A stretch of DNA of 64,000 nucleotides from Vicinamibacteria bacterium (GCA_963668695.2 CAXXLQ010000004.1:896001-960000), one strand, 5' to 3'. Positions 1 through 64,000 are shown, numbered from the stretch's first letter. Notes: generated by a model not told the origin, from the letters alone. Numbers and translations: made by a program.

Positions 1-757
1 CCGCGCCGCCTCCGTCGCTCAGTTGATCGGCATGCAGCTTGACCGGCAGCCCAAGCGCCCGGGCGCGCTCGAACAAACCCGCAATCTGCGCGGCGTTGAA
101 CGCAATCCCCTCGCAGAAAGCGTCCACGGCATCGGCAAGACCCGCCTCCACCACCCGGGGCATCACTTCGTCGCCGACGAACGCCAGGTAGTCGTCCGGC
201 CTTCCCGCGAACTCCGGGGGCACCGCGTGCGCCGCCAGGAGCGTGGTCCTCACGGTCAGCCCCGAGGCGCGGCCGAGCCGGCGCGCCACTTCCAGCATCC
301 GGATCTCGGTATCGCCGTCCAATCCGTACCCGGACTTGATCTCCACCGTGGCGGTTCCCTGCTCGGCCATCGCCTCCAGCCGGCCGAGCGCGCTTCGGTA
401 GAGCTCTTCCGTGGAGGCCGCCCGGGTGGCGCGCACCGTGGCCATGATCCCGCCGCCGGAAGCCGCCAGTTCCTCGTAGCTGGCCCCTCCGAGCCGCGCC
501 TCGAACTCGGCGCCCCGATCTCCCCCGAAGACAAGATGGGTGTGGCAATCGATCAGCGCCGGGGTGAGCCAGCGTCCCTCGAGCGAACGGATCTGCCGCC
601 CCCGCTGAGCGGGCAGGTTCGATCGGGGTCCCACCCACGCGATCGCTCCGTCCCGGATCGCGAGTGCCCCGTCTTCGATCGCGCCGTAGGCGCCTCCGCC
701 GCCCGCGCGCATCGTGGCGATGCGGGCGTCGGTCAGGAGCAGGTCCCAAGGGTCCAT
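1..757 (-). CDS. hutI: imidazolonepropionase (5' part; runs off the window)
   Basis: Minus-strand translation from ATG 757 gives LTPALIDCHTHLVFGGDRGAEF and TVEIKSGYGL, both HutI motifs; divergent from hutF. Confidence 0.93.
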   Translation of the reverse strand, partial: MDPWDLLLTDARIATMRAGGGGAYGAIEDGALAIRDGAIAWVGPRSNLPAQRGRQIRSLEGRWLTPALIDCHTHLVFGGDRGAEFEARLGGASYEELAASGGGIMATVRATRAASTEELYRSALGRLEAMAEQGTATVEIKSGYGLDGDTEIRMLEVARRLGRASGLTVRTTLLAAHAVPPEFAGRPDDYLAFVGDEVMPRVVEAGLADAVDAFCEGIAFNAAQIAGLFERARALGLPVKLHADQLSDGGGA

Positions 758-815
758 GTGGTTTGCGATGGAGAGCGGTTCGACAATACCGTGTGACGGA
801 CTTCAGTAGAGAACA

Positions 816-2196
816 GTGACTCGGATTCTGGCGCGCCGCGCGCTGCTGCGAAGCGGATGGGCGGACGATGTCCTGATCGTCGTTCGCGGCGGGGAAATCG
901 CGGAGGTCTCCGTGGGCGAACCGCTGACTGCCGTACCGGAACTCGAGGACCTCAAGGATCTGGAGGCGGGGATCGTCATCCCCGGTCTGGCGAATGCCCA
1001 CAGCCATGCCTTTCAGCGCGCGCTGGCGGGTCGAACCGAACATCGCTCGGCCACTGGCCGCGATTCGTTCTGGACCTGGCGCGAGCGCATGTACGAACTC
1101 ACCGGCAGGCTCGATGCCCGGCACGCTCGCGGCCATCGCGCGACAGGCGTACGCACAAATGCTGGCGAGCGGCTACACGTCGGTCGTCGAGTTCCACTAC
1201 CTGTTCCGGGACCAGACGGGCCGCGGCGATGGGGACGTCATGTTCCAGGCGCTCTGCCGGGCGGCCCGCCAAAGCGGCATTCGGCTGATCTATGTCCCAG
1301 TGCTCTACGAACGTGCCGGGTTCGACCGTCCCGAGCCCGAAGCGAGGCAGCGGCGGTTTGCGATGGATGTCGAGGACTTCCTGGCCCATCACGAACGGGC
1401 GGCCGGCGCCGTCTCCGGGCCGGTCACGGTCGGGATCGGCGCCCACAGCCTGCGCGCGGTCGGGGAACCCTCGCTCCGAAAGGTGGCGGCGCGCGCTGCC
1501 GCCTCCGGCGCGCCGATGCACATCCACATCGCCGAGCAGCGGCGGGAGGTCGAGGACTGCCTTGCCGCCCATGGATGCCGCCCGGTGCGTTGGCTGCTGG
1601 ACCGCTTCGAGGTCGACGGGCGCTGGTGCCTGGTCCACGCTACCCACCTCGACAAGGGGGAAACCCGGGATCTCGCCGCGTCCGGTGCGGTCGTCTGCCT
1701 CTGCCCCAGCACGGAGGGCAATCTCGGTGACGGCCTTTTCCCGCTCGAGGATTTTCTTCGCGCCGGGGGCCGGATCGCGATCGGCTCCGACAGCCAGGCC
1801 ACGATCAACCCCTTCGAGGAACTCCGTTGGCTCGAGTACGGACAACGTCTCCGCTCACAATCCCGCAACGTCGCTTCCATCGCGGAACTTCACGTGGGCC
1901 AGGAACTCTTCGGCCGGGCGCTGGCGGGGGGCGCCCAGGCCAGCGGACAGCGCGAATTCGGCTTGGCGCCCGGCGCGCCCGCCGACCTCGTGGTGCTCGA
2001 TCCCGACGACCCGATGCTCGCCGGGCACGACCCCGACACCCTGCTCGATGCGTTGGTGTTCTCGGGCTACCCGTTACCGATCGAGCGGGTCATGGTCCAC
2101 GGCGAGTGGAGAGTCGTGGGCGGCGAACACGTGGATCGCGCCGACACCGCAAGACACTTCGCCGCCGCGATGGCTGGTCTCGGAGCCGGCCACTGA
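816..2196 (+). CDS. hutF: formimidoylglutamate deiminase (one +1 frameshift near 1120)
   Basis: [14 protein letters not shown] and [11 protein letters not shown] in ORF 816; [24 protein letters not shown] and IGSDS in ORF 994. Confidence 0.9.
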
Positions 2197-2249
2197 TCGA
2201 GACCCCAAATGCAGCGCCGCATGCCATCATCACGGCACGAGGAATCGTC

Positions 2250-3953
2250 ATGAAACCCGTTCAGCCCGCAGCCGTCCGTCGTCCAGCCGTCAGGGCTCCC
2301 ACCGGCCCGAACCTCTCGGCGAAGAGCTGGCTCACCGAGGCGCCGCTCCGCATGCTGATGAACAACCTCGACCCGGAAGTTGCGGAACGGCCGGAGGATC
2401 TGGTCGTCTACGGAGGAATCGGCAAGGCGGCGCGCAACCACGCCGCCTACGAAGCGATCGTCAAGACGCTCCGTGAACTGGAAGCGGACGAAACCCTCGT
2501 CGTCCAGTCCGGCAAGCCGGTCGGCGTCTTCCGGACCCACCCCGATGCCCCGCGCGTGCTGATCGCCAACTCCAACCTCGTCCCCGCCTGGGCCACCTGG
2601 AAGCACTTCCGGGAACTCGACCGGAAGGGTCTGATGATGTTCGGCCAGATGACCGCCGGGTCGTGGATCTACATCGGCAGCCAGGGAATCGTCCAGGGAA
2701 CCTACGAAACATTCGTGGAACTGGGCCGCCAGCACTACGGCGGCGACCTGGCCGGCCGCTGGATCCTGACCGCCGGACTTGGGGGCATGGGCGGGGCCCA
2801 GCCGCTCGCGGCGAAGATGGCGGGCGCCTCTTTGCTGGCGATCGAGTGCCAGGCCGACCGGATCGAAAAACGAATCGCATCGGGATACCTCGACACCCGG
2901 GCCGACACGGTGGACGAGGCGCTGTCACTGATCGAGGGATCGGTCCGGGCCCGCACCCCGCGCTCCGTGGGTCTCCTCGGGAACGCCGCGGAAATCCTTC
3001 CCGAACTCCTCGCCCGCGGCGTCCGCCCCGACGCCCTGACCGACCAGACTTCGGCGCACGATCCGGCCAACGGCTATTTGCCGGCGGGGTGGAGCGTCGA
3101 GGAGTGGCATGCACGCCGGGCGAGCGACCCCGACGCCGTCGCGGCCGCCGCCGTCCGCTCCATCGCCGACCATGTCCGCGCGATGTTGGGTTTCCACGAT
3201 GCCGGGGTGCCCACCTTCGACTACGGCAACAACATCCGCCAGGAGGCGCTCGGTGGCGGCGTTGACCGCGCATTCGACTTTCCCGGTTTCGTGCCCGCCT
3301 ATATCCGGCCCCTCTTTTGCCGGGGGATCGGACCGTTTCGCTGGGCGGCGCTTTCGGGAAATCCCGAAGACATCTACCGCACCGACGCCCGGGTCAAGGA
3401 ACTCATCCCCGACGATCCGCATCTCCACCACTGGCTGGATTCGGCTCGGGAGAACATCCAGTTTCAGGGACTGCCGGCGCGCATCTGCTGGGTGGGGCTG
3501 GGCCAACGCCACCGACTCGGCCTCGCGTTCAACGAGATGGTCCGCACGGGAGAACTGGAAGCCCCCGTCGTCATCGGCCGCGATCACTTCGACAGTGGAT
3601 CGGTCGCGAGCCCCAACCGCGAAACCGAGGCGATGCGCGACGGCTCCGATGCGGTCTCGGACTGGGCGTTCCTGAACGCCTTGCTGAATACCGCGAGCGG
3701 CGCCACCTGGGTTTCGATCCATCACGGCGGCGGCGTCGGGATGGGGTACGCGCAGCACGCCGGGTTCGTCATCGTCTGCGACGGGAGCGAAGAAGCCGAT
3801 CGCCGCATCGAGCGGGTGCTCTGGAACGACCCGGCCTCCGGAGTGATGCGGCATGCCGACGCGGGCTACGAGGACGCCATCGCCTGCGCCCGCGAACATC
3901 GGCTCAACCTTCCCATGGTCCCGGGCATCAAGGAATCGGGTGGAAAGGAATGA
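2250..3953 (+). CDS. hutU: urocanate hydratase
   Basis: [44 protein letters not shown]. Confidence 0.97.
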
Positions 3954-5487
3954 GGATAGAGGTCGGCGAGGCGCCGGTCCCGCTCGAAGTCCTGCGCAAA
4001 GCCTGGCTGGACGAGGTGACCGTCGTCCTCGGCGGCGGGGCGCGTCGGCGGATCGCCGCCGCCGCGCACACGATCGAAGACGCGATCAAGGGAGGCCGGC
4101 CCATCTATGGGGTCAACACCGGCTGCGGGCATCTCGCCCATGTCCGAATCGGCGACGACGAACTCGCGCAGCTCCAGGAGAACATCGTTCGCTCGCACGC
4201 GGCGGGGGTGGGCGAGGATCTCGGCGACGGCGTCGTGCGCCTCGTGATCCTGACGAAGCTGATGGCGCTCGCCCGCGGCCACTCGGGTGTCCGCATCGAG
4301 ATCGTCGAGGTTCTCGGCGCGCTCCTCGAGCACGGCGTCTATCCCCGGATTCCCGCAAAAGGCTCCGCCGGGCGCGTCCGGAGATCTGGCGCCGCTCGCG
4401 CATCTGGCCGGGGTCCTGATCGGGGAAGGGGAGGCGCGGATCGGCAAGGAATTCCTGCCCGGCGGGGAGTTCCTGCCCGGCGGGGAAGCTCTCCGAAGGG
4501 TCGGGCTGGAGCCGGTGCGGCTCGCGCCGAAGGAGGGGCTTGCGCTCCTGAACGGGACCCAGGTCTCGACCGCCCTGGCGCTCGCCGCCGCCTTTCGGAC
4601 CGAGAACGTGCTGGCGGCGGCGCTGGTGGCCGGTGCGATGTCCACCGATGCGGTCAAGGGCAGCGATGTCCCCTTCGACAGCCGCATCCACGCAGTCCGG
4701 GGCCACCCAGGGACAGATTGCCGTGGCTGGCGTCCTGCGGGAACTGATGCGCGGCAGCGAAATCCGCGCCTCGCACCTCACCTGTGACCGGGTTCAGGAC
4801 CCCTACTCCGTCCGCTGCCAGCCCCAGGTGATGGGCGCCTGTCTCGACCTGCTCCGCCAAACCGCGGCGCTCCTCGAAACCGAGGCGAACGCGGTGACCG
4901 ACAACCCCCTGGTCTTTCCCGATTCGGGTGAGGTGCTCTCCGGAGGCAACTTCCACGCCGAACCCGTCGCCTTCGCTGCCGACATGCTGGCTTTGGCCAT
5001 CGCCGAAATCGGATCGCTCTCCGAGCGGCGCACGGCGCTGCTCGTGGACCCGCACCTCAGCAGCCTCCCCGCCTTCCTGGTCCACGACAGCGGACTGAAC
5101 AGCGGTTTCATGATGGCCGGAATCACCGCGGCGGCGCTGACCTCCGAGAACAAGGGCCTCGCCCATCCGGCCAGCGTGGACAGTATTCCCACCTCCGCCA
5201 ACCAGGAAGACCACGTCAGCATGGCGACCCACGGGGCGCGGCGGCTCCACGACATGCTCGACAACCTCGAGCACATCGTTGCCGTCGAGCTTCTCGCGGC
5301 AGCCCAGGGAGTGGAGTTCCACCGCCCGGCGAGAAGTTCCGAAACCCTCGAAGAGGCGCTCGGCGCCGTGCGGAGGATCTCCCCGCCCTACACCCGGGAC
5401 CGGGCCCTCTCCGCGGACATCAAGGGCGTCGCCGCGCTTATTGGGAGCGGCGGTTTTCGGAACTACGCCGCTACGGCCCTCTTCTGA
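3950..5487 (+). CDS. hutH: histidine ammonia-lyase (two +1 frameshifts near 4372 and 4705)
   Basis: [24 protein letters not shown] (MIO motif), [18 protein letters not shown] and ANQEDHVSM spread over three frames; ATGA overlap with hutU. Confidence 0.92.
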
Positions 5488-5515
5488 CGAACCGGCGGGG
5501 CTTGCCCGCTACGGC

Positions 5516-6517
5516 TCAGTTCCGTCTTGGATTCTTGAAGTCGAAGACCCACTGGAAGGCGACGAAGACTTCGTGGTCCGAGATGGTCCCGAACCGCACG
5601 CGGTAGTCCGCCGCCAGGTGCGTCAGGATCCAGGGAAGCTCGTAGCGGGTTCCCACCTTGAAGTAGCTCATGTTGCCGGGATCGTCCACGGAGCCATGAT
5701 TCGATTCCCCCCCGATCTCCACTCCGCCCCACAGACCCGGTGGAAGCCGCTTCCGAAACCGGGCAAAGCCGCCAACGTGTGAGCGTCCGTTCTGCTCGCG
5801 CTGGTACACCGAGCTGCGGAACGTCTGGTCACCGAGGGTGCCATCGAGATGGACCGCCGTCTGCCGCTTCGGAGTCAGGTCGTCGGCCGGCCCGTCGCGC
5901 CCTTCATAGTGGCCCACGTCCAACTTCCAGGTTCCTCCGCCGGCCGCGAAGCTGCGGCCGACGCTGGCCAGCACGTCCTTGAAGCCGTTTTCGTCCGCCT
6001 TCCAGCCCGACCCGTTCACGACGTGCACCCGTCCGCTGTAGCCCCCCCGGTCCACGAAAAGGAAGACTCCCGTTTCCCGCGTCCAGGTGAGCGCCGCTCC
6101 GTGCGCCGCGCCAATCATCTGGAAGCCGAAGGGGGCGTCGGTGAACTCGGCCAGCCACAACGGGGCGCTGCGGCCGGCCCGCAGCCGGATGCCCCCGCCA
6201 AGGTCGTACTGCACCCAGAGATCGTGGATACGAGTGTCACCCACGTCGTAGGTAGCCCGTATCTGAACGCGGTCCCCGATCCTGGTGTCGGACCAGGCCG
6301 ACAGGCGCTGGATCGTGACGTCGCCGAGGTCCGAGAGTTCGTCGATGAACCGTCCGCGGAGCCGGAAGTGAAAGTCCACGGCCGGCTGGTCGTCGGCGTC
6401 GTCCTGGGCCGTCTCGGCCACTTCCGACCGTTCCTCGGCGGGCTCCCGGCCAGGATCCGCCAGCGCCGGTACCGTTAGGAACCCGAGAATCAGCCCGAGG
6501 AAGAGCGCCCTCGTCAT
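5516..6517 (-). CDS. putative outer-membrane beta-barrel (porin-like) protein
   Basis: Signal peptide ending ALA-D; alternating amphipathic strands; aromatic C-terminal strand VAFQWVF. Confidence 0.6.
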   Translation of the reverse strand: MTRALFLGLILGFLTVPALADPGREPAEERSEVAETAQDDADDQPAVDFHFRLRGRFIDELSDLGDVTIQRLSAWSDTRIGDRVQIRATYDVGDTRIHDLWVQYDLGGGIRLRAGRSAPLWLAEFTDAPFGFQMIGAAHGAALTWTRETGVFLFVDRGGYSGRVHVVNGSGWKADENGFKDVLASVGRSFAAGGGTWKLDVGHYEGRDGPADDLTPKRQTAVHLDGTLGDQTFRSSVYQREQNGRSHVGGFARFRKRLPPGLWGGVEIGGESNHGSVDDPGNMSYFKVGTRYELPWILTHLAADYRVRFGTISDHEVFVAFQWVFDFKNPRRN

Positions 6518-6551
6518 CCCGACCAACCTCCCGGTCGAAAGATGGGGCGCC

Positions 6552-6626
6552 TGGCTCCACGGGTAGGACTTGAACCTACAACCAACGGATTAACAGTCCG
6601 CTGCTCTGCCATTGAGCTACCGTGGA
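6552..6626 (-). tRNA. tRNA-Asn (GTT)
   Basis: Reverse complement TCCACGGTAGCTCAATGGCAGAGC...CTGTTAA...GGTTCAAGTCC...GCCA forms a cloverleaf with encoded CCA. Confidence 0.97.
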
Positions 6627-6663
6627 TTCAGGAAGGCGCTCACGGAAAGGCGAGTGAGTTTAG

Positions 6664-6775
6664 CAGCCGGCAGACAACGTGACGCGGCGTTCGGCCGGCG
6701 ATGCATCCCGGCTGAACCGCGCCGCTTCGCGGCGCTCATCGCTGCGCTTCGCTCGAAATACACCGAGCCAGTTGC
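6664..6775. mobile_element. degenerate, partial MITE copy A
   Basis: TTAG-CAGCC left end followed by the internal segment CGGCGATGCATCCCGGCTGAACCGC...CGAAATACACC shared with other copies. Confidence 0.65.
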
Positions 6776-7240
6776 TGTGAAAAACCAGTCGCGCCGGGAC
6801 GCCAACAGCTCGGATGGCGCGCTGCCAGGGAACGCCGGTTCACACCGGCACCGCGCGGGAGCGCGAAACCAGGGCCGATGACGTTGCGCCATGCCAAGGT
6901 GAGGGCCGCGTCTTTTTCATGACGGGCGAGGGTGTGCAGGAGGACCCGATCATGAGGGTTTCTCCCGGTGCGGACGCCTCTCCGGCTTCGGCACTCGCGT
7001 CACGCGGCCCACCGGCCGCTGGCAGCCCTGAAATCGCGCGGAGTCAGGCTACCGGTGGCTGGCGGGGGGCCGGCGCACGTCCTGAATCGCGGGAGCCGGT
7101 CGTTTTGGACGACGCCCCCGCAGGGCGAGGTTCCCCCGCGCAAGCAGTCAGATTGGGGAATCCCGACTGCCGGCGACAGGTTCTGTCCTACCAAGCCCCT
7201 AGTCTCGAGCGCATCATGCAATCAGGCACAAGGAGGCACC

Positions 7241-8155
7241 ATGAGCAACGAAAATGGGTTCTTTTCCCCGAATCTCGAGACGGCAGCGATCGGCCGCCCG
7301 ATCACCCGCGCCGGGATCTCATTCTTCCCGGTCTACCTCACCGGCAACGACGTTCCTGAAATTGCCACGGGGCCGGCAGCGGAGAGAGTCATCGACGAAT
7401 TGAATGATGCCTCCGTTCCTGATCTCACCGTGACCAATCCGGGGAAGACCCCGCTGCTCCTGATCGAGGGCGAGCAGTTCATCGGTGGGAAGCAGAACCG
7501 CACCGTCAACATCAGTGTGCTGGTTGCCGCGGGGGCGACCCTGGAGATTCCGGTGTCCTGCCTGGAAGCGGGGCGCTGGGGCCGGCAACGCGATTTCCAG
7601 TCGGCCGCGACCAGTACGCCCCGCCGGGTACGGCGGACGATCCACGACGCGGTGGCCGCACAGGCGGGAACCGCGTCCGCGCGCCGAGGCGCCCAGGGCG
7701 AAGTCTGGGGCAGGATCGACGAGTCCCTTCGCGAGATGCGGATGTCTTCGCCAACTGCGGCCATTGCGGACGCCGACAAGGTTTTCACTCGCGACCGGGA
7801 CCGGGGGGCGGCGGCGGAAGAGCTGGCGCGGCTCGGGCCACTTCCCGGACAGTACGGATTCGTCGTGACCCACGGTCCGCGGATCGTCGGGACCGAGATT
7901 TTCGGCGACCCCGAATTGCTGAAGCCCCACTGGCCGGCGCTGACCCGGTCCTATCTGCTCGAAGAGCCGATCGCGAGCGGACGGCCTTCGGCAGACCGGG
8001 TGTTGCGCGCGCTCCGGGGCATCAGCCGGGCGGCGTACAAAGGTTCATCGGGCCTCGGCCTCGGCCAGGAGCGGCACTTCACGAACGAGAAAGGGGCCGG
8101 CCAGGCGCTCACCCTCGGCTGCGCGGTCGTCCACGCCTCGGCCCTCAGCCGGTAG
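7241..8155 (+). CDS. ARPP-1/DUF6569-like domain protein
   Basis: VPDLTVTN...LLLIEGEQFIGGKQNRTVN...IPVSCLEAGRW and QGEVW motifs; RBS AGGAGG. Confidence 0.75.
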   Translation: MSNENGFFSPNLETAAIGRPITRAGISFFPVYLTGNDVPEIATGPAAERVIDELNDASVPDLTVTNPGKTPLLLIEGEQFIGGKQNRTVNISVLVAAGATLEIPVSCLEAGRWGRQRDFQSAATSTPRRVRRTIHDAVAAQAGTASARRGAQGEVWGRIDESLREMRMSSPTAAIADADKVFTRDRDRGAAAEELARLGPLPGQYGFVVTHGPRIVGTEIFGDPELLKPHWPALTRSYLLEEPIASGRPSADRVLRALRGISRAAYKGSSGLGLGQERHFTNEKGAGQALTLGCAVVHASALSR

Positions 8156-8232
8156 GCGTTTCGGGAGGGAGCCGCGCGGAAGGATGGGGCGCTTGTTGCG
8201 CCGACCTCCAGAACTTGTTGGACGGGAGAAGT

Positions 8233-8286
8233 TGAATCACAATGTCATTCATCCGACAAGTTCATCCGACAAGTTCATCCGACAAG
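8233..8286 (+). promoter_or_regulatory. dinJ operator-like palindrome plus 3 x 13-bp tandem repeat ending in the RBS
   Basis: TGAATCACA-A-TGTCATTCA inverted repeat; TTCATCCGACAAG x3 at 8248-8286. Confidence 0.65.
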
Positions 8287-8299
8287 GAGGATCAGGGCT

Positions 8300-8563
8300 T
8301 TGGCTGCGAATCAACTCGTGCAGGCTCGCATCGACGGGGCCGTGAAGGAGGAAGCGGCCGCTGTGCTGGCCGCCATGGGTCTGACCATTTCCGACGCCGT
8401 GCGGTTGCTGCTCACCAGGGTGGCGCACGAGAAGGCGCTGCCGTTCGCACCTCTGGTTCCCAACGCGGTCACGATCGAGGCAATGAAGGAAGCTCGCAAG
8501 GGCGGACTCCCCCGGTTCAACAGCGTGCAGACCCTCCTCGACGATCTGCATGCGGACGATTGA
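8300..8563 (+). CDS. dinJ: RelB/DinJ family antitoxin
   Basis: VQARIDGAVKEEAAAVLAAMGLTISDAVRLLL...LPF...PNAVTIEAM. Confidence 0.88.
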   Translation: MAANQLVQARIDGAVKEEAAAVLAAMGLTISDAVRLLLTRVAHEKALPFAPLVPNAVTIEAMKEARKGGLPRFNSVQTLLDDLHADD

Positions 8564-9090
8564 GCGCACCAGCCAGTTAACAACCTGTGGTGAAACCCAC
8601 GCGGCCCAGTTCTCCCGGTGGGGGCTCGAGCGGCGATCCATCCCGCCTGAACCGCCCCCCCACCGGGAGAACTGGCGCTTTGCGGCGCTCTGCGTTGCGT
8701 TTCGGTCGAAATACACCCGGGCCAGTTCTCCCGGTGGGGGCTCCTCCCTCACGCGCCTTGTCAGCCGGGCGCCTCGCCCCCACCGGGAGGACTGACCGCT
8801 CTCGGCGCTCACCCGGGTTCCACCACCGGCTGTTGGAGCGCGACTACCAGCGGGAATCCAGGGGGCCGGCATCGCGTGCATCTCCCGACGCCAGCGTGGC
8901 GCCCCTCGTGGAAGCCCTCGCCAACGATCAGCCCTTGGAACCTCGGTGCCACGACCATGCCCTCAGCGGCGGGTGGGCTGATCATCGCGACTGCCACGTG
9001 AGGCCCGACCTGGTGTTGATCTACCAAAAGCCCGACGCAGAGACGTTGCGGCTCGTTCGCCTTGGGTCACATTCCGAACTCGGATTCTGA
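8550..9090 (+). pseudogene. yafQ: YafQ family toxin interrupted by MITE copy B
   Basis: Removing 8581-8836 restores MRTIERTSQLKRDY...DHALSGGW...RDCHVRPDLVLIY...LVRLGSHSELGF. Confidence 0.88.
8581..8832. mobile_element. MITE copy B (252 bp, four micro-element copies)
   Basis: TIRs CAACCTGTGGTGAAACCC / GGGTTCCACCACCGGCTG; flanks TTAA/TTGG. Confidence 0.88.
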
Positions 9091-9149
9091 ACGTCCCGAG
9101 CGCGCCCCAGGCTGGCTCGACGCCGTCCGACTCGACGACGGTCGTCCGC

Positions 9150-9749
9150 TCAGAGAGCGCTGCGGTGTTGCAGCGCCTCCGCCATGGTGGTCTCGTCGGT
9201 GTGGACCAATTCGCTTCCCATCGGGATGCCGATTCCGATGCGAGTCACCCGAATGCCCTGAGGCTTCAACAGGTGCGCCAGCCAGGCGGCGGCCGCCTCC
9301 CCGTCGTGGGTGGGATTCGTGGCCACGATCACTTCTTCGAAGTGGCCGTCGCGGACCCGCTGGAGCAGGCTGGCCAGGCTGCGCTCTTCCTCCGGATCTC
9401 CGTGAGGGGGGAAAGCGATGCCGCCCAGCACGTGGTACCGACCGTTGAAGATCTTCGCTTTTTCGACGGCCTCGATGTCTGCCGGATCCTCGACGACGCA
9501 GAGCACCGCGTCGTCGCGGCTCGAGTTCCTGCAATAAGCGCAGGGCTGGGCATCGGCGAAGTTGCCGCACACGCGGCACCGGGACACCCGGTCATGCAGG
9601 GTGGACGCGGCAGCTCCGAGGGCTTCGGCACGCTCCCGTCCTCCCTGGAGCAGGTGGAACGCGATTCGCTGCGCGGATTTTTCCCCGATCCCCGGGAGTC
9701 GCCTCAGCTCACCGATGAGTCGTGACAGCGGCTCCGGCAGGCCGCTCAT
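9150..9749 (-). CDS. recR: recombination mediator RecR
   Basis: LPGIGEKSAQRIAFHLL, C4 zinc finger, TOPRIM motif EVIVATNPTHDGE. Confidence 0.96.
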   Translation of the reverse strand: MSGLPEPLSRLIGELRRLPGIGEKSAQRIAFHLLQGGRERAEALGAAASTLHDRVSRCRVCGNFADAQPCAYCRNSSRDDAVLCVVEDPADIEAVEKAKIFNGRYHVLGGIAFPPHGDPEEERSLASLLQRVRDGHFEEVIVATNPTHDGEAAAAWLAHLLKPQGIRVTRIGIGIPMGSELVHTDETTMAEALQHRSAL

Positions 9750-10048
9750 TTACCGCCGGTGAGCTGTCCGAGTTCTTCGAGCGAACCCAGCCTTTCCTGC
9801 ATCTGCTGCTCGATCTTCCGGGAGGCGTCATTGATCGCCGCCTTCACCAGGTCCTCGAGAAGTTCCACGTCACCGGAACGCACCGCTTCCGGGTCGATCG
9901 TCACCCGCCGCACCTGGCGGGCGCCATTCATCCGCACCTTGACCATGCCGCCACCGGCGGCTCCTTCACCCTCCAGGGACTCGATCTGCCGCTTGAGCTT
10001 GCGGAGCTGTCCCATCTGCTGGGTGACCTGGTGAATTTTCGAAAACAT
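9746..10048 (-). CDS. ybaB: YbaB/EbfC nucleoid-associated protein
   Basis: GAAGGGMVKVRMNG...VTIDP...DVELLEDLVKAAINDA; lies between dnaX and recR. Confidence 0.93.
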   Translation of the reverse strand: MFSKIHQVTQQMGQLRKLKRQIESLEGEGAAGGGMVKVRMNGARQVRRVTIDPEAVRSGDVELLEDLVKAAINDASRKIEQQMQERLGSLEELGQLTGGK

Positions 10049-10125
10049 CGCTCGTTTTCCTCCTTCGCACCGGAACTTCCGTCCCGGGACGACAATGGAC
10101 TTTCCTGAGTATGGCTTACCCCTAG

Positions 10126-10477
10126 CAACCTGTGGATAAAGTGACGTGAGTACCGAGACCGGTGAGGCGCCCGGCTGACAAGGCGCGTGAGGGAGGAGCC
10201 CCCACCGGGAGAACTGGCCCGAGTGTATTTCGACCGAAACGCAACGATGAGCGGCGCGCAGCGACGCGGTGAACAGCCTGTGGTGGAACCCACGTGAGCG
10301 CCGAGGTTGGCCAGTTCTCCCGGTGGGGGGGCGGTTCAGCCGGGATGCATCGCCGGTCGCTTCCGGAGCGGGGCGCCAGCACCGCGGAGACCCCGGAGCG
10401 GAAGAGACGGGGGACGGGGGCACCCGACCCCCATCTCTTCTGGCTCGGGAATGCCGCGTGACTTTGTCCACAGGCTG
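10126..10477. mobile_element. composite MITE copy C (DnaA-box TIR variant, internal nested end)
   Basis: CTAG duplication at 10122-10125 and 10478-10481; TIR CAACCTGTGGATAAAGT / ACTTTGTCCACAGGCTG; second left end at about 10274. Confidence 0.85.
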
Positions 10478-12091
10478 CTAGTGCTCCGATTCCAAGGGGG
10501 ACTCTCCCGGCAGAGGCCTCGCCGAAACGATAGTGCCTCCGAAGGTCTTCTGATACTTCTCGACAATGGGGGGTGGAGCCAGGTCGAGCAAGCCGCTGCT
10601 TCCGGACGCCGTTGATTCGGCCGTTAACTCGGAAGGGGCCTGGGATGGGGCTGGAGAAGCGGGGGTGGGCGATTTCGCCGGAGGGGAGCCGCTACCGCCG
10701 GTGTTCGGCGCCGCCGTCTTGGCGCCAGGCTGGTCAAGCTGCTCGAGAAGGCGGTCGAACGCGGCCAGGCGCGGCATTTCGACCAGTCGCAGCAGCGCCA
10801 TCTCGAGGTGGAACCTGGGCTCGGGGGACCAGCGCAATCCGTCTTCGATCCGGGTGAGGACATCGAGGCTCCGCAGCAGATCTTCCTCGCTGAAGCGGTC
10901 CGCGAATTCGGCGAGCCGCTCGCGCTCCTGCGGCCACTCCAGGAGGTCGGGCCGGTCGGGCGCCACCCGAACCACCGTGAGGTCCCGCAGGTAGTGCATG
11001 AGCAGGGTGACGAAGTGCTTCAGATCCCGGCCCTCGCTCACGAGTTCCTCGACGATTTCGAAGACCGCCCGGCGGTCTCCTTCGACGATCGCTACGCTGG
11101 CGCGGCGGCAGATCTGCACGTTCGGAACCCCGATCACCTCACTCACATCCTCGGCGGTGACCGCTCCGTCCACCGCCGCGATCACCTGGTCGAGCGCCGA
11201 TAGCGCATCCCGGAGGCTCCCCTGCCCGAACCGGGCGATCTGGGCCAGGGCCTCCGGCGCGACCTCGAATCCCTGATCGTCCGCGATGTGACGCAGCCGT
11301 TCGACCACGACCCGCTGGGTCACGGCGCGGAATTCGAACTCCTGACAGCGCGAGAGGATGGTGTCCGGGATTCGATGGATCTCGGTAGTGGCGAAGATGA
11401 ACTTGACGTGGGGAGGGGGTTCCTCGAGCGTCTTCAGGAGCGCGTTGAAAGCGCCCCCGCTCAGCATGTGGACTTCGTCCACCAGAAAGATCTTGAACCG
11501 GTCGCGCGACGGGGTGTAGTGCGCGGTCTCGATGATTTCGCGCGCCTTTTCCACGCTGTTGTTGCTCGCGCCGTCGATCTCGGGCACGTCCCGTGAATAA
11601 CCGCCGGCAATCTCGCGGCAGGAAGGACACGTTCCGCAGGGCTCCGGATTCGGGCCTTCGCCGGCCGAGCAGTTGAGCGCCTTCGCGAGAATCCGGGCGG
11701 TGGTGGTCTTTCCCACCCCCCGAGGCCCGGCGAACAGGAATGCGTGCCAGATACGGTTCTTCCGGATCGCGTTCTGAAGAGTGCGGGCGATCGCCTCCTG
11801 CCCCACCAGGTCCGCGAAGGTCTGGGGGCGGTAGCGCAGCGCCAGCACCTGGTAGTCGTCGGCGCGCGCAGAGGAAGGCGTCTTCGGGGTCGCCGCCGAG
11901 TCACCGGCGACGGGCGCCGGATTCTGCGGTTCGCTGGCCGGCGCATCCGCCGCGGCAGTCGGTTCGGGCGGGATCTGCCCCTCGGCCTCGCTCACGATTC
12001 CGGCTTCCTGCACCGCCGGCTCCACGTCGTTCGCGGGCGGCTGCGGATCAGGGCCGGGCGGACCGCCGAACAGGCCTCCGGGAGGACTCAT
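10478..12091 (-). CDS. dnaX: DNA polymerase III subunit gamma/tau
   Basis: YQVLALRYRPQTF, GPRGVGKTT, DEVHML, SRC motif. Confidence 0.97.
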   Translation of the reverse strand: MSPPGGLFGGPPGPDPQPPANDVEPAVQEAGIVSEAEGQIPPEPTAAADAPASEPQNPAPVAGDSAATPKTPSSARADDYQVLALRYRPQTFADLVGQEAIARTLQNAIRKNRIWHAFLFAGPRGVGKTTTARILAKALNCSAGEGPNPEPCGTCPSCREIAGGYSRDVPEIDGASNNSVEKAREIIETAHYTPSRDRFKIFLVDEVHMLSGGAFNALLKTLEEPPPHVKFIFATTEIHRIPDTILSRCQEFEFRAVTQRVVVERLRHIADDQGFEVAPEALAQIARFGQGSLRDALSALDQVIAAVDGAVTAEDVSEVIGVPNVQICRRASVAIVEGDRRAVFEIVEELVSEGRDLKHFVTLLMHYLRDLTVVRVAPDRPDLLEWPQERERLAEFADRFSEEDLLRSLDVLTRIEDGLRWSPEPRFHLEMALLRLVEMPRLAAFDRLLEQLDQPGAKTAAPNTGGSGSPPAKSPTPASPAPSQAPSELTAESTASGSSGLLDLAPPPIVEKYQKTFGGTIVSARPLPGESPLESEH

Positions 12092-12124
12092 GAGACGGAG
12101 AGACTAACGCCAGCGAAGTCGCGA

Positions 12125-12304
12125 GGATGCTTCAAGAGGGAGCCACCCGCCAGCGCGGTTTGCCGTCGCGCCGATCAGCGTTCTCGCCTTCGTCTGTCGA
12201 GGGGAAAGTCCCCCGTCACCACCCTGATTGGCTCGTGCGGGATTCCGGTTGCCCGAACCGCAGCCTTCGTGTCGACCCGAGCCGTAGCGGGGTAGCATTC
12301 CCCG
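12125..12304 (-). ncRNA. candidate structured RNA upstream of dnaX (unassigned)
   Basis: Stem GCCAATCAGGGT/ACGCTGATCGGC enclosing hairpin GGGGACTTTCCCC, plus further hairpins; no canonical SRP motif. Confidence 0.35.
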
Positions 12305-12318
12305 TTCCGCCGGAACCC

Positions 12319-12405
12319 GGAGGGGTGCAAGAGTGGCTGAATTGGCCAGCCCGGAAAGCTGGTGTACCGGCAACGGTACCGTGGGTTCGAATCCCACCCC
12401 CTCCG
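12319..12405 (+). tRNA. tRNA-Ser (GGA), long variable arm, CCA not encoded
   Basis: GGAGGGGTGCAAGAGTGGCTGAA...CCAGC-CCGGAAA-GCTGG...GGTTCGAATCC...CCCCTCCG. Confidence 0.93.
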
Positions 12406-12414
12406 CTCGGTCGA

Positions 12415-12494
12415 GGGGTCCGGAAGGGGGCGCCCGATTGAGATTGTGGTTGGGGCTTGATCGGTTGGGAGGTGGGCGCCCCCTTCCGGACCCC
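12415..12494 (+). repeat. perfect 21-bp inverted repeat downstream of tRNA-Ser (terminator or processing hairpin)
   Basis: GGGGTCCGGAAGGGGGCGCCC at 12415-12435 and its reverse complement at 12474-12494. Confidence 0.75.
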
Positions 12495-12511
12495 CCGGCG
12501 CTTCGCGCCGG

Positions 12512-12662
12512 AATCGCAAATCCCTCCGGGATTCGCGATTCGAGCTGTTTGATTGTGAAAGGGGGGCGGTAGCCCCCCTTTCACACTTTCCCCCCGGTCT
12601 CGCGGGCAGCGAACAAAGTTCGCTGCCATTTGTTTTTTCAGGTCCGGCAGTACACGCGCTGG
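12512..12662. repeat. dispersed palindromic repeat (~150 bp), copy 1
   Basis: AATCCCTCCGGGGATTCGC...TTGTGAAAGGGGG...ACTTTCCCCCGGTC...GCAGCGAACAAAGTTCGCTGCC; similar to 22720-22866. Confidence 0.8.
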
Positions 12663-12750
12663 CGCAAAGGCCAGGGAACGCCGACCTCCTGGTCGGCATC
12701 GCGCGGGAGCGCGAAACCAGGGCTGATGACGCTGCGCTCCGCCGACGTGA

Positions 12751-13485
12751 GTGTCCCACCCTCTCACAATCCCGGATGGTGCGACCGCTCACCGCCTCCT
12801 GCAGCGAAAGCGTGCCGTGCTGCGATGGTGTTGGGCGCATGGCTACGTCGAGCAGAACGTGGCCGGGGAAGGAATCGAGGGCGCGCTGCCGGCCATGCCG
12901 GCCGTCAAGGCGCACTTCCGGGCGCTGCCGTACCAGGAAGTAGCGGCGGCGCTTGAAACCGTGGATGGGTCGAAGGCGAGCAAGGCGGCCAAACTTTGCC
13001 TCCGGTTCCTGATCCTGACGGCGGCTCGATCCGGAGAAGCGCGGGCCGCGACTTGGGCGGAGGTGGACTTCGAGGCGAAGGAATGGCGGATTCCCGGTGA
13101 GCGAATGAAGGGAGGCCGGGAGCATCGCGTCCCGCTGAACCGTGCGGCGCTGGTCGTTCTTGAGCGGGCGCGAGTACTGGACGAGGGGAGCGGGCTGATC
13201 TTCCCGTCGCCGCAGGGGCCGGGCCGGCCCCTCTCCCCGATGACCCTGACGAAGATTCTGCGAGATCAGGGGCTTGCGGAACGGGGGACCGTTCACGGCT
13301 TCCGCAGCTCGTTTCGCGATTGGTGCGCCGAGACCGGAAAGCCTCGGGAGGTCGCCGAAGCCGCCCTGGCCCACACGGTCGGGGGAGTCGAGGGCGCGTA
13401 TTTTCGCTCTGACTTGTACGCGCGTCGGCGGGTGCTCATGGACCAGTGGGCCGCGTTCCTCACGGGGCGGAGGGGAAGGTGGTGA
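12751..13485 (+). pseudogene. P4-like tyrosine integrase, N-terminally truncated
   Basis: LILTAARSGE, MKGGREHRVPL, HGFRSSFRDW, LAH and AYFRSDL catalytic motifs; arm-binding domain absent; next to tRNA. Confidence 0.85.
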
Positions 13486-13655
13486 GGTTCCGTGCCTGAC
13501 CTTGACGCGCTGAAGGCTCGCATACGTCAGCACCCGGCTTTCCGAGGCGGGCCAGCCGACGGAAACCTACTGGCTCAACCTTCTGGAGGTCACGCTCGCT
13601 GAGTCTTTGGCTCGGGTCCACGAGTCGCGCCGGACACCGGTTATGGTGAACACCC

Positions 13656-14138
13656 ATGAAGCAATGCCAGAAAAAGCTGTGCAGCGCAGCAGGCGTGGTT
13701 TTCCTCGCTTTGTTCGGCGCATGGACAGCGTGCAATCCCGATTCCCCGAACACGTCCGCGACGCAGGAGGCGCAACGAGCCGGGGCATCGAATACGGACT
13801 GGCTCGGGGAAGTGGACACTTCAACACTCCCGGGGCTTCTGGCGGTCCTCGATGAAGCCTCCATCGAGCGAGTCAACGCGATCCTGCAAGACGAGCGGGA
13901 TCCGACTTGGCGAGAGCAACTTGTGAGCGGCGAGCTGACGGCTGATCTCGAAGAGTTGCATTACTGGCGCGGCCTGGCGCGCGCGGACGTGACGACCCCG
14001 CTGACCGATGCGGAAGCGGCGTACTTGGAACATGCGCGCAACCGGGCTTCGACCTTCCAGGACATACTCTTGGAGCAGCACGGTGATCCCGCGCTACGCG
14101 AGCTGTTGGGAAAAGCACCGGGGGAGGTTCAGGACTAG
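13656..14138 (+). CDS. hypothetical lipoprotein
   Basis: Hydrophobic leader with WTAC lipobox-like motif. Confidence 0.55.
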   Translation: MKQCQKKLCSAAGVVFLALFGAWTACNPDSPNTSATQEAQRAGASNTDWLGEVDTSTLPGLLAVLDEASIERVNAILQDERDPTWREQLVSGELTADLEELHYWRGLARADVTTPLTDAEAAYLEHARNRASTFQDILLEQHGDPALRELLGKAPGEVQD

Positions 14139-14232
14139 GGCTGGGCCGTAACAACATCCGGACCAAGCTGGGACTGCGGCGGGCCGAGAGCCTGCGGCGG
14201 CTATCTGCTCTCGATCCGCTGAACGCGCGGAC

Positions 14233-14900
14233 TCACCCGCCCTTCGGGAAGATGCAGCGCAGCAGGTCGATGTCTTCCCACAGCACCGCTTCCGCATCCG
14301 GCCTGGTGACGGTGGTGAGCGGAACGGACATTTCGACTCCCCCTGGCCGCGCAAACTCGGGTCTACCTCCGTGTCGTGGTTGAACCCGAACAGATGGATG
14401 ATTTCGTGCAGGGTGACGGCGTCCATGTACTTGCCGTCGTGCGTCCGGGGGTGTTCTTCGCACTCCGGACACCAATCCGTCACTAGGCTCGGGGTGTAGT
14501 AGAACTCCGCGCACTGCGGGCTGGCCTAGGCGCCAGACTCCCGGGCGGTCGAGTAGTAGCCTTGGATCTGGCCCCGCTCCGGCCGAAGCACGCAGTCGTC
14601 CGGGCTCGCTCCTGCGGGCCACGCAACTACGTCACCCACTTGCAGAATTCGGTAGCCGAGCTGGCGTTCGATCTTCTCGTCCAGCAGCTCGACGGGTTCG
14701 AGTAGCCGGGCAAGGCCCGCCTCCGTTACGGAATCCGGGAAGCTGCGGACCATGTCCACGCGGAACGGCCCCGTGCCCTCGCAGCCGCCGGGGCGCCGCC
14801 TGCATGACAGCTCCCCAGCAGGCGGACAGCGCCCTAATCGCTGCGATCGACAGCTACGCGACTGACGCTGCCCTTCGACTCGCCCCCGACAGCCTCGTCC
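14233..14900 (-). pseudogene. fragmented zinc-metallopeptidase-like protein
   Basis: TLHEIIHLFGFNH (HExxHxxGxxH) in ORF 14094-14483; neighbouring segments in other frames with stops. Confidence 0.5.
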
Positions 14901-14940
14901 TGGGGGGTGCAGGTGGCCGCCGAGTTCGTGGCTGTCCCAG

Positions 14941-15209
14941 CAGCCTGTGGTGAAACCCACGTGAGCGCCGAGACCGGCCAGTTCTCCCGGTGGGGGCGAG
15001 GCGCCCGGCTGACAAGGCGCGTGAGGGAGGAGCCCCCACTGGGAGAACTGGCCCGGGTGTATTTCGACCGAAACGCAACGATGAGCGGCGCGAAGCGACG
15101 CGGTTCAGCCGGGATGGATCGCCGGCCGAACGCCGCGTGGGTTTCACTACCGGTTGTTTGGCCGGGATGGATCGCCGGTCGAACGCCGCGTGGGTTTTGC
15201 CACCGGCTG
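14941..15209. mobile_element. MITE copy D (two tandem right ends, unmatched flanks)
   Basis: CAGCCTGTGGTGAAACCC left end; right ends at about 15156 and 15209; flanks CCAG/TTAA. Confidence 0.85.
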
Positions 15210-15312
15210 TTAAAACCGTGGATGGGTCGAAGGCGAGCAAGGCGGCCAAACTTTGCCTCCGGTTCCTGATCCTGACGGCGGCGCGATCCGGGGAGGCGCG
15301 GGGCGCGACTTG
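15210..15312 (+). repeat. ~100-bp duplicate of an integrase internal segment (12953-13055)
   Basis: AAACCGTGGATGGGTCGAAGGCGAGCAAGGCGGCC...GCGACTTG nearly identical at both positions. Confidence 0.9.
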
Positions 15313-15339
15313 TCGTATTTTTGTATACACTGGCCTGAC

Positions 15340-15765
15340 ATGAAACGAAGTCGGAATCGGACTCTTGAGGAGCGTATCGCGCTGCGTATTCAGCGCCAGA
15401 AGGCGAGGAATGTTTTCGTGCGGAGCGACTTTCGGGATCTGGGTGGCTACGACCAGGTTGGTCGTGGCTTGAAGCGGTTGGCCGACGGGGACCGACTCGT
15501 GAGAATCGGCTACGGGCTCTATGCCCGGTCCGCGACCGCCCCGATTTCTCGTGCCACGGTCCCGCAACAGCCACTCCCGATGCTCGCGGCCGAGGCACTC
15601 GACCGGTTGAAGGTGAAAACGGCGCCGTCAACATTTGACCGAGCCTATAACGAAGGGACCTCGACCCAGGTTCCTACCGGCCGGGTGATCGGTGTCAAGG
15701 GCCGCTTCTCACGCAAGATCCGCTACGGTGGGCAGAACATCGTCTTTGAGCGCTCTTCCGGATAA
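15340..15765 (+). CDS. DUF6088/AbiEi-like winged-helix antitoxin (orphan)
   Basis: VFVRSDFRDLGGYDQVGRGLKRL...LVRIGYGLY...YNEGTSTQVP. Confidence 0.72.
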   Translation: MKRSRNRTLEERIALRIQRQKARNVFVRSDFRDLGGYDQVGRGLKRLADGDRLVRIGYGLYARSATAPISRATVPQQPLPMLAAEALDRLKVKTAPSTFDRAYNEGTSTQVPTGRVIGVKGRFSRKIRYGGQNIVFERSSG

Positions 15766-15909
15766 TGGCTAGCCAGGCGAGGGCTCCCAACGTCGCAACG
15801 GCCACGACCAGGAAGACCCACGGAGTGGCATGGACCCCGGGGACGGCGGCGGCTTGACCGGACGCGACGCGCAGCCGTACGCTGCCCGCATCAGTCCCTG
15901 ACAGTCGTA

Positions 15910-17646
15910 GTGAGAGTTATGCGCAGGTCGAATCAGGCCCTCGTCGTTCTCGCGTTCACCTTTTCCGTGGTTCTCGCGGGTTGTGCTCAGCAAGCCGACC
16001 CGGCGGACACGATCTTCCACGGCGACCACATCGTCACCATGGACCCGCGCCGTCCCACCGTGGAAGCGGTCGCAGTGCGTGGCGAAACCATCGTGGCCGC
16101 CGGACCGATGGACGACGTGATGGCGCTCGAAGGGCCGTCCACGCGGGTGGTGGATCTGGGTGACCACGCGCTCCTGCCGGGCTTCATCGACTCCCACGGC
16201 CACTTCCTGGGAGCGGGCCGCGACCAGGTGTTGCTGGTGGGGCTGCACCCGCCGCCGGTGGGAGACGTGAACAACATCGACGACATCGTGCGCAAGGTCC
16301 GGGCGTGGATCGACGAGCACGACATTCCTCCCGGAGAGCCGGTGACCGGACGCGGCTACGACGACTCGCTGCTCGAGGAGGGCCGCCATCCCACTCGCGA
16401 GGATCTGGACCGCGCGTCGACCGAACATCCCATCATCCTCACCCACGTGTCGGGACACCTGGTCTCGACCAACTCCGCCCTTCTCGCGGCCAGCAACATC
16501 ACCGCCGACACGCCGGATCCGCCCGGCGGCCTGATCCGCCGCATGCAGGGCTCGATGGAGCCCGACGGGGTGCTGGAAGAAACCGCCCGCGGACTGCTGG
16601 CGTTCGACCGGAGGCCCACCCCGTCCGGGGAGGAACTCGACGACCTGATCCGCCAGTCCATCGACATTTACCTGAGCCACGGCACAACCACCATCCAGGA
16701 CGGCGGAATCACCCCGGAGCACGCGGCCATCCTCCAGGCGGCCGCCGACCGGGAGCCCTTCAAGGCGGATGTCGCGGCCTTCATCCGCAAGCGCGGCGCG
16801 CCCGACGAGGTCCCGGACGTGCCTTACATGCGCGGATACCACAGCGGGTTCCGGGTGGCCGGGGTGAAGCTCATGCTGGACGGCTCTCCCCAGGGACGCA
16901 CGGCCTGGGTCACGATCCCGTACGAGGAGGGCCCGCCGGGCGCACCGCCGGACTATGTGGCCTACGGCGTGATGGATCCCGACGAGTACAAGGCCCAGGC
17001 CGACCAGTTGATCGAGGCGGGCATCCCGATCATCGTGCACGCCAACGGCGACGCGGCGATGGATCTCATGATCGACGGAGTGGACGCGGCGGTCGCGGAC
17101 ATGGATCCCATGCCCGACCACCGCTCCGTCATCATCCACGCCCAGCTCATGCGCGCGGACCAGCTCGACCGCGCCGCGGAGCTGAACGTCGTGCCCTCGT
17201 TCTTCGCGGCGCACTCCTTCTTCTGGGGCGACTGGCACCGGCGCAGCTTCGGCGAGGAGCGGGGCAACAACGTCAGCCCGGTGGGTTGGGCCCTCGAACG
17301 GGGGGTGAACTTCACGGTCCACAACGACGCCTCGGTGGTCCCGCCGCACATGATGCGCCTGGTCTCGATCACCGTGAACCGCAAGACCCGCAGCGGGCAC
17401 ATTCTCGGGCCGCACCAGCGGCCGACGGTGATGCAGGCGCTACACGCGGTCACGCTCGGAGGCGCCTACCAGTACTTCGAGGAGGACACCAAGGGCTCGA
17501 TCACGGTCGGAAAGCAGGCGGACCTGGTGATTCTGGGAGAGAGCCCGCTGACCGCGGAGCCGGAGAACCTGGAGTTCATCCCGATCCTGGAGACGTTCTC
17601 GCGGGGCGGGTCGGTATTCACGATCTCGGCTGAGCCCGAGTCGTAG
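15910..17646 (+). CDS. amidohydrolase 3 (YtcJ-like) lipoprotein
   Basis: LAGC lipobox; PGFIDSHGH, KLMLDGS, HANGD, KGSITVGKQADLVIL. Confidence 0.9.
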   Translation: MRVMRRSNQALVVLAFTFSVVLAGCAQQADPADTIFHGDHIVTMDPRRPTVEAVAVRGETIVAAGPMDDVMALEGPSTRVVDLGDHALLPGFIDSHGHFLGAGRDQVLLVGLHPPPVGDVNNIDDIVRKVRAWIDEHDIPPGEPVTGRGYDDSLLEEGRHPTREDLDRASTEHPIILTHVSGHLVSTNSALLAASNITADTPDPPGGLIRRMQGSMEPDGVLEETARGLLAFDRRPTPSGEELDDLIRQSIDIYLSHGTTTIQDGGITPEHAAILQAAADREPFKADVAAFIRKRGAPDEVPDVPYMRGYHSGFRVAGVKLMLDGSPQGRTAWVTIPYEEGPPGAPPDYVAYGVMDPDEYKAQADQLIEAGIPIIVHANGDAAMDLMIDGVDAAVADMDPMPDHRSVIIHAQLMRADQLDRAAELNVVPSFFAAHSFFWGDWHRRSFGEERGNNVSPVGWALERGVNFTVHNDASVVPPHMMRLVSITVNRKTRSGHILGPHQRPTVMQALHAVTLGGAYQYFEEDTKGSITVGKQADLVILGESPLTAEPENLEFIPILETFSRGGSVFTISAEPES

Positions 17647-17708
17647 AGCCCCGCGTCGAGGGGCCCGTCGGGGCCGGCTCGCCCGTGAGAGGGGGGCCGG
17701 TACCACTT

Positions 17709-19140
17709 CTACCCCTGCCGCTCGAAGATCAGGTCGCGCACTCTCGCGGCGGTCACGGTGAAGCCGTTGACCCGACCCGCGCCGTCTCGAACGAAGCGCA
17801 CTTCGGGCAGGAACCACTGGTCGCCCGTGAAGGTGTCGGCACCGGTCGGTGAGAGCACGCTCGGGTCGTTGCGCCAATGGCTGGCCACGAGACGGCCCTC
17901 CGCATCGACTTCGAGATCGTAGGTGCTGTCCAGTTCAGGGCTGCGATAGCTGCCCGCGTACTCCTGCAACGCCTCGGCGGTCAGTTCGGGGCCTTCGGGG
18001 TCGGGCTCGGGCTCGGAGTCCTCCGGCTCGGGCCCTAAGAGATCGCCGATGTAGACCTCGGCCACCCTGCGAGCCCGCCCGGCAGGGATCGCAGTCCGAA
18101 ACGTTGCAGAAGACCGCGATCGAAAGGTTCTGCTCCGGGAAGCGCACGAAGTTGGTGCGGTAACCCACCCACGAACCCCCGTGACCGAAGGTCGGCAGCC
18201 CCCGATAGTCAGTCACCGTCAGGCCATGGGCGTAGTCCAGGGTGTCGCCGTTCGTGAGCACGCCCTGCTGCACCATCGTGTGAAGCACCTCCTCGCCGCC
18301 GACCTGCCCGGTCTCATAGTTGCGCATCCAGAGGATGAAGTCGTCGATGGTGGTGTGCAGCGACGAGGAAGCCAGCGCTGTGAGCTGATTGGGCATCCGC
18401 TGGAAGGCCTCGCCATCGGCGACCTTTGCGTAAGACTCCGCCCGGCCGGGCACGACCTCCAGGTAGTCGTCCGAGAAGTGGGTGCGGGTCATCCCGAGGG
18501 GCGCGAAGATCCGCGATTCGGTGTACTCGCGGAACGTCATCCCCGACTGCACCTCGATCACGCGCGCCAGCAGGTTGTAGGCCGTGTTCGAATAGGCGTA
18601 CTCCGAGCCGGGCGGGAAGTTGATCGCCTGCTGGCGGTAGAGCATCCGCAGGATCTTCTCGAACGAGATGACATCGGTGAAGCCGATCCCGCCGAGCGCC
18701 ATCGTGTGCGGCCAGTCGCGAATCCCGCTCGTGTGGTGGATCAGGTGGCGCGCCGTGATTACCGCGCCGAAGTCGGGCAGTTCAGGGACGTAGCCGCGCA
18801 CATCCGCATCGAGGTCGAGGTTGCCTTCGGATTCGAGAAGTAGAGCGGCCATGGCGCCGAACTGCTTGGATATCGACGCGATGTCGAAGACCGTTTCCGG
18901 CGTGATGGGGACGGCGTGATCGAGGTGCGCGGTGCCGTACCCGGCACGATGGACCACCTCACCATTCCATCGGACCCCCACCGCCGCCCCGGGCCGGTCG
19001 CCCCGAAGGTCGGCGAAGATCGCGTCGACTTCCGGATTGGTCGGACCGCCGGATCCGGTCGTAGTGGGGCCGCAGGCAGGGATGATCAGGAGGCTGAGCG
19101 CGGCCACCGTGGCTTGCGCGATCGAGGTTCTCCGCTTCAT
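17709..19140 (-). CDS. serine hydrolase (beta-lactamase family) lipoprotein, frameshift near 18085
   Basis: FDIASISKQF (SxxK), YSNTAY, HGGSW; C-terminal domain continues in ORF 17709-18065. Confidence 0.85.
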
Positions 19141-19314
19141 GGCTTCGTTTCCTTTCCGTCAGGATCCGGTGGTCCTGGCAGCCGCGCTCGCCACGACGGC
19201 GCTCGCCGCGGACCGCAAGGCTCAACGAGTCAGGATGACGACGCGGAAGGGCGATTGCAAGCGACGGATCAACGCGAATGTCCACCTCGTCCTGGCGCGC
19301 GAATTCCCGGCACG

Positions 19315-19406
19315 TGTCGCCAAATCACCCGGTAGATTATCGCCATATCACCCGCTGGACTATCGCCAAATATCCCTGTAAACTGTCGCCGAATCACCCC
19401 GTGGAC
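19315..19406 (+). repeat. 4 x 23-bp degenerate direct repeats upstream of AAA+ gene
   Basis: TGTCGCCAAATCACCCGGTAGAT / TATCGCCATATCACCCGCTGGAC / TATCGCCAAATATCCCTGTAAAC / TGTCGCCGAATCACCCCGTGGAC. Confidence 0.85.
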
Positions 19407-19453
19407 GGCCCCTCCGCGGTGCCTCGGAGGCGATACGGCTGCCAAACCCGATC

Positions 19454-20710
19454 ATGCGCTACCTGCCCCGCATCGTTGACTCCGAACTGTCGGACCGCCT
19501 GCAGGGAGCGGGGGCTGTCGTCATCGAAGGACCAAGAGCATGCGGCAAGACCTCGACGGCCCGCCGGCTTGCCGCGAGCGAAGCGCTGCTGGACACCGAC
19601 GGGAACGCACGCCGGATGGTGGACGCGGACCCGTCTGCGGCTCTTGCCGGCGCCATCCCCCGCCTCTTTGACGAATGGCAGGTTGCTCCTTCGATCTGGA
19701 ACCATGTGCGCCGGGCGGTGGATGATCGGAGCGAACCGGGCCAGTTCATCCTCACCGGGTCTGCCGTCCCCGCCGACGACGTCACCCGCCACACCGGCGC
19801 CGGACGTTTTTCCCGTCTCAGGATGCGTCCCATGTCGCTGTTCGAACTGGGTATTTCGAGCGGCGACAGTTCTCTCGGAGAACTGCTTGACGGCAACCGG
19901 CCACCCGCGAAGCCATCGGCGTTGACGGTCTCGTCGGTCGCGGAAGTCCTGTCGGTCGGCGGCTGGCCTGGAAACCTCGATGCGCCGATCGAACGGAACC
20001 TCCGCACCAACCGCGACTATCTTGAGGAGATTCGCCGGGTTGACCTTCCGCGCGTCGACGGAAAAACGCGGGATCCGGTCAGAGTCGGACGCCTGCTGCG
20101 TTCGCTGGCGCGGAACGTCGCCACTCCGGTCTCCGTGTCCCGCCTCGCTTCCGACGCCGGCGGATCGGACCGCGCGCTGAAAGCGGACACCGCTGCGGAC
20201 TACCTCGATGCTCTCGAGCGATTGATGGTGGTGGAAAACCAGCCTGCCTGGTCGCCGCATCTACGCTCGCGGACGGCGCTTCGGACGACGCCGGTCCGGC
20301 ACTTCACGGATCCATCGCTGGCGGTCGCGGCGCTCAAGGCAACCCCGGCACGGCTCATGAAGGACCTGCGATTCCTCGGCTTCCTCTTCGAGTCGCTGGT
20401 CGTCCGAGACCTGCGCATCTACGCGCAGGCCGCCGATGCCGAGGTCTTCCACTACCGCGAGAAAGACGGCCTGGAGGTAGACGCGATCGTGGATGCGGGA
20501 GACGGCCGTTGGGCGGCCTTCGAGGTCAAACTCGGCGACCGCTGGGTGGACGCTGGCGTGGCCAGTCTTCTCCGGCTCCGGGACCGGTTGCGAGGGAATC
20601 GGGATGGCTACAGCGAGCCCTCGGCGCTGTGTGTAATCGTTCCGGGCGGCGGCGGATACCGAATGGAGAACGGGGTCAGCGTCGTCCCAGTGGGCGCGCT
20701 CGGGCCGTAG
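19454..20710 (+). CDS. AAA+ ATPase with DUF4143 / PD-(D/E)xK C-terminus
   Basis: GPRACGKTS, LFDEWQ, FILTGS, EVDAIV...AFEVK. Confidence 0.88.
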   Translation: MRYLPRIVDSELSDRLQGAGAVVIEGPRACGKTSTARRLAASEALLDTDGNARRMVDADPSAALAGAIPRLFDEWQVAPSIWNHVRRAVDDRSEPGQFILTGSAVPADDVTRHTGAGRFSRLRMRPMSLFELGISSGDSSLGELLDGNRPPAKPSALTVSSVAEVLSVGGWPGNLDAPIERNLRTNRDYLEEIRRVDLPRVDGKTRDPVRVGRLLRSLARNVATPVSVSRLASDAGGSDRALKADTAADYLDALERLMVVENQPAWSPHLRSRTALRTTPVRHFTDPSLAVAALKATPARLMKDLRFLGFLFESLVVRDLRIYAQAADAEVFHYREKDGLEVDAIVDAGDGRWAAFEVKLGDRWVDAGVASLLRLRDRLRGNRDGYSEPSALCVIVPGGGGYRMENGVSVVPVGALGP

Positions 20711-20790
20711 AAGTTCCTCTGCGCGGGTTGGGGGTTGCCGTCTTCCCGGCGGTTCCAGAAGATATCCCTCAGAAGCAGGAGGATGACGCG

Positions 20791-22710
20791 ATGAAGCACC
20801 TGGCATCGGTGGTCGCCGCCCTCGCCCTGGCACTCGTCGCCTGCGGTGGTTCGGACATCGACCCTCCGGAGGAAGCCGCGCCCGCGGAAGGCGTTTTCGC
20901 CACGATCGCCCCGTTCCAAAGTTACGGCCACGTCCACAGCGCCGACAACGTCGAGGCCATGCGGCCGCGCGTCATGGGCACGCACGGGGTGATCTCCTCG
21001 GGGCACTACCTGGCCACCCAGGCCGGGTACGACGTGCTCAAGGCCGGGGGCAACGCCTTCGACGCCGGAGTGACCGCCGGGATGGCGCTCAAGGTGCTCA
21101 AGATGGACTACGCGGGATGGACCGGGGTCGCGCCGCTCGTCCTCTACAGCGCCGCCGAGGACCGCGTGCTCACCCGGGTCGGGGCGGGGACCTCGCCCGC
21201 GCTCGCCACCCTCGACTACTTTCTCGAACACGGCAAGTCGCCCATCAACAACGCGCTGATTCCGGCGGACGTGGATGTCTGGCTCGCCGCTCTCGACCGC
21301 TTCGGCACCCTCAGCTTCAGCGAGGCCGCGCAGCCGGCGCTGCGCATCGCGGAGGAGGGCTATCACCTCTACAAGATGCAGAAGCGGATGATCGAGGACC
21401 ACCTGGACGGGATCCTCGCCTTTCCCTACAACCGCGACTTCTGGTTCCCTAACGGAGTCGGTGAGCAGCGTCTGGGCGACCTCATGGTGAACGCCGACCT
21501 GGGGCGGCTCATCCGCTACCTGATGGAGGCCGAGCGGCAGGCGCTGGCGGCGGGAGGAAGTCGTTCCGAAGGGATCGGCGCCGCCCGGGACGCCTTCTAC
21601 CGGGGCGACCCGGCCCGCGACGTGGACCGTTTCTTCCGGGAGCACGGCGGCATCGTCCGCTACGAGGACCTGGCGGGATACGAGAGTCGGTGGGAGGAGC
21701 CTCTCGGAACCAGCTTCAACGGCTACGACGTCCACACGGGCGCCGGATGGAGCCAGGGGCCGCGCATCATCCTGATGCTCAACATGCTGGAGAACTACGA
21801 CCTGCGCGCCCTCGGCTACAACACGCCGGAGTACATCCACCTCGTCTCGCAAGTGATCAACCTGGCGATGTCGGATGTCCACAAGTACGTCGGGGATCCG
21901 GATTTCGTGCCTGCTCCGGAGGGGCTGTACGGGAAGGCGTACGCGCGCGAGCGCATTGGGCTCATCGACGAGAAGAGCGCGTTTCAGGACATGCCTCCGT
22001 GGGGCGATCCGGAACGGATGGCGGCGGTGGCGGACGGCGCGCCGACGAGCTTCGTGGCGCCGATGTCGAATCGCACTACCCGGAGCCGCCGGGGATCGGA
22101 CGATGCCGATCGTGCAGCCCACTCCAGCGACACCTCCTCCCTGAATGTCATGGACGGGGAGGGCAACGTGTTTTCCTTCACCGAGAGCGATGGCCACACC
22201 TCCACCCCCATGATCCCGGGATGGGGATTCGGGCTGGGCGGCCGTATGTACCAGTTCAATCTGGACCCTGAGCTGGCCAACGTGATGGCGCCCGGGAAGC
22301 GCCCTCGCAATTCCAACGCGCCCCTGCTGGTGATGAAGGATGGCCAGCCCTTCATGGGGCTCTCCACCCCCGGCGGCGACCAGCAGTTGCAGTCTCTCCT
22401 GCAGGTCTTTCTGAACGTCGTCGTGTGGGGAATGTCCCCCGAGCAGGCCCTGGACCAGCCCCGTTTCGGCAGCTACAACTTTCCCGCCACCGGGAGCGAG
22501 GTGAACCAGAGTCCCGCCGTCCTCTACATGGAGGACCGGATCCCGGCCGAGACGGCCGAGGCGCTCAGCGCCATGGGCCACGACGTGCGCTCGTGGGGCC
22601 TGTGGAACTGGCGCGCTTGCGCTCCCACGGTGACCTGGCGCGACCCGGAAACCGGGGTGATGACCGCGGCGGGGGACGTGAGGCGGGAGACTGCGTCGCT
22701 CGGATTCTGA
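20791..22710 (+). CDS. gamma-glutamyltransferase family lipoprotein
   Basis: LVAC lipobox; GGNAFDA, DTSS nucleophile segment, PGKRP, TPGGDQQ. Confidence 0.88.
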   Translation: MKHLASVVAALALALVACGGSDIDPPEEAAPAEGVFATIAPFQSYGHVHSADNVEAMRPRVMGTHGVISSGHYLATQAGYDVLKAGGNAFDAGVTAGMALKVLKMDYAGWTGVAPLVLYSAAEDRVLTRVGAGTSPALATLDYFLEHGKSPINNALIPADVDVWLAALDRFGTLSFSEAAQPALRIAEEGYHLYKMQKRMIEDHLDGILAFPYNRDFWFPNGVGEQRLGDLMVNADLGRLIRYLMEAERQALAAGGSRSEGIGAARDAFYRGDPARDVDRFFREHGGIVRYEDLAGYESRWEEPLGTSFNGYDVHTGAGWSQGPRIILMLNMLENYDLRALGYNTPEYIHLVSQVINLAMSDVHKYVGDPDFVPAPEGLYGKAYARERIGLIDEKSAFQDMPPWGDPERMAAVADGAPTSFVAPMSNRTTRSRRGSDDADRAAHSSDTSSLNVMDGEGNVFSFTESDGHTSTPMIPGWGFGLGGRMYQFNLDPELANVMAPGKRPRNSNAPLLVMKDGQPFMGLSTPGGDQQLQSLLQVFLNVVVWGMSPEQALDQPRFGSYNFPATGSEVNQSPAVLYMEDRIPAETAEALSAMGHDVRSWGLWNWRACAPTVTWRDPETGVMTAAGDVRRETASLGF

Positions 22711-22719
22711 ACGGCCGGC

Positions 22720-22866
22720 AATCGTGAATCCCTTCGGGATTCGCAATTCGAGCTTTCTTCTTGTGAAAGGGGGACGGAAGCCCCTCTCTCAGACTTTCCC
22801 CCGGTCAGGCGGGCAGCGAACGAAGTTCGCTGCCGTTGTCTCTTGCGCGGGCGGCAGTACGCGCTA
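22720..22866. repeat. dispersed palindromic repeat (~150 bp), copy 2
   Basis: Similar to 12512-12662. Confidence 0.8.
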
Positions 22867-22883
22867 GTGGTGCGATGGCAAGA

Positions 22884-23160
22884 AAACGCCGACCTCTGGG
22901 CAGTCCTCCCGGTGGGGCCCGGCACAGCCCGCCGAAGGCGGGCGGGAGCGCGTACGGCTGATCAGGCAGATGGCGCGCAGGCGGGGGAAACCGCGCAACG
23001 CCGATCGTGAGACAGCGCGCGAACGGCTTGGAACGCCGACCTCCGGGCAGTCCTCCCGGTGGGGCCCGGCACACGCTGACCCACGCGCCGTCTCATCTGT
23101 TGGGGGTACGTGCCGAGACGAAAGCCATCTCAACGGTTGGGGTCTTCGCCGCCGCGGCCC
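22884..23160. repeat. REP-like cluster with micro-elements and a 77-bp module
   Basis: AACGCCGACCTCYGG...CCGGCAC palindromes; module 23084-23160 repeated at 23987-24063. Confidence 0.8.
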
Positions 23161-23201
23161 AAGCCCCCGGCACCTGTCCGGACTGGGAAAAGGCGTGACA
23201 C

Positions 23202-23237
23202 ATCATGCCATCAAAATCAATAGAATGATGGCATGAT
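23202..23237 (+). promoter_or_regulatory. vapBC operator palindrome with a -10 box
   Basis: ATCATGCCATCA...TGATGGCATGAT; TAGAAT at 23221-23226 just before ATG 23233. Confidence 0.7.
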
Positions 23238-23481
23238 CCGAATGCAAGTTCAGTTCACTGGCGAACAGGCGGCCGCACTCAAAGAGGCGTCCCGAGCGCG
23301 AGGAAGGTCCATTTCGGATCTGGTTCGCGAATCGGTTACCCGCTTCCTGGCGCGGGATGCCGCACCGGGCCGGGTTGAACTGGTGCGGCTCGCCGAGGAG
23401 ATGCTGGGCGCCTTCAATTCCGGGATCCCCGACCTCGCGGAAGACCACGATCGGTATCTGGCGGAGGATCTCGACGATTGA
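23233..23481 (+). CDS. vapB: ribbon-helix-helix (CopG-like) antitoxin
   Basis: MIRMQVQFT...SISDLVRESV...DLAEDHDRYL. Confidence 0.85.
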   Translation: MIRMQVQFTGEQAAALKEASRARGRSISDLVRESVTRFLARDAAPGRVELVRLAEEMLGAFNSGIPDLAEDHDRYLAEDLDD

Positions 23482-23888
23482 GCGTGTTCGTGGACACCTC
23501 GGCCTTCCTGGCGATGTTGGATCGAGCACAGCGAAGGCACGAGGAGGTGGCGAACGCCTGGAAGGGGGTCGTGGCGGCAGGCCGCCCGCTCGTCACTTCC
23601 AACTACGTTCTGGTCGAGTCGTTCGCACTCTTGCAGCGCCGGGTCGGAATGGAAGCGGTGCGGGTTCTGGTCGTCCGCTTTCTCCCGCTGCTGGAGACTG
23701 TGTTCGCGACCGACCAGGTCCACGCGGCGGCGACCTCCGCTTTCCTGACGGCCGACCGCCGGCGTCTGTCCTTCGTGGACTGCGTGAGCTTCGAACTGAT
23801 GCGACGCCGCGGGATCAATGAAGCTCTCTCGCTGGATGCCGACTTCCAGCGTGAGGGCTTCCGCCTTCTGCCGCGGTTCTCGGCCTAG
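23478..23888 (+). CDS. vapC: PIN-domain toxin
   Basis: VFVDTSA, SNYVLVE, SFVDCVSF, LDADF. Confidence 0.9.
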   Translation: MSVFVDTSAFLAMLDRAQRRHEEVANAWKGVVAAGRPLVTSNYVLVESFALLQRRVGMEAVRVLVVRFLPLLETVFATDQVHAAATSAFLTADRRRLSFVDCVSFELMRRRGINEALSLDADFQREGFRLLPRFSA

Positions 23889-23986
23889 GCAAGGATCCGC
23901 CCCGGCCGCGGCTCCGAAGAAGACGCGCTCGTGAGAGGAAAGCGACGACATCGGGGGCCGCCGAGCGACGCGCAGGCGGGGAACGG

Positions 23987-24240
23987 CGCGCCGTCTCATC
24001 TGTTGGGGGTACGTGCCGAGACGGGAGCCATCCCAACGGTTGGGGTCTTCCCCGCCGCGGCCCTGCGGGCCGCGGTGCCGGCCGGAGGCCGGCGTTCCAA
24101 GCCGTCCCCGCGCTTCTGCTCAAGCGGCAGTACGCGGTTTCGCGGCCCTGTCGGCCGCGGTGCCGGCCGGAGGTCGGCGGACAAGCCGTCCCCGCGCTTT
24201 TGCTCAGGTGGCGGTTCGCGGTGCCGACCGGTTTCGCGCG
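23987..24240. repeat. REP-like cluster
   Basis: GTGCCGGCCGGAGGYCGGCG and AAGCCGTCCCCGCGCTTYTGCTCA repeated twice. Confidence 0.8.
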
Positions 24241-27200
24241 TCAGGTACCCGCCGGATGGAGGGCTCCCTCTTCCACCGACTCGACGCCGCGCTGACGTTT
24301 CGCGCGCCAGTCCGCGAGGGCCTCGGAAAAGCCGTCGAGGCTGTCGTAGGTGACCGGGACCACGATCAGCGTGAGGACCGTCGCAACAGTGAGTCCAAAG
24401 ATCACCGCGACGCCCATCGATGCCCAGAACTGCGAGCTCTCGCCGCCCGTGGAAACGGAGAGGCTAAAGAAGTCGATGTTGAGCCCGAGCGTCAGGGGAA
24501 CGAGTCCGAGGACCGTGGTCACGGCCGTCAGCAGGACCGGACGGAGCCGGATGGAGCCCGCCTCCACCACCGCATCGTGTCGGCTCAAACCTCGCTCCCG
24601 GAGCTGGCGGACAAAGTCGCAGAGGACGATCGCGTTGTTGACCACGATCCCGGCGAGCGAGATCACCCCGATGCCGGTCATGATGATCCCGAACGCGGTC
24701 CCGGTCAGCATCAAGCCCCAGAGCACGCCGATCACCGACAGGGCGACCGAGGTGATGATGGTGAGCGGCAGGATCAGCGAATCGAACTGGGTGACCAGCA
24801 CCATCATGATCAGCAGCAATGCGATGACAAAGGCCCGCGAGAGGAAGGCCGTCGCCTGCTGTTCCTCCTCGTTGGCGCCGGAGAACTCCCACCGGTAGCC
24901 GGGCGGCCAATCCATCGCGTCGAGTTCGGCGGCCACTTCCTCGCGCACGCCCGCCTCGGTGCGGCCGGATTCGCGGACCACGTCACCCTCGATCGTTGCC
25001 ACCCGGTTGAGGTCCACCCGGCGTACCGCCGCGGGACCAACGCCGTGCCTCAGCTTGGCGACGGTCCGGATGGGAACCGGGATTCCGTCCTCGTCGGGCA
25101 CGGTGAGCTCGCCGATGTCGTCCAGGGATGCCCGGGCCTCGGGCGCCAGCCGAACCCGGATGTCGTGCTCGTCCTCGCCGACCCGGTACTTCGAGGCCTT
25201 GGCGCCCATAATGCCGGTCTGCACGGTGGCGGCGATGATCTGGGTGTTGACGCCCGAGCGCATCGCCTCCTCCCGGTCCACCTCCACGCGGAGCTCGGGT
25301 TTCCCGCCCTCAAGGTCGTCGTCCAGGTTCACGAGCCCCTCGATGCCGCGGATTCGGGTCTTCACCTCCTCCGCGAGCCGGCCGATCTCGTCCAGCTCGT
25401 CCCCCAGGATACGGACCGAGACCGGAGCACCGGTGGGGGGGCCGTCCTGGGGAGCGTCCACCTTGATGTTGGCTCCCACGATGTCGGCGAGCCCCGCCCG
25501 CACCACCTCCATGGTGGTGAAGGTGTTGCGGACCTGACGGTCGGCGCGCTCATGCAGGTAGAGGGTGACCTGACTCTGGTTCGGACTCCCGCCGCTGCCT
25601 CCCGGACTCATGCTGACTCCCGTGGAGCCCACGTTCGCCACCTGGTGCTTCATGTCAACGGTGCCGGCGGTCAGTTCCTCGATGCGCCGAACGACCCCGT
25701 CGGACGCGTCGAGGCTGGAGCCGGCGGTCGTCTCGACATCGATGGAGATCTGCCGGGGCTCGACCTCCGGGAAGAGCTCCACACCCTTCCCGATCTGGGT
25801 ATAGATCCCGACCGTTCCAACCAGGATGGCGCACATCATCCAGATCCATCCGGAGCGGTGATCGGTGAGGTACGGCGACCAGCGGAAGGGACGGCGGATC
25901 AGGCTCCAGACGAACCAGCAGACCCCCTGGACCACGAACGCGAGCACGCCAAGGCCAGCGAACACCGCCACCGCCGGGAGCAGAGCGCTGGTCTGGAAAA
26001 ACATGCCGACCAGCGCGAGCGCCATACCGATTCCCAGGAACAGCACGAAACCCGCGGGGAGCGCCCAGTTCCGAAGGAACCAGGACCTGGTCCCCGAATC
26101 CGGACCCGGGTGGAGCGACCACTCGAGAAGGCGGCGGTAGGCACGGCGGAACGCGTGTTCTTCCGTGTTGGCCTTCTTGACCCCGTGCCGCGGCGGTTTC
26201 ATCAGATGGGCGCAAAGCGTCGGATTGATGATCAGCGCCACCACCAGCGACGCCGAAAGGCCGATGATGAGCGTCACCGGCAGGTAGGACATGAAGTCGC
26301 CGATGATCCCCGGCCAGATCAGCAGGGGTGAAAACGCGCAGAGGGTGGTGATGGTGGAGGCGATGACCGGGCGGGCCACCTCGACGGTGGCCTCGTAGGC
26401 GGCGTCCGGCCCCGCGTTGCCGTGCTCCCGGTGCCGGTAGATGTTCTCGACGATCACCACCGCGTTGTCCACCAGCATCCCGAGCATGAGGATGAGGCTG
26501 AACAGCACCATCATGTTGAGCGTGTAGCCGATCCAGCCCAGCACCAGGAACGAGGCCATCATCGAGAGCGGGATCGCCACTCCCACGAAGAAGGCGTTGC
26601 GGAGTCCCACGAACGCCATCAGGCACCCGATAACCAGCAGCAACCCGGAGATGACGTTGTTCTCCAGCTCGTTCACCATCCGCCGGATCTCGACGGAGAT
26701 GTCCCCCACCACCGCGGTGTTGATCCCTTCGGGGAGCATTTCGTCCCAACGCCCGAGCTCGGCGTTCACCAGGTCGGCGACTCCGACGAGGTTGGCGCCG
26801 GTGCGCTTTTCGACGCTCAGCGTGACCGAGGGCTCCCGATCCACCCGGGACCGGCTGGTCTCATCCTCGAAACCGAAGACCACCTCGGCCACATCGCGGA
26901 CGAAGACGGGATCGCCGTCCCTGACCTTGATCACGAAGTCCTCGATCTCGGACGGCAGCCGCACTTCCGCCGGGAGGCGGACCAGATACTCGAGTCCCCC
27001 CACCGCAATTTCGCCGCCGGGCACGTTCCGGTTCTCCCGGGCTACCGCGACGACGACGTCAGTGAGGCTGAGTTCGAAGAACGCCAGCCGCTTGGGGTCC
27101 ACCTGCACGTGGACCTCGCGTACCCGGCCGCCGATCACGTTGACCCGGTTGACCCCGGGCAGCGCCTCGAGATCCTCCTGGATCTCCTCGGCCACCTCGG

Positions 27201-27657
27201 TGAGCCGCTGGCTCCCGACCGGGCCCGAGAGCGTGATCATCATGATCGGGACCTGGGAGAAGTCCATGTCCTGGACCCGCGGGTCCTCGGCTTCGGGAGG
27301 AAGGTCGGATTTCGCCAGGGCCACCTTTTCGCGAACGCTCGCGAGCGCGGTCTCGAGATCCGTTTCCGGATTGAACTCGACCGCGATACTCGAGAGCCCC
27401 TCGCTCGTCGTCGAACTGATTTCCTTGATCCCGGAGACCGCTTTCAACTCGGTCTCGATGGGCCTGGTGACGAGCGTCTCCATGTCCGTCGGGCTGACGC
27501 CCGGATAGATCGTGTAGACGAGGATGAACGGGATCTCCACCTCGGGGAACGACTCCCGCGGCATGGAGACATAGACCCCCACCCCCCCGAGACAGAGGAT
27601 GAGGATCAGGAAATAGACCGACAGGCGATGCCGGATGGCGTACTTCGTGATGTTCAC
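24241..27657 (-). CDS. RND efflux transporter permease
   Basis: PRESFPEV, GMLVDNAVVIVEN, GIVVNNAIVL, RLRPVLLT. Confidence 0.95.
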   Translation of the reverse strand: MNITKYAIRHRLSVYFLILILCLGGVGVYVSMPRESFPEVEIPFILVYTIYPGVSPTDMETLVTRPIETELKAVSGIKEISSTTSEGLSSIAVEFNPETDLETALASVREKVALAKSDLPPEAEDPRVQDMDFSQVPIMMITLSGPVGSQRLTEVAEEIQEDLEALPGVNRVNVIGGRVREVHVQVDPKRLAFFELSLTDVVVAVARENRNVPGGEIAVGGLEYLVRLPAEVRLPSEIEDFVIKVRDGDPVFVRDVAEVVFGFEDETSRSRVDREPSVTLSVEKRTGANLVGVADLVNAELGRWDEMLPEGINTAVVGDISVEIRRMVNELENNVISGLLLVIGCLMAFVGLRNAFFVGVAIPLSMMASFLVLGWIGYTLNMMVLFSLILMLGMLVDNAVVIVENIYRHREHGNAGPDAAYEATVEVARPVIASTITTLCAFSPLLIWPGIIGDFMSYLPVTLIIGLSASLVVALIINPTLCAHLMKPPRHGVKKANTEEHAFRRAYRRLLEWSLHPGPDSGTRSWFLRNWALPAGFVLFLGIGMALALVGMFFQTSALLPAVAVFAGLGVLAFVVQGVCWFVWSLIRRPFRWSPYLTDHRSGWIWMMCAILVGTVGIYTQIGKGVELFPEVEPRQISIDVETTAGSSLDASDGVVRRIEELTAGTVDMKHQVANVGSTGVSMSPGGSGGSPNQSQVTLYLHERADRQVRNTFTTMEVVRAGLADIVGANIKVDAPQDGPPTGAPVSVRILGDELDEIGRLAEEVKTRIRGIEGLVNLDDDLEGGKPELRVEVDREEAMRSGVNTQIIAATVQTGIMGAKASKYRVGEDEHDIRVRLAPEARASLDDIGELTVPDEDGIPVPIRTVAKLRHGVGPAAVRRVDLNRVATIEGDVVRESGRTEAGVREEVAAELDAMDWPPGYRWEFSGANEEEQQATAFLSRAFVIALLLIMMVLVTQFDSLILPLTIITSVALSVIGVLWGLMLTGTAFGIIMTGIGVISLAGIVVNNAIVLCDFVRQLRERGLSRHDAVVEAGSIRLRPVLLTAVTTVLGLVPLTLGLNIDFFSLSVSTGGESSQFWASMGVAVIFGLTVATVLTLIVVPVTYDSLDGFSEALADWRAKRQRGVESVEEGALHPAGT

Positions 27658-27673
27658 GACCCGTTCTCTTCGC

Positions 27674-28816
27674 TCAGTTCGTGCGGCCTCGGGACGCCAC
27701 CCGGACCGGCTGGCCGTCGATCAGGTTTCGGTGTCCGTTCGTGATCAGCGTTTCGCCGACCTCGAGGCCGGCGGTGATCACCACCCGGTCATCCTCGTCG
27801 GGACCAAGAGTGATCGACCGGAGGCCCGCGGTCCCGTCTTCGAGCACGAAGGCGTGGAGGATCCCGTCCCGCTCCACGAGAGCGTCGCGGGCGACCACGA
27901 CCGCGTCTTCGAAGACCCGGCGCTGCAGCCCGGTGCGCACAATCAAGCCCGAGCGCAGCGTTCCATCCGCGTTCTCGACCTCTACCTCGGCCTCGAAACT
28001 CCGGCGGGGCCGGGTGGCGGTCGGCGCGATGTAGGTGATGCGGCCATCGAAGGACCGATCCGGGTAGGCGTCGAGGCTGACCGCTGCCGGACTTCCCACC
28101 GCGAAGAACGAGATGTCGGTCTCCGGAATTCCGATCGTCGCCCGCAGGACCGCGGTGTCGTGGAGCACCGCAACAGGGCTCCCGGGGCCGAGCACTTCAC
28201 CAGGCTCGATGTCCCGCTGGACGATCACTCCGGAGACCGGCGCGGTGATCTCCGAACGGGTCAGGCGGAGGCGCGCCGCCTCGACCCGGGCCTCGAAACG
28301 CTTCACGTTCACTTCCGCCCCCAAAAAGTCCTGTCGGGGACTCGCCTCGCGCTCGACCAGTTGCTTCGCCTGCACGTAGTCCAGGCGCGCCCCTTCGAGT
28401 TCCGCCTCGGCTTCGGCCAGCGCGGCCCGCAGCAGGTCCGAACCGACCCGGGCCAGCAGCGCGCCCCGTTCCACCCGGTCTCCCTTGTCGAAGCGCACTT
28501 CCTCTACCGCACCGCCCAGTTCCGAGGACACAATCACCTCTGCCCGCGGCTCCAGCCGGCCCGCGATTTCGAGCACGTCGGCCAGAAACCCGGACGCGAT
28601 GACGGCGGCCTCCACGATCGGACGGGTGTCCGGGGCTGCTGCGGCCGTTTCCGGTTCGGCAGCGAAGCCGTCATCCTGGCCGCAGCCGGCGCCCGAAAGA
28701 AGCAGGGGCGCCGCCGCGAGCGCGAGAAGCAGACCTCGACCGGAGGCCCGCGGAATCGCGAGGTCCCACCTGCGCCGGCTCCTCGCCGGCGCCTTCAGAT
28801 TGGCGGTGACTTTCAC
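27674..28816 (-). CDS. RND periplasmic adaptor (membrane fusion protein)
   Basis: Lipoyl half motifs GAVEEVRFDKGDRVERG and ITAPVSGVI. Confidence 0.92.
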   Translation of the reverse strand: MKVTANLKAPARSRRRWDLAIPRASGRGLLLALAAAPLLLSGAGCGQDDGFAAEPETAAAAPDTRPIVEAAVIASGFLADVLEIAGRLEPRAEVIVSSELGGAVEEVRFDKGDRVERGALLARVGSDLLRAALAEAEAELEGARLDYVQAKQLVEREASPRQDFLGAEVNVKRFEARVEAARLRLTRSEITAPVSGVIVQRDIEPGEVLGPGSPVAVLHDTAVLRATIGIPETDISFFAVGSPAAVSLDAYPDRSFDGRITYIAPTATRPRRSFEAEVEVENADGTLRSGLIVRTGLQRRVFEDAVVVARDALVERDGILHAFVLEDGTAGLRSITLGPDEDDRVVITAGLEVGETLITNGHRNLIDGQPVRVASRGRTN

Positions 28817-30384
28817 CGGCGTTCCTCCAATTCGGGCATCGAGTGCCCAGCTTCCGAAACATCCGCAGCGCGGACGGGAACCGTGTCGGCAATCACCGAA
28901 TGCGGGGCGTTCGCGGGGTAACCGACGAGGTACTTCAACTCCGCCAGGGCGTTCAGGGCATCGTGGGTGTGCTGCGCCCGCTCGAGTTCCACTTCCCGGA
29001 GGGCCTGGACCATCTCCATGACGAGATAGGGCGTCGCGGCTCCGGCCTCGAGTTCTTCCGTAGCGACCCGTTCCGCTTCCGCAGCCTCTTCCAGCGCGAG
29101 CGTTGCGTCCTCGATTGCGGTAAGCGCCGCCTCCCAGTTCGCGGTGGCGTTCCGCACCGTCACTTCGAGAGTGGCCTCGTACTCGTTCTGCTCCCAGTCA
29201 TTCTGGGTCACCCGCGACCGGAGACTCGCGACCCGGGAACCGCTGCCGAACCCGTCGAAGAGGTTCCAGGTCAACGAGACCCCGGCGTTCCAGTTGTGCA
29301 GTTCGATGTCGTAGGCGTTTTCGAACGTGAAGGTGTTGATCCCGTACGAGGCGCTCGCGCGAACTTCCGGACGCGCATCCGACAGCGCCAGACTGGTCTG
29401 GACATCGAGCAGCTCGCGGTCGAGTCCGAACCGGCGGACCGCCGGACGCTGCTGACCGGCGAGTTCCATCAGCGCCTCGGCCGGCAACACCCGCGGCAGC
29501 GGGTCCGGCAGTTCCAGTGCGTCCAGAACCTCGATCGCCTTCGACTGCTCCCGGCCTACCAGCGCGTTGATTCCGGCGCGTTCCACCGCCAGGGAATCCT
29601 CCGCATCCGACAACTGGCGGCGGAGGCGGGAAAGCTGCACTCTGGCCCGGAGAACGTCGAGACGCGCTCCCGCCCCGAGTTCGACACGGTCGCGGGCAAG
29701 AGCCAATCCGCGCTCGCTGGTTTCGACCGCCTGGCTGAGAACATCGCGGGTGCGCAGCCCGAGCAGATAGGAATAGAGCCGGGTGGCGGTGTCGCGCGCG
29801 ACCCGGTTCTGCACTTCCTGGAGATCGGCCTCGACGCGCACGCGCCCGACTTCGACCCCCCGAAGCGCCGGGCGCAGGCCGAAACTCCAAAGAACCTGGG
29901 AGGCCTGGAAGTTCCACAGATAGGTACCGAAAGTGAACGCACCGCCGAAATCCCCTACGCCGCCGTCCCCGAAGGGCGAGGCGCCGGGATCGTCGATGAG
30001 CCGGGAAAAGAAGGGACTGTTCCGGAATCCCGGGTCGCGGGTCTGGGCGAATTGCAGGTTGAGGTTGAGCTGGGGCAGGTAGGGCGAACGCGCCTCCCGG
30101 ACCAGACTGGGGAACTCGGCCAGGCGCTCGCGATTGAGACGCACTTCGGGGTGCAGATCGGAAGCGACATCCACCGCCTGGGAAATCGTGAAGGCGAGGG
30201 TTTCCTGCGCCAGGAGGTCGCGGTACTGGTCCAGAACCCGATCGGTGATGGCGCTTTCCCGCGAATCTCCTGGACTTTGGCCCGGACTCTGGGCGGCCGC
30301 CGCCGCCGGCGGCAGCGCCAGGAGGAGCGCCATCGCGGCAAGGGTTCCCCGGCGGGAGTTGCCACCTGCTTCGAGAAATTTCAT
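28813..30384 (-). CDS. TolC family outer-membrane channel
   Basis: Signal peptide; PQLNL, VSLTWNLFDG; coiled coils; in operon with MFP and RND genes. Confidence 0.9.
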   Translation of the reverse strand: MKFLEAGGNSRRGTLAAMALLLALPPAAAAAQSPGQSPGDSRESAITDRVLDQYRDLLAQETLAFTISQAVDVASDLHPEVRLNRERLAEFPSLVREARSPYLPQLNLNLQFAQTRDPGFRNSPFFSRLIDDPGASPFGDGGVGDFGGAFTFGTYLWNFQASQVLWSFGLRPALRGVEVGRVRVEADLQEVQNRVARDTATRLYSYLLGLRTRDVLSQAVETSERGLALARDRVELGAGARLDVLRARVQLSRLRRQLSDAEDSLAVERAGINALVGREQSKAIEVLDALELPDPLPRVLPAEALMELAGQQRPAVRRFGLDRELLDVQTSLALSDARPEVRASASYGINTFTFENAYDIELHNWNAGVSLTWNLFDGFGSGSRVASLRSRVTQNDWEQNEYEATLEVTVRNATANWEAALTAIEDATLALEEAAEAERVATEELEAGAATPYLVMEMVQALREVELERAQHTHDALNALAELKYLVGYPANAPHSVIADTVPVRAADVSEAGHSMPELEERR

Positions 30385-30644
30385 CGCTTCTCCTTTCTCC
30401 TTTCGACGGAGTCCGTCCCTCCGCCGCGTCCGGATCGGGCACGCTCTTCGAGCGGCAGAAGACTCGCTCTTCGCCCGGTCGCGGGAGTCCCGTCCCGGAC
30501 CCTCATGGCCCACTCGGGCGACGCACGATCAGGTAACCGGAATCAACGGTCCAGCCCGTTCGTGTGTTCCGCCGAAACTCTAGCCCGCCACCGGTCTCGG
30601 TGAACGGACCCCAATTACGGACCCCGGAGGCGCGGGCAGTCGGG

Positions 30645-30674
30645 TTATCCACATTGTCCACATTTTGTGGAAAA
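30645..30674. promoter_or_regulatory. cluster of three DnaA-box-like 9-mers
   Basis: TTATCCACA (30645-30653), TTGTCCACA (30654-30662), TGTGGAAAA (30666-30674, inverted). Confidence 0.65.
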
Positions 30675-30962
30675 CCCCCTCTGGAGAACCGGACGCGTTC
30701 GGCAGGGCGAAGAAAAATCGGCCCGAACCGGGACCCTGACCCCCGGGCAAAACCTCGTTGTCCACCCAGAAGTGTTGACAATTTCGTGACTTTCCCGGGT
30801 CGCCCGGAAGTCACGAAGGGCAGTAGCTACGAGAATGCCGTCGCGCCAGGAGAACTGGCCAGCATCGCGGCCCGCAGGCCGCGAAACTCCCGTCGCCAGC
30901 CCCCGGATGGGATCGGCAGCGAGATGATTGACACCACTGCACCACCGCACCACAATGGAGGC

Positions 30963-31211
30963 ATGAGACTGACGATCAACCTCGAACCCGATCTCTACGC
31001 GGTGGCCGTGTCGCTCGCCAAGGCCGAGGACTGCAGCATCAGCGCCGCCGTCAACCAGCTTGTTCGTCGTTCGTTGCCGGGAGCGGGGCCCCGCCGCGGG
31101 GAACCCGCCCACGGTATGGAGCGCCGCAACGGGCTTCTCGTCTGCTATGGCAAGCAGGTGGTCACGGCCGAGACGGTCCAGAGCATCGAAGAGGAAGACG
31201 ACGCTGCGTGA
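30963..31211 (+). CDS. vapB: VapB-like antitoxin
   Basis: MRLTINLEPDLY...SISAAVNQLVRR...RNGL...VTAETV. Confidence 0.8.
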   Translation: MRLTINLEPDLYAVAVSLAKAEDCSISAAVNQLVRRSLPGAGPRRGEPAHGMERRNGLLVCYGKQVVTAETVQSIEEEDDAA

Positions 31212-31615
31212 CCTGGCTGGCGGACGGCAACGTGCTGGTGGCGCTCCTGGTGAGGACGCACATTCATCACCAGCGCGCGCATCAATGGTTCGCCGAACTC
31301 GGGGAGGATCGATTCGCCACCTGTCCCGCCACGCAAGGCACGCTGCTGCGCGTGCATATGCGCGTCTCCGTCGAGGGCACTGCGGCGGCGGCCTGGGAGG
31401 CGTTGCGCGCGGTGTCCGAGCATCCGGGTCATGAGTGGTGGGACGATCCGCTCGACTATTTGGAGGTGCCCCACCGGAACCTGCAGGGCCACCACCAGGT
31501 GACGGACGCGTGGCTCGCCGAACTGGCCCGCCGCCGCCGCGGTCGCGTGGCGACGCTCGATTCCGGCTTTGCGACCCTCCACGCGGATGTCGCGGTGTTG
31601 CTTCCCAGCGGGTGA
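31208..31615 (+). CDS. vapC: PIN-domain toxin
   Basis: WLADGNVLVAL, GHHQVTDAWLAELA, VATLD. Confidence 0.88.
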   Translation: MTWLADGNVLVALLVRTHIHHQRAHQWFAELGEDRFATCPATQGTLLRVHMRVSVEGTAAAAWEALRAVSEHPGHEWWDDPLDYLEVPHRNLQGHHQVTDAWLAELARRRRGRVATLDSGFATLHADVAVLLPSG

Positions 31616-31704
31616 AGGCGCGGGCCGGGAAAGCACGCCAACAAGAACCGTACGCCGCACCCGGACCGCCGGGGACCGGCTCCTTCGTACACTGACTTCG
31701 AGCC

Positions 31705-32202
31705 ATGCCCGGAGCGCCGACCACCACCGCGCCCGAGACCACCTTCGCCCCCGGCGCCCGGGTGCTGATCCGGGACGCCGAGTGGGTCGTCCGCAGCGTG
31801 GACCCTTCCGCCGCCGGCGGCCAGCAGCTCCTCTGTGTCGGCGTCTCGGAACTCGTCCGCGAGCGGGAAGCGATCTTCCTCACCGCGATCGAACCCCAGA
31901 TCGAGGTGCTCGACCCCGCCCGCACTGTCCTGGTTCCCGACCGCTCGCCCCGCTTCGCCGACAGCCTGCTCTTCATGGAAAGCCAGCTCCGCCAGGCAGT
32001 GCCGAGCGACGAACGGATCCACGTCGGCCACACCGCCGCCATGGATCTCGTCCCCTACCAGTTGGACCCCGCCCGCCAGGCGCTCCGCCAGCCCCGCCAG
32101 CGCATCCTGATCGCCGACGCCGTGGGACTTGGGAAGACCCTCGAAGCGGGGATCCTGGTCAGCCGAGTTCCTTCTGAGTTCCCTCTCTGCCCACATCAGT
32201 GA
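31705..32202 (+). pseudogene. SNF2/DrmD-like helicase N-terminal fragment
   Basis: PGARVLIRDAEWVV, PYQLDP, ILIADAVGLGKTLEAG, then abrupt end. Confidence 0.8.
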
Positions 32203-32626
32203 TACGTCCGCGGGCATTGCAATTGCTGAAGAGGGCGGGTAGAGAATATGGAACGTCACGATTGCCGACCGGGGTCGGCGCTCCCAGCCGTCCCCGTCGT
32301 CTGGCGTTGACGGAGCGGTGGAAGCGCGTTCGTATGACGGAGCGTTGTTGGAGCGGATTTCGCGCTCCTACGCGATGCCGATCTGAGGCGCCCCACCGGG
32401 GGAACTGACCGGCGTTCCGAGCCGGTGGCGATATCCGGGGGCAGGAAGATTGTGCATTCGCCCGCCTTGGGCGGGCGGTGCCGGTGTGAACACCGGCGGT
32501 CCCTGACTGGCAGGCCACCTTCCTTGGGTGGGCATGGCGCGGCTCTCTTCGCTGTTTCGTGAACTGCGGCCGAGGGGGCCGCACAACATTGGCGACGGTC
32601 GAGGGGCGGGACGGGCCTGCCACCGA

Positions 32627-33550
32627 CTATCCGGTGCCCGCTTCCAAGACTCGCTTCAAGCCGGCCACGGCGGCCGCGTGGCGGCTGGCGCTCATGCGGC
32701 CGAGGTTCAGGAGCTTCCACCGTACCGCCGGCAGATCCGCGATACCGGGTAATCCCAGCAGATTCCAGTGCGGCTTCCGGTTTTTCACCGAAATCAGGAA
32801 ATCGCGGTCCTGGTCGGTCAGCCCGGCGTGGATGGCGGCCACGAGTTCCTCACGGGCGCCGATCAGCCTCTCGAACGGCACGGATCGTCGGGTCATGGGC
32901 TCGAACTCGCCTTCATAGAGTTGGCGAATGTCCAGGCGGCGCGGTGCGAGAAGCTCGGCCATGGGCCGGTTGTGACTGATCAGATACACGAGAAAGGTCT
33001 TGACCAGTCGGCGACTGATCCCCTCGTTTTCCAGTAAAAGCGCAATGTCGAAGAGGTCCCGTGGATGTTGCCGGTCGAGGGCGGCGCACATCTTGCCCGC
33101 GTAGAGGTCGTCAAAGGACAGCAGCCGGTTCTCGCTGTAGCCGAGCACCTCCTCCACCGCGGCGGTCACGCGGCGCGTCTCCGGTGGCCAGACCGCACCG
33201 CGCATCACCGGAGAGGCTTCCACCTTGATGCGGTAACCAGCCAGAGTGAGCGTCAGTCGTAGGGCGTCAGGTCGATCTGGGGGTGGAAGGCCGCATTCCA
33301 GGGCCGGGATCGCCCGCTTCACCTCCTCGGCGATCCGAAGGAAACCGTTACGCGCGGCGCGCAGGGTTTCGGCCCGGGGCGACAGCGGCAGATACGCGAG
33401 ATCAATGTCCACCGAGAGACGCGGAAGGTCGCGCAGGAAGAGGTTGATCGCCGTTCCGCCCTTCAGCGCGAACTCCTCCCGACGTGCGACGAAGGGCAGC
33501 ACGCGGACGACCAGCGCCGCCTGACGGTGGAAGCGGTCGCGGTTATCCAT
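32627..33550 (-). CDS. abiEii: AbiEii nucleotidyltransferase toxin (type IV TA)
   Basis: FALKGGTAINLF...RLSVDID, KMCAALDRQHPRDLFD. Confidence 0.92.
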   Translation of the reverse strand: MDNRDRFHRQAALVVRVLPFVARREEFALKGGTAINLFLRDLPRLSVDIDLAYLPLSPRAETLRAARNGFLRIAEEVKRAIPALECGLPPPDRPDALRLTLTLAGYRIKVEASPVMRGAVWPPETRRVTAAVEEVLGYSENRLLSFDDLYAGKMCAALDRQHPRDLFDIALLLENEGISRRLVKTFLVYLISHNRPMAELLAPRRLDIRQLYEGEFEPMTRRSVPFERLIGAREELVAAIHAGLTDQDRDFLISVKNRKPHWNLLGLPGIADLPAVRWKLLNLGRMSASRHAAAVAGLKRVLEAGTG

Positions 33551-34343
33551 GCATCGCGGCGGGGACGGTGATCCCGTATCGGCTCACGAACCGGCCGCCC
33601 TTCGCCAGAACGAGCTTGCCGCGGCCGAGGTCGAAGTCGTCCGGCCGGAGCGGTCGAGCCCAGGGGTGTCCCTGCCGCTCGGCGAGCCAGAAGAAGAGGC
33701 GCCGGATCTTGACGCTGCGTGTGCGCTGCAGCAGGAGTTCGAGGCGTCGCGGCGAGAGATCCGAGAGACCTTCCAGAAAACGTTCGGCGCGCTCGAACGA
33801 CACGCTTTGAGGCACGTCCTTCAACAATTCGAACAGAGCGCGCTCGGGCGTCGAGATCCGGATGGTCCGAAACCCGTCTCCCCATGGCGCGGCGGTGATC
33901 AGGAAGAATGCGCGGGACCGCCCCTCGGCGTCGGAGTCAATCCCGGAGGCGGTGAGCCAGGCGGTGCTTCTTCGGCGGAACGTCTCCGGCAGGTCCAGCC
34001 GGTTCGCCCAAGGGGGCAGCGGATCGAGGCCGTGAAGCTGGATCGAACGTCGGCCCGAGAGGGGGAGTTCCGGTGCCCGTCCCTGCTCTTCCAGCGCGGT
34101 GGCTCCCCCCACGACCAGATCCGTCCCCATTCGCTCAAGGGAGCAGACAACGCCCTGCCAGACCAGGCGCGTCCCGGGACGCACATAGACCCCGGGGCGA
34201 ACGGACAGGAGTTGGCCGCTCTTGATCTGGTTGTCGAGCGCAGAAGTGCTCATGCCGGCCCGCAGGAGCCACCTCCGGGTAGCCACCAGACCATACGGAA
34301 CGAGGTCGAGCAACTCCGTGCGCCGCTTCACGTTGAGGGGCAT
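33543..34343 (-). CDS. abiEi: AbiEi antitoxin (type IV TA)
   Basis: GVYVRP, VGGATALE, STPERALFE, SVKIRRLF. Confidence 0.9.
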   Translation of the reverse strand: MPLNVKRRTELLDLVPYGLVATRRWLLRAGMSTSALDNQIKSGQLLSVRPGVYVRPGTRLVWQGVVCSLERMGTDLVVGGATALEEQGRAPELPLSGRRSIQLHGLDPLPPWANRLDLPETFRRRSTAWLTASGIDSDAEGRSRAFFLITAAPWGDGFRTIRISTPERALFELLKDVPQSVSFERAERFLEGLSDLSPRRLELLLQRTRSVKIRRLFFWLAERQGHPWARPLRPDDFDLGRGKLVLAKGGRFVSRYGITVPAAMHG

Positions 34344-34425
34344 TGGTTTGATTATATTTGTTTATGCAGCGGTCATCGCCGCGTATCCATGTATTATTCA
34401 ACCCACAGGTCAACGCGCTACCGAG

Positions 34426-34788
34426 ATGCATCAGGACAGAACCAACGACATCGCTTCTCGTCTTCTTGAGGCCGTGACACAGGCGGCGGAGAGAGATCGG
34501 GTGGGCCTCTCGGCCGGTGCCTTCAGCAAGACGATGGACTTTCTAACGTCCCTTCCCGCCGAACTACCACGGCCAATCGTCGTCGTCGAATCGGAGGACG
34601 AGATCGGGTTGGATTGGGACGAAGGCGCGGAAAGCGTCGTGAGCCTGACGATCGACGACTCGGACCGGATCGGCTTTGCGGCGCTGTTCGGGCGGGAGCC
34701 TCTCTACGGACGTGCCGAATTCAGTGATGGACTCCCAGAAACGGTCCGTTACCTTCTGGCGCGCCTTTATCCGTCAACACGGCTCTGA
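34426..34788 (+). CDS. hypothetical protein
   Basis: Protein-like ORF (FLTSLPAELPRP...EIGLDW). Confidence 0.55.
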   Translation: MHQDRTNDIASRLLEAVTQAAERDRVGLSAGAFSKTMDFLTSLPAELPRPIVVVESEDEIGLDWDEGAESVVSLTIDDSDRIGFAALFGREPLYGRAEFSDGLPETVRYLLARLYPSTRL

Positions 34789-34915
34789 GGACGATTTCGC
34801 CCGCCTGCGTCGGGCGGTGCCTGTGTGAACACCGGCGTTCCCGGGCTGGTGAGGCCAGGCGGGCGCGGGTAGTAGAGTGGGATATCGGCCGGGTCGGGTC
34901 CGGCCGATGTGCGAC

Positions 34916-35170
34916 ATGACCACTGTCACCATAACCGTGCCGGAGGATCTGGCGAGCGACTTCAGGGACGCCGGTCTCCTCGCTCCAGAGGCCGCTGAGG
35001 CGATTGAGGCCATCTTGCGGGACAGCCTGCGGCGCTACATGGTCGGAGACGTGATCCGCACTGCCGACCGACTGCTCATTCCCAAGGGACCGCCGCCGAC
35101 GCTGGAAGAGATCCAGGAGGAAGTGAAGGCCGTCCGCGCGGAGATGCGCCAGCGTACGGCTGGTTCTTGA
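34916..35170 (+). CDS. putative antitoxin
   Basis: MTTVTITVPEDLA...AGLL...TLEEIQEEVKAVR; overlaps a PIN fragment. Confidence 0.7.
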   Translation: MTTVTITVPEDLASDFRDAGLLAPEAAEAIEAILRDSLRRYMVGDVIRTADRLLIPKGPPPTLEEIQEEVKAVRAEMRQRTAGS

Positions 35171-35310
35171 CACGAACGTCGTCGTCTCGGCGCTGATCGC
35201 TCGCGGCGTCCCGCGGGAACTGTTCTTGCTCGGCGAGAACAAGGAAGTGCATCTCTTCAGCAGCGAACGGCTTCTTCTTGAAGTCGCGGGAGTGCTGCGG
35301 CGCGAGAACG
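35154..35310 (+). pseudogene. truncated PIN-domain toxin
   Basis: VRLVLDTNVVVSALI...SERLLLEVAGVLRR; first codon GTA; PIN similarity lost after about 50 codons. Confidence 0.7.
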
Positions 35311-35523
35311 CAGGTCAGGCAGGCACCAGTGACATCCGGCGGTGTCCCGTTTCCCGATGCGCTTGGCCTCCGCTACCGCATCCGCGAGCTTGAACGGACC
35401 GAGCCAGCGATTGTCAGGGAGCCGCGATTTCTTCACGCCCCTCCCGTGGTTGCAGTAGGGGCAGAAGCCTTGGTGGATACGTGCCCAATTGGTCGGGTCG
35501 TCCACGTACAACCAGTAGTCCAT
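35257..35523 (-). CDS. small His/Cys-rich hypothetical protein
   Basis: RIHQGFCPYCNHG...WLGPF...CHWC. Confidence 0.5.
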   Translation of the reverse strand: MDYWLYVDDPTNWARIHQGFCPYCNHGRGVKKSRLPDNRWLGPFKLADAVAEAKRIGKRDTAGCHWCLPDLRSRAAALPRLQEEAVRC

Positions 35524-35539
35524 CGCCGGACCAACCACG

Positions 35540-36010
35540 CTAGCACCCCCGGAACGCCGCTTCCACCTGGGGGATATCGATCTTGTTCATCCCCATCATC
35601 GCCTGAAAGGCGCGCCCGGCGGCGGCCTGGTCGTCGGACATCAGACTGTCGATCAGCGCGCGCGGCACGATCTGCCAGGAGACCCCCCAGCGGTCCGTGA
35701 GCCACGAACACCGGCCCTCTTTCCCGCCGCCTCTGATCAGTGCGCTCCAGAGCCGGTCGGTCTCCGCCTGATCCTCGGTAACCACCGATATCGAGACTGC
35801 CGGCGACTGGGAGACCTCCGGGCCGCCGTTGAGGATCTGGTAGGGCGCGCCGCCGAGGGTGAAGTCCAGGACGAGCGCGGGCCCGTCCGGATCGGGCCGG
35901 TAGCTGGACTCGATGTGACTATCGGGGAGCAGGGTGACGTAGAACCGGGCGGCTTCCTCGCCGCCTTTTTCGAACCAGAGACAGGTGCGGACTTTGTTTT
36001 CGGCGTTCAT
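35540..36010 (-). CDS. VOC/PhnB-like (3-demethylubiquinone methyltransferase-like) protein
   Basis: KVRTCLWF, LNGGP, WLTDRWGVSWQIVP, MMGMNKIDI. Confidence 0.88.
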   Translation of the reverse strand: MNAENKVRTCLWFEKGGEEAARFYVTLLPDSHIESSYRPDPDGPALVLDFTLGGAPYQILNGGPEVSQSPAVSISVVTEDQAETDRLWSALIRGGGKEGRCSWLTDRWGVSWQIVPRALIDSLMSDDQAAAGRAFQAMMGMNKIDIPQVEAAFRGC

Positions 36011-36127
36011 GAGGGGGGTCGGAGGGTTGAGAGGTGGAGAGTGAATTGGGGCGGCGGATCGTAGTGCGGTCGTGTCGTTCCGACAGGCTCTTTCGGACAG
36101 CACCATCCAGGCAAACAGTTCTTCGCG

Positions 36128-36680
36128 GTTCCGCCCGCCTCCGGCGGGCGGTGCCGACCCCCACTGGGAGAACTGGCCAGAGGTCGGCGGTCCAGGCCGT
36201 CCCCGCGCTTTTTTCGCGGCTGGCGGTGCGCGGTTTCGACCGCCTCTCGGCGGTCGATGCCGGTCGGAGACCGGCGCTCCGCTGTCGCGCGCGCTCCACG
36301 CGGTTCGGGGGTACGCGGTTCCCGGGCCTGCGCGCCACCCTGTCCTCCGGGGTACGCGCCGAGAAAGGAGCCATCCCGACGGTCAGGGTCCACGCCGCCG
36401 CGGCCCTGCGGGCCGCTGTGCCGGGCCACCGGGAGAACTGCCCGGAGGTCGGCGTTCCAAGCCGTCCCCGCGCTTTTGCTCAGTCGGCGGTACGCGGTTT
36501 CGACCGCCTCTCGGCGGTCGATGCCGGTCGGAGACCGGCGCTCCGCTGTCGCGCGCGCTCCACGCGGTTCGGGGGTACGCGGGGTTTCAAGCCGTCCCCG
36601 CGATTCTTCTCGCTCGGCGGTACGCCCTCCGCGGCGCTACGCGCCGCGGTGCCGGTGTGAACACCGGCGGCCGATTTGAA
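36128..36680. repeat. REP-like cluster with an internal ~130-bp direct duplication
   Basis: GCCGGTCGGAGACCGGCGCTCC twice; 36196-36318 resembles 36461-36580; two micro-elements. Confidence 0.82.
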
Positions 36681-36754
36681 GGCCGACCTTCCCTGTCTCC
36701 GGGGCCGCGATGCCAGTCCGGAAACCGACGTTTCTGCTCCGTACCCTCTGCTAG

Positions 36755-36952
36755 CAGCCTGTGGTGAAACCCACGTGAGCGCCGAGGCTGGCCAGTTCTC
36801 CCGGTGGGGGCGAGGCGCCCGGCTGACAAGGCGCGTGAGGGAGGAATACCTGGTGTATTTCGACCGAAACGCAACGCAGAACGGAGCGAAGCGGAGTGGT
36901 TCAGCCGGGATGGATCGCCGGTCGAACGCCGCGTGGGTTTTGCCACAGGCTG
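36755..36952. mobile_element. MITE copy E (198 bp)
   Basis: Perfect CTAG duplication; TIR CAGCCTGTGG / CCACAGGCTG. Confidence 0.92.
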
Positions 36953-37021
36953 CTAGAGTCGCCGCCCCAAGGCTCGGACCTCTGGCGCAGCGCGTAGCCG
37001 ACACCGTGCCGGCGCCCCTGC

Positions 37022-37960
37022 TTGTCTCTCCTCGCCTGCGTTTTCGCCGCCCTCGGGTTCGTCGGACTGACCTTCGGCGCGAACTGGCTCGTGGACGGGG
37101 CTTCGGGCCTCGCGCGCCGGTTCCGCATCAGCCCCCTGGTGATCGGGCTCACCGTCGTCGCCTACGGAACCTCGGCGCCCGAAATCGGCGCCAGCCTGGT
37201 GGCTGTGCTCCGGGGTAGTCCGGGACTCGCGGTCGGGAACGTCATCGGAAGCAACGCGGCCAATCTCGGACTCATCCTCGGGATTACGGCGGTTCTGACT
37301 CCCTTTGCGGTGCCGCGGGGGGTGCTGCGCCGGGAGTTCTGGTTCATGCTCGCCGCCACCTGCCTCCTGTGGCCGCTCGCGCTCCACGGGGTGGTTTCCC
37401 GGCCGGTCGGATTTGTGCTCGTCGCGCTGCTCGCGCTGTTCAACATCCTTTCCATCCGCTGGAGCCGGCACGAGGCGGAGGCGGGCACCGGCGCGGACGA
37501 GCGCGACGGCGCGCCTCCCCTTAGTCGGAGCCTGGCGGGAACGGTCGCCGGACTCGTCACGCTCCTCGTGGGCGCCGAACTTCTGGTGCGGGGCGCCACC
37601 GATATCGCCCTCGCGCTCGGAGCCTCCGAGATCACCATCGGCTTCACGCTGGTGGCGGTGGGAACCTCGCTGCCCGAACTGGCGACGTGTGTGGCTGCCG
37701 CCCGGCGCGGGCAGATCCAGATCGTCGCCGGCAACGTGATCGGAAGCAACCTCTTCAACGTGTTGGGTGCGCTCGGGGTTTCGGCGTGCTTCGTGCCGGT
37801 CGCGATCGAATCGCGCCTCGCGACCGCCGAAGTGCCGGGGGTGGTGCTGCTCACCCTGCTGGCCGGGTTTTTCATGCTGACCGGCCGGCGCCTGGCCCGG
37901 ATCGAGGGCGCGATCCTGCTCGCCGGCTACGCCGGTTATCTGGCCTTCGTCGTGCTCTGA
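37022..37960 (+). CDS. calcium/sodium antiporter (YrbG-like)
   Basis: GTSAPE and GTSLPE alpha repeats; GNVIGSN twice. Confidence 0.9.
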   Translation: MSLLACVFAALGFVGLTFGANWLVDGASGLARRFRISPLVIGLTVVAYGTSAPEIGASLVAVLRGSPGLAVGNVIGSNAANLGLILGITAVLTPFAVPRGVLRREFWFMLAATCLLWPLALHGVVSRPVGFVLVALLALFNILSIRWSRHEAEAGTGADERDGAPPLSRSLAGTVAGLVTLLVGAELLVRGATDIALALGASEITIGFTLVAVGTSLPELATCVAAARRGQIQIVAGNVIGSNLFNVLGALGVSACFVPVAIESRLATAEVPGVVLLTLLAGFFMLTGRRLARIEGAILLAGYAGYLAFVVL

Positions 37961-37964
37961 ACCC

Positions 37965-38975
37965 ATGTCCCAAGGTTCCACTCCCCGCCCGCAGCCGGTA
38001 GTGGCGTTTTGTGAACGCCCCCCCGACGGAGTGCGCCAGATCGCGACCCAGGCGCTCTCGGGGTTCGCGCTCAGGATTCCCGAAGACGACGCGCGCCCTG
38101 CGATCGAAGCGGCCATTCGGGACAGCGATGTCCTGATCGCCAGGAAACGGCCCCTCGGAGCCCGGGAACTGGACTGTGCGAAACCATCGCTCTTGGTCGC
38201 ACTCGGAAGAAATCCGATTCCGGTGAGCCTGCGGGCGGCCCGGAGCCGGGGGATTCCGGTGCTTCCGATTCCCCATCCCGGCGCGATCGCGGTCGCCGAC
38301 CACGCGCTTGGGCTGCTCCTGGCGGTGGCCCGGCGCATCGTGGAAGGCGACCACGGGGTCCGGGCCGGCGCCTACCGGGAAAGGGGTCTCGAACCGCAGG
38401 TCACCACCGAACGCCTCTTCGCCTTCAACTGGCTGGGCCGGAAGGACGCCTTCATCCTCGACGGCCTCCAGTTGGGGCTCGTCGGGTTCGGCGCCATCGG
38501 CCAGGAGGTCGCCCGCCGCGCCGCCGGTTTCGGGATGCGGATCCGGTACTTCCAGCGGCATCCGCTGCCCGCCGCCTGGAACCGCCGGCTCGGTGCGGAA
38601 CCCGCGGCATCGCTCGAAGACCTGCTCACGCACGCCGATGTCCTGAGCCTCCACATTCCCCACACCCCCGAAACCGAAAACCTGCTGGACGGTCCGACGC
38701 TCGACCGGATGAAGCCGGGAGCGATCCTCGTGAATACCGCCCGCGGCGGGCTGGTGGACGAAGCCGCGCTGGCGGAGCGGCTCCGGGACGGGAGGCTCGG
38801 CGGCGCCGGGCTCGACGTGTTCCGGGAGGAACCCCTGCCCGCCGGCCATCCGTTCGTGGACGCCCCGCGCCTGGTGCTCGCCCCGCACACCGGGGGGGCC
38901 GGCGCGGGCGGCCAGCGGGAGCTCTTCGTCCGCGTCGCCGCCGCGATCCGCAACCATGCCGCCCGAGCGGCCTGA
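37965..38975 (+). CDS. D-isomer 2-hydroxyacid dehydrogenase
   Basis: GLVGFGAIG, NTARGGLVDE, LDVFREEP, PHTG. Confidence 0.9.
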   Translation: MSQGSTPRPQPVVAFCERPPDGVRQIATQALSGFALRIPEDDARPAIEAAIRDSDVLIARKRPLGARELDCAKPSLLVALGRNPIPVSLRAARSRGIPVLPIPHPGAIAVADHALGLLLAVARRIVEGDHGVRAGAYRERGLEPQVTTERLFAFNWLGRKDAFILDGLQLGLVGFGAIGQEVARRAAGFGMRIRYFQRHPLPAAWNRRLGAEPAASLEDLLTHADVLSLHIPHTPETENLLDGPTLDRMKPGAILVNTARGGLVDEAALAERLRDGRLGGAGLDVFREEPLPAGHPFVDAPRLVLAPHTGGAGAGGQRELFVRVAAAIRNHAARAA

Positions 38976-39000
38976 AAACAGGAAGGAAAGCAATCCCAAC

Positions 39001-40041
39001 ATGACGAAACAAGATCAGGACGTCTCGGTCGGCCCGGTTCGCTGTATCCCCGGCGGCTGCGCTACCGGCTTCGTTCCGGCCGTCCACCGGGTGGACGGGA
39101 CTCCTCTCGGGTTTCCGGTGCTGATCGCGAACGGCGTCCGACCCGGGCCGGTGCTGCTGATTGACGGCGGCATCCACGGTGACGAACAGGAGGGGACGCT
39201 CGCGGTCGCCGAGTTCGTCCGGGAGCTGGACCCGAACGCCCTCACCGGCGCGGTGGTCGCGGTTCCGCTGATGAACGTGGGGGCGTTCGAGGCCATGGCC
39301 CGCGGCAACCCCCGCGACACGCATTCCCACGACATGAACCGGATCTACCCGGGAAACGCGACGGGATACCTCACCGACCGGATCGCCGCGACCCATGCCG
39401 AAACCGCGGCTGCCGTCGCCGACATCGAGATCACCTTTCATTCCGGCGGCACCATTTGCTACCTCGGCGAAACGATCTTCACCACCTCGGAAGACCCGCT
39501 GGGGCTGGAACTCGCTCAGGCGATGGGGCCGGACTGGACCATCGTGCTGGATACGCCGCACCCGGCCGGTTCCCCGATGGCGGCGATGACGCTCGCGGGC
39601 AAACCCGCGATCACGGTGGAGCTCGGCGGCGGCGCCGGAACCATGCCAAACCAGTTCCGCGCCAACGTGGACATCCTGAAACGCGCCATCGGCAACGTCT
39701 GCCGCCACTACGGCATGCTGGAAGGCGAAGCCCGCTACGCGCCGCGCCTCTGGCGGGGTCGTCAGAGCGTGGTACGGGCGAGTGCGAGCGGGATCCTCAG
39801 CCCGGCGGCCGGGCAGGCGGGGGACCACCTGAAGCAACCCATCCGCGCCGGGCAGCCGCTGCTCCGCATCCATGACCTGCTCGGCAACCCGGTCGAGGAT
39901 CTGAACGCGCCCTGCGACGGCGTGCTGTTCGGTTTCCGCACCCATCCTTCGACAACGGCCGGTGACTGGGCCCTCTTCTGCGGCGACGCGGAATTCGTGG
40001 AGGTCGCCCCCCCCCCAACAGCGGAAGCCAAAGCCGCGTGA
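39001..40041 (+). CDS. succinylglutamate desuccinylase/aspartoacylase family (M14)
   Basis: GIHGDE, DMNRIYPG, FHSG, ITVELG. Confidence 0.88.
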   Translation: MTKQDQDVSVGPVRCIPGGCATGFVPAVHRVDGTPLGFPVLIANGVRPGPVLLIDGGIHGDEQEGTLAVAEFVRELDPNALTGAVVAVPLMNVGAFEAMARGNPRDTHSHDMNRIYPGNATGYLTDRIAATHAETAAAVADIEITFHSGGTICYLGETIFTTSEDPLGLELAQAMGPDWTIVLDTPHPAGSPMAAMTLAGKPAITVELGGGAGTMPNQFRANVDILKRAIGNVCRHYGMLEGEARYAPRLWRGRQSVVRASASGILSPAAGQAGDHLKQPIRAGQPLLRIHDLLGNPVEDLNAPCDGVLFGFRTHPSTTAGDWALFCGDAEFVEVAPPPTAEAKAA

Positions 40042-40056
40042 GGCGGGGAGCATTCC

Positions 40057-41211
40057 GTGATCGCTCAGCCGCTCCTGCTGCTCGCCTTCCTGCTGCTGAT
40101 CATTGCCGCGGCCCGGCAGGCGGAGGAGCGCTATTCCGCGATCCAGAAGATCAGCTCCGCGGTCGTCTGCACCCTGCTCGGCATCCTGCTCGCCAATATC
40201 GGGCTCATTCCGCGCGGCGGCGAGTTCATGAGTTCGATCTCGCGCTACGCGATCCCCTACGCGATCGTGCTGTTCGTGCTCTCGACCCGGCTCGCCGACC
40301 TGAAAAGCGCGGGTCCCCGGATGATGGTGTGTTTCGGACTCGCGGGGTTCGGCACTTTCGTGGGGGCCTTCGTCTCCAGCCTGCTCTTCGCCGGGCTGCT
40401 GGGGCCGGAAACCTGGAAGCTCGGAGGAACATTCGCCGGAGCGTTCTGGGGCGGGGGGCTCAACTTCGCCGCGGTGGGCCAGGGGCTCGAGATGACCCCC
40501 AGCCTCTTCGCGGGGGCCTTCGTGGTGGACAACCTTTCGACGGTGCCCTGGATGCTCGGTCAGGTCGCGCTCGCTTCGGCGCTCGCCGGGGTTTTCCTCC
40601 GGCGGGCACTGCCGGATCCGGCCGACGCCGCGGGCGACGACTCCGAGGTGGACACCGACGCGCTCCGCCGCACCTGGACCGAGGGCTCGATTTCGATCAC
40701 CCATCTGGCGATCCTCGGGGCGATCCCGTTGCTCGCCCTGGTGGCCGCGGGCCTCTTCGCCCAGATCCTCCCCGGCGTGCCCGAGGTCCTGTGGTTGACC
40801 ACCATCGCGCTGATCCTGGGACAGGTGCCGGCGATCCAGCGGCTCCGGGGCCCCCCGATGCTCTCCTACTTCGCCCTCCACCTCTTCTTCATCGTCATCG
40901 GCGCCGGCTCCGACGTGCGCGAGGTGGTGGCGGCGGGACCCTGGCTCTTCTTCTACATGATCCTGATCATCCTGATCCACGCGGCGGTCGTGTACGGGAT
41001 CGGGTGGCTCGCGCGCTTCGATCTGGCGACCGTGACGCTGGCCAGCCAGGCCGCCGTGGGCGGGCCCGGATCGGCGCTCGCGCTCGGGATGGCGCTCAAG
41101 TGGAAACATCGGATCGCCCCTGCGGTGATCGTGGGAATCTTTGGTTACGGGTTTGGCAACTACCTGGGTTTTGCCACCGCGTGGCTCCTGCGGGGGGTGC
41201 TGCCTTCGTGA
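40057..41211 (+). CDS. DUF819 family membrane protein
   Basis: Multi-pass hydrophobic; FWGGGLNF, ASQAAVGGP, GNYLG. Confidence 0.8.
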   Translation: MIAQPLLLLAFLLLIIAAARQAEERYSAIQKISSAVVCTLLGILLANIGLIPRGGEFMSSISRYAIPYAIVLFVLSTRLADLKSAGPRMMVCFGLAGFGTFVGAFVSSLLFAGLLGPETWKLGGTFAGAFWGGGLNFAAVGQGLEMTPSLFAGAFVVDNLSTVPWMLGQVALASALAGVFLRRALPDPADAAGDDSEVDTDALRRTWTEGSISITHLAILGAIPLLALVAAGLFAQILPGVPEVLWLTTIALILGQVPAIQRLRGPPMLSYFALHLFFIVIGAGSDVREVVAAGPWLFFYMILIILIHAAVVYGIGWLARFDLATVTLASQAAVGGPGSALALGMALKWKHRIAPAVIVGIFGYGFGNYLGFATAWLLRGVLPS

Positions 41212-41377
41212 GCGCCAGTGCAGAGTTCTACGTTCGGCACTACGTAGGGCGACAGCGCTTCACCGCCTCGGTGGCCTGCGGCCACCGGTGCCGGTCTGAA
41301 GGCCCCCACCGGGAGAACTGGCGGCGTTCCCTTCACCTGGGTTTTGCCACCGCGTGGCTCCTGCGGGGGGTGCTGCC
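41162..41377 (+). repeat. 43-bp direct repeat flanking a 130-bp insert
   Basis: ACCTGGGTTTTGCCACCGCGTGGCTCCTGCGGGGGGTGCTGCC at 41162-41204 and 41335-41377. Confidence 0.9.
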
Positions 41378-41383
41378 CGCCTG

Positions 41384-42193
41384 ATGGGCCGAAAACTCCG
41401 GGGGCATCGGGTCTTGGTCACCGGCGCAGCCCGGGGACTCGGCGCCTCGGCCGCGCTGGGGCTCGCCGAAGCGGGCGCGGAGTGCATCCTGCTGGACCGG
41501 TCGCGGGACGAGCTCCAGGCGACCGTCGAAACGGCAGCGAGCCGGGGACCGGGCCCCTTCCACGCGCTGGTCTGCGACCTCGCTGACCGGGAGAGCACGC
41601 TCGACGCGGCGGCCCGCGCGAAGGAGGCCGTCAGGGGAGACTTGCGCGCCCTCGTGCACTGCGCCGCGGTGCTTCATCTGCGGTCCGTAGAGGAGACGAC
41701 GGACGCGCAGTGGGACGAGATGCTGGCCGTGAATCTGCGATCGGCATTCCTGCTCGTTCGGGAGTTCATGCCCGAGCTCCGGGCGGGGAGCGGCGGTTCC
41801 ATCCTGTTCGCCAGCTCGCGGGCAGGAATCATGGGCTTTCCCCAGGAGAGCGCCTACTGCGCCACCAAGTTCGGGATCGAGGGCCTCGCCAAGGCGCTCG
41901 CCGAGGAATGCGGGGACATCGGAATTGTTGCGAACACGATTACGGCGGGGACGCGGCGCATCAAACCCACCGGGCTTTCCCGCGCCGAGGAAGCCGCCCT
42001 TCCCGCGAGCGCACGGTTCTGGGGATCCTCGGAGGCGCTCGGTCCCGCGTTCGCGGCCTTTGCCCTCCTGCCCGGCGCCAGGCGCGGGGCGCCGAACGGG
42101 GGCCGGTTCGAAGCCGACCGGGTGGCGGACATGGTCCGTGGCCGGGGCCTTCCGCTTCCCGGCGAGGCGTGGAAGGAACTTAGCAGCCTGTGA
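41384..42193 (+). CDS. short-chain dehydrogenase/reductase
   Basis: TGAARGLG, YCATK; stop codon lies inside MITE copy F. Confidence 0.88.
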   Translation: MGRKLRGHRVLVTGAARGLGASAALGLAEAGAECILLDRSRDELQATVETAASRGPGPFHALVCDLADRESTLDAAARAKEAVRGDLRALVHCAAVLHLRSVEETTDAQWDEMLAVNLRSAFLLVREFMPELRAGSGGSILFASSRAGIMGFPQESAYCATKFGIEGLAKALAEECGDIGIVANTITAGTRRIKPTGLSRAEEAALPASARFWGSSEALGPAFAAFALLPGARRGAPNGGRFEADRVADMVRGRGLPLPGEAWKELSSL

Positions 42194-42380
42194 ACAAAGT
42201 AGCGCGGCGTTCGACCGGCGATGCATCCCGCCTGAACCGCTTCACTTCGTTCCGCTCATCGTTGCGTTTCGGTCGAAATACACCAGGTATTCCTCCCTCA
42301 CGCGCCTCGTCAGCCGGACCCCCACCGGGAGAACTGGGCCTCACCGATCTCGGCGCTCACGCCACTTTATCCACAGGCTA
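42184..42380. mobile_element. MITE copy F (197 bp, DnaA-box TIR variant)
   Basis: Flanks TTAG/CTAG; TIR CAGCCTGTGAACAAAGT / ACTTTATCCACAGGCTA. Confidence 0.88.
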
Positions 42381-42387
42381 CTAGCGG

Positions 42388-44355
42388 ATGAGCCATTTCT
42401 GTCCCATTCCGGTTTCCGACCGGTCGCACGCGCTGAGCGAGGGGCGGGCCCTCCCCGACCGCGGGGCGGCACTTGCTCCGGAGCACGCCGCCGCGCTCCG
42501 GTCCGCGCTGCTCAGCGGGGAGACGCACTACACGCCGCGCCCGGGTCTTCCGGAACTGCGAGAGGCGATCGCCCAGCGGATCGAGGCCGCCGGAGCGCCG
42601 GCCGGAGGCACCGTGGTCGTTACCGCCGGGCGGCAGGAGGCGCTCTTTGTCGCGCTCGCCGGGGCGCGGGCGGAGGGCGGTGACACCCCCGCCACTGTGG
42701 TCCTGTCCCCGGCGACCCATCTGGACCCCGGAGTGCGCGCCGCCTGCGCGGTGCTCGATCTGTTTCCGGTGGTGGATGAATCTCGCCAGCCGCTGGCTGA
42801 CGAGACCGGTCTGAAGTCCGGCACTCGCGAAGGCGCGGTCGCGCGGGTCTCCACACCGGAGGAAACAGGCACCGGCGCGCCGATGGAAATTGTGGACTGC
42901 GGGGACCGGTTGCTCGGCCGGGACGACGCGGAAGCGTCCTTTCTCGCCGGAGTTGGGCTCGCCGGAGTTGGGGAAGACGCGGTGCTCGTCGGATCGCTCG
43001 ACGGCCTGCCCGAGCTCGCGCCGTTCCGGGTGGGCTTCTTCCGGGCGCCGCCCCGGTTGCTCGGCCGGCTGCGGAGTCTGAAGCAGGCGATCTCGATCTG
43101 CACCGCCGCGCCGTCGCAGCGCACCGCGGCGCTGCTGCTGGGGGCCGCGCCGGCAAGGCCGGGTCCGCGCCCCGTGCTGGCCAAGCCGCGTCCGCGCCCC
43201 GTGCTGGCCAAGCCCAGTAAGGACGATTCCCGCTATTCGCTGATGGAACTGGCCGCGAGTCTCGACGGAGTCGTGAGCCTCGGCAGAGGCGATCCCGACG
43301 CCGACGCCCCGGAGTCGGTTCTGGAGGCTGCCTGCGCCCGAATCGGCGAGACCGAACCGCTCGACCCCCGCGGGCAACGCTGGCTCCGCGAACGGATCGT
43401 CGAGCGCGAGGAGGCCCGGACGGGTGTTCGTTGGGACCCGGACACCGAAACCCTGGTCACCGGCGGCGCCCAGGAGGGCATCACCCTCGCCATGCTGGCC
43501 CTGGTCGGCGAGCGCGAGGAGGTGCTGCTGGCCGATCCCCGCTACACGTCCTACGAACAGGCCATCGCGCTCGCGCGGGGACGCATGGCGCCCGTCCCCT
43601 GCGGCGGGAAGAACGGGGACGGACACGAAGACTTCGGGATGCGCGCCGCCGCGACCGAGGAGGCACTCCGCCGGACCGAGCGACCCCGGCTGCTCGCCAT
43701 CGTGAACTTCTCCAACCCGACCGGCGCCCGGACCCGCGCCGGGGAGGTCGAGGACCTCTGCCGGATGGCGGACCGCCACCACCTCTGGGTGCTTTCCGAC
43801 GAGGTCTACGCCGACATGGCGCTCGACGGGGAGGGACCGGTTCTGTCGCCATCCACGCTGCCCGGCATGCGCAACCGGACGCTGACGATGGGAAGCGTCT
43901 CCAAGAGCTACGCGATGACCGGCTTCCGCATCGGCTACCTGACCGGGCCGGCGTATGCCATCGCCGCCTGCGCCCGGGCGAAGGCGGCGCTCTCCGGTCC
44001 GAGCCCGCTGTTTTCGCAACGAGCGGCAGCGGCGGCGCTGGCCGGGGGCGAAGCGTTCCCCGCCCGGCTCCGGGCAATCTACGCCCCGCGGCGGCGCCTG
44101 CTCCTCGACGGGCTCGCCCGGCTCGGCATCCCGACCGCCGCGCACGGGGGCGGCTTCTTCGTCTGGGCGGACATCTCCCGCTTCGGCCTTTCAGCAGAAT
44201 CCTTCTGCCGCCGCCTCCTCATCGAGGCGCGGGTCCTCCTGTTCCCGGGGACCGCGTTCGGGAAGAGCTGGGACCGCTACGCGAGGGTTTCCATGCTCCA
44301 GTCGGAAGATCAGATCCGGGAAGCGCTCGCGCGGATGGAAGCCTTCGGCGGCTGA
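42388..44355 (+). CDS. tandem class I/II aminotransferase (degenerate N-terminal copy plus intact C-terminal copy)
   Basis: THYTPRPGLPELREAIA in the N-half; NPTG, SDEVY and SVSKSYAMTGFRIGY in the C-half. Confidence 0.85.
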   Translation: MSHFCPIPVSDRSHALSEGRALPDRGAALAPEHAAALRSALLSGETHYTPRPGLPELREAIAQRIEAAGAPAGGTVVVTAGRQEALFVALAGARAEGGDTPATVVLSPATHLDPGVRAACAVLDLFPVVDESRQPLADETGLKSGTREGAVARVSTPEETGTGAPMEIVDCGDRLLGRDDAEASFLAGVGLAGVGEDAVLVGSLDGLPELAPFRVGFFRAPPRLLGRLRSLKQAISICTAAPSQRTAALLLGAAPARPGPRPVLAKPRPRPVLAKPSKDDSRYSLMELAASLDGVVSLGRGDPDADAPESVLEAACARIGETEPLDPRGQRWLRERIVEREEARTGVRWDPDTETLVTGGAQEGITLAMLALVGEREEVLLADPRYTSYEQAIALARGRMAPVPCGGKNGDGHEDFGMRAAATEEALRRTERPRLLAIVNFSNPTGARTRAGEVEDLCRMADRHHLWVLSDEVYADMALDGEGPVLSPSTLPGMRNRTLTMGSVSKSYAMTGFRIGYLTGPAYAIAACARAKAALSGPSPLFSQRAAAAALAGGEAFPARLRAIYAPRRRLLLDGLARLGIPTAAHGGGFFVWADISRFGLSAESFCRRLLIEARVLLFPGTAFGKSWDRYARVSMLQSEDQIREALARMEAFGG

Positions 44356-44402
44356 ACGCACCCGTTCCGGCCGCACGGCTTCCTGGGGCGTTCGCTGCCG
44401 CG

Positions 44403-44696
44403 TCAGCGCGCCAACTCTTCCTGGACGATTGAAGGCCGCTTGGCGATCAGTGCGAGCAACACGCGCGCCGGCCCCTCCGGTCGCCGACGGCCCTGCTCCC
44501 AGTTCTTGAGCGTACCTAGCGGGATGCCGATGCTCCGGGCGAAGGCCGGTTGCGACAGCCCGGTCCTGCGGCGAATCGCAACGACGTCGGTATCGGACAC
44601 CTCGATGTCATGCACGACAAACCCGCTGCGATTCCCCTCGAGGTAGGCGCGCGCATCGTCGAGCCCCACCATGATCTTGTCGAATGTCTTGGTCAT
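44403..44696 (-). CDS. HTH XRE antitoxin (HigA-like)
   Basis: IRRRTGLSQPAFA...TLKNWEQGRRRPEGPARVLL. Confidence 0.88.
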   Translation of the reverse strand: MTKTFDKIMVGLDDARAYLEGNRSGFVVHDIEVSDTDVVAIRRRTGLSQPAFARSIGIPLGTLKNWEQGRRRPEGPARVLLALIAKRPSIVQEELAR

Positions 44697-45032
44697 CGGT
44701 CCCCCCGGTAGTCCGCCGCCAGTTCCTTCGCGGCGCGGATCAGCACCGTGCGCTCCTCCACACTGAGGCCTGTCTTCTCGTTCTTGGCGAAGACGGACAG
44801 CAGGAACACCGGAATGTCCTCGCCTGCGAACAGGAATACCACTCGTGCGCCGCCACGCTTGCCGCGTCCCGGAAGAGCGATGCGGGCCTTTCGAACCCCG
44901 CCGCCGAGCGCCACGCCCGCCCGGGGATTTTCTGCCACCATGGTTGATGACATCGGCGCGGAGAGCGTCGGATAGAACACCGCGCGCCGCCGCGAGGTAG
45001 GCAGGTGTCTCCACAACGGTTTGCAGCACCAC
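44693..45032 (-). pseudogene. RelE/HigB toxin with frameshift near 44940
   Basis: LQTVVETPAY in one frame; GGVRKAR...GKRGGARVV...FAKNEK in another. Confidence 0.75.
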
Positions 45033-45177
45033 ATCGCGAGTAGAATAGACGCCAGTGACGCCGGGAGTCAATGGCGTCCAAACCGGGGGTTGACCACCCG
45101 GGTGTTCCGGCGCGCGCGGCACCGAACTGACGCTTGGAGGAACCCCGCTCCTTGACCTTGGAGCGATCAGAAAAGCC

Positions 45178-45549
45178 GACTGGGTACTGACCACCCATGA
45201 AACCCCTCGCGACTACCGGCACAGCTTCGGGCGCATTCCCTGGAGCGTCGGCGTTTTCGACGAAGCCTGGAAGATCAAGAACCCGGCCGCCCGACTGACC
45301 GAAGCGGCGCTGCCCATGAACATCGATTTCGTGGACGTCTACCTACCGATAGCCCATCATCCTCGTTTCGCGGACTTCAGCTTTGATGTTCGGCTCGACG
45401 CGTTGCTGGAAAGGAAGCGCAGGATGAACCGCCGCGTACTCGCTCCTTCGACGGCCAGTGAGGGCGATGTGTCTCAACTCTTCGATGAAACAACCGAACA
45501 CGCACTGGAATTTGCGCGGGGAACGCCGGATAGCGTGGACGTGGACTGA
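45178..45549 (+). pseudogene. internally deleted SNF2 helicase remnant (ZorD-like)
   Basis: VLTTHET...SFGRIPW...VFDEAWKIKNP joined directly to C-terminal VYLP...SFDVRLDALLERKR. Confidence 0.6.
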
Positions 45550-45668
45550 GAGCGCCCAGAGCCGACCCTTGCGGATGGCCGAGACGCTGCGAAATCCGAT
45601 AGATCCGCCAGCCCAACGTTGGATCGTCCCGTTCCCGTAGAATGGGATTCGAGCGGGAGGAACGCGCG

Positions 45669-47117
45669 ATGAAGGAACGACGGAACTGGGGTTGGCTTCT
45701 TGGACCCGGGATCGCGCTTGCGATCCTCGCCGCCTGCGGAGGCGGAAGCGAACCAGCGGAAGAGGCGGATGACGGCCGCTTCCGGAAATACGCCGCCGGG
45801 ATCGCGGCGCACCATCTCTGTTCCGGCACCTTCGTGGTCGGGCGGGTCACCGAGCGGACGCCCGAGACGGTGCTCGCCGGGGACATCGCGCCCTTCGTCG
45901 GGTTCGCCTGGCAGGACGACTTCGAGTGGGACGTGGACATGGAGGCAATGAGCGCCACCGTCTGGGCGGCCGACGTGGCCCCGCGTACCGCGAAGTACCA
46001 CGGGGACCAGGGGTGCACTCTCCTGGAAGACGGCGCCGATTCGGTGCGTTTCACGCCGGTCCCGGTGCCCCGGAACCAGCCCCCGGCGGACGAGCAGGAC
46101 TGGCCGCTCGGCGACATCGGCGCGGAAGAACCCGATCAGGCCGGCGTGGACCGGGCGGCGCTCGACGCGGCGCTCGACGCCGCCATGGGCACCGAGGAGC
46201 AAAACACCCGGGCCCTCGCGGTGGTCCGGCACGGGAAGATCGTCGGCGAGCGCTACGCGCCCGGCTTCACCCGGAACACCCCGCAGATCAGTTGGTCGGA
46301 GGGCAAGAGCGTCACCGCGACCCTGATCGGGGTGCTCATGCAGAAAGGGCACTTCGGGCTCGACGACCCGGCGCCGGTCGCCGAGTGGCGCGCGGAGGGC
46401 GACCCCCGCGGGGTCATCCTGATGCGGCACCTCCTGACCATGAGCAGCGGGCTCGACATGACGAACCTGGGACTCGACGGAGCGTCCTCCCTGATCCCCG
46501 AGAACGAGCACATGCGCGTCTATTTCGATTCGCTCAACGTCTTCGAGCACGCCTCCGGCCAGCCCTACGGCATCCCGCCGGGCACCGAATTCCGCTACCG
46601 CAACTCGGATCCGCTGACTCTCGGACGCATCGTGCGCGAGACGGTCGAGAACAACGGCAAGGAGTACCTCACCCACCCGCAGCGGATGCTGTTCGACCGG
46701 ATCGGCTCCCGCGACTTCGTGCTCGAGCCCGACCCCTGGGGCAATTTCATCCTCAGCGGCTACGAATACGGCAGCGCCGCCGACTGGATGCGCTTCGGAC
46801 TCCTCCACCTCTGGGACGGCGTCTTCGAGGGCGACCGCATCCTGCCCGAGGGCTGGTCGGAGTTCGTGAGCAGCCCCTCCCCGGGAGCGCAGAACGGGGA
46901 ATACGGCGGGTTGTGGTGGCTGAACCTCGGCGGACGCCACCCGGACATCCCGTCCGACGCCTACTGGGCCTCGGGGTTCATGGGACAAACCACCATGGTG
47001 ATCCCTTCACGCGATGTGGTGGTGGTCCGACTCGGGCCGAGCCCCGGCGGATTCGACGAGTACCTGAACGCCACGGTGGGGGCGATCCTGGCCGCGTTCG
47101 ACGACAGCGCGGAATAG
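45669..47117 (+). CDS. serine hydrolase (beta-lactamase family) lipoprotein
   Basis: LAAC lipobox; SWSEGKS, FRYRNSD, ASGFMGQ. Confidence 0.88.
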   Translation: MKERRNWGWLLGPGIALAILAACGGGSEPAEEADDGRFRKYAAGIAAHHLCSGTFVVGRVTERTPETVLAGDIAPFVGFAWQDDFEWDVDMEAMSATVWAADVAPRTAKYHGDQGCTLLEDGADSVRFTPVPVPRNQPPADEQDWPLGDIGAEEPDQAGVDRAALDAALDAAMGTEEQNTRALAVVRHGKIVGERYAPGFTRNTPQISWSEGKSVTATLIGVLMQKGHFGLDDPAPVAEWRAEGDPRGVILMRHLLTMSSGLDMTNLGLDGASSLIPENEHMRVYFDSLNVFEHASGQPYGIPPGTEFRYRNSDPLTLGRIVRETVENNGKEYLTHPQRMLFDRIGSRDFVLEPDPWGNFILSGYEYGSAADWMRFGLLHLWDGVFEGDRILPEGWSEFVSSPSPGAQNGEYGGLWWLNLGGRHPDIPSDAYWASGFMGQTTMVIPSRDVVVVRLGPSPGGFDEYLNATVGAILAAFDDSAE

Positions 47118-47352
47118 GAAGCGGCATCGGCCGGCGCGCCCGTTCCGCCGGCGGGATCCCGCTACCTCCGAAAGCCTGTGACCAGGACGATCTTGCGCGC
47201 CATCTATCCGGGGAGGGAATCTCCCCGCGTCATCCAGGGCGGGGAGCCCTGCCGCATCCGCCGGCGGGACATGGTGTTGGCGGTGGGCGCGACGGGCGCC
47301 GTCGGCTGACGACGCCCGCCGGCCGCTGGCCGGATCAATTTTCCGTCCGGAA

Positions 47353-48006
47353 CTATTCGGTTCTCCCCCGGCAAACCGCATCTGCGGTTTTCCGTACCGC
47401 AAACCTGAGTGCGGGCCCGACCTCATAGGTCCCCGCGTGGTCGCTGCCGTCATCGTGGTCATGAAGATCACCGTTGATTCCGACGACTACCTCCCGCACA
47501 TCGCTGCAACCGGGACACACCCCGATGCTGCCGGGCGTCGCCACCGCGAGAACCGTCTCACCGTCTTCGAGCTCAAACGCGTTCTCGGCAGGCGCGGGCG
47601 GGGGCTCGTGCCTCCTTTCCCCCAGGGGGGTCGTGCTTTCCAGCTCCGGATCGGAAATGTAGAACGATCCGTGAAGGTCTCCCAGAGGGTCGGACCGACG
47701 CACCACCAGGGCTGGAATGGGGTCGCCCTCGCAAAGTTGCTCCTCGCTGGCCGGAGTCTCCCTTTCGATCCATACGCGGTGACCACCCTCGTGTCGGACT
47801 TCAGGTCCTGCCGGCCCATCGGATGGATGCAAATTCGTTTTCAATCGCTCCGGTACCGCGACACTCGCTGACGCTTCGAATTCGTCAACGGTAGCCGCAG
47901 GCTCCGGTACCGTGGAAGGCGCCATGTCGCTGTTACAGGCCGCCCACGTGCCGATACCTGTCGCAATGAGGGCGTAGACGACGCCCATCGCCATTCTTTT
48001 TCTCAT
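47353..48006 (-). CDS. hypothetical lipoprotein (paralog of 49438-50364)
   Basis: WAAC lipobox; shared LCEGD...RRSD...CPxC domain. Confidence 0.65.
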   Translation of the reverse strand: MRKRMAMGVVYALIATGIGTWAACNSDMAPSTVPEPAATVDEFEASASVAVPERLKTNLHPSDGPAGPEVRHEGGHRVWIERETPASEEQLCEGDPIPALVVRRSDPLGDLHGSFYISDPELESTTPLGERRHEPPPAPAENAFELEDGETVLAVATPGSIGVCPGCSDVREVVVGINGDLHDHDDGSDHAGTYEVGPALRFAVRKTADAVCRGRTE

Positions 48007-48109
48007 ATCTTCTTTCTCCTTGAGATTGCATGAGTTTCTTGTTGCTTGAAGGTCACTTTCGCGTCGCGGGCCACATGTCCCGGCGCGGCGGCCGCTGCGC
48101 TCCTGGCGC

Positions 48110-49400
48110 TGAGAGCCGACTCGCTGTTTCCCGGTGGACGAGTGCGGTGTTCGGAACGATCTGCCGGGTGCCGACGGAACTCCGGTCCCCTTCGTCGTGG
48201 TGAGTTCGGTCACATCTCGCGCCTCTGGAGACTCCTTCGGACCGCGCACTTCACGGACGCGCACGGACAGTTTGTCCTGGAAGGACTCCCGCCGGGACGG
48301 ACGATGCTGTGGATCCATCCGTACTTCGTTCCGACGGCCCACTTCTTCAGCGCCAGCGAACCGGGCGCGGACGACATCCACCACGCGCTGGTCTGGTCGG
48401 TGGTCGAAGCCGGCCGGATCGTGGACGTCGGAGAAATCACGGTCACGAGCCACCCCGGAGGACCGCAAGTGACGTTTCCTCGCCGGTCGCGTGTTGAACT
48501 GGCCGTCGGCCTTCTTCTGGGGCTCGGGTGTCAGTCCGAGCAGTCGGCGGTTCCCCGACCCACCACCCTACCGGCGCCCGCACCACCGGCACCGACTCCA
48601 CCGGAGGAACCTGCGACCAACTACCTTGTTCCGGGTTTCACCGGGCTGTACTTCACCCCCGGGCAGCCTCTTCTGCTCACGGAGGGATCGACCGTTTTCG
48701 TGGGTGTCACTGGTTGGACAGTTACTGCTCTCCGAACATGCGGCTGCGAATCCTTTCCGACGCGCCGCCGGGCGAACTGTCGGTAACACCTTCGGTGGAA
48801 ATCGGCCCGAGACTGGGGAATCCCGACGCCTTGTTGTTGACGGCGGTCGCCGACGATCGCGAGAGGGAGGCCCCGGCGACCTACAACCTGGAGATCCAAG
48901 GGCCCCTTCCACTGGCGCCCGGTTGGGCCGATGACCTGTCTCGGGCGAAGATGCAGGTGACCGTCCTGGACGGTGACTCAGGGCCCGGCGAAGATTCGGA
49001 GAGTTTCGGTTGTGACGAAACGTCGCTGCTGGCCGTTGCGCACCGAGACACCCGGGATGCCGGGAGCTGGATGCGGGCGCTCTACGGAGAGGAACTCCAC
49101 GAGTACATCTCCGGAGAGATCCGGTTGCGCGCCGTCCATCCGAAGGCGGTGCTCTCGCTGCTCGCTCCATACCGGCAACCGTCACGCACGACGAAGAGGA
49201 GGAGGCAGAGCGGCCCACGGACCGCCCCTATCCGTTCGGCTTCCTGATCGATCTCGGCTCTCGGGACTTCGCAAACGGGTTTGAGCAGACGTTGAGCCTG
49301 GCCTGGTTCGACGACCTCGAGGTGCGGGTCGAAACTCCGGGATGCGACGCCCTCGAGACGGTCTGCACCGCTGCCGCCTGCCGCTTGCGCTGAGCGCTAT
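48110..49400 (+). pseudogene. fragmented secreted/lipoprotein genes
   Basis: TDAHGQFVLEGLPPG (carboxypeptidase-regulatory-like); a lipoprotein starting near 48470 is split over frames; its 3' part recurs at about 50820-51169. Confidence 0.45.
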
Positions 49401-49437
49401 CCACCCGAAGAGCGCCATTTCTGTCCGGAAGCGGGCA

Positions 49438-50364
49438 TCACCGCTGCTGGCAGAGTTCGTCCGTCGCCTTTCGGATCTGAAACACGAAGGCGTCGCCGAT
49501 CCGATAGCTCCCCGGGTCGCGGCCATCGTCTTCGGTGTAAATCAGGTCGTTGATTCCCAGGACGACATCCCTTTTCTCACCGCAGTCGGGACAACGACCG
49601 ATTCTCTTTTCGTCCAGCTCATACGTCACAATCGAGTCCTCGCCGTCCGCAAAACGGAACGGCCCTTCAATGGGCGAAAGTTGAGGCGTTCTGCTTTCCA
49701 TCTCCGGATCCACCAGGTAGACCGATCCTCGAAGTTCGCCCGCCGAATCCGATCTGCGTATGCCGATCACATGAATGTAATCGCCCTCGCACAGTTCCAT
49801 GTCTTTCGGAGGACTCGTTCCATAGATCCATACATCAGGATCCGGCAGCTCCTCAACTTCTGGCTCCTCAACTTCTGGCTCCTCAACTTCCGGCTCCTCA
49901 ACTTCCGGCTCCTCAACTTCCGGCTCCTCAACTTCCGGCTCCTCAGGTGAAGCAGTGTAGGACTGTTCGGAACCAGGAACACATTGACCAAGGCCGTCAT
50001 CGATACAGCACTGGTAGTCAGGACTGGAAAAATACGCAGTATTGTGTCCGCATTTGGGATGCCATCCAGTAAGCGTGTTCAAGAACTGGATCGGCACACA
50101 TCTTCGGCCGTCATCCGTTTGCCAATTGCCGCCATCGTCGTGAAGGCAATCGTGCCAGGGCGGTTTTTCGAACGTCAGCGCGGCCGTTTCGGTAACGGTC
50201 GCAAGAACAGTGGACGACGCATCAACCTCTAGTGATGCAGGCGGAAGCAGTGCGGCAGGTTCGGGCACCGTAGATGGCCCCGTGCCATTGTTGCAGGCTA
50301 TCCAGCTACCGAAGCAGATCGCGATGATCGTTCCGATTCCATGTAACGTAATTCGTCTTTGCAT
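49438..50364 (-). CDS. hypothetical Cys-rich lipoprotein with EEPEV repeat linker
   Basis: WIAC lipobox; (EEPEV)6. Confidence 0.65.
   Translation of the reverse strand: MQRRITLHGIGTIIAICFGSWIACNNGTGPSTVPEPAALLPPASLEVDASSTVLATVTETAALTFEKPPWHDCLHDDGGNWQTDDGRRCVPIQFLNTLTGWHPKCGHNTAYFSSPDYQCCIDDGLGQCVPGSEQSYTASPEEPEVEEPEVEEPEVEEPEVEEPEVEEPEVEELPDPDVWIYGTSPPKDMELCEGDYIHVIGIRRSDSAGELRGSVYLVDPEMESRTPQLSPIEGPFRFADGEDSIVTYELDEKRIGRCPDCGEKRDVVLGINDLIYTEDDGRDPGSYRIGDAFVFQIRKATDELCQQR
49848..49944. repeat. 15-bp coding tandem repeat, about 6.5 units
   Basis: GCTCCTCAACTTCYG units. Confidence 0.95.
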
Positions 50365-51400
50365 TTTCTTACCTCTTTTGGTTTCTTCTCTTCATGCCAC
50401 TGAAAGCGTGCCGCCAACAGTTACGACATATCTCCTCTTCACCAAGGTCGGTCCAAGGCATTCCTTTCCTGCTTTGGAAATGCCCAGCCTGTGGCTTGTC
50501 TTACGGAAGAAGTCGCGATGCTCAACCAGCATCGTCGCGGGTATGGCTGCCCAAGACGGCGGACCCTCGATAGTCGATGGATCGCGTCACGAAAAGCAAG
50601 GGCTCTGCTGCCCGCAGCGCGAGTCATTTCGTCAATGACTCGGACGCTCAGCCATGTCCCGTCTTGCGGAACCAGCGACCCTGTGCTTCGTCGTATCACT
50701 CTTGTCTCGTCTCCTGAGTTCTAGCACGCCAGCGGCGACATTTCAAGTTTTATGGAAATGTCGGAGTCATCCCAGCAGAAACGACGCGCTCGTTGTCAAA
50801 CGCACCTCGCGGCCAGCGCGTACCGGGACGCACGGGATACCGGAAACTGGGTGCGGGGGTCCACGGGGACGGCCTGACCCAGTGTTCCGCCGCGTACGTT
50901 TTGTGCGCACCACACACCCGAAGGCGGCGCTTTCCCGACTCGCTCCACACCGGCGACCCTTGGCGTACCGGGAAGAAGAAGGCGGGCCGCCTCTGGGTCG
51001 CCCCTACCCCTTCGGCTTCCTCTTCGGTCTAAGTCTCCGCGAGACCCGAGGGGGCTTCGAGTCCACGATGAACCCGGCCTGGCTCGACGGTCTCCACATG
51101 CCGCTCGAAACTCCGGGATGCGAAGCGCTGGAGGCGGCCTGCGACGACGGCGCCTGCCGGGGTCGCTGAGCGGAGCCAGAGAAGGGACTCGAGCTCTCTT
51201 AGTGTGAAAAACAGGACGACATAGGCTGAGTTACTCAGTTCAATGATTAGGGTTGGAAATGGACACGGGAGGACCGAAGAGAAATTGGGGAGGGGCAGGA
51301 AGAAAGCCAGAACAAATAGAGCGGCGCTCTTTCTCTTTCCATTACTGTCCAAATAGGAATTGTATTTTGAGTTCAGACGGTCCAGAGACAAAATAGACAT

Positions 51401-52531
51401 GTGATTCGTCGTCCTCTCTGGCTAGACCGGATTCGTCAGGCGTGGTCCCGACGGCCGATCGTCTGGCTCTCCGGCGTGCGGCGGGTGGGGAAGACGACGC
51501 TGTCCCGGATGTTTCCACACGCAATCCACCGGAACTGCGACCGCCCCGCCGTCGCTCGGGAGTTGGCGGACCCGGAGCTGTTTCTTGGCAGCCAGCGTCC
51601 GGGGGCGACCATCGTGTTGGACGAGGTCCACCGCCTCCCAGACCCGAGCCTCGTGCTCAAGATCGCCGCGGACGAGTACCCGGGGCTCCGGGTGCTGGCC
51701 ACCGGTTCCTCGACGCTGTCCGCCACCGGCAAATTCCGGGACTCGCTGACCGGGCGGAAGGAGGCAGTCCATCTGTCTCCGGTCCTGTGGGAAGAGTGCG
51801 CCGAACCCTTCGGCGTGGGGGATTTCGACCGCCGGCTGCTCCACGGCGGGTTGCCCGAGGCGCTCCTTGGGGAGGAGAAGCGTCGCTCCGCCTTCAGTGA
51901 ATGGATGGACAGCTTTTACGCGCGGGACATTCTGGAGTTGTTCCGGGTCCGGAACCGCCAGGGCTTCCTGTCGCTGTTCCGGCTCCTGCTCCGCTGGAGT
52001 GGAGGGCAGCTCGATGGGAGCCGGCTCGCCCGCCAGTCCGAATTGAGCCAGCCGACGGTCAAGGCGTATCTCGAAGCGCTGCAGACCGCCCACGCGGTGT
52101 ACCTCGTGCGCCCGTTTCACGGCGGCGGCAGCCGCGAGATCGTGGCCCGGCCCAAGGGCTACGCCTTCGATACCGGGTTCATCACCTTCGAAAAGGGCTG
52201 GGACACCCTGCGGGCAGAGGACCGCGGCATCCTGTGGGAGCATCTGGTGCTCGACGCGCTGCGATTCCGGCACTCCGAGGATGGCATCTTCTACTGGCGC
52301 GACAAGGCCGGCCGGGAGGTGGATTTCGTCATCCGCCGCGGGCGGGACCGCGTGGATCTCGTCGAGTGCAAGATGGACCCCGATGAACTCGACGGCACGG
52401 CGGTCCGCGCCTTCCGCGCGATCTATCCGTCAGGCGAGAACTTCCTCGCGTCTCCGGCGGCGAAGGAGCCCTACCGGATCCGACGGCGCGATCAGGTGTT
52501 CACCGTCTGTCCGGTGGACGCAATCGTCTGA
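51401..52531 (+). CDS. AAA+ ATPase with DUF4143 / PD-(D/E)xK C-terminus
   Basis: GVRRVGKTT, LDEVH, ATGSS, EVDFV...VECK. Confidence 0.88.
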   Translation: MIRRPLWLDRIRQAWSRRPIVWLSGVRRVGKTTLSRMFPHAIHRNCDRPAVARELADPELFLGSQRPGATIVLDEVHRLPDPSLVLKIAADEYPGLRVLATGSSTLSATGKFRDSLTGRKEAVHLSPVLWEECAEPFGVGDFDRRLLHGGLPEALLGEEKRRSAFSEWMDSFYARDILELFRVRNRQGFLSLFRLLLRWSGGQLDGSRLARQSELSQPTVKAYLEALQTAHAVYLVRPFHGGGSREIVARPKGYAFDTGFITFEKGWDTLRAEDRGILWEHLVLDALRFRHSEDGIFYWRDKAGREVDFVIRRGRDRVDLVECKMDPDELDGTAVRAFRAIYPSGENFLASPAAKEPYRIRRRDQVFTVCPVDAIV

Positions 52532-52706
52532 TCTAGCAGCGCCCACCGGCGGACCGGCGCTCAGAAGACGATCCGCAGACCGAGCTGGGCTCGCCGCTGG
52601 GCGCCCACCCGGGCGGACCCGAGCCCGAACTCGGGATTCGGCGCCCCGTCATCAAGCACCGGCTCCTGCTGGTCGGAGCCCGACACCCGGAAGGTCGCGG
52701 TGTTAA

Positions 52707-52885
52707 CAGCCTGTGGTGAAACCCAGGCGGCGTTCGAGCGGCGATGCATCCCGGCTGAACCGCGTCGCTTCGCGCCGCTCATCGTTGCGTTTCGGTCGAA
52801 ATACACCAGGTATTCCTCCCTCACGCGCCTTGTCAGCCGGGCGCCTCGCCGCTCTCGGCGCTCACCCGGGTTCCACCACAGGCTG
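52707..52885. mobile_element. MITE copy G (179 bp, minimal form, no micro-element)
   Basis: Perfect TTAA duplication; TIR CAGCCTGTGGTGAAACCC / GGGTTCCACCACAGGCTG. Confidence 0.95.
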
Positions 52886-53309
52886 TTAAGCACATTGAAG
52901 ACCTCGAACAGCGCTTCGAGTTGAGCGCCGCCCAGGTCAAAGCGTTTCGTGAGCCGGAAATCGAAGTTCGTCCAGGCGTCGTTGCGCTCGCCGTTCACCG
53001 GCGCGAGCTCGCCGCCGACGACCGCACGCGTCTGAGGGCCGTAGGGGCCGACGTAGAAACCCGGGTGGTTGTGGAAGCCCACCGCCGGGTCCGGCGCGGT
53101 GTAGGGGGATCCCGACTGGGCGGTCAGGATGCCGCTCACCAGGATGTCGAGCGGAAGGGTGAAGATCCCGCTCGCCACGAAGCGGTGCGGAATGTCGCGG
53201 CTCGAGAGGCCCCAGTCGTAGTCGGGATCCGCAGGATCGGTGAGGGTCAGATCCCCGGAGGAGCGTTCGTTGTCGTCGTTGGAACGGTCGCGGGACCAGG
53301 TGTAGTGGG

Positions 53310-53369
53310 CCTGGAACTGCCTGGAACTGCCTGGAACTGCCTGGAACTGCCTGGAACTGCCTGGAACTG
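53310..53369. repeat. 10-bp tandem repeat x6
   Basis: (CCTGGAACTG)6. Confidence 0.97.
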
Positions 53370-53802
53370 GATGCCGTCCCGGAAGCGCCGCCGGAGGGCC
53401 GCGGTGAGCGCCACGTAGTCCGAACGCGCCAGCGCGTCCCGCACCAGGATCGTCCCGTAGTTCGGGTCGATCCGCTCCCCGGAATAGACCGGGCGGCCGT
53501 GGGCGTCCCGCGAGGGCGCCGGTACGGGCTCTGGCCGCGCTCGAGGTCCACAAGTTCGACGTTCACGCCCGGCGCGGCAGCGCCGCTGCGTCAGTGACGA
53601 AACTCTGCACCGTGGAGAGCGATTGCACGGCGCCCGCCGGACCGGCGATCGAAAGGGCCGGCGCGAGGCCGGCGATCAAGGATTTGGCTTTGGACACTGT
53701 CACTCCTGCGACGCGATCCGGAGAAGGGGAACCCCCACTCAGCCCGCGCGGCGCCGGTATCCTCGACTCGGGACGGTTCCAATTCAAGGGAAATCGCAAG
53801 AC

Positions 53803-54576
53803 ATGTCGAACAACAACAGATTGGATCACCGGGTCGCCGTGGTAACCGGCGCTGCCGCCGGGATCGGCCGGGCTACCGCGGAACTCTTTGCCGAAGAGGG
53901 CGCCCAAGTCGTGCTCGCTGACATCGCCGGGGAGGCGCTCGAGCGGGTGGCCGCCGCGATTCGCGATTCGGGTGGGTCGGCGACAGCGGTGGTCGCCGAC
54001 GTTTCCACAGAAGAAGGCGTCGAGACGACCGTGGGGACCGCGGAGCGCGGGTTCGGCCCGGTGGATGTCCTCGTGAACAACGCGGGCGTCGAACTGAAGA
54101 AGCTCGTCGAGGACACGAGCCTCGAGGAGTGGAACCGCATCCTTCGTACGAACCTGACGTCGGCGTTCCTGATGTCCCGCCGGGTGGTGCCCGGCATGAA
54201 GGAGCGGCGGCGCGGCGCGATCGTCATGAACTCGTCGGTCGGGAACTTCATCGCGGCGACCAGGAGTTCCGCTTACGGGGCGTCGAAGGCCGGAATGATG
54301 GCGCTCGCGCGGGGACTGGCGCTCGAGGGCGCGCCCTACGGAATCCGGGTGAACGCGGTTTGCCCTGGCGTCATCGACACCCCGATGAACGAGCGGAATC
54401 TGGCGCGGACCGAGGATCCGGAGGCGATGCGCCGTTCCTGGTACGACGTCACACCGCTCGGGCGGCTCGGCACCCCGCGCGATGTCGCCCAGTCCATCCT
54501 CTTCCTGTCGTGCGACGAATCGAGCTTCGTGACGGGGTTGCCGCTGGTTATCGACGGCGGCCGATTGATCCAGTAA
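53803..54576 (+). CDS. short-chain dehydrogenase/reductase
   Basis: TGAAAGIG, NNAG, YGASK, IRVNAVCPG. Confidence 0.92.
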   Translation: MSNNNRLDHRVAVVTGAAAGIGRATAELFAEEGAQVVLADIAGEALERVAAAIRDSGGSATAVVADVSTEEGVETTVGTAERGFGPVDVLVNNAGVELKKLVEDTSLEEWNRILRTNLTSAFLMSRRVVPGMKERRRGAIVMNSSVGNFIAATRSSAYGASKAGMMALARGLALEGAPYGIRVNAVCPGVIDTPMNERNLARTEDPEAMRRSWYDVTPLGRLGTPRDVAQSILFLSCDESSFVTGLPLVIDGGRLIQ

Positions 54577-54625
54577 CGTATTCGTTACTATTAGCACAAT
54601 CCCATAGAGTAACGAATACGTTACT
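54572..54625. promoter_or_regulatory. pair of 18-bp palindromic operators
   Basis: AGTAACGTATTCGTTACT and its exact reverse complement AGTAACGAATACGTTACT. Confidence 0.75.
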
Positions 54626-54635
54626 ATGCGAAGTC

Positions 54636-54956
54636 GTGATCCGGCGCACGTTCCGCAAGTCAATTCGCGCCCGCGCCGTCCGGGATCCGGCGTTTCGGTC
54701 CTCGCTGCTGGAATCCGGCTTCGACGCGCTGCTGGCCGGAGATCTCGCCGCGTTTCGCAGCGGCCTCCGCACCTATGTGAACGCGACGCTGGGGTTTTCT
54801 CGCCTCGCGGATCGCACCGGCATCCCGGAAAAGAGCCTGATGCGCATGCTGGGGCCGAACGGCAACCCCCGGGCGGCCCACCTGGCAACGCTGATCGGGG
54901 CGATCTCGGAGCACGAAGGGGTCGAAATCTCCGCCCGCATCACCGAACCGGAGTAG
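54636..54956 (+). CDS. HTH addiction-module antidote-like regulator (orphan)
   Basis: RARAVRDPAFR...YVNATLGF...IPEKSLMRMLGPNGNPRA. Confidence 0.78.
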   Translation: MIRRTFRKSIRARAVRDPAFRSSLLESGFDALLAGDLAAFRSGLRTYVNATLGFSRLADRTGIPEKSLMRMLGPNGNPRAAHLATLIGAISEHEGVEISARITEPE

Positions 54957-54976
54957 GAAGGGAACGCCCCGATTGT

Positions 54977-55012
54977 TTGACACGAAGTTCGTGTTTTCGT
55001 ATTCTCGTGTCA
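54977..55012 (+). promoter_or_regulatory. sigma70 promoter and operator, probably leaderless transcript
   Basis: TTGACA-17 bp-TATTCT-6 bp-ATG; palindrome ACACGAAGTTCGTGT. Confidence 0.75.
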
Positions 55013-55335
55013 TGAGGAACATCACCATCACGCTGCCTGAGGAATGCGCCCGTTGGGTGCGCGTGCGCGCCGCCCAGGAAGACCGCAGCGTCTCGCGCTG
55101 GCTGGCCGAGCTCCTCGACGGGATGCGCCGTCGAGAAGACGACTATGACGCCGCCATGGAACGCCTGCTGGCGATCAAGCCTCAGAAACTGAACTGGATC
55201 GCCGGACGAAGACCCACCCGGGAGGAGATCTACGACCGGCCGATTCTGCATCGCGACCGGACACCGGTCGCCGAACCGGCCGCCAAGGGTGAAACCGAAG
55301 AGAAGCCGGAGTCCGAGGCGGCGCAAGTTCCGTGA
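55012..55335 (+). CDS. vapB: ribbon-helix-helix antitoxin
   Basis: MRNITITLPEECARWVRVRAA...SVSRWL...TREEIYDR. Confidence 0.82.
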   Translation: MRNITITLPEECARWVRVRAAQEDRSVSRWLAELLDGMRRREDDYDAAMERLLAIKPQKLNWIAGRRPTREEIYDRPILHRDRTPVAEPAAKGETEEKPESEAAQVP

Positions 55336-55793
55336 TCGGTCCCGTCTTCGTGGACATCAACGTCCTCGTCTATTGGCAGGACACCTCGGACCCGGTGAAG
55401 CAGTCCCGCGCGGGAGACTGGGTTGACCTGGTTTCCCGGAGTCGGTCCGCGCGGACGAGCGGCCAGATCCTCGTGGAGCTCTATTCGACGCTGACGCGCA
55501 AACTGCAGGGGTTCAGCACCGAAAAAGCGCAGCGGATCGTTCGCGGCGTCGCCGCCTGGCGGCCCGTGGCTCGGGATCTGGCGCTAATCGAGCGCGCCTG
55601 GCGCCTGCAGGAGCGCTATGCGCTCTTGTGGTGGGACGCGCTCATCGTCGCGGCGGCGCAGAGCAGCGGGTGCGCCGTCCTGCTGACGGAAGACCTCCAG
55701 CACGGCCAGCGGCTGGGGGAGGTCACGGTGATCAACCCGTTCCGCTCACCCGAGAGGACCCCCGCCGAAGTGCTGGAGGCACTCGCCGCGTAG
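55332..55793 (+). CDS. vapC: PIN-domain toxin
   Basis: VFVDINVLVY, WDALIVAAA, LLTEDLQHG, INPF. Confidence 0.9.
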   Translation: MIGPVFVDINVLVYWQDTSDPVKQSRAGDWVDLVSRSRSARTSGQILVELYSTLTRKLQGFSTEKAQRIVRGVAAWRPVARDLALIERAWRLQERYALLWWDALIVAAAQSSGCAVLLTEDLQHGQRLGEVTVINPFRSPERTPAEVLEALAA

Positions 55794-55801
55794 TGCGCGC
55801 C

Positions 55802-57482
55802 ATGCGGCTCGGAAGCGCGGAAGCGTGGGCGCTCGGGGTTTCGACGGTCGTGGCGTGCGGCGCGGGTGCCTCCTGCTTTCCGGATGGCGGCCGCCACGCC
55901 GACCTCGTCGTCCTGGATGCCAACGTCCTCACCGTGGACGCGGACTTCACCGTGGCCGAAGCCCTGGCGGTCCGGGACGGTCGGGTCCTGGCCGTAGGTT
56001 CGGACGCGGACATCCGGAACCTCATCGGACCGGACACCGAAGTCATTGAAATGGCGGGTAAAACGGTCGACCCCCGGCCTCGCCGACAATCACCTTCACG
56101 GCGCCGGCGGCGGGGACGGCGTGGACCTCTCCCGGGTCCGCACCATGGACGAGCTGCTCGGGGCGATCGCCGAACGCGCCCGGACCTCCGGCCCCGGCGA
56201 ACTGGTCGCCACGAACTCCGACTGGCACGAGGGGCAACTTCAGGAGCAGCGGCTCCCCCTGCGGCGGGATCTCGACGAGGCGGCGCCGGGAAACCCGGTG
56301 GTCGTGGTCCGGGGCGGCCACGAGTACATCCTGAACTCGCAGGCCCTCGAGAAGTGGGGCATCACCACCGATACCCCGGTCCCGGACGGCGGGCGCGTCA
56401 CCCGCTATCCGGACGGCGCGCTGAACGGGGAACTGGTGGACACCGCCAAGCGGCTCGTCACCATGCCGGAGCGCCCGTCCCGGGATCTCGAAACCCGCAT
56501 CCGGGACCAGGTCGAGGAGTACCGGACCCTTCACTCCGTGGGCCTGACCAGCGTCCGTCATCCCGGGAGCGGCATCGAGCAGTTCCGGCTGCTCGAGGAG
56601 ATGAAGCGGCGGGGATTGCTCACCATGCGGGTGACCTTCCTGATGCGCATGCGCGCTCGCACCGCGGATGAGGTGGACGCCGCGCTCGCTGCATGGGATC
56701 TCGAACCCCAGCAGGGCGACGAATGGCTACGCCTCGGCGGGGTGAAGCTGGGCGTGGACGGGGGATTCGAGGGCGGCCTGATGCGCGAGCCGTACGAGGA
56801 ACCCTGGGGACAGGGAGGAACGTTCCACGGGCTCCGGACGATGCCGCAGACGGCGTTCAACGAAGTCGTGGTTCGCCTGGCCGAGAAGGGCTGGCGGGTA
56901 GCCACCCACGCGGTGGGGGACCTGGCGATCGACCAGGTGCTGGAAGGCTACGTGGCCGCCAACGAGGTGGCGCCGCTCGCGGGCAAGCGCTGGGCAATCG
57001 AGCACGGGTTCATCCCTCGTCCCGACCATTTCCCGACCATCAACCGGCTCGGGTTGCTGGTCGCCGGCCAGCACCACCTCTATCTCGCCGGTCCCAGCCT
57101 CGAGAAGTACTGGGGCCGGGAACGGGCCGACTGGACGACCCCGATGCGCGCCTATCTGGACGCCGGGGTGATGGTCTCGGCCGGCACCGACGCGCCGGTC
57201 GTGCCCTATCCGCCCCTCTGGGTGCTGCACCACTTCGTCACCCGCGAGACGATCAGCGGCGGGGTGTTCGGGGAGGATCAGCGGGTGAGCGTGGAGGAAG
57301 GCCTCCGACTCCTCACCGAAAACGTCGCCTACCTGAACTTCGAGGAAGACCTGAAAGGCTCCCTCGAACCCGGGAAGCTGGCCGACTTCGTGGTCCTCTC
57401 AGCCGATCCCCGCGAGGTCCCCGCGGACGAGATCCAGGTGGAGATGACGGTGGTGGGCGGGCGAAACGGTGTTCGGCGCTGA
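55802..57482 (+). CDS. amidohydrolase 3 (YtcJ-like), frameshift near 56070
   Basis: ADLVVLDANVLTVD, PGLADNHLH, KLGVDG, HAVGD, KGSLEPGKLADFVVL. Confidence 0.85.
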
Positions 57483-57487
57483 ATCGC

Positions 57488-59624
57488 TCAGGGGGCGCTG
57501 ACCGAAACCGCAGCGCGCGCCATGGCGATCCCGGAGGCCGAAGCCATCGCGTCGTAGTAGCCGACAAAGCGCCGGGTTTCCGGGGCGTCGTAGGGGCGCA
57601 GGTTTTCGGCCCAGCGGTATCCGATGGACTGATACCAGAGGGCCACCTCCACGGTGAGCGGGCCCCGGGCCCCGGCCAGATCCACCGAGTAGCGGACCCG
57701 ATCCCCGCCGGCAGCGAAGTCCGCGTCCGCGCCGGCGCGCCCGTGGACCGCGATGTCCGGCCCGGCGGCCGCCTTGTCGAACCCGGTGGGTAGCAGCCGG
57801 TTGTCCTTGACGTAGCGCACGCCGTGGAGGAGGCCCGTCGTGACCGCATCGGTGCTGTCAACCAGAATGGATTCGTAGATCTGGACCTCACCGGCCTCGG
57901 TGATCGCTTCGTAGTGCGGTTCGTAGGCGCGGGGGTTGGCGTCGTTGTCGTTGCCCTCGATCTGCCCGTCCGGGCCGAGGGCCCCCGATTGGAAGAGAAC
58001 TGCTCCGCCCGCATCGCGGACCGTCAACTCCAGCCAGACCCGCCGTGACGGGTAGGCGGTCGGCAGCTTGTGACCGGCGAGGCTTTCGATGACGACCTCA
58101 GCTTCGAGACGGCCCGCTTCGATCCGCGCACCCTCGATCCGGACGCGGGCGCTTTCCTTTTGCAGATGCTCGCGGGCATCCCGGGCCGCGAGCTCCAACT
58201 CCTGCGGCAGGGCTTCGACGCCGAGTTCGGTGCGGTAGCGCAGGAGCATCCGCAACATGAAGGCGTTGCCGCCGCGGAACGAGTGCCGCGAAAGACCCTC
58301 CCGTTCCTCGCCGAGCACCGAACTGATCGGCGCCGGCGTCTCGACCTCCGGCATGTGGCAGTCCTGGCAGGACTGCCGGGTCCGATAGTCGCTCGCGAGC
58401 CACTCCTGATAGGGCGTCTGCTCGGGCAGTTCGCCGATGACCTCGCCGTCCGGCCCCAGCGCGTGGGTGATCAGGGTGTGGCAGGTGGCGCAGAGTTCCG
58501 AATCCTGAATGTGCGAAGCCTCGGTCTGCCGAAAACCCGTCGTCGACTGCATCAGCCGGATCCGGTTGTCCTCGATCTCGAAGGGGCCGAAGATGGCCCG
58601 CTCGCCGTCGGGCCGCTCGGTGTCAATCCGGAAGTTGCCGGTGAGGCTCGCCTCGGTCCCCAGCCCCTCGTCGGTGATCTGGTGGCAAAGCGCGCAGGAC
58701 ACGCCGTCCGCGGCGAGCAGGCCCTGTGGGGTGGAGGCCGAACCGATCGGCAGGTGTTCGAAAACGGTCCCGAGGCCGCCGCCGGCATTCGCCTGGTAGC
58801 GGGCCATCGGCATGTGGCACTTGGAGCATTCATCCTCGATGGCGGCGGCGGCTTCCGGATGGTCCATCGTTTCGCGCCGGACCGCCGCTTGCCAGTACGG
58901 ATCGCGCGCCGAGTTGGCCATCATGGAGGCCCGCCAGTCGAATCCGATCGAGACGTCCTCCCCGGTGGCAGTGGTGAGTCCGTTGTGACAGGCGAGGCAG
59001 GATTGGCTGGTGGTGAACAGATCCGCGGTGTGGACAGCGCGGGGCTCCGACTGGGCGGCGGCCGAAAACCCGGGCGAGCGGATGGCCAGGAGACCCAGCG
59101 CCCCCAGGACGATTCCCAGCGGTAACAGCCTGTGGTGGAACCCGGGTGAGCGCCGAGGTGGGCGAGGCCCAGTTCTCCCGGTGGGGCCAGTTCTCCCGGT
59201 GGGGGCCCGGCTGACAAGGCGCGTGAGGGAGGAATACCTGGTGTATTTCGACCGAAACGCAACGATGAGCGGCGCGAAGCGACGCGGTGAACAGCCGGTG
59301 GTGGAACCCACGTGAGCGCCGAGGCCGGGGAGGCCCAGTTCTCCCGGTGGGGCCAGTCCTCCCGGTGGGGGCCCGGCTGACAAGGCGCGTGAGGGAGGAG
59401 CCCCCACCGGGAGAACTGGCCCGCGTGTATTCCGACCGAAACGCAACGATGAGCGGCGCGAAGCGACGCGGTTCAGCCGGGATGGATCGCCGGCCGAGCC
59501 CCCACCGGGAGAACTGGGCCGCGTGGGTTTCATCACCGGTTGTTTGGCCGGGATGGATCGCCCGCCAGCCCCCACCGAACTGGGCCGCCTGGGTTTCAGC
59601 ACAGGCTGTTAACCAGCGAATCAC
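57488..59624 (-). CDS. pentaheme c-type cytochrome; signal peptide interrupted by MITE copy H
   Basis: CLACH, CSKCH, CALCH, CATCH, CQDCH; removing the insert restores MIRWLPLGIVLGALGLLAIRSPGFSAAAQ. Confidence 0.85.
59126..59608. mobile_element. nested MITE copy H (483 bp; inner element 59292-59542; seven micro-elements)
   Basis: Flanks GTAA/TTAA; two left and two right ends. Confidence 0.9.
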
Positions 59625-59630
59625 GGCGAA

Positions 59631-60713
59631 CTACCACCCATCGAAGAACCCTCCGTCGAACCAGTCCCAAAGCAGATAAGCCAACACCTGTGCGGACCGG
59701 CCGTCGGCCTCGCCGAGGGGGACGCGGACGCCGGCGTTCAGCAGGACGTGTTGCCGCGTGCTGAGGCTGAGCTGGATTTGAGGGATGGCGTCCCAGTGGG
59801 TGGTCCCGCCTTCGCCGAGGGTCCGCGCCGCGAGGATCTCGATCATGGGGGACCAGGCGCGGCCGAAACCATTTTGGGCGAAGGTGGTTCCAAGAGCCGT
59901 ACGCCAGAAGACTTCCCTCGGGAGTTCTCCGCCCGAAGGGAGCTCGAAACCCGCCTGGAAGTGCACAAAGCTGTCCCGCGGGAGGATCTGGCCGAAGGCG
60001 ACGAACGGTTCGAAGACGGTGACGCCGTCCCCGAGACCCCGCTCCCGGTCTCCGGTGGGGACGACGACTTCGCCGGCGGCGCTGAGGATCGAGCCGCTCT
60101 CCAGGCTGTGGAACAGCACCCGCTTGTAGGCGAAGGCCATGTCCCCGACCCCGCCGTTCCAGTCGCCCGACGGTTGTCCGAAGCGGAACGGCAGGAGCAC
60201 CTCGATCTGGTTCCGGGAACCGAAGCGCTTTTCGTAGAGGAACTCGCTCGTGATCTCGCCCGCCTCGCCGCCGTCCCGGCTGAGGGTCAATACGTACTCG
60301 TCTTCCGGAAAGGCCTTCTCGGTGGCGAGCGGCCGCGGCAGATTCAGCTCGCCCCGCGGCCAGGTGGGATCCTCGCAAAACACCCGGATGTGACGGAGGA
60401 TCCGCAGCGTCTCGTCCTCGCTGAGCGCGTCACCAAAGGCCGGCATCATGCGGTCGAAGGCGCGTACCGGCCCTCCTTCGTGAACGACCCAGAGCCAGTC
60501 GCCATCCGGCTCCCGCGAAGCGAAACTGCAGTCACTGAAGTCGGGTACCGGGGTGTCGAAGCCGAGGGTCGAAGCCGGGACACCCTTCCCGTCGCTGCCG
60601 TGGCAGGCGGCGCAGGCGGCCGTGTAGAGTTGGGCCCCGGTTTGCTGGGCGCTGACCTCCACCGCCTGGGCGAGGAGCGCGACCACGGGGAGGATTCCAA
60701 CCACGAGCCTCAC
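59631..60713 (-). CDS. monoheme cytochrome c fused to a putative outer-membrane beta-barrel
   Basis: Signal peptide, CAACHG, MPAFG, then amphipathic strands ending WDWFDGGFFDGW; start codon uncertain. Confidence 0.75.
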   Translation of the reverse strand: MRLVVGILPVVALLAQAVEVSAQQTGAQLYTAACAACHGSDGKGVPASTLGFDTPVPDFSDCSFASREPDGDWLWVVHEGGPVRAFDRMMPAFGDALSEDETLRILRHIRVFCEDPTWPRGELNLPRPLATEKAFPEDEYVLTLSRDGGEAGEITSEFLYEKRFGSRNQIEVLLPFRFGQPSGDWNGGVGDMAFAYKRVLFHSLESGSILSAAGEVVVPTGDRERGLGDGVTVFEPFVAFGQILPRDSFVHFQAGFELPSGGELPREVFWRTALGTTFAQNGFGRAWSPMIEILAARTLGEGGTTHWDAIPQIQLSLSTRQHVLLNAGVRVPLGEADGRSAQVLAYLLWDWFDGGFFDGW

Positions 60714-60762
60714 GATCCGCGATCCGCGGCGAGGAGACGCCGGCATTCTGCGGCGTCTGATC

Positions 60763-61185
60763 GTGGTCATCCTGATGGTGGGAATACTGGGGACCGGAGC
60801 GGAACTCCTCCTGTTGGAGCATACCGAGGACATCTGGCAGTGGACGCCGCTGGTGCTCTTCGCGGTGGCGCTTCCAGCCGCCGGCTGGCTCCTCCTGGCC
60901 CCCGGCGCGGCGAACATTCGGGTCTTTCGGATCCTGATGCTGGCCTTCGTTGCTTCGGGTTTCGCCGGCCAGTGGCTCCACTACCGGGGAAATCTCGAGT
61001 TCGATCGCGAGATGCATCCGTCCGATACCCGGCTCGAACTCGTCCGGGATGCTCTTGGCGGCGCCACCCCGACGCTCGCGCCGGGGACGATGACGCTCTT
61101 CGGATTGCTCGGCCTGGTGGCCTGTTTTCGCCACCCCGAACTGGATGTAACCCAGCGGGCGAAAGCCCCACGGGAGGAAGCATGA
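60763..61185 (+). CDS. small four-helix membrane protein
   Basis: ELLLLEHTE...HYRGNLEF...ATPTLAPG; hydrophobic segments; start codon uncertain. Confidence 0.65.
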   Translation: MVILMVGILGTGAELLLLEHTEDIWQWTPLVLFAVALPAAGWLLLAPGAANIRVFRILMLAFVASGFAGQWLHYRGNLEFDREMHPSDTRLELVRDALGGATPTLAPGTMTLFGLLGLVACFRHPELDVTQRAKAPREEA

Positions 61186-61895
61186 CGACTCACCAGAGAA
61201 AAACGACTTTCGCCGGCGCGGGGGCGCTCCTGGGGTGCCTCGCGCTGCTCGGCGCCTGTGGCGGATCCGAAACGGCGGAGGCGCCCGCCCCGGCGCCTGT
61301 TGCGGCGCCTGTTGCGGCGGAAGCGGAAGCCGAGAGCGGCGCGGCGGTCCTCAACCCGAATCTCGGCGGGACCGACGAACTCGGCGCCCTGCCCGGAATG
61401 ACCCAGGAACTGGTCGAAGCCATCTTGGAGCAGCGTCCCTTCCTCGGGATGGAAGCGCTGCACCCGGTGGTCGCCGGCCACCTGACCCCGGAGGAGGCCG
61501 AGGCGCTCTACGTCGGGATGTTCCTTTCCATCGACCTGAACACCGCCAGCAGCGAGGAAATCCACCTCGTGCCCGGCGTGGGTGACCGGATGACCCATGA
61601 GTTCGAGGAGTACCGCCCGTACACCGCGATGGCGCAGTGGCGCCGGGAGATGGGCAAGTACGTGGACGACGAAGAGGTCGCCCGGATGGAGCAGTACGTC
61701 TTCGTTCCGATTGACCTGAACACCGCCACCCGGGAGGAAATCCTCGATGTCCCCGGTGTCGGCGAGCGGATGGCGCACGAGTTCGAGGAGTACCGCCCGT
61801 ACACCAGCCTCGAGCAATTCCGGCGCGAAATCGGCAAGTACGTGGACGACGAAGAGGTCGCCCGCCTGGAGCGCTACGTAGAGATCCGCCCGTAG
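61182..61895 (+). CDS. helix-hairpin-helix (ComEA/PsbU-like) repeat lipoprotein
   Basis: LGAC lipobox; DLNTA..EEI..VPGVG.RM.HEFEEYRPY twice plus one degenerate copy. Confidence 0.8.
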   Translation: MTTHQRKTTFAGAGALLGCLALLGACGGSETAEAPAPAPVAAPVAAEAEAESGAAVLNPNLGGTDELGALPGMTQELVEAILEQRPFLGMEALHPVVAGHLTPEEAEALYVGMFLSIDLNTASSEEIHLVPGVGDRMTHEFEEYRPYTAMAQWRREMGKYVDDEEVARMEQYVFVPIDLNTATREEILDVPGVGERMAHEFEEYRPYTSLEQFRREIGKYVDDEEVARLERYVEIRP

Positions 61896-61910
61896 GAGCG
61901 CGCGGCACGC

Positions 61911-63068
61911 TCAAAGCAACTCGTCCGACCAGAGTCGTTCCAGAAACTCCCGCCACGGCAGGATCCAGAGCCCGTCGCTCGTGCGCCGGGGAGCGGCCTC
62001 GTTGCAGACGAGAAGGGCGTGGCGCGGCCGATGTTCCTCGGCGTACGCCCGCAACCCCGACAGGTCCCGTGTCGGAACATCGGACTTTGCTTTGACCTCG
62101 ACCGCAACCTCGCCCTCGGGGCCGAGCACGAAGTCGCACTCCAGGCCCGTCTTCGTGCGCCAGAAGCGGATCGGGAAGTCCCGCTCCCGATAGCTGCGGT
62201 ACGCGAGCAGTTCCATCAGCACGAAGTGCTCGAGAGCTCGGCCAAAGTCCGGCCCGGTGGTGGCTTCCAGCCGGCGGCGGGTCACGTACCCCGCGAGCCC
62301 CACATCGAACAGATAGAACTTCGGTATCCGGGTCAGGATCGCACGTGAGCGCCGGCGAGCGAACGGCTCCACGAAGACCCCGAGCAGCGTGTCCACCAGA
62401 ATCTGGAAGTACTCGCGGACGGTCTTGGAGTCCACTCCGCAATCCCGGGCGATGTTGCTGAAGTTGATGAGTTCGCCGTGCGAGAACGCGAGCGCCTCGA
62501 AAAACCGTGAGAAAGCGGGGGCGTTTCGGGTGAGCCCCTCCGCGAAGACTTCCTCCTTGAGGTAGTCATCCACGTACCCGGCCAGGGCTCGCCGTGGGTG
62601 TCCGCCGTCGTAGTGCTGAGGGATGAGGCCGTGGTTGAGAGCGCGCAGTAGATCGAAATCCGGGATCTCGGTCCGGGTCAGCGGATGGAGGGCGAAGCGC
62701 CATGCTCGACCGCCAAGCAGGTTCGCACGACCGCGCTTCAGCTTCCGGGCGCTGGATCCGCACAGGACAAAGCGAAACCCCTCGCTCTCGATGAGGCGGT
62801 GCACTTCGTCCAGAAGCGCCGGGACCTTCTGGACCTCGTCAATGATGATGGGATGAGCGCGCGTTGAGGCATCGAGCGCCCGCACTCTTTCCGCGAACGT
62901 CCACGGCGCCCGGGTGAACTCCAGGAGAAGCCGGGTGTCGAGGAGGTCAAAGCGTGCCGAGCGCGCGAATTGCTGCCGGAGCAGGGTGGACTTCCCGGTC
63001 TTCCGCGGCCCCCAGAGGAAGGCGGACTGGCCGGACGGGAGTTCGATCCCGAGCGTGCGTGGATACAT
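61911..63068 (-). CDS. AAA+ ATPase with DUF4143 / PD-(D/E)xK C-terminus
   Basis: GPRKTGKST, IDEVQ, CGSSARKL, ECDFV...VEVK. Confidence 0.88.
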   Translation of the reverse strand: MYPRTLGIELPSGQSAFLWGPRKTGKSTLLRQQFARSARFDLLDTRLLLEFTRAPWTFAERVRALDASTRAHPIIIDEVQKVPALLDEVHRLIESEGFRFVLCGSSARKLKRGRANLLGGRAWRFALHPLTRTEIPDFDLLRALNHGLIPQHYDGGHPRRALAGYVDDYLKEEVFAEGLTRNAPAFSRFFEALAFSHGELINFSNIARDCGVDSKTVREYFQILVDTLLGVFVEPFARRRSRAILTRIPKFYLFDVGLAGYVTRRRLEATTGPDFGRALEHFVLMELLAYRSYRERDFPIRFWRTKTGLECDFVLGPEGEVAVEVKAKSDVPTRDLSGLRAYAEEHRPRHALLVCNEAAPRRTSDGLWILPWREFLERLWSDELL

Positions 63069-63122
63069 GACTATTTCGGAGTATATTCCGAACTAGTCAG
63101 CCTAACTCGGAATATATTCCGA
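63068..63122. promoter_or_regulatory. two palindromic operators upstream of AAA+ gene
   Basis: TTCGGAGTATATTCCGAA (63075-63092) and TCGGAATATATTCCGA (63107-63122). Confidence 0.75.
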
Positions 63123-63154
63123 ATCGGCTATGCCCTGACGCTTCTGGAAGCTGA

Positions 63155-64000
63155 TCAGGAGGCCTGTCGGAATTCCCGGTAGCGAAGGTTCAGCCGATCG
63201 GGATCGGGGTGGTCCGCCGCGCGCCGCGGCCGGTGGATTCGCGTCTCGTGGAGTCCCTGCAACCCGTGCCGCAGCATCGGCCCGTCCTTTTCGAGCAGCA
63301 GGTCGGGCCGGACATGGATGACGCCCTTCGGGGTTACGCCGAGAAACATCTCGTCAAAGGCCGCGTGATGAAGCTTGCACAGCGAGAGTCCGTTCGGCAC
63401 TACGGGGTCTCCCGCCGGATCGCGGTCGGGGACGATGTGCGCGGCATCCAGAAGCGGCTCGTGCCTCAGACGGCAAAAGGCGCAGCGATGCTGGTAGGCC
63501 CGTAGCACCCGATGCCGGAAAACCCGCTGGTGGATGCGTGTCAAAGTGGTGTGCGTCGTGTAGCGCCGTTCAAGCTCACGATCCCCGGCAGCGGCCACGC
63601 CGATTCCCGCCGCCTCGGCGGCCAGCCGATCCTCGGCAAAGGCCGGGTTGTCCACGGCGACCGCGAAAGTGAGGCCGGGCGGATCGTCGCCGACGATGAA
63701 AGCTGGCCAGGCGGGCAGATAACGCCCCGGGCGGATGCCGTGAAAGTAGATGACCGGCCGCTGCGCCGCCATGATCCGGCGTAGGCCCACGTTGTCGGCG
63801 TGGCGGGGATCCTGTCCGAAGTACCGGTAGTCGAGCAGTTGCTTCTCCCGGTCGAAGGTGTCCCGGTATGGGTTTTCCGGTGAGGTCCTGATGGAGAGCG
63901 GCATCTCCATCTGCCTCGGCTTCCAGATTCCGCGCTGGTTGACCAGCGCGATACGCGCACCCCGGAACGCGAATCCATGGATCAGTGCGCTCCATTCGAG
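63155..64000 (-). CDS. HNH endonuclease (5' end outside the window)
   Basis: QRVFRHRVLRAY..RCAFC...LDAAHI...NGLSLCKLHHAAFD. Confidence 0.88.
   Translation of the reverse strand, partial: LEWSALIHGFAFRGARIALVNQRGIWKPRQMEMPLSIRTSPENPYRDTFDREKQLLDYRYFGQDPRHADNVGLRRIMAAQRPVIYFHGIRPGRYLPAWPAFIVGDDPPGLTFAVAVDNPAFAEDRLAAEAAGIGVAAAGDRELERRYTTHTTLTRIHQRVFRHRVLRAYQHRCAFCRLRHEPLLDAAHIVPDRDPAGDPVVPNGLSLCKLHHAAFDEMFLGVTPKGVIHVRPDLLLEKDGPMLRHGLQGLHETRIHRPRRAADHPDPDRLNLRYREFRQAS

What the first reader, a model, noticed from the sequence alone, without database searches (positions are those of the whole stretch)
8606..59583. A 15-19 nt micro-element (CCCCCACCGGGAGAACTGG) that colonises palindromic repeats
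Seen: about 23 copies, starting at 8606, 8657, 8722, 8777, 10199, 10311, 14978, 15033, 22900, 23047, 32391, 36158, 36426, 36792, 41303, 42319 and seven within 59169-59583. All lie inside other repeats; I saw none in native coding sequence. In the MITE it occupies at least four separate sites that are empty in other copies. Examples: GAGGGAGGA-ata-CCTGGTG (copy E) versus GAGGGAGGA-gcccccactgggagaactggc-CCGGGTG (copy D); GCGGC-gt-TCGAG (copy G) versus GCGGC-ccagttctcccggtgggggc-TCGAG (copy B). Copy G has none, E one, B four, H seven. It also interrupts an unrelated REP family: intact GTGCCGGCCGGAGGCCGGCG at about 24075 versus interrupted versions at about 23035 and 36420, and related REPs at 32380 and 41290. 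It occurs in both orientations, often as inverted pairs enclosing 32-36 bp, and head-to-tail at 59169-59205. It replaces 0-3 nt with no consistent target duplication. Inference: it is too short to be a conventional MITE, so something repeatedly writes a fixed short sequence into hairpin-forming DNA. Candidates are a templated (RT/retron-like) or HUH/RAYT-type insertion system, or a protein-binding tag. No responsible enzyme is visible in this window.
Basis: partly seen in the sequence, partly recalled or inferred. Interest (0 to 1): 0.9.

Follow-up and report, generated by a model that had tools for sequence, protein, structure and literature searches.

The report
Nineteen-base word that inserts itself
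A fixed 19-base DNA word occurs about 1,650 times in this marine acidobacterial genome, mostly inside other small repeats, and comparison with related genomes shows it is added as a clean block of about 18 bases, even inside two housekeeping genes, by a mechanism not yet identified.

Summary
CCCCCACCGGGAGAACTGG ("M") has 21 copies in the window (0.05 expected) and 1,655 in the 4.1-Mb genome, 1,123 of them exact. About 80% lie at five or more partly occupied sites of a 189-nt TA-flanked MITE. About 150 lie in a REP-like hairpin family.

M is a real, recurring insertion:
- Orthologous MITE copies in a sister species differ by clean M presence or absence: 21 shared, 10 plus 8 one-sided.
- Near-identical haplotigs of this assembly differ in the same way.
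- Other genera carry exact M at other sites of a MITE backbone only about 80% identical.
- In two relatives M sits in frame (+18 nt) in single-copy mfd and coaBC, which are empty in 12 of 14 and 13 of 14 genus genomes.

No writer was found. This genome has no RVT_1, RAYT or TnpB match. Most copies probably spread with the MITE and by recombination between repeats. How M reaches new sites is unknown. The closest analogues are REP/REPIN and Neisseria dRS3/NIME, and M fails defining features of both.

The parts
8606..8624 (-). M copy, exact; MITE site next to the terminal repeat
8657..8675 (+). M copy, exact. With 8606 it forms a 19-bp-stem hairpin
   Evidence: fold -29.2 kcal/mol, z -6.8
8722..8740 (-). 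M copy, exact
8777..8795 (+). M copy, 2 mismatches
8578..8835 (.). Host MITE copy with four M (approximate ends, TA-flanked)
   Evidence: family defined
10199..10217 (+). M copy, exact, at MITE site C. The orthologous copy in G004 is empty (ATA allele)
10311..10329 (-). M copy, exact, shared with G004. A 47-nt MITE-end block beside it is present here and absent in G004
10123..10478 (.). Composite host MITE (approximate ends). Absent as a whole from the syntenic site of G001
14978..14996 (-). M copy, exact, MITE site A
15033..15051 (+). M copy, 1 mismatch, MITE site C
14938..15213 (.). Host MITE with a duplicated right-end module (approximate ends)
   Evidence: fold
22900..22918 (-). M variant (3 mismatches) in a REP-A hairpin
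23047..23065 (-). M variant (3 mismatches) in a REP-A hairpin
24077..24093 (+). Intact, M-free REP-A hairpin used for comparison
   Evidence: fold
32390..32408 (+). M variant (3 mismatches) in REP-A
36158..36176 (+). M copy, 1 mismatch, in the 5' arm of a REP-A hairpin
36425..36441 (+). Degenerate 17-nt M in REP-A
36792..36810 (-). M copy, exact
41303..41321 (+). M copy, exact, in REP-A after ..GGTCTGAAGG
42319..42337 (+). M copy, exact
59169..59187 (-). M copy, 1 mismatch; first unit of a head-to-tail pair with an 18-nt period
59187..59205 (-). M copy, exact; second unit of that pair
59335..59353 (-). M copy, 1 mismatch; tandem pair
59353..59371 (-). M copy, 1 mismatch; tandem pair
59401..59419 (+). 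M copy, exact, site C
59499..59517 (+). M copy, exact, site E
59569..59583 (+). M copy with a 4-nt internal deletion
59123..59612 (.). Composite host MITE (two units plus an extra end module). Absent as a whole from the syntenic site of G004

Best explanation
M is a genuine ultra-short insertion element. It is a fixed, non-palindromic 19-nt word, with a net gain of 18 to 19 nt per insertion.

Shown:
- It has been added again and again at new places in one family of marine Vicinamibacteria.
- It goes in as a block with sharp ends, in either orientation.
- It makes no target duplication, and 0 to 6 target nucleotides are replaced.
- Its hosts are mostly GC-rich repeats: a TA-flanked 189-nt MITE and a REP-like hairpin. 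Single-copy genes are hit as well.

Inferred:
- New sites are made by a trans-acting, sequence-specific factor conserved in the family. It recognises the two ends of M and copies or moves an existing M.
- The same two ends bound a longer non-coding element, XY (230 to 380 nt).
- The factor is not an RT, a RAYT or a TnpB of a known family in this genome.
- The large copy number (about 1,650 here, 7 to 120 in most congeners) comes mainly from riding on the MITE and the REP family, and from frequent recombination or gene conversion between repeat copies that carry occupied and empty alleles.
For: 1. Sharp, invariant unit. Core positions are 97 to 100% conserved, and the signal drops within 2 nt on each side. 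The same 19-mer occurs in at least 20 different contexts.

2. MITE size ladder. Length is 188.6 nt plus about 18.7 nt per M. Of 230 copies, 60 have no M, and sites A and B occur in all combinations.

3. Orthologous polymorphism against G004, whose dnaX is 96% identical. There are 21 shared M, 10 only in G000, 8 only in G004 and 12 unresolved. In haplotigs 97.5 to 99.6% identical there are 247 shared cells and 9 polymorphic cells, about 5 events.

4. Empty alleles hold nucleotides that are absent from the occupied alleles (ATA, AC, A). So the occupied state is derived.

5. Other genera. The MITE backbone is 80.5% identical to the G000 consensus (1540/1912), while the M copies within it are 98.7% identical (469/475). 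M sits at other sites there. M was found in 22 of 28 family genomes and in 0 of 16 genomes of two sister families.

6. M loci are not syntenic among four M-poor species. Among the 30 loci fetched (of 44 matches), no shared flank of 400 nt or more included the M site.

7. Unique genes.
- mfd of G012: GAGACG is replaced by GGC-M-TG. The site is empty in 12 of 14 genus genomes, and G010 has a decayed M there.
- coaBC of G010: GGACCC is replaced by GA-M(reverse)-GCC. The site is empty in 13 of 14.
- Both insertions are +18 nt and in frame.

8. XY shares M's first 16 nt and its last 4 to 6 nt, and occupies the same sites.
Against: - No enzyme was identified. G000 has no match to RVT_1, Y1_Tnp/RAYT or the TnpB zinc-ribbon domain above cut-off. 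It has one IS110 that targets a different position, and six tyrosine recombinases with no link to M.
- No coding version of XY was found in G000, or among the 118 metagenome stretches. Most of those were chance hits to a 16-mer.
- Replacing 0 to 6 target nucleotides is unlike clean transposition and looks like repair.
- In G012 the new mfd insertion shares 4 plus 3 flanking nucleotides with that species' MITE-borne M. That fits untargeted templated copying as well.
- Orthologous polymorphisms inside MITEs always switch between the same two alleles. One copy differs at four M at once with unchanged flanks. This is better explained by gene conversion than by new insertions.
- The identity figure for M in other genera is biased upward, because those loci were fetched by matches to M.
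Confidence: 0.45

Rival explanations
1. There is no dedicated enzyme. M spreads by microhomology-mediated template switching or illegitimate recombination, which copies an existing M with a few flanking bases into breaks. It then spreads between repeat copies by ectopic, possibly biased, gene conversion.
For: - 0 to 6 target nucleotides are replaced, and junctions show 2 to 4 nt of ambiguity.
- The G012 mfd insertion shares CGGC..TGC flanks with the MITE-borne M of the same species.
- Targets often already contain CCGG(G) or GAGA, which also occur inside M.
- MITE alleles flip between two fixed forms, and several M can change together.
- No candidate enzyme was found.
Against: - Both ends are identical in at least 20 contexts and in several genera. 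Random switching should give ragged ends and should also copy other abundant sequences.
- M stays invariant while its host MITE diverges by about 20%.
- M still reaches new unique sites in species that hold only 7 to 14 copies.
Confidence: 0.28
2. M is a recombination or attachment site, like Neisseria dRS3. A site-specific recombinase exchanges or inserts segments between M copies, and longer elements such as XY integrate into M. The mosaic MITEs would then be arrays of cassettes.
For: - XY is flanked by the two parts of M, with AA at both junctions.
- The M halves beside XY deviate from the consensus more often than free M does: about 11 of 20 against 13% at the first position.
- A 47-nt MITE-end block next to an M is present in G000 and absent in G004.
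- Chimeric MITEs are joined at M.
- The dRS3/NIME hypothesis is described in PMC1797815 (passages read).
Against: - This model does not explain how M itself arrives at empty sites or in mfd and coaBC.
- No recombinase is linked to M.
- I did not test whether segments between inverted M pairs occur flipped.
Confidence: 0.12
3. M is a functional tag kept by selection, either a protein-binding site or a DNA-uptake sequence. It would not be mobile in itself.
For: - The sequence is invariant across genera.
- Inverted pairs form strong hairpins.
- The density in G000 is about one copy per 2.5 kb.
Against: - Most congeners hold only 7 to 120 copies.
- 80% of copies lie inside one MITE.
- Sites are not conserved between species.
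- Selection does not create 18-nt insertions.
Confidence: 0.06
4. M is an ancestral module of the repeats that is only being lost, or it is an assembly or adapter artefact.
For: None beyond the fact that most copies lie in repeats.
Against: - Empty alleles carry extra nucleotides.
- M occupies different sites in different genera.
- M is inserted in unique genes.
- M is present in assemblies from several projects and assemblers and in contigs of 4 of 4 runs from 4 studies.
Confidence: 0.02

Closest known systems
REP / REPIN-RAYT systems (PMC3116915 and PMC3337134: search listing and abstracts only)
   Same: - Short extragenic repeats in hundreds to thousands of copies.
- Frequent inverted pairs that form long hairpins.
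- Persistence of one sequence across related species.
   Different: - M alone has no palindrome or fold: 138 and 129 of 200 shuffles fold as well.
- No RAYT was found in G000, G004, G018, G019 or G020.
- RAYT loci of relatives lack M in 7 of 8 cases. Their upstream reading frame contains a peptide motif (NAGLQTGT) that I read, by eye and untested, as the other hairpin family, REP-A.
- M interrupts REP-A and destroys its hairpin.
Neisseria dRS3 repeats and intergenic mosaic elements (NIME), PMC1797815 (passages read)
   Same: - A unit of about 20 bp that separates variable 20 to 200-bp modules in dynamic intergenic mosaics.
- A larger element integrates into the unit.
- The recombinase was long only hypothesised.
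   Different: - dRS3 has 6-bp terminal inverted repeats and a variable centre. M is invariant and asymmetric.
- M sits in a bona fide MITE backbone that has clear empty alleles.
- M also enters coding genes.
Classical MITEs (here the host element, TA-flanked with 23-bp terminal inverted repeats)
   Same: Non-coding, multi-copy, and present or absent at syntenic sites.
   Different: M has no terminal inverted repeats and no target duplication. It is about ten times shorter.
Rickettsia palindromic elements, and the mobile GC clusters or 'byp' elements of fungal mitochondria (recalled, not looked up here)
   Same: Very short GC-rich elements with no known enzyme that can sit in frame inside protein-coding genes.
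   Different: Those elements are palindromic and 30 to 150 nt long. M is 19 nt and not palindromic.
DNA uptake sequences (DUS/USS; recalled)
   Same: A fixed word conserved across a family, often found as inverted pairs.
   Different: Uptake sequences arise by point mutation and are dense in all members. M arrives as a block and is rare in most congeners.

Membership tests
REP/REPIN-RAYT | Each unit is an imperfect palindrome | tested here: not met
   M folds at -1.4 and -1.9 kcal/mol, z 0.6 and 0.4
REP/REPIN-RAYT | A single-copy RAYT gene in the genome, flanked by its repeats | tested here: not met
   No Y1_Tnp or NF047646 match in G000. No match with a relative's RAYT protein in G000, G004, G018, G019 or G020. 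7 of 8 RAYT loci in relatives have no M within 1.5 kb
REP/REPIN-RAYT | Inverted doublets as the common form | tested here: inconclusive
   302 neighbouring pairs are in the reverse-then-forward order (distances 48, 51, 55). However, the spacers are MITE backbone, and 262 of 1,654 copies are isolated
NIME / dRS3 | 20-bp unit with 6-bp terminal inverted repeats and a variable centre | tested here: not met
   M is invariant and asymmetric. The definition is from PMC1797815
NIME / dRS3 | Units flank families of short modules in arrays that differ between strains | tested here: inconclusive
   M separates MITE modules, and the arrays differ between G000 and G004. But the modules form one contiguous MITE when M is absent
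NIME / dRS3 | The unit is the integration site of a larger element through a recombinase | tested here: inconclusive
   XY is bounded by the two parts of M. No recombinase was found
MITE | Terminal inverted repeats and a target-site duplication | tested here: not met
   M has no inverted termini. Junctions show 0 to 6 nt replaced and no duplication
IS200/IS605-type miniature elements | Subterminal hairpins, insertion 3' of a fixed tetra- or pentanucleotide, and a Y1 transposase | tested here: not met
   M has no hairpin. Left flanks vary apart from a G at 87%. No Y1 match in G000
Retron / RT-templated insertion | A reverse transcriptase gene in the genome | tested here: not met
   No RVT_1 match and no first-look candidates in G000, which is 91.7% complete
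DNA uptake sequence | High density in every member genome, including within genes | tested here: not met
   7 to 120 copies in 11 of 15 congeners. 80% of G000 copies lie in one MITE

The most novel reading that the evidence does not exclude
M is the smallest self-propagating DNA element yet seen in a cell. It would be a 19-nt, non-palindromic word that a still unknown, family-specific protein or nucleoprotein recognises and copies into new sites, including genes, without reverse transcriptase or HUH transposase. That would be a new class of DNA 'writer' with a fixed 18 to 19-nt payload, and XY would be a larger passenger using the same ends.
Probability: 0.3. Interest if true: 0.95.

Novelty: new variant of a known kind. 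Interest (0 to 1): 0.8.

Why it matters
If a cell can add a defined 18 to 19-nt block at many places without any known transposase or reverse transcriptase, the lower size limit of mobile DNA falls by several fold. There would also be an enzyme, or a repair pathway, left to find that writes a short fixed payload.

The material for finding it is already public:
- closely related complete genomes holding 7 to 1,500 copies;
- occupied and empty alleles at the same loci;
- two fresh insertions in housekeeping genes.

The finding also shows layered parasitism: an IS630-like MITE, a REP family with its RAYT in relatives, an IS110 element, XY and M, in an uncultured, apparently sponge- or sea-associated acidobacterial lineage. 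It warns that repeat-rich intergenic regions in these genomes turn over much faster than the genes around them.

Tried and rejected
- Replichore or strand bias. A run of '+' hits in G018 came from the way rows are cut. G000 shows no bias.
- tRNA or tmRNA origin of M. The best match among the 58 predicted RNAs has 4 differences.
- Rfam. No family matched on five XY loci at E up to 1. The only hit in the window is a tRNA.
- RAYT as the mover: rejected for G000.
- IS110 as the mover. The single copy, and a roughly 150-nt derivative, insert at another position of the REP-A hairpin and have other ends.
- XY inserted into M, or M derived from XY. Alignments of five G000 and three G004 XY loci against the other genome gave no clean occupied-versus-empty case, because these intergenic regions differ too much.
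- Autonomous XY. The metagenome scan with a 16-mer was mostly chance hits. The few true relatives were again non-coding.
- Flank-copy census by fuzzy regular expressions. It timed out and was not repeated.
- Hairpin-loop preference for the non-MITE copies. A stem of at least 6 nt across M occurs in 27 of 204 copies against 396 of 3,000 control positions, so there is no difference.
- Locus-specific occupancy in public runs. All four runs are short-read contigs that break inside the MITE, and the joints there cannot be assigned to a locus. RNA-library contigs touch the MITE, but that does not show transcription.
- A shared 'master' M locus in four M-poor genomes: none found among 30 loci.
- Papers. 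No paper in the searched library contains the motif or the genus name.

Full report
**What is in the window**

The word CCCCCACCGGGAGAACTGG (M) occurs 21 times at up to 3 mismatches. The expectation is 0.05, and no shuffle of 100 reaches 21.

The copies sit in four copies of a repeat with terminal inverted repeats (around 8578-8835, 10123-10478, 14938-15213 and 59123-59612). They also sit in a GC-rich hairpin repeat, whose intact form is at 24077-24093.

**Whole genome**

The assembly is 4.10 Mb in 4 contigs with 67% G+C, and the window is C4:896001-960000. It holds 1,655 M at up to 3 mismatches: 1,123 exact, 403 with one mismatch, 87 with two and 42 with three. That is about 400 per Mb on three of the four contigs.

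Conservation is 97 to 100% at 17 of the 19 positions and 87 to 88% at the other two. There is a G before M in 87% of copies and a C two bases after it in 92%. Beyond that the signal collapses. Orientation shows no bias along the chromosome.

The assembly contains near-identical duplicate stretches: C1 matches C4:304-421 kb, C3 matches C4:3505-3538 kb, and C4:9-130 kb matches C4:3775-3904 kb. These inflate the counts by roughly 7%.

**Where M lives**

I compared both flanks of each copy with the MITE backbone.

| Flanks matching the MITE backbone | Copies (of 1,654) |
|---|---|
| Both flanks | 1,318 |
| One flank | 132 |
| Neither flank | 204 |

The MITE has 23-bp inverted termini and TA at both ends, and it folds into one long hairpin (-57.3 kcal/mol, z -5.3). 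In 230 simple copies the length is 188.6 nt plus about 18.7 nt per M.

| M per MITE copy | 0 | 1 | 2 | 3 | 4 | 5 |
|---|---|---|---|---|---|---|
| Number of copies | 60 | 42 | 39 | 46 | 31 | 12 |

M occupies at least five main sites, each filled in 20 to 40% of copies. Sites A and B occur in every combination, including head-to-tail dimers with an 18-nt period.

The 204 non-MITE copies fall into 40 flank clusters. Two large clusters (109 and 42 copies) are the two orientations of one hairpin family, here called REP-A. There are 10 small clusters and 28 singletons. About 190 REP-A hairpins are intact.

M alone does not fold. An inverted pair makes a 19-bp stem (-29.2 kcal/mol). M destroys the REP-A hairpin that it enters.

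**Who has it**

Records that carry the exact word are named Candidatus Marinacidobacterium, Vicinamibacteria or Acidobacteria MAGs.

M was found in 15 of 15 genomes of the genus and in 22 of 28 of the family. It was found in 0 of 16 genomes of two sister families, and the reversed control word never occurs.

Copy number ranges from 7 to 1,526. Only G000 and three close relatives (G001, G004, G008) have 665 or more, and G018 of another genus has 255.

**Evidence that M is added, not merely lost**

*(a) Closest species.* G004's dnaX is 96% identical. I fetched 880 kb of G004 and aligned 621 kb in blocks of at least 1.5 kb. Within these blocks 21 M are shared, 10 are only in G000, 8 are only in G004 and 12 could not be resolved. 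In the window itself, the M at 10199 is absent from the orthologous MITE of G004, which has ATA instead.

*(b) Haplotigs.* Between the haplotig pairs of this assembly (367,690 aligned nt) there are 247 shared and 9 polymorphic cells, about five events.

*(c) Allele content.* The empty alleles carry nucleotides that the occupied alleles lack: ATA against G-M-C, AC against G-M, and A against G-M. So empty alleles cannot be deletion products.

*(d) Other genera.* The same MITE family is about 80% identical to the G000 consensus (1540/1912). It carries exact M at other sites, even in G020, which has a single copy. The 98.7% identity of M there is biased, because the loci were fetched by matches to M. 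What is robust is that the commonest form of M is unchanged in every genome.

*(e) M-poor species.* In four M-poor species, M lies in varied repeats, and no M site is shared among the 30 loci examined.

*(f) Single-copy genes.*
- In G012, M lies in frame in mfd (TIGR00580, E 1e-48, on the 604 residues held).
- In G010, M lies in coaBC (TIGR00521, 363 bits, above cut-off).
- Alignment of the genus orthologues shows +18 nt in each case, with 6 nt replaced.
- The mfd site is empty in 12 of 14 genomes, and G010 has a decayed M there. The coaBC site is empty in 13 of 14.

These two cases cannot be recombination between repeats.

**What limits the claim**

Inside MITEs the polymorphisms switch between the same two alleles. 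One MITE differs at four M with unchanged flanks, and another differs at two M together with many flank changes. Gene conversion or replacement between the hundreds of MITE paralogues explains these better than fresh insertions. The number of truly independent insertions is therefore probably tens, not hundreds.

The targets share little beyond G/C-rich flanks. A crude test for complementary arms around non-MITE copies was no different from control positions.

**A longer element with the same ends**

About 20 non-coding copies of an element called XY (230 to 380 nt) begin with the first 16 nt of M and end in ..GCAACTGG. They sit at the same MITE and REP-A sites as M and contain a REP-A unit. 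A relative of XY occurs on a metagenome contig.

The 5' part of XY is abundant only in the four M-rich genomes. The M halves beside XY deviate from the consensus more often than free M does. This mildly favours 'XY inserted into M' over 'M is a collapsed XY'. I could not settle the point.

**Search for a mover**

- G000 has no RVT_1 match.
- It has no Y1_Tnp or RAYT match.
- It has only a sub-threshold TnpB-domain hit.
- It has one IS110-family gene (134 bits against a cut-off of 140). This is inserted at another position of a REP-A hairpin.
- It has six tyrosine recombinases, one of them in the window at 12928-13383.

A true RAYT (NF047646, 92.5 bits, above cut-off) exists in 13 of 15 congeners. 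However, 7 of 8 RAYT loci have no M nearby. Their upstream frame contains the peptide motif NAGLQTGT, which I read by eye, without a test, as REP-A hairpins. REP-A, not M, therefore looks like the RAYT's repeat. In the family, every genome with a RAYT match has M, but six genomes with M have none.

**Independent data**

Contigs of 4 of 4 public runs from 4 studies cover the unique flanks at ordinary depth, and depth rises by orders of magnitude over the MITE and M region. Together with assemblies from different projects and assemblers, this excludes an artefact. These contigs cannot show occupancy at a given locus, nor transcription.

**Comparison with known systems**

REP/REPIN-RAYT and Neisseria dRS3/NIME are the nearest relatives in behaviour. 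M fails the defining features tested for each: it has no palindrome, no flanking RAYT, no terminal inverted repeats and no variable centre.

I found no paper containing the motif or the genus name.

**Verdict**

M is a real, recurrently inserted 19-nt element of a kind not described for bacteria. Most of its copies are passengers of other repeats. Its mechanism is open. I give:
- about 0.45 to a dedicated trans-acting factor that recognises its ends;
- 0.28 to enzyme-free templated copying plus gene conversion;
- 0.12 to a recombination-site model.

Noticed in passing
G000 contigs C1, C3 and both ends of C4 (outside the window): The assembly holds near-identical second copies (97.5 to 99.9%) of about 300 kb: C1 matches C4:304-421 kb, C3 matches C4:3505-3538 kb, and C4:9-130 kb matches C4:3775-3904 kb. 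These are probably strain haplotigs, which fits the 9.3% 'contamination' figure.
   Followed up: partly
G000:C4:482090-483880 and about C4:1045900: A single IS110-family element is inserted in a REP-A hairpin after ..GGAGGTC. A non-coding derivative of about 150 nt sits at the same kind of site, and that site is empty in G004.
   Followed up: partly
L204-L211 (G001, G008, G009, G010, G014): RAYT genes are present in 13 of 15 congeners but not found in G000 or G004. Upstream of them the open frame contains the peptide motif NAGLQTGT, repeated in L208. I read this by eye, untested, as REP-A hairpin arrays.
   Followed up: partly
G000:C4:2157853-2158066, 716625-716901, 125228-125458 and others: XY is a non-coding element of 230 to 380 nt bounded by the two parts of M. 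It has a hairpin about 20 nt inside each end and an internal REP-A unit. No Rfam match.
   Followed up: partly
window 12319-15210: A tRNA-Ser, a tyrosine recombinase (12928-13383) and flanking DNA that is not syntenic in G004, G001 or G008. This is probably an integrated island.
   Followed up: no
L166, L167 (G018:C1:417250-417600 and 423800-424150): An inverted M pair, plus a partial M, lies directly after sequence that by eye reads like the end of a ketosynthase domain. It occurs in two near-identical loci. It is not known whether the frame runs through.
   Followed up: no
G000:C4:631528, 806989, 814364; L169, L171, L173: A second form of the word has two linked changes (CCCCTACCGGGAGAACCGG). 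It recurs in several genera beside the main form.
   Followed up: no
L241 (G000 coaBC, C4:2098507-2098898): G000's coaBC has a proline-rich, low-complexity expansion of 36 to 39 nt, just upstream of the place where G010 carries M.
   Followed up: no
L168 (G018:C1:61950-62500): A tandem array with a 44-nt period. Each unit is a REP-like half hairpin plus M.
   Followed up: no
tool behaviour: The row list of the genome search for a pattern is cut unevenly by strand. This can mimic a strand bias. The per-genome counts are complete.
   Followed up: yes
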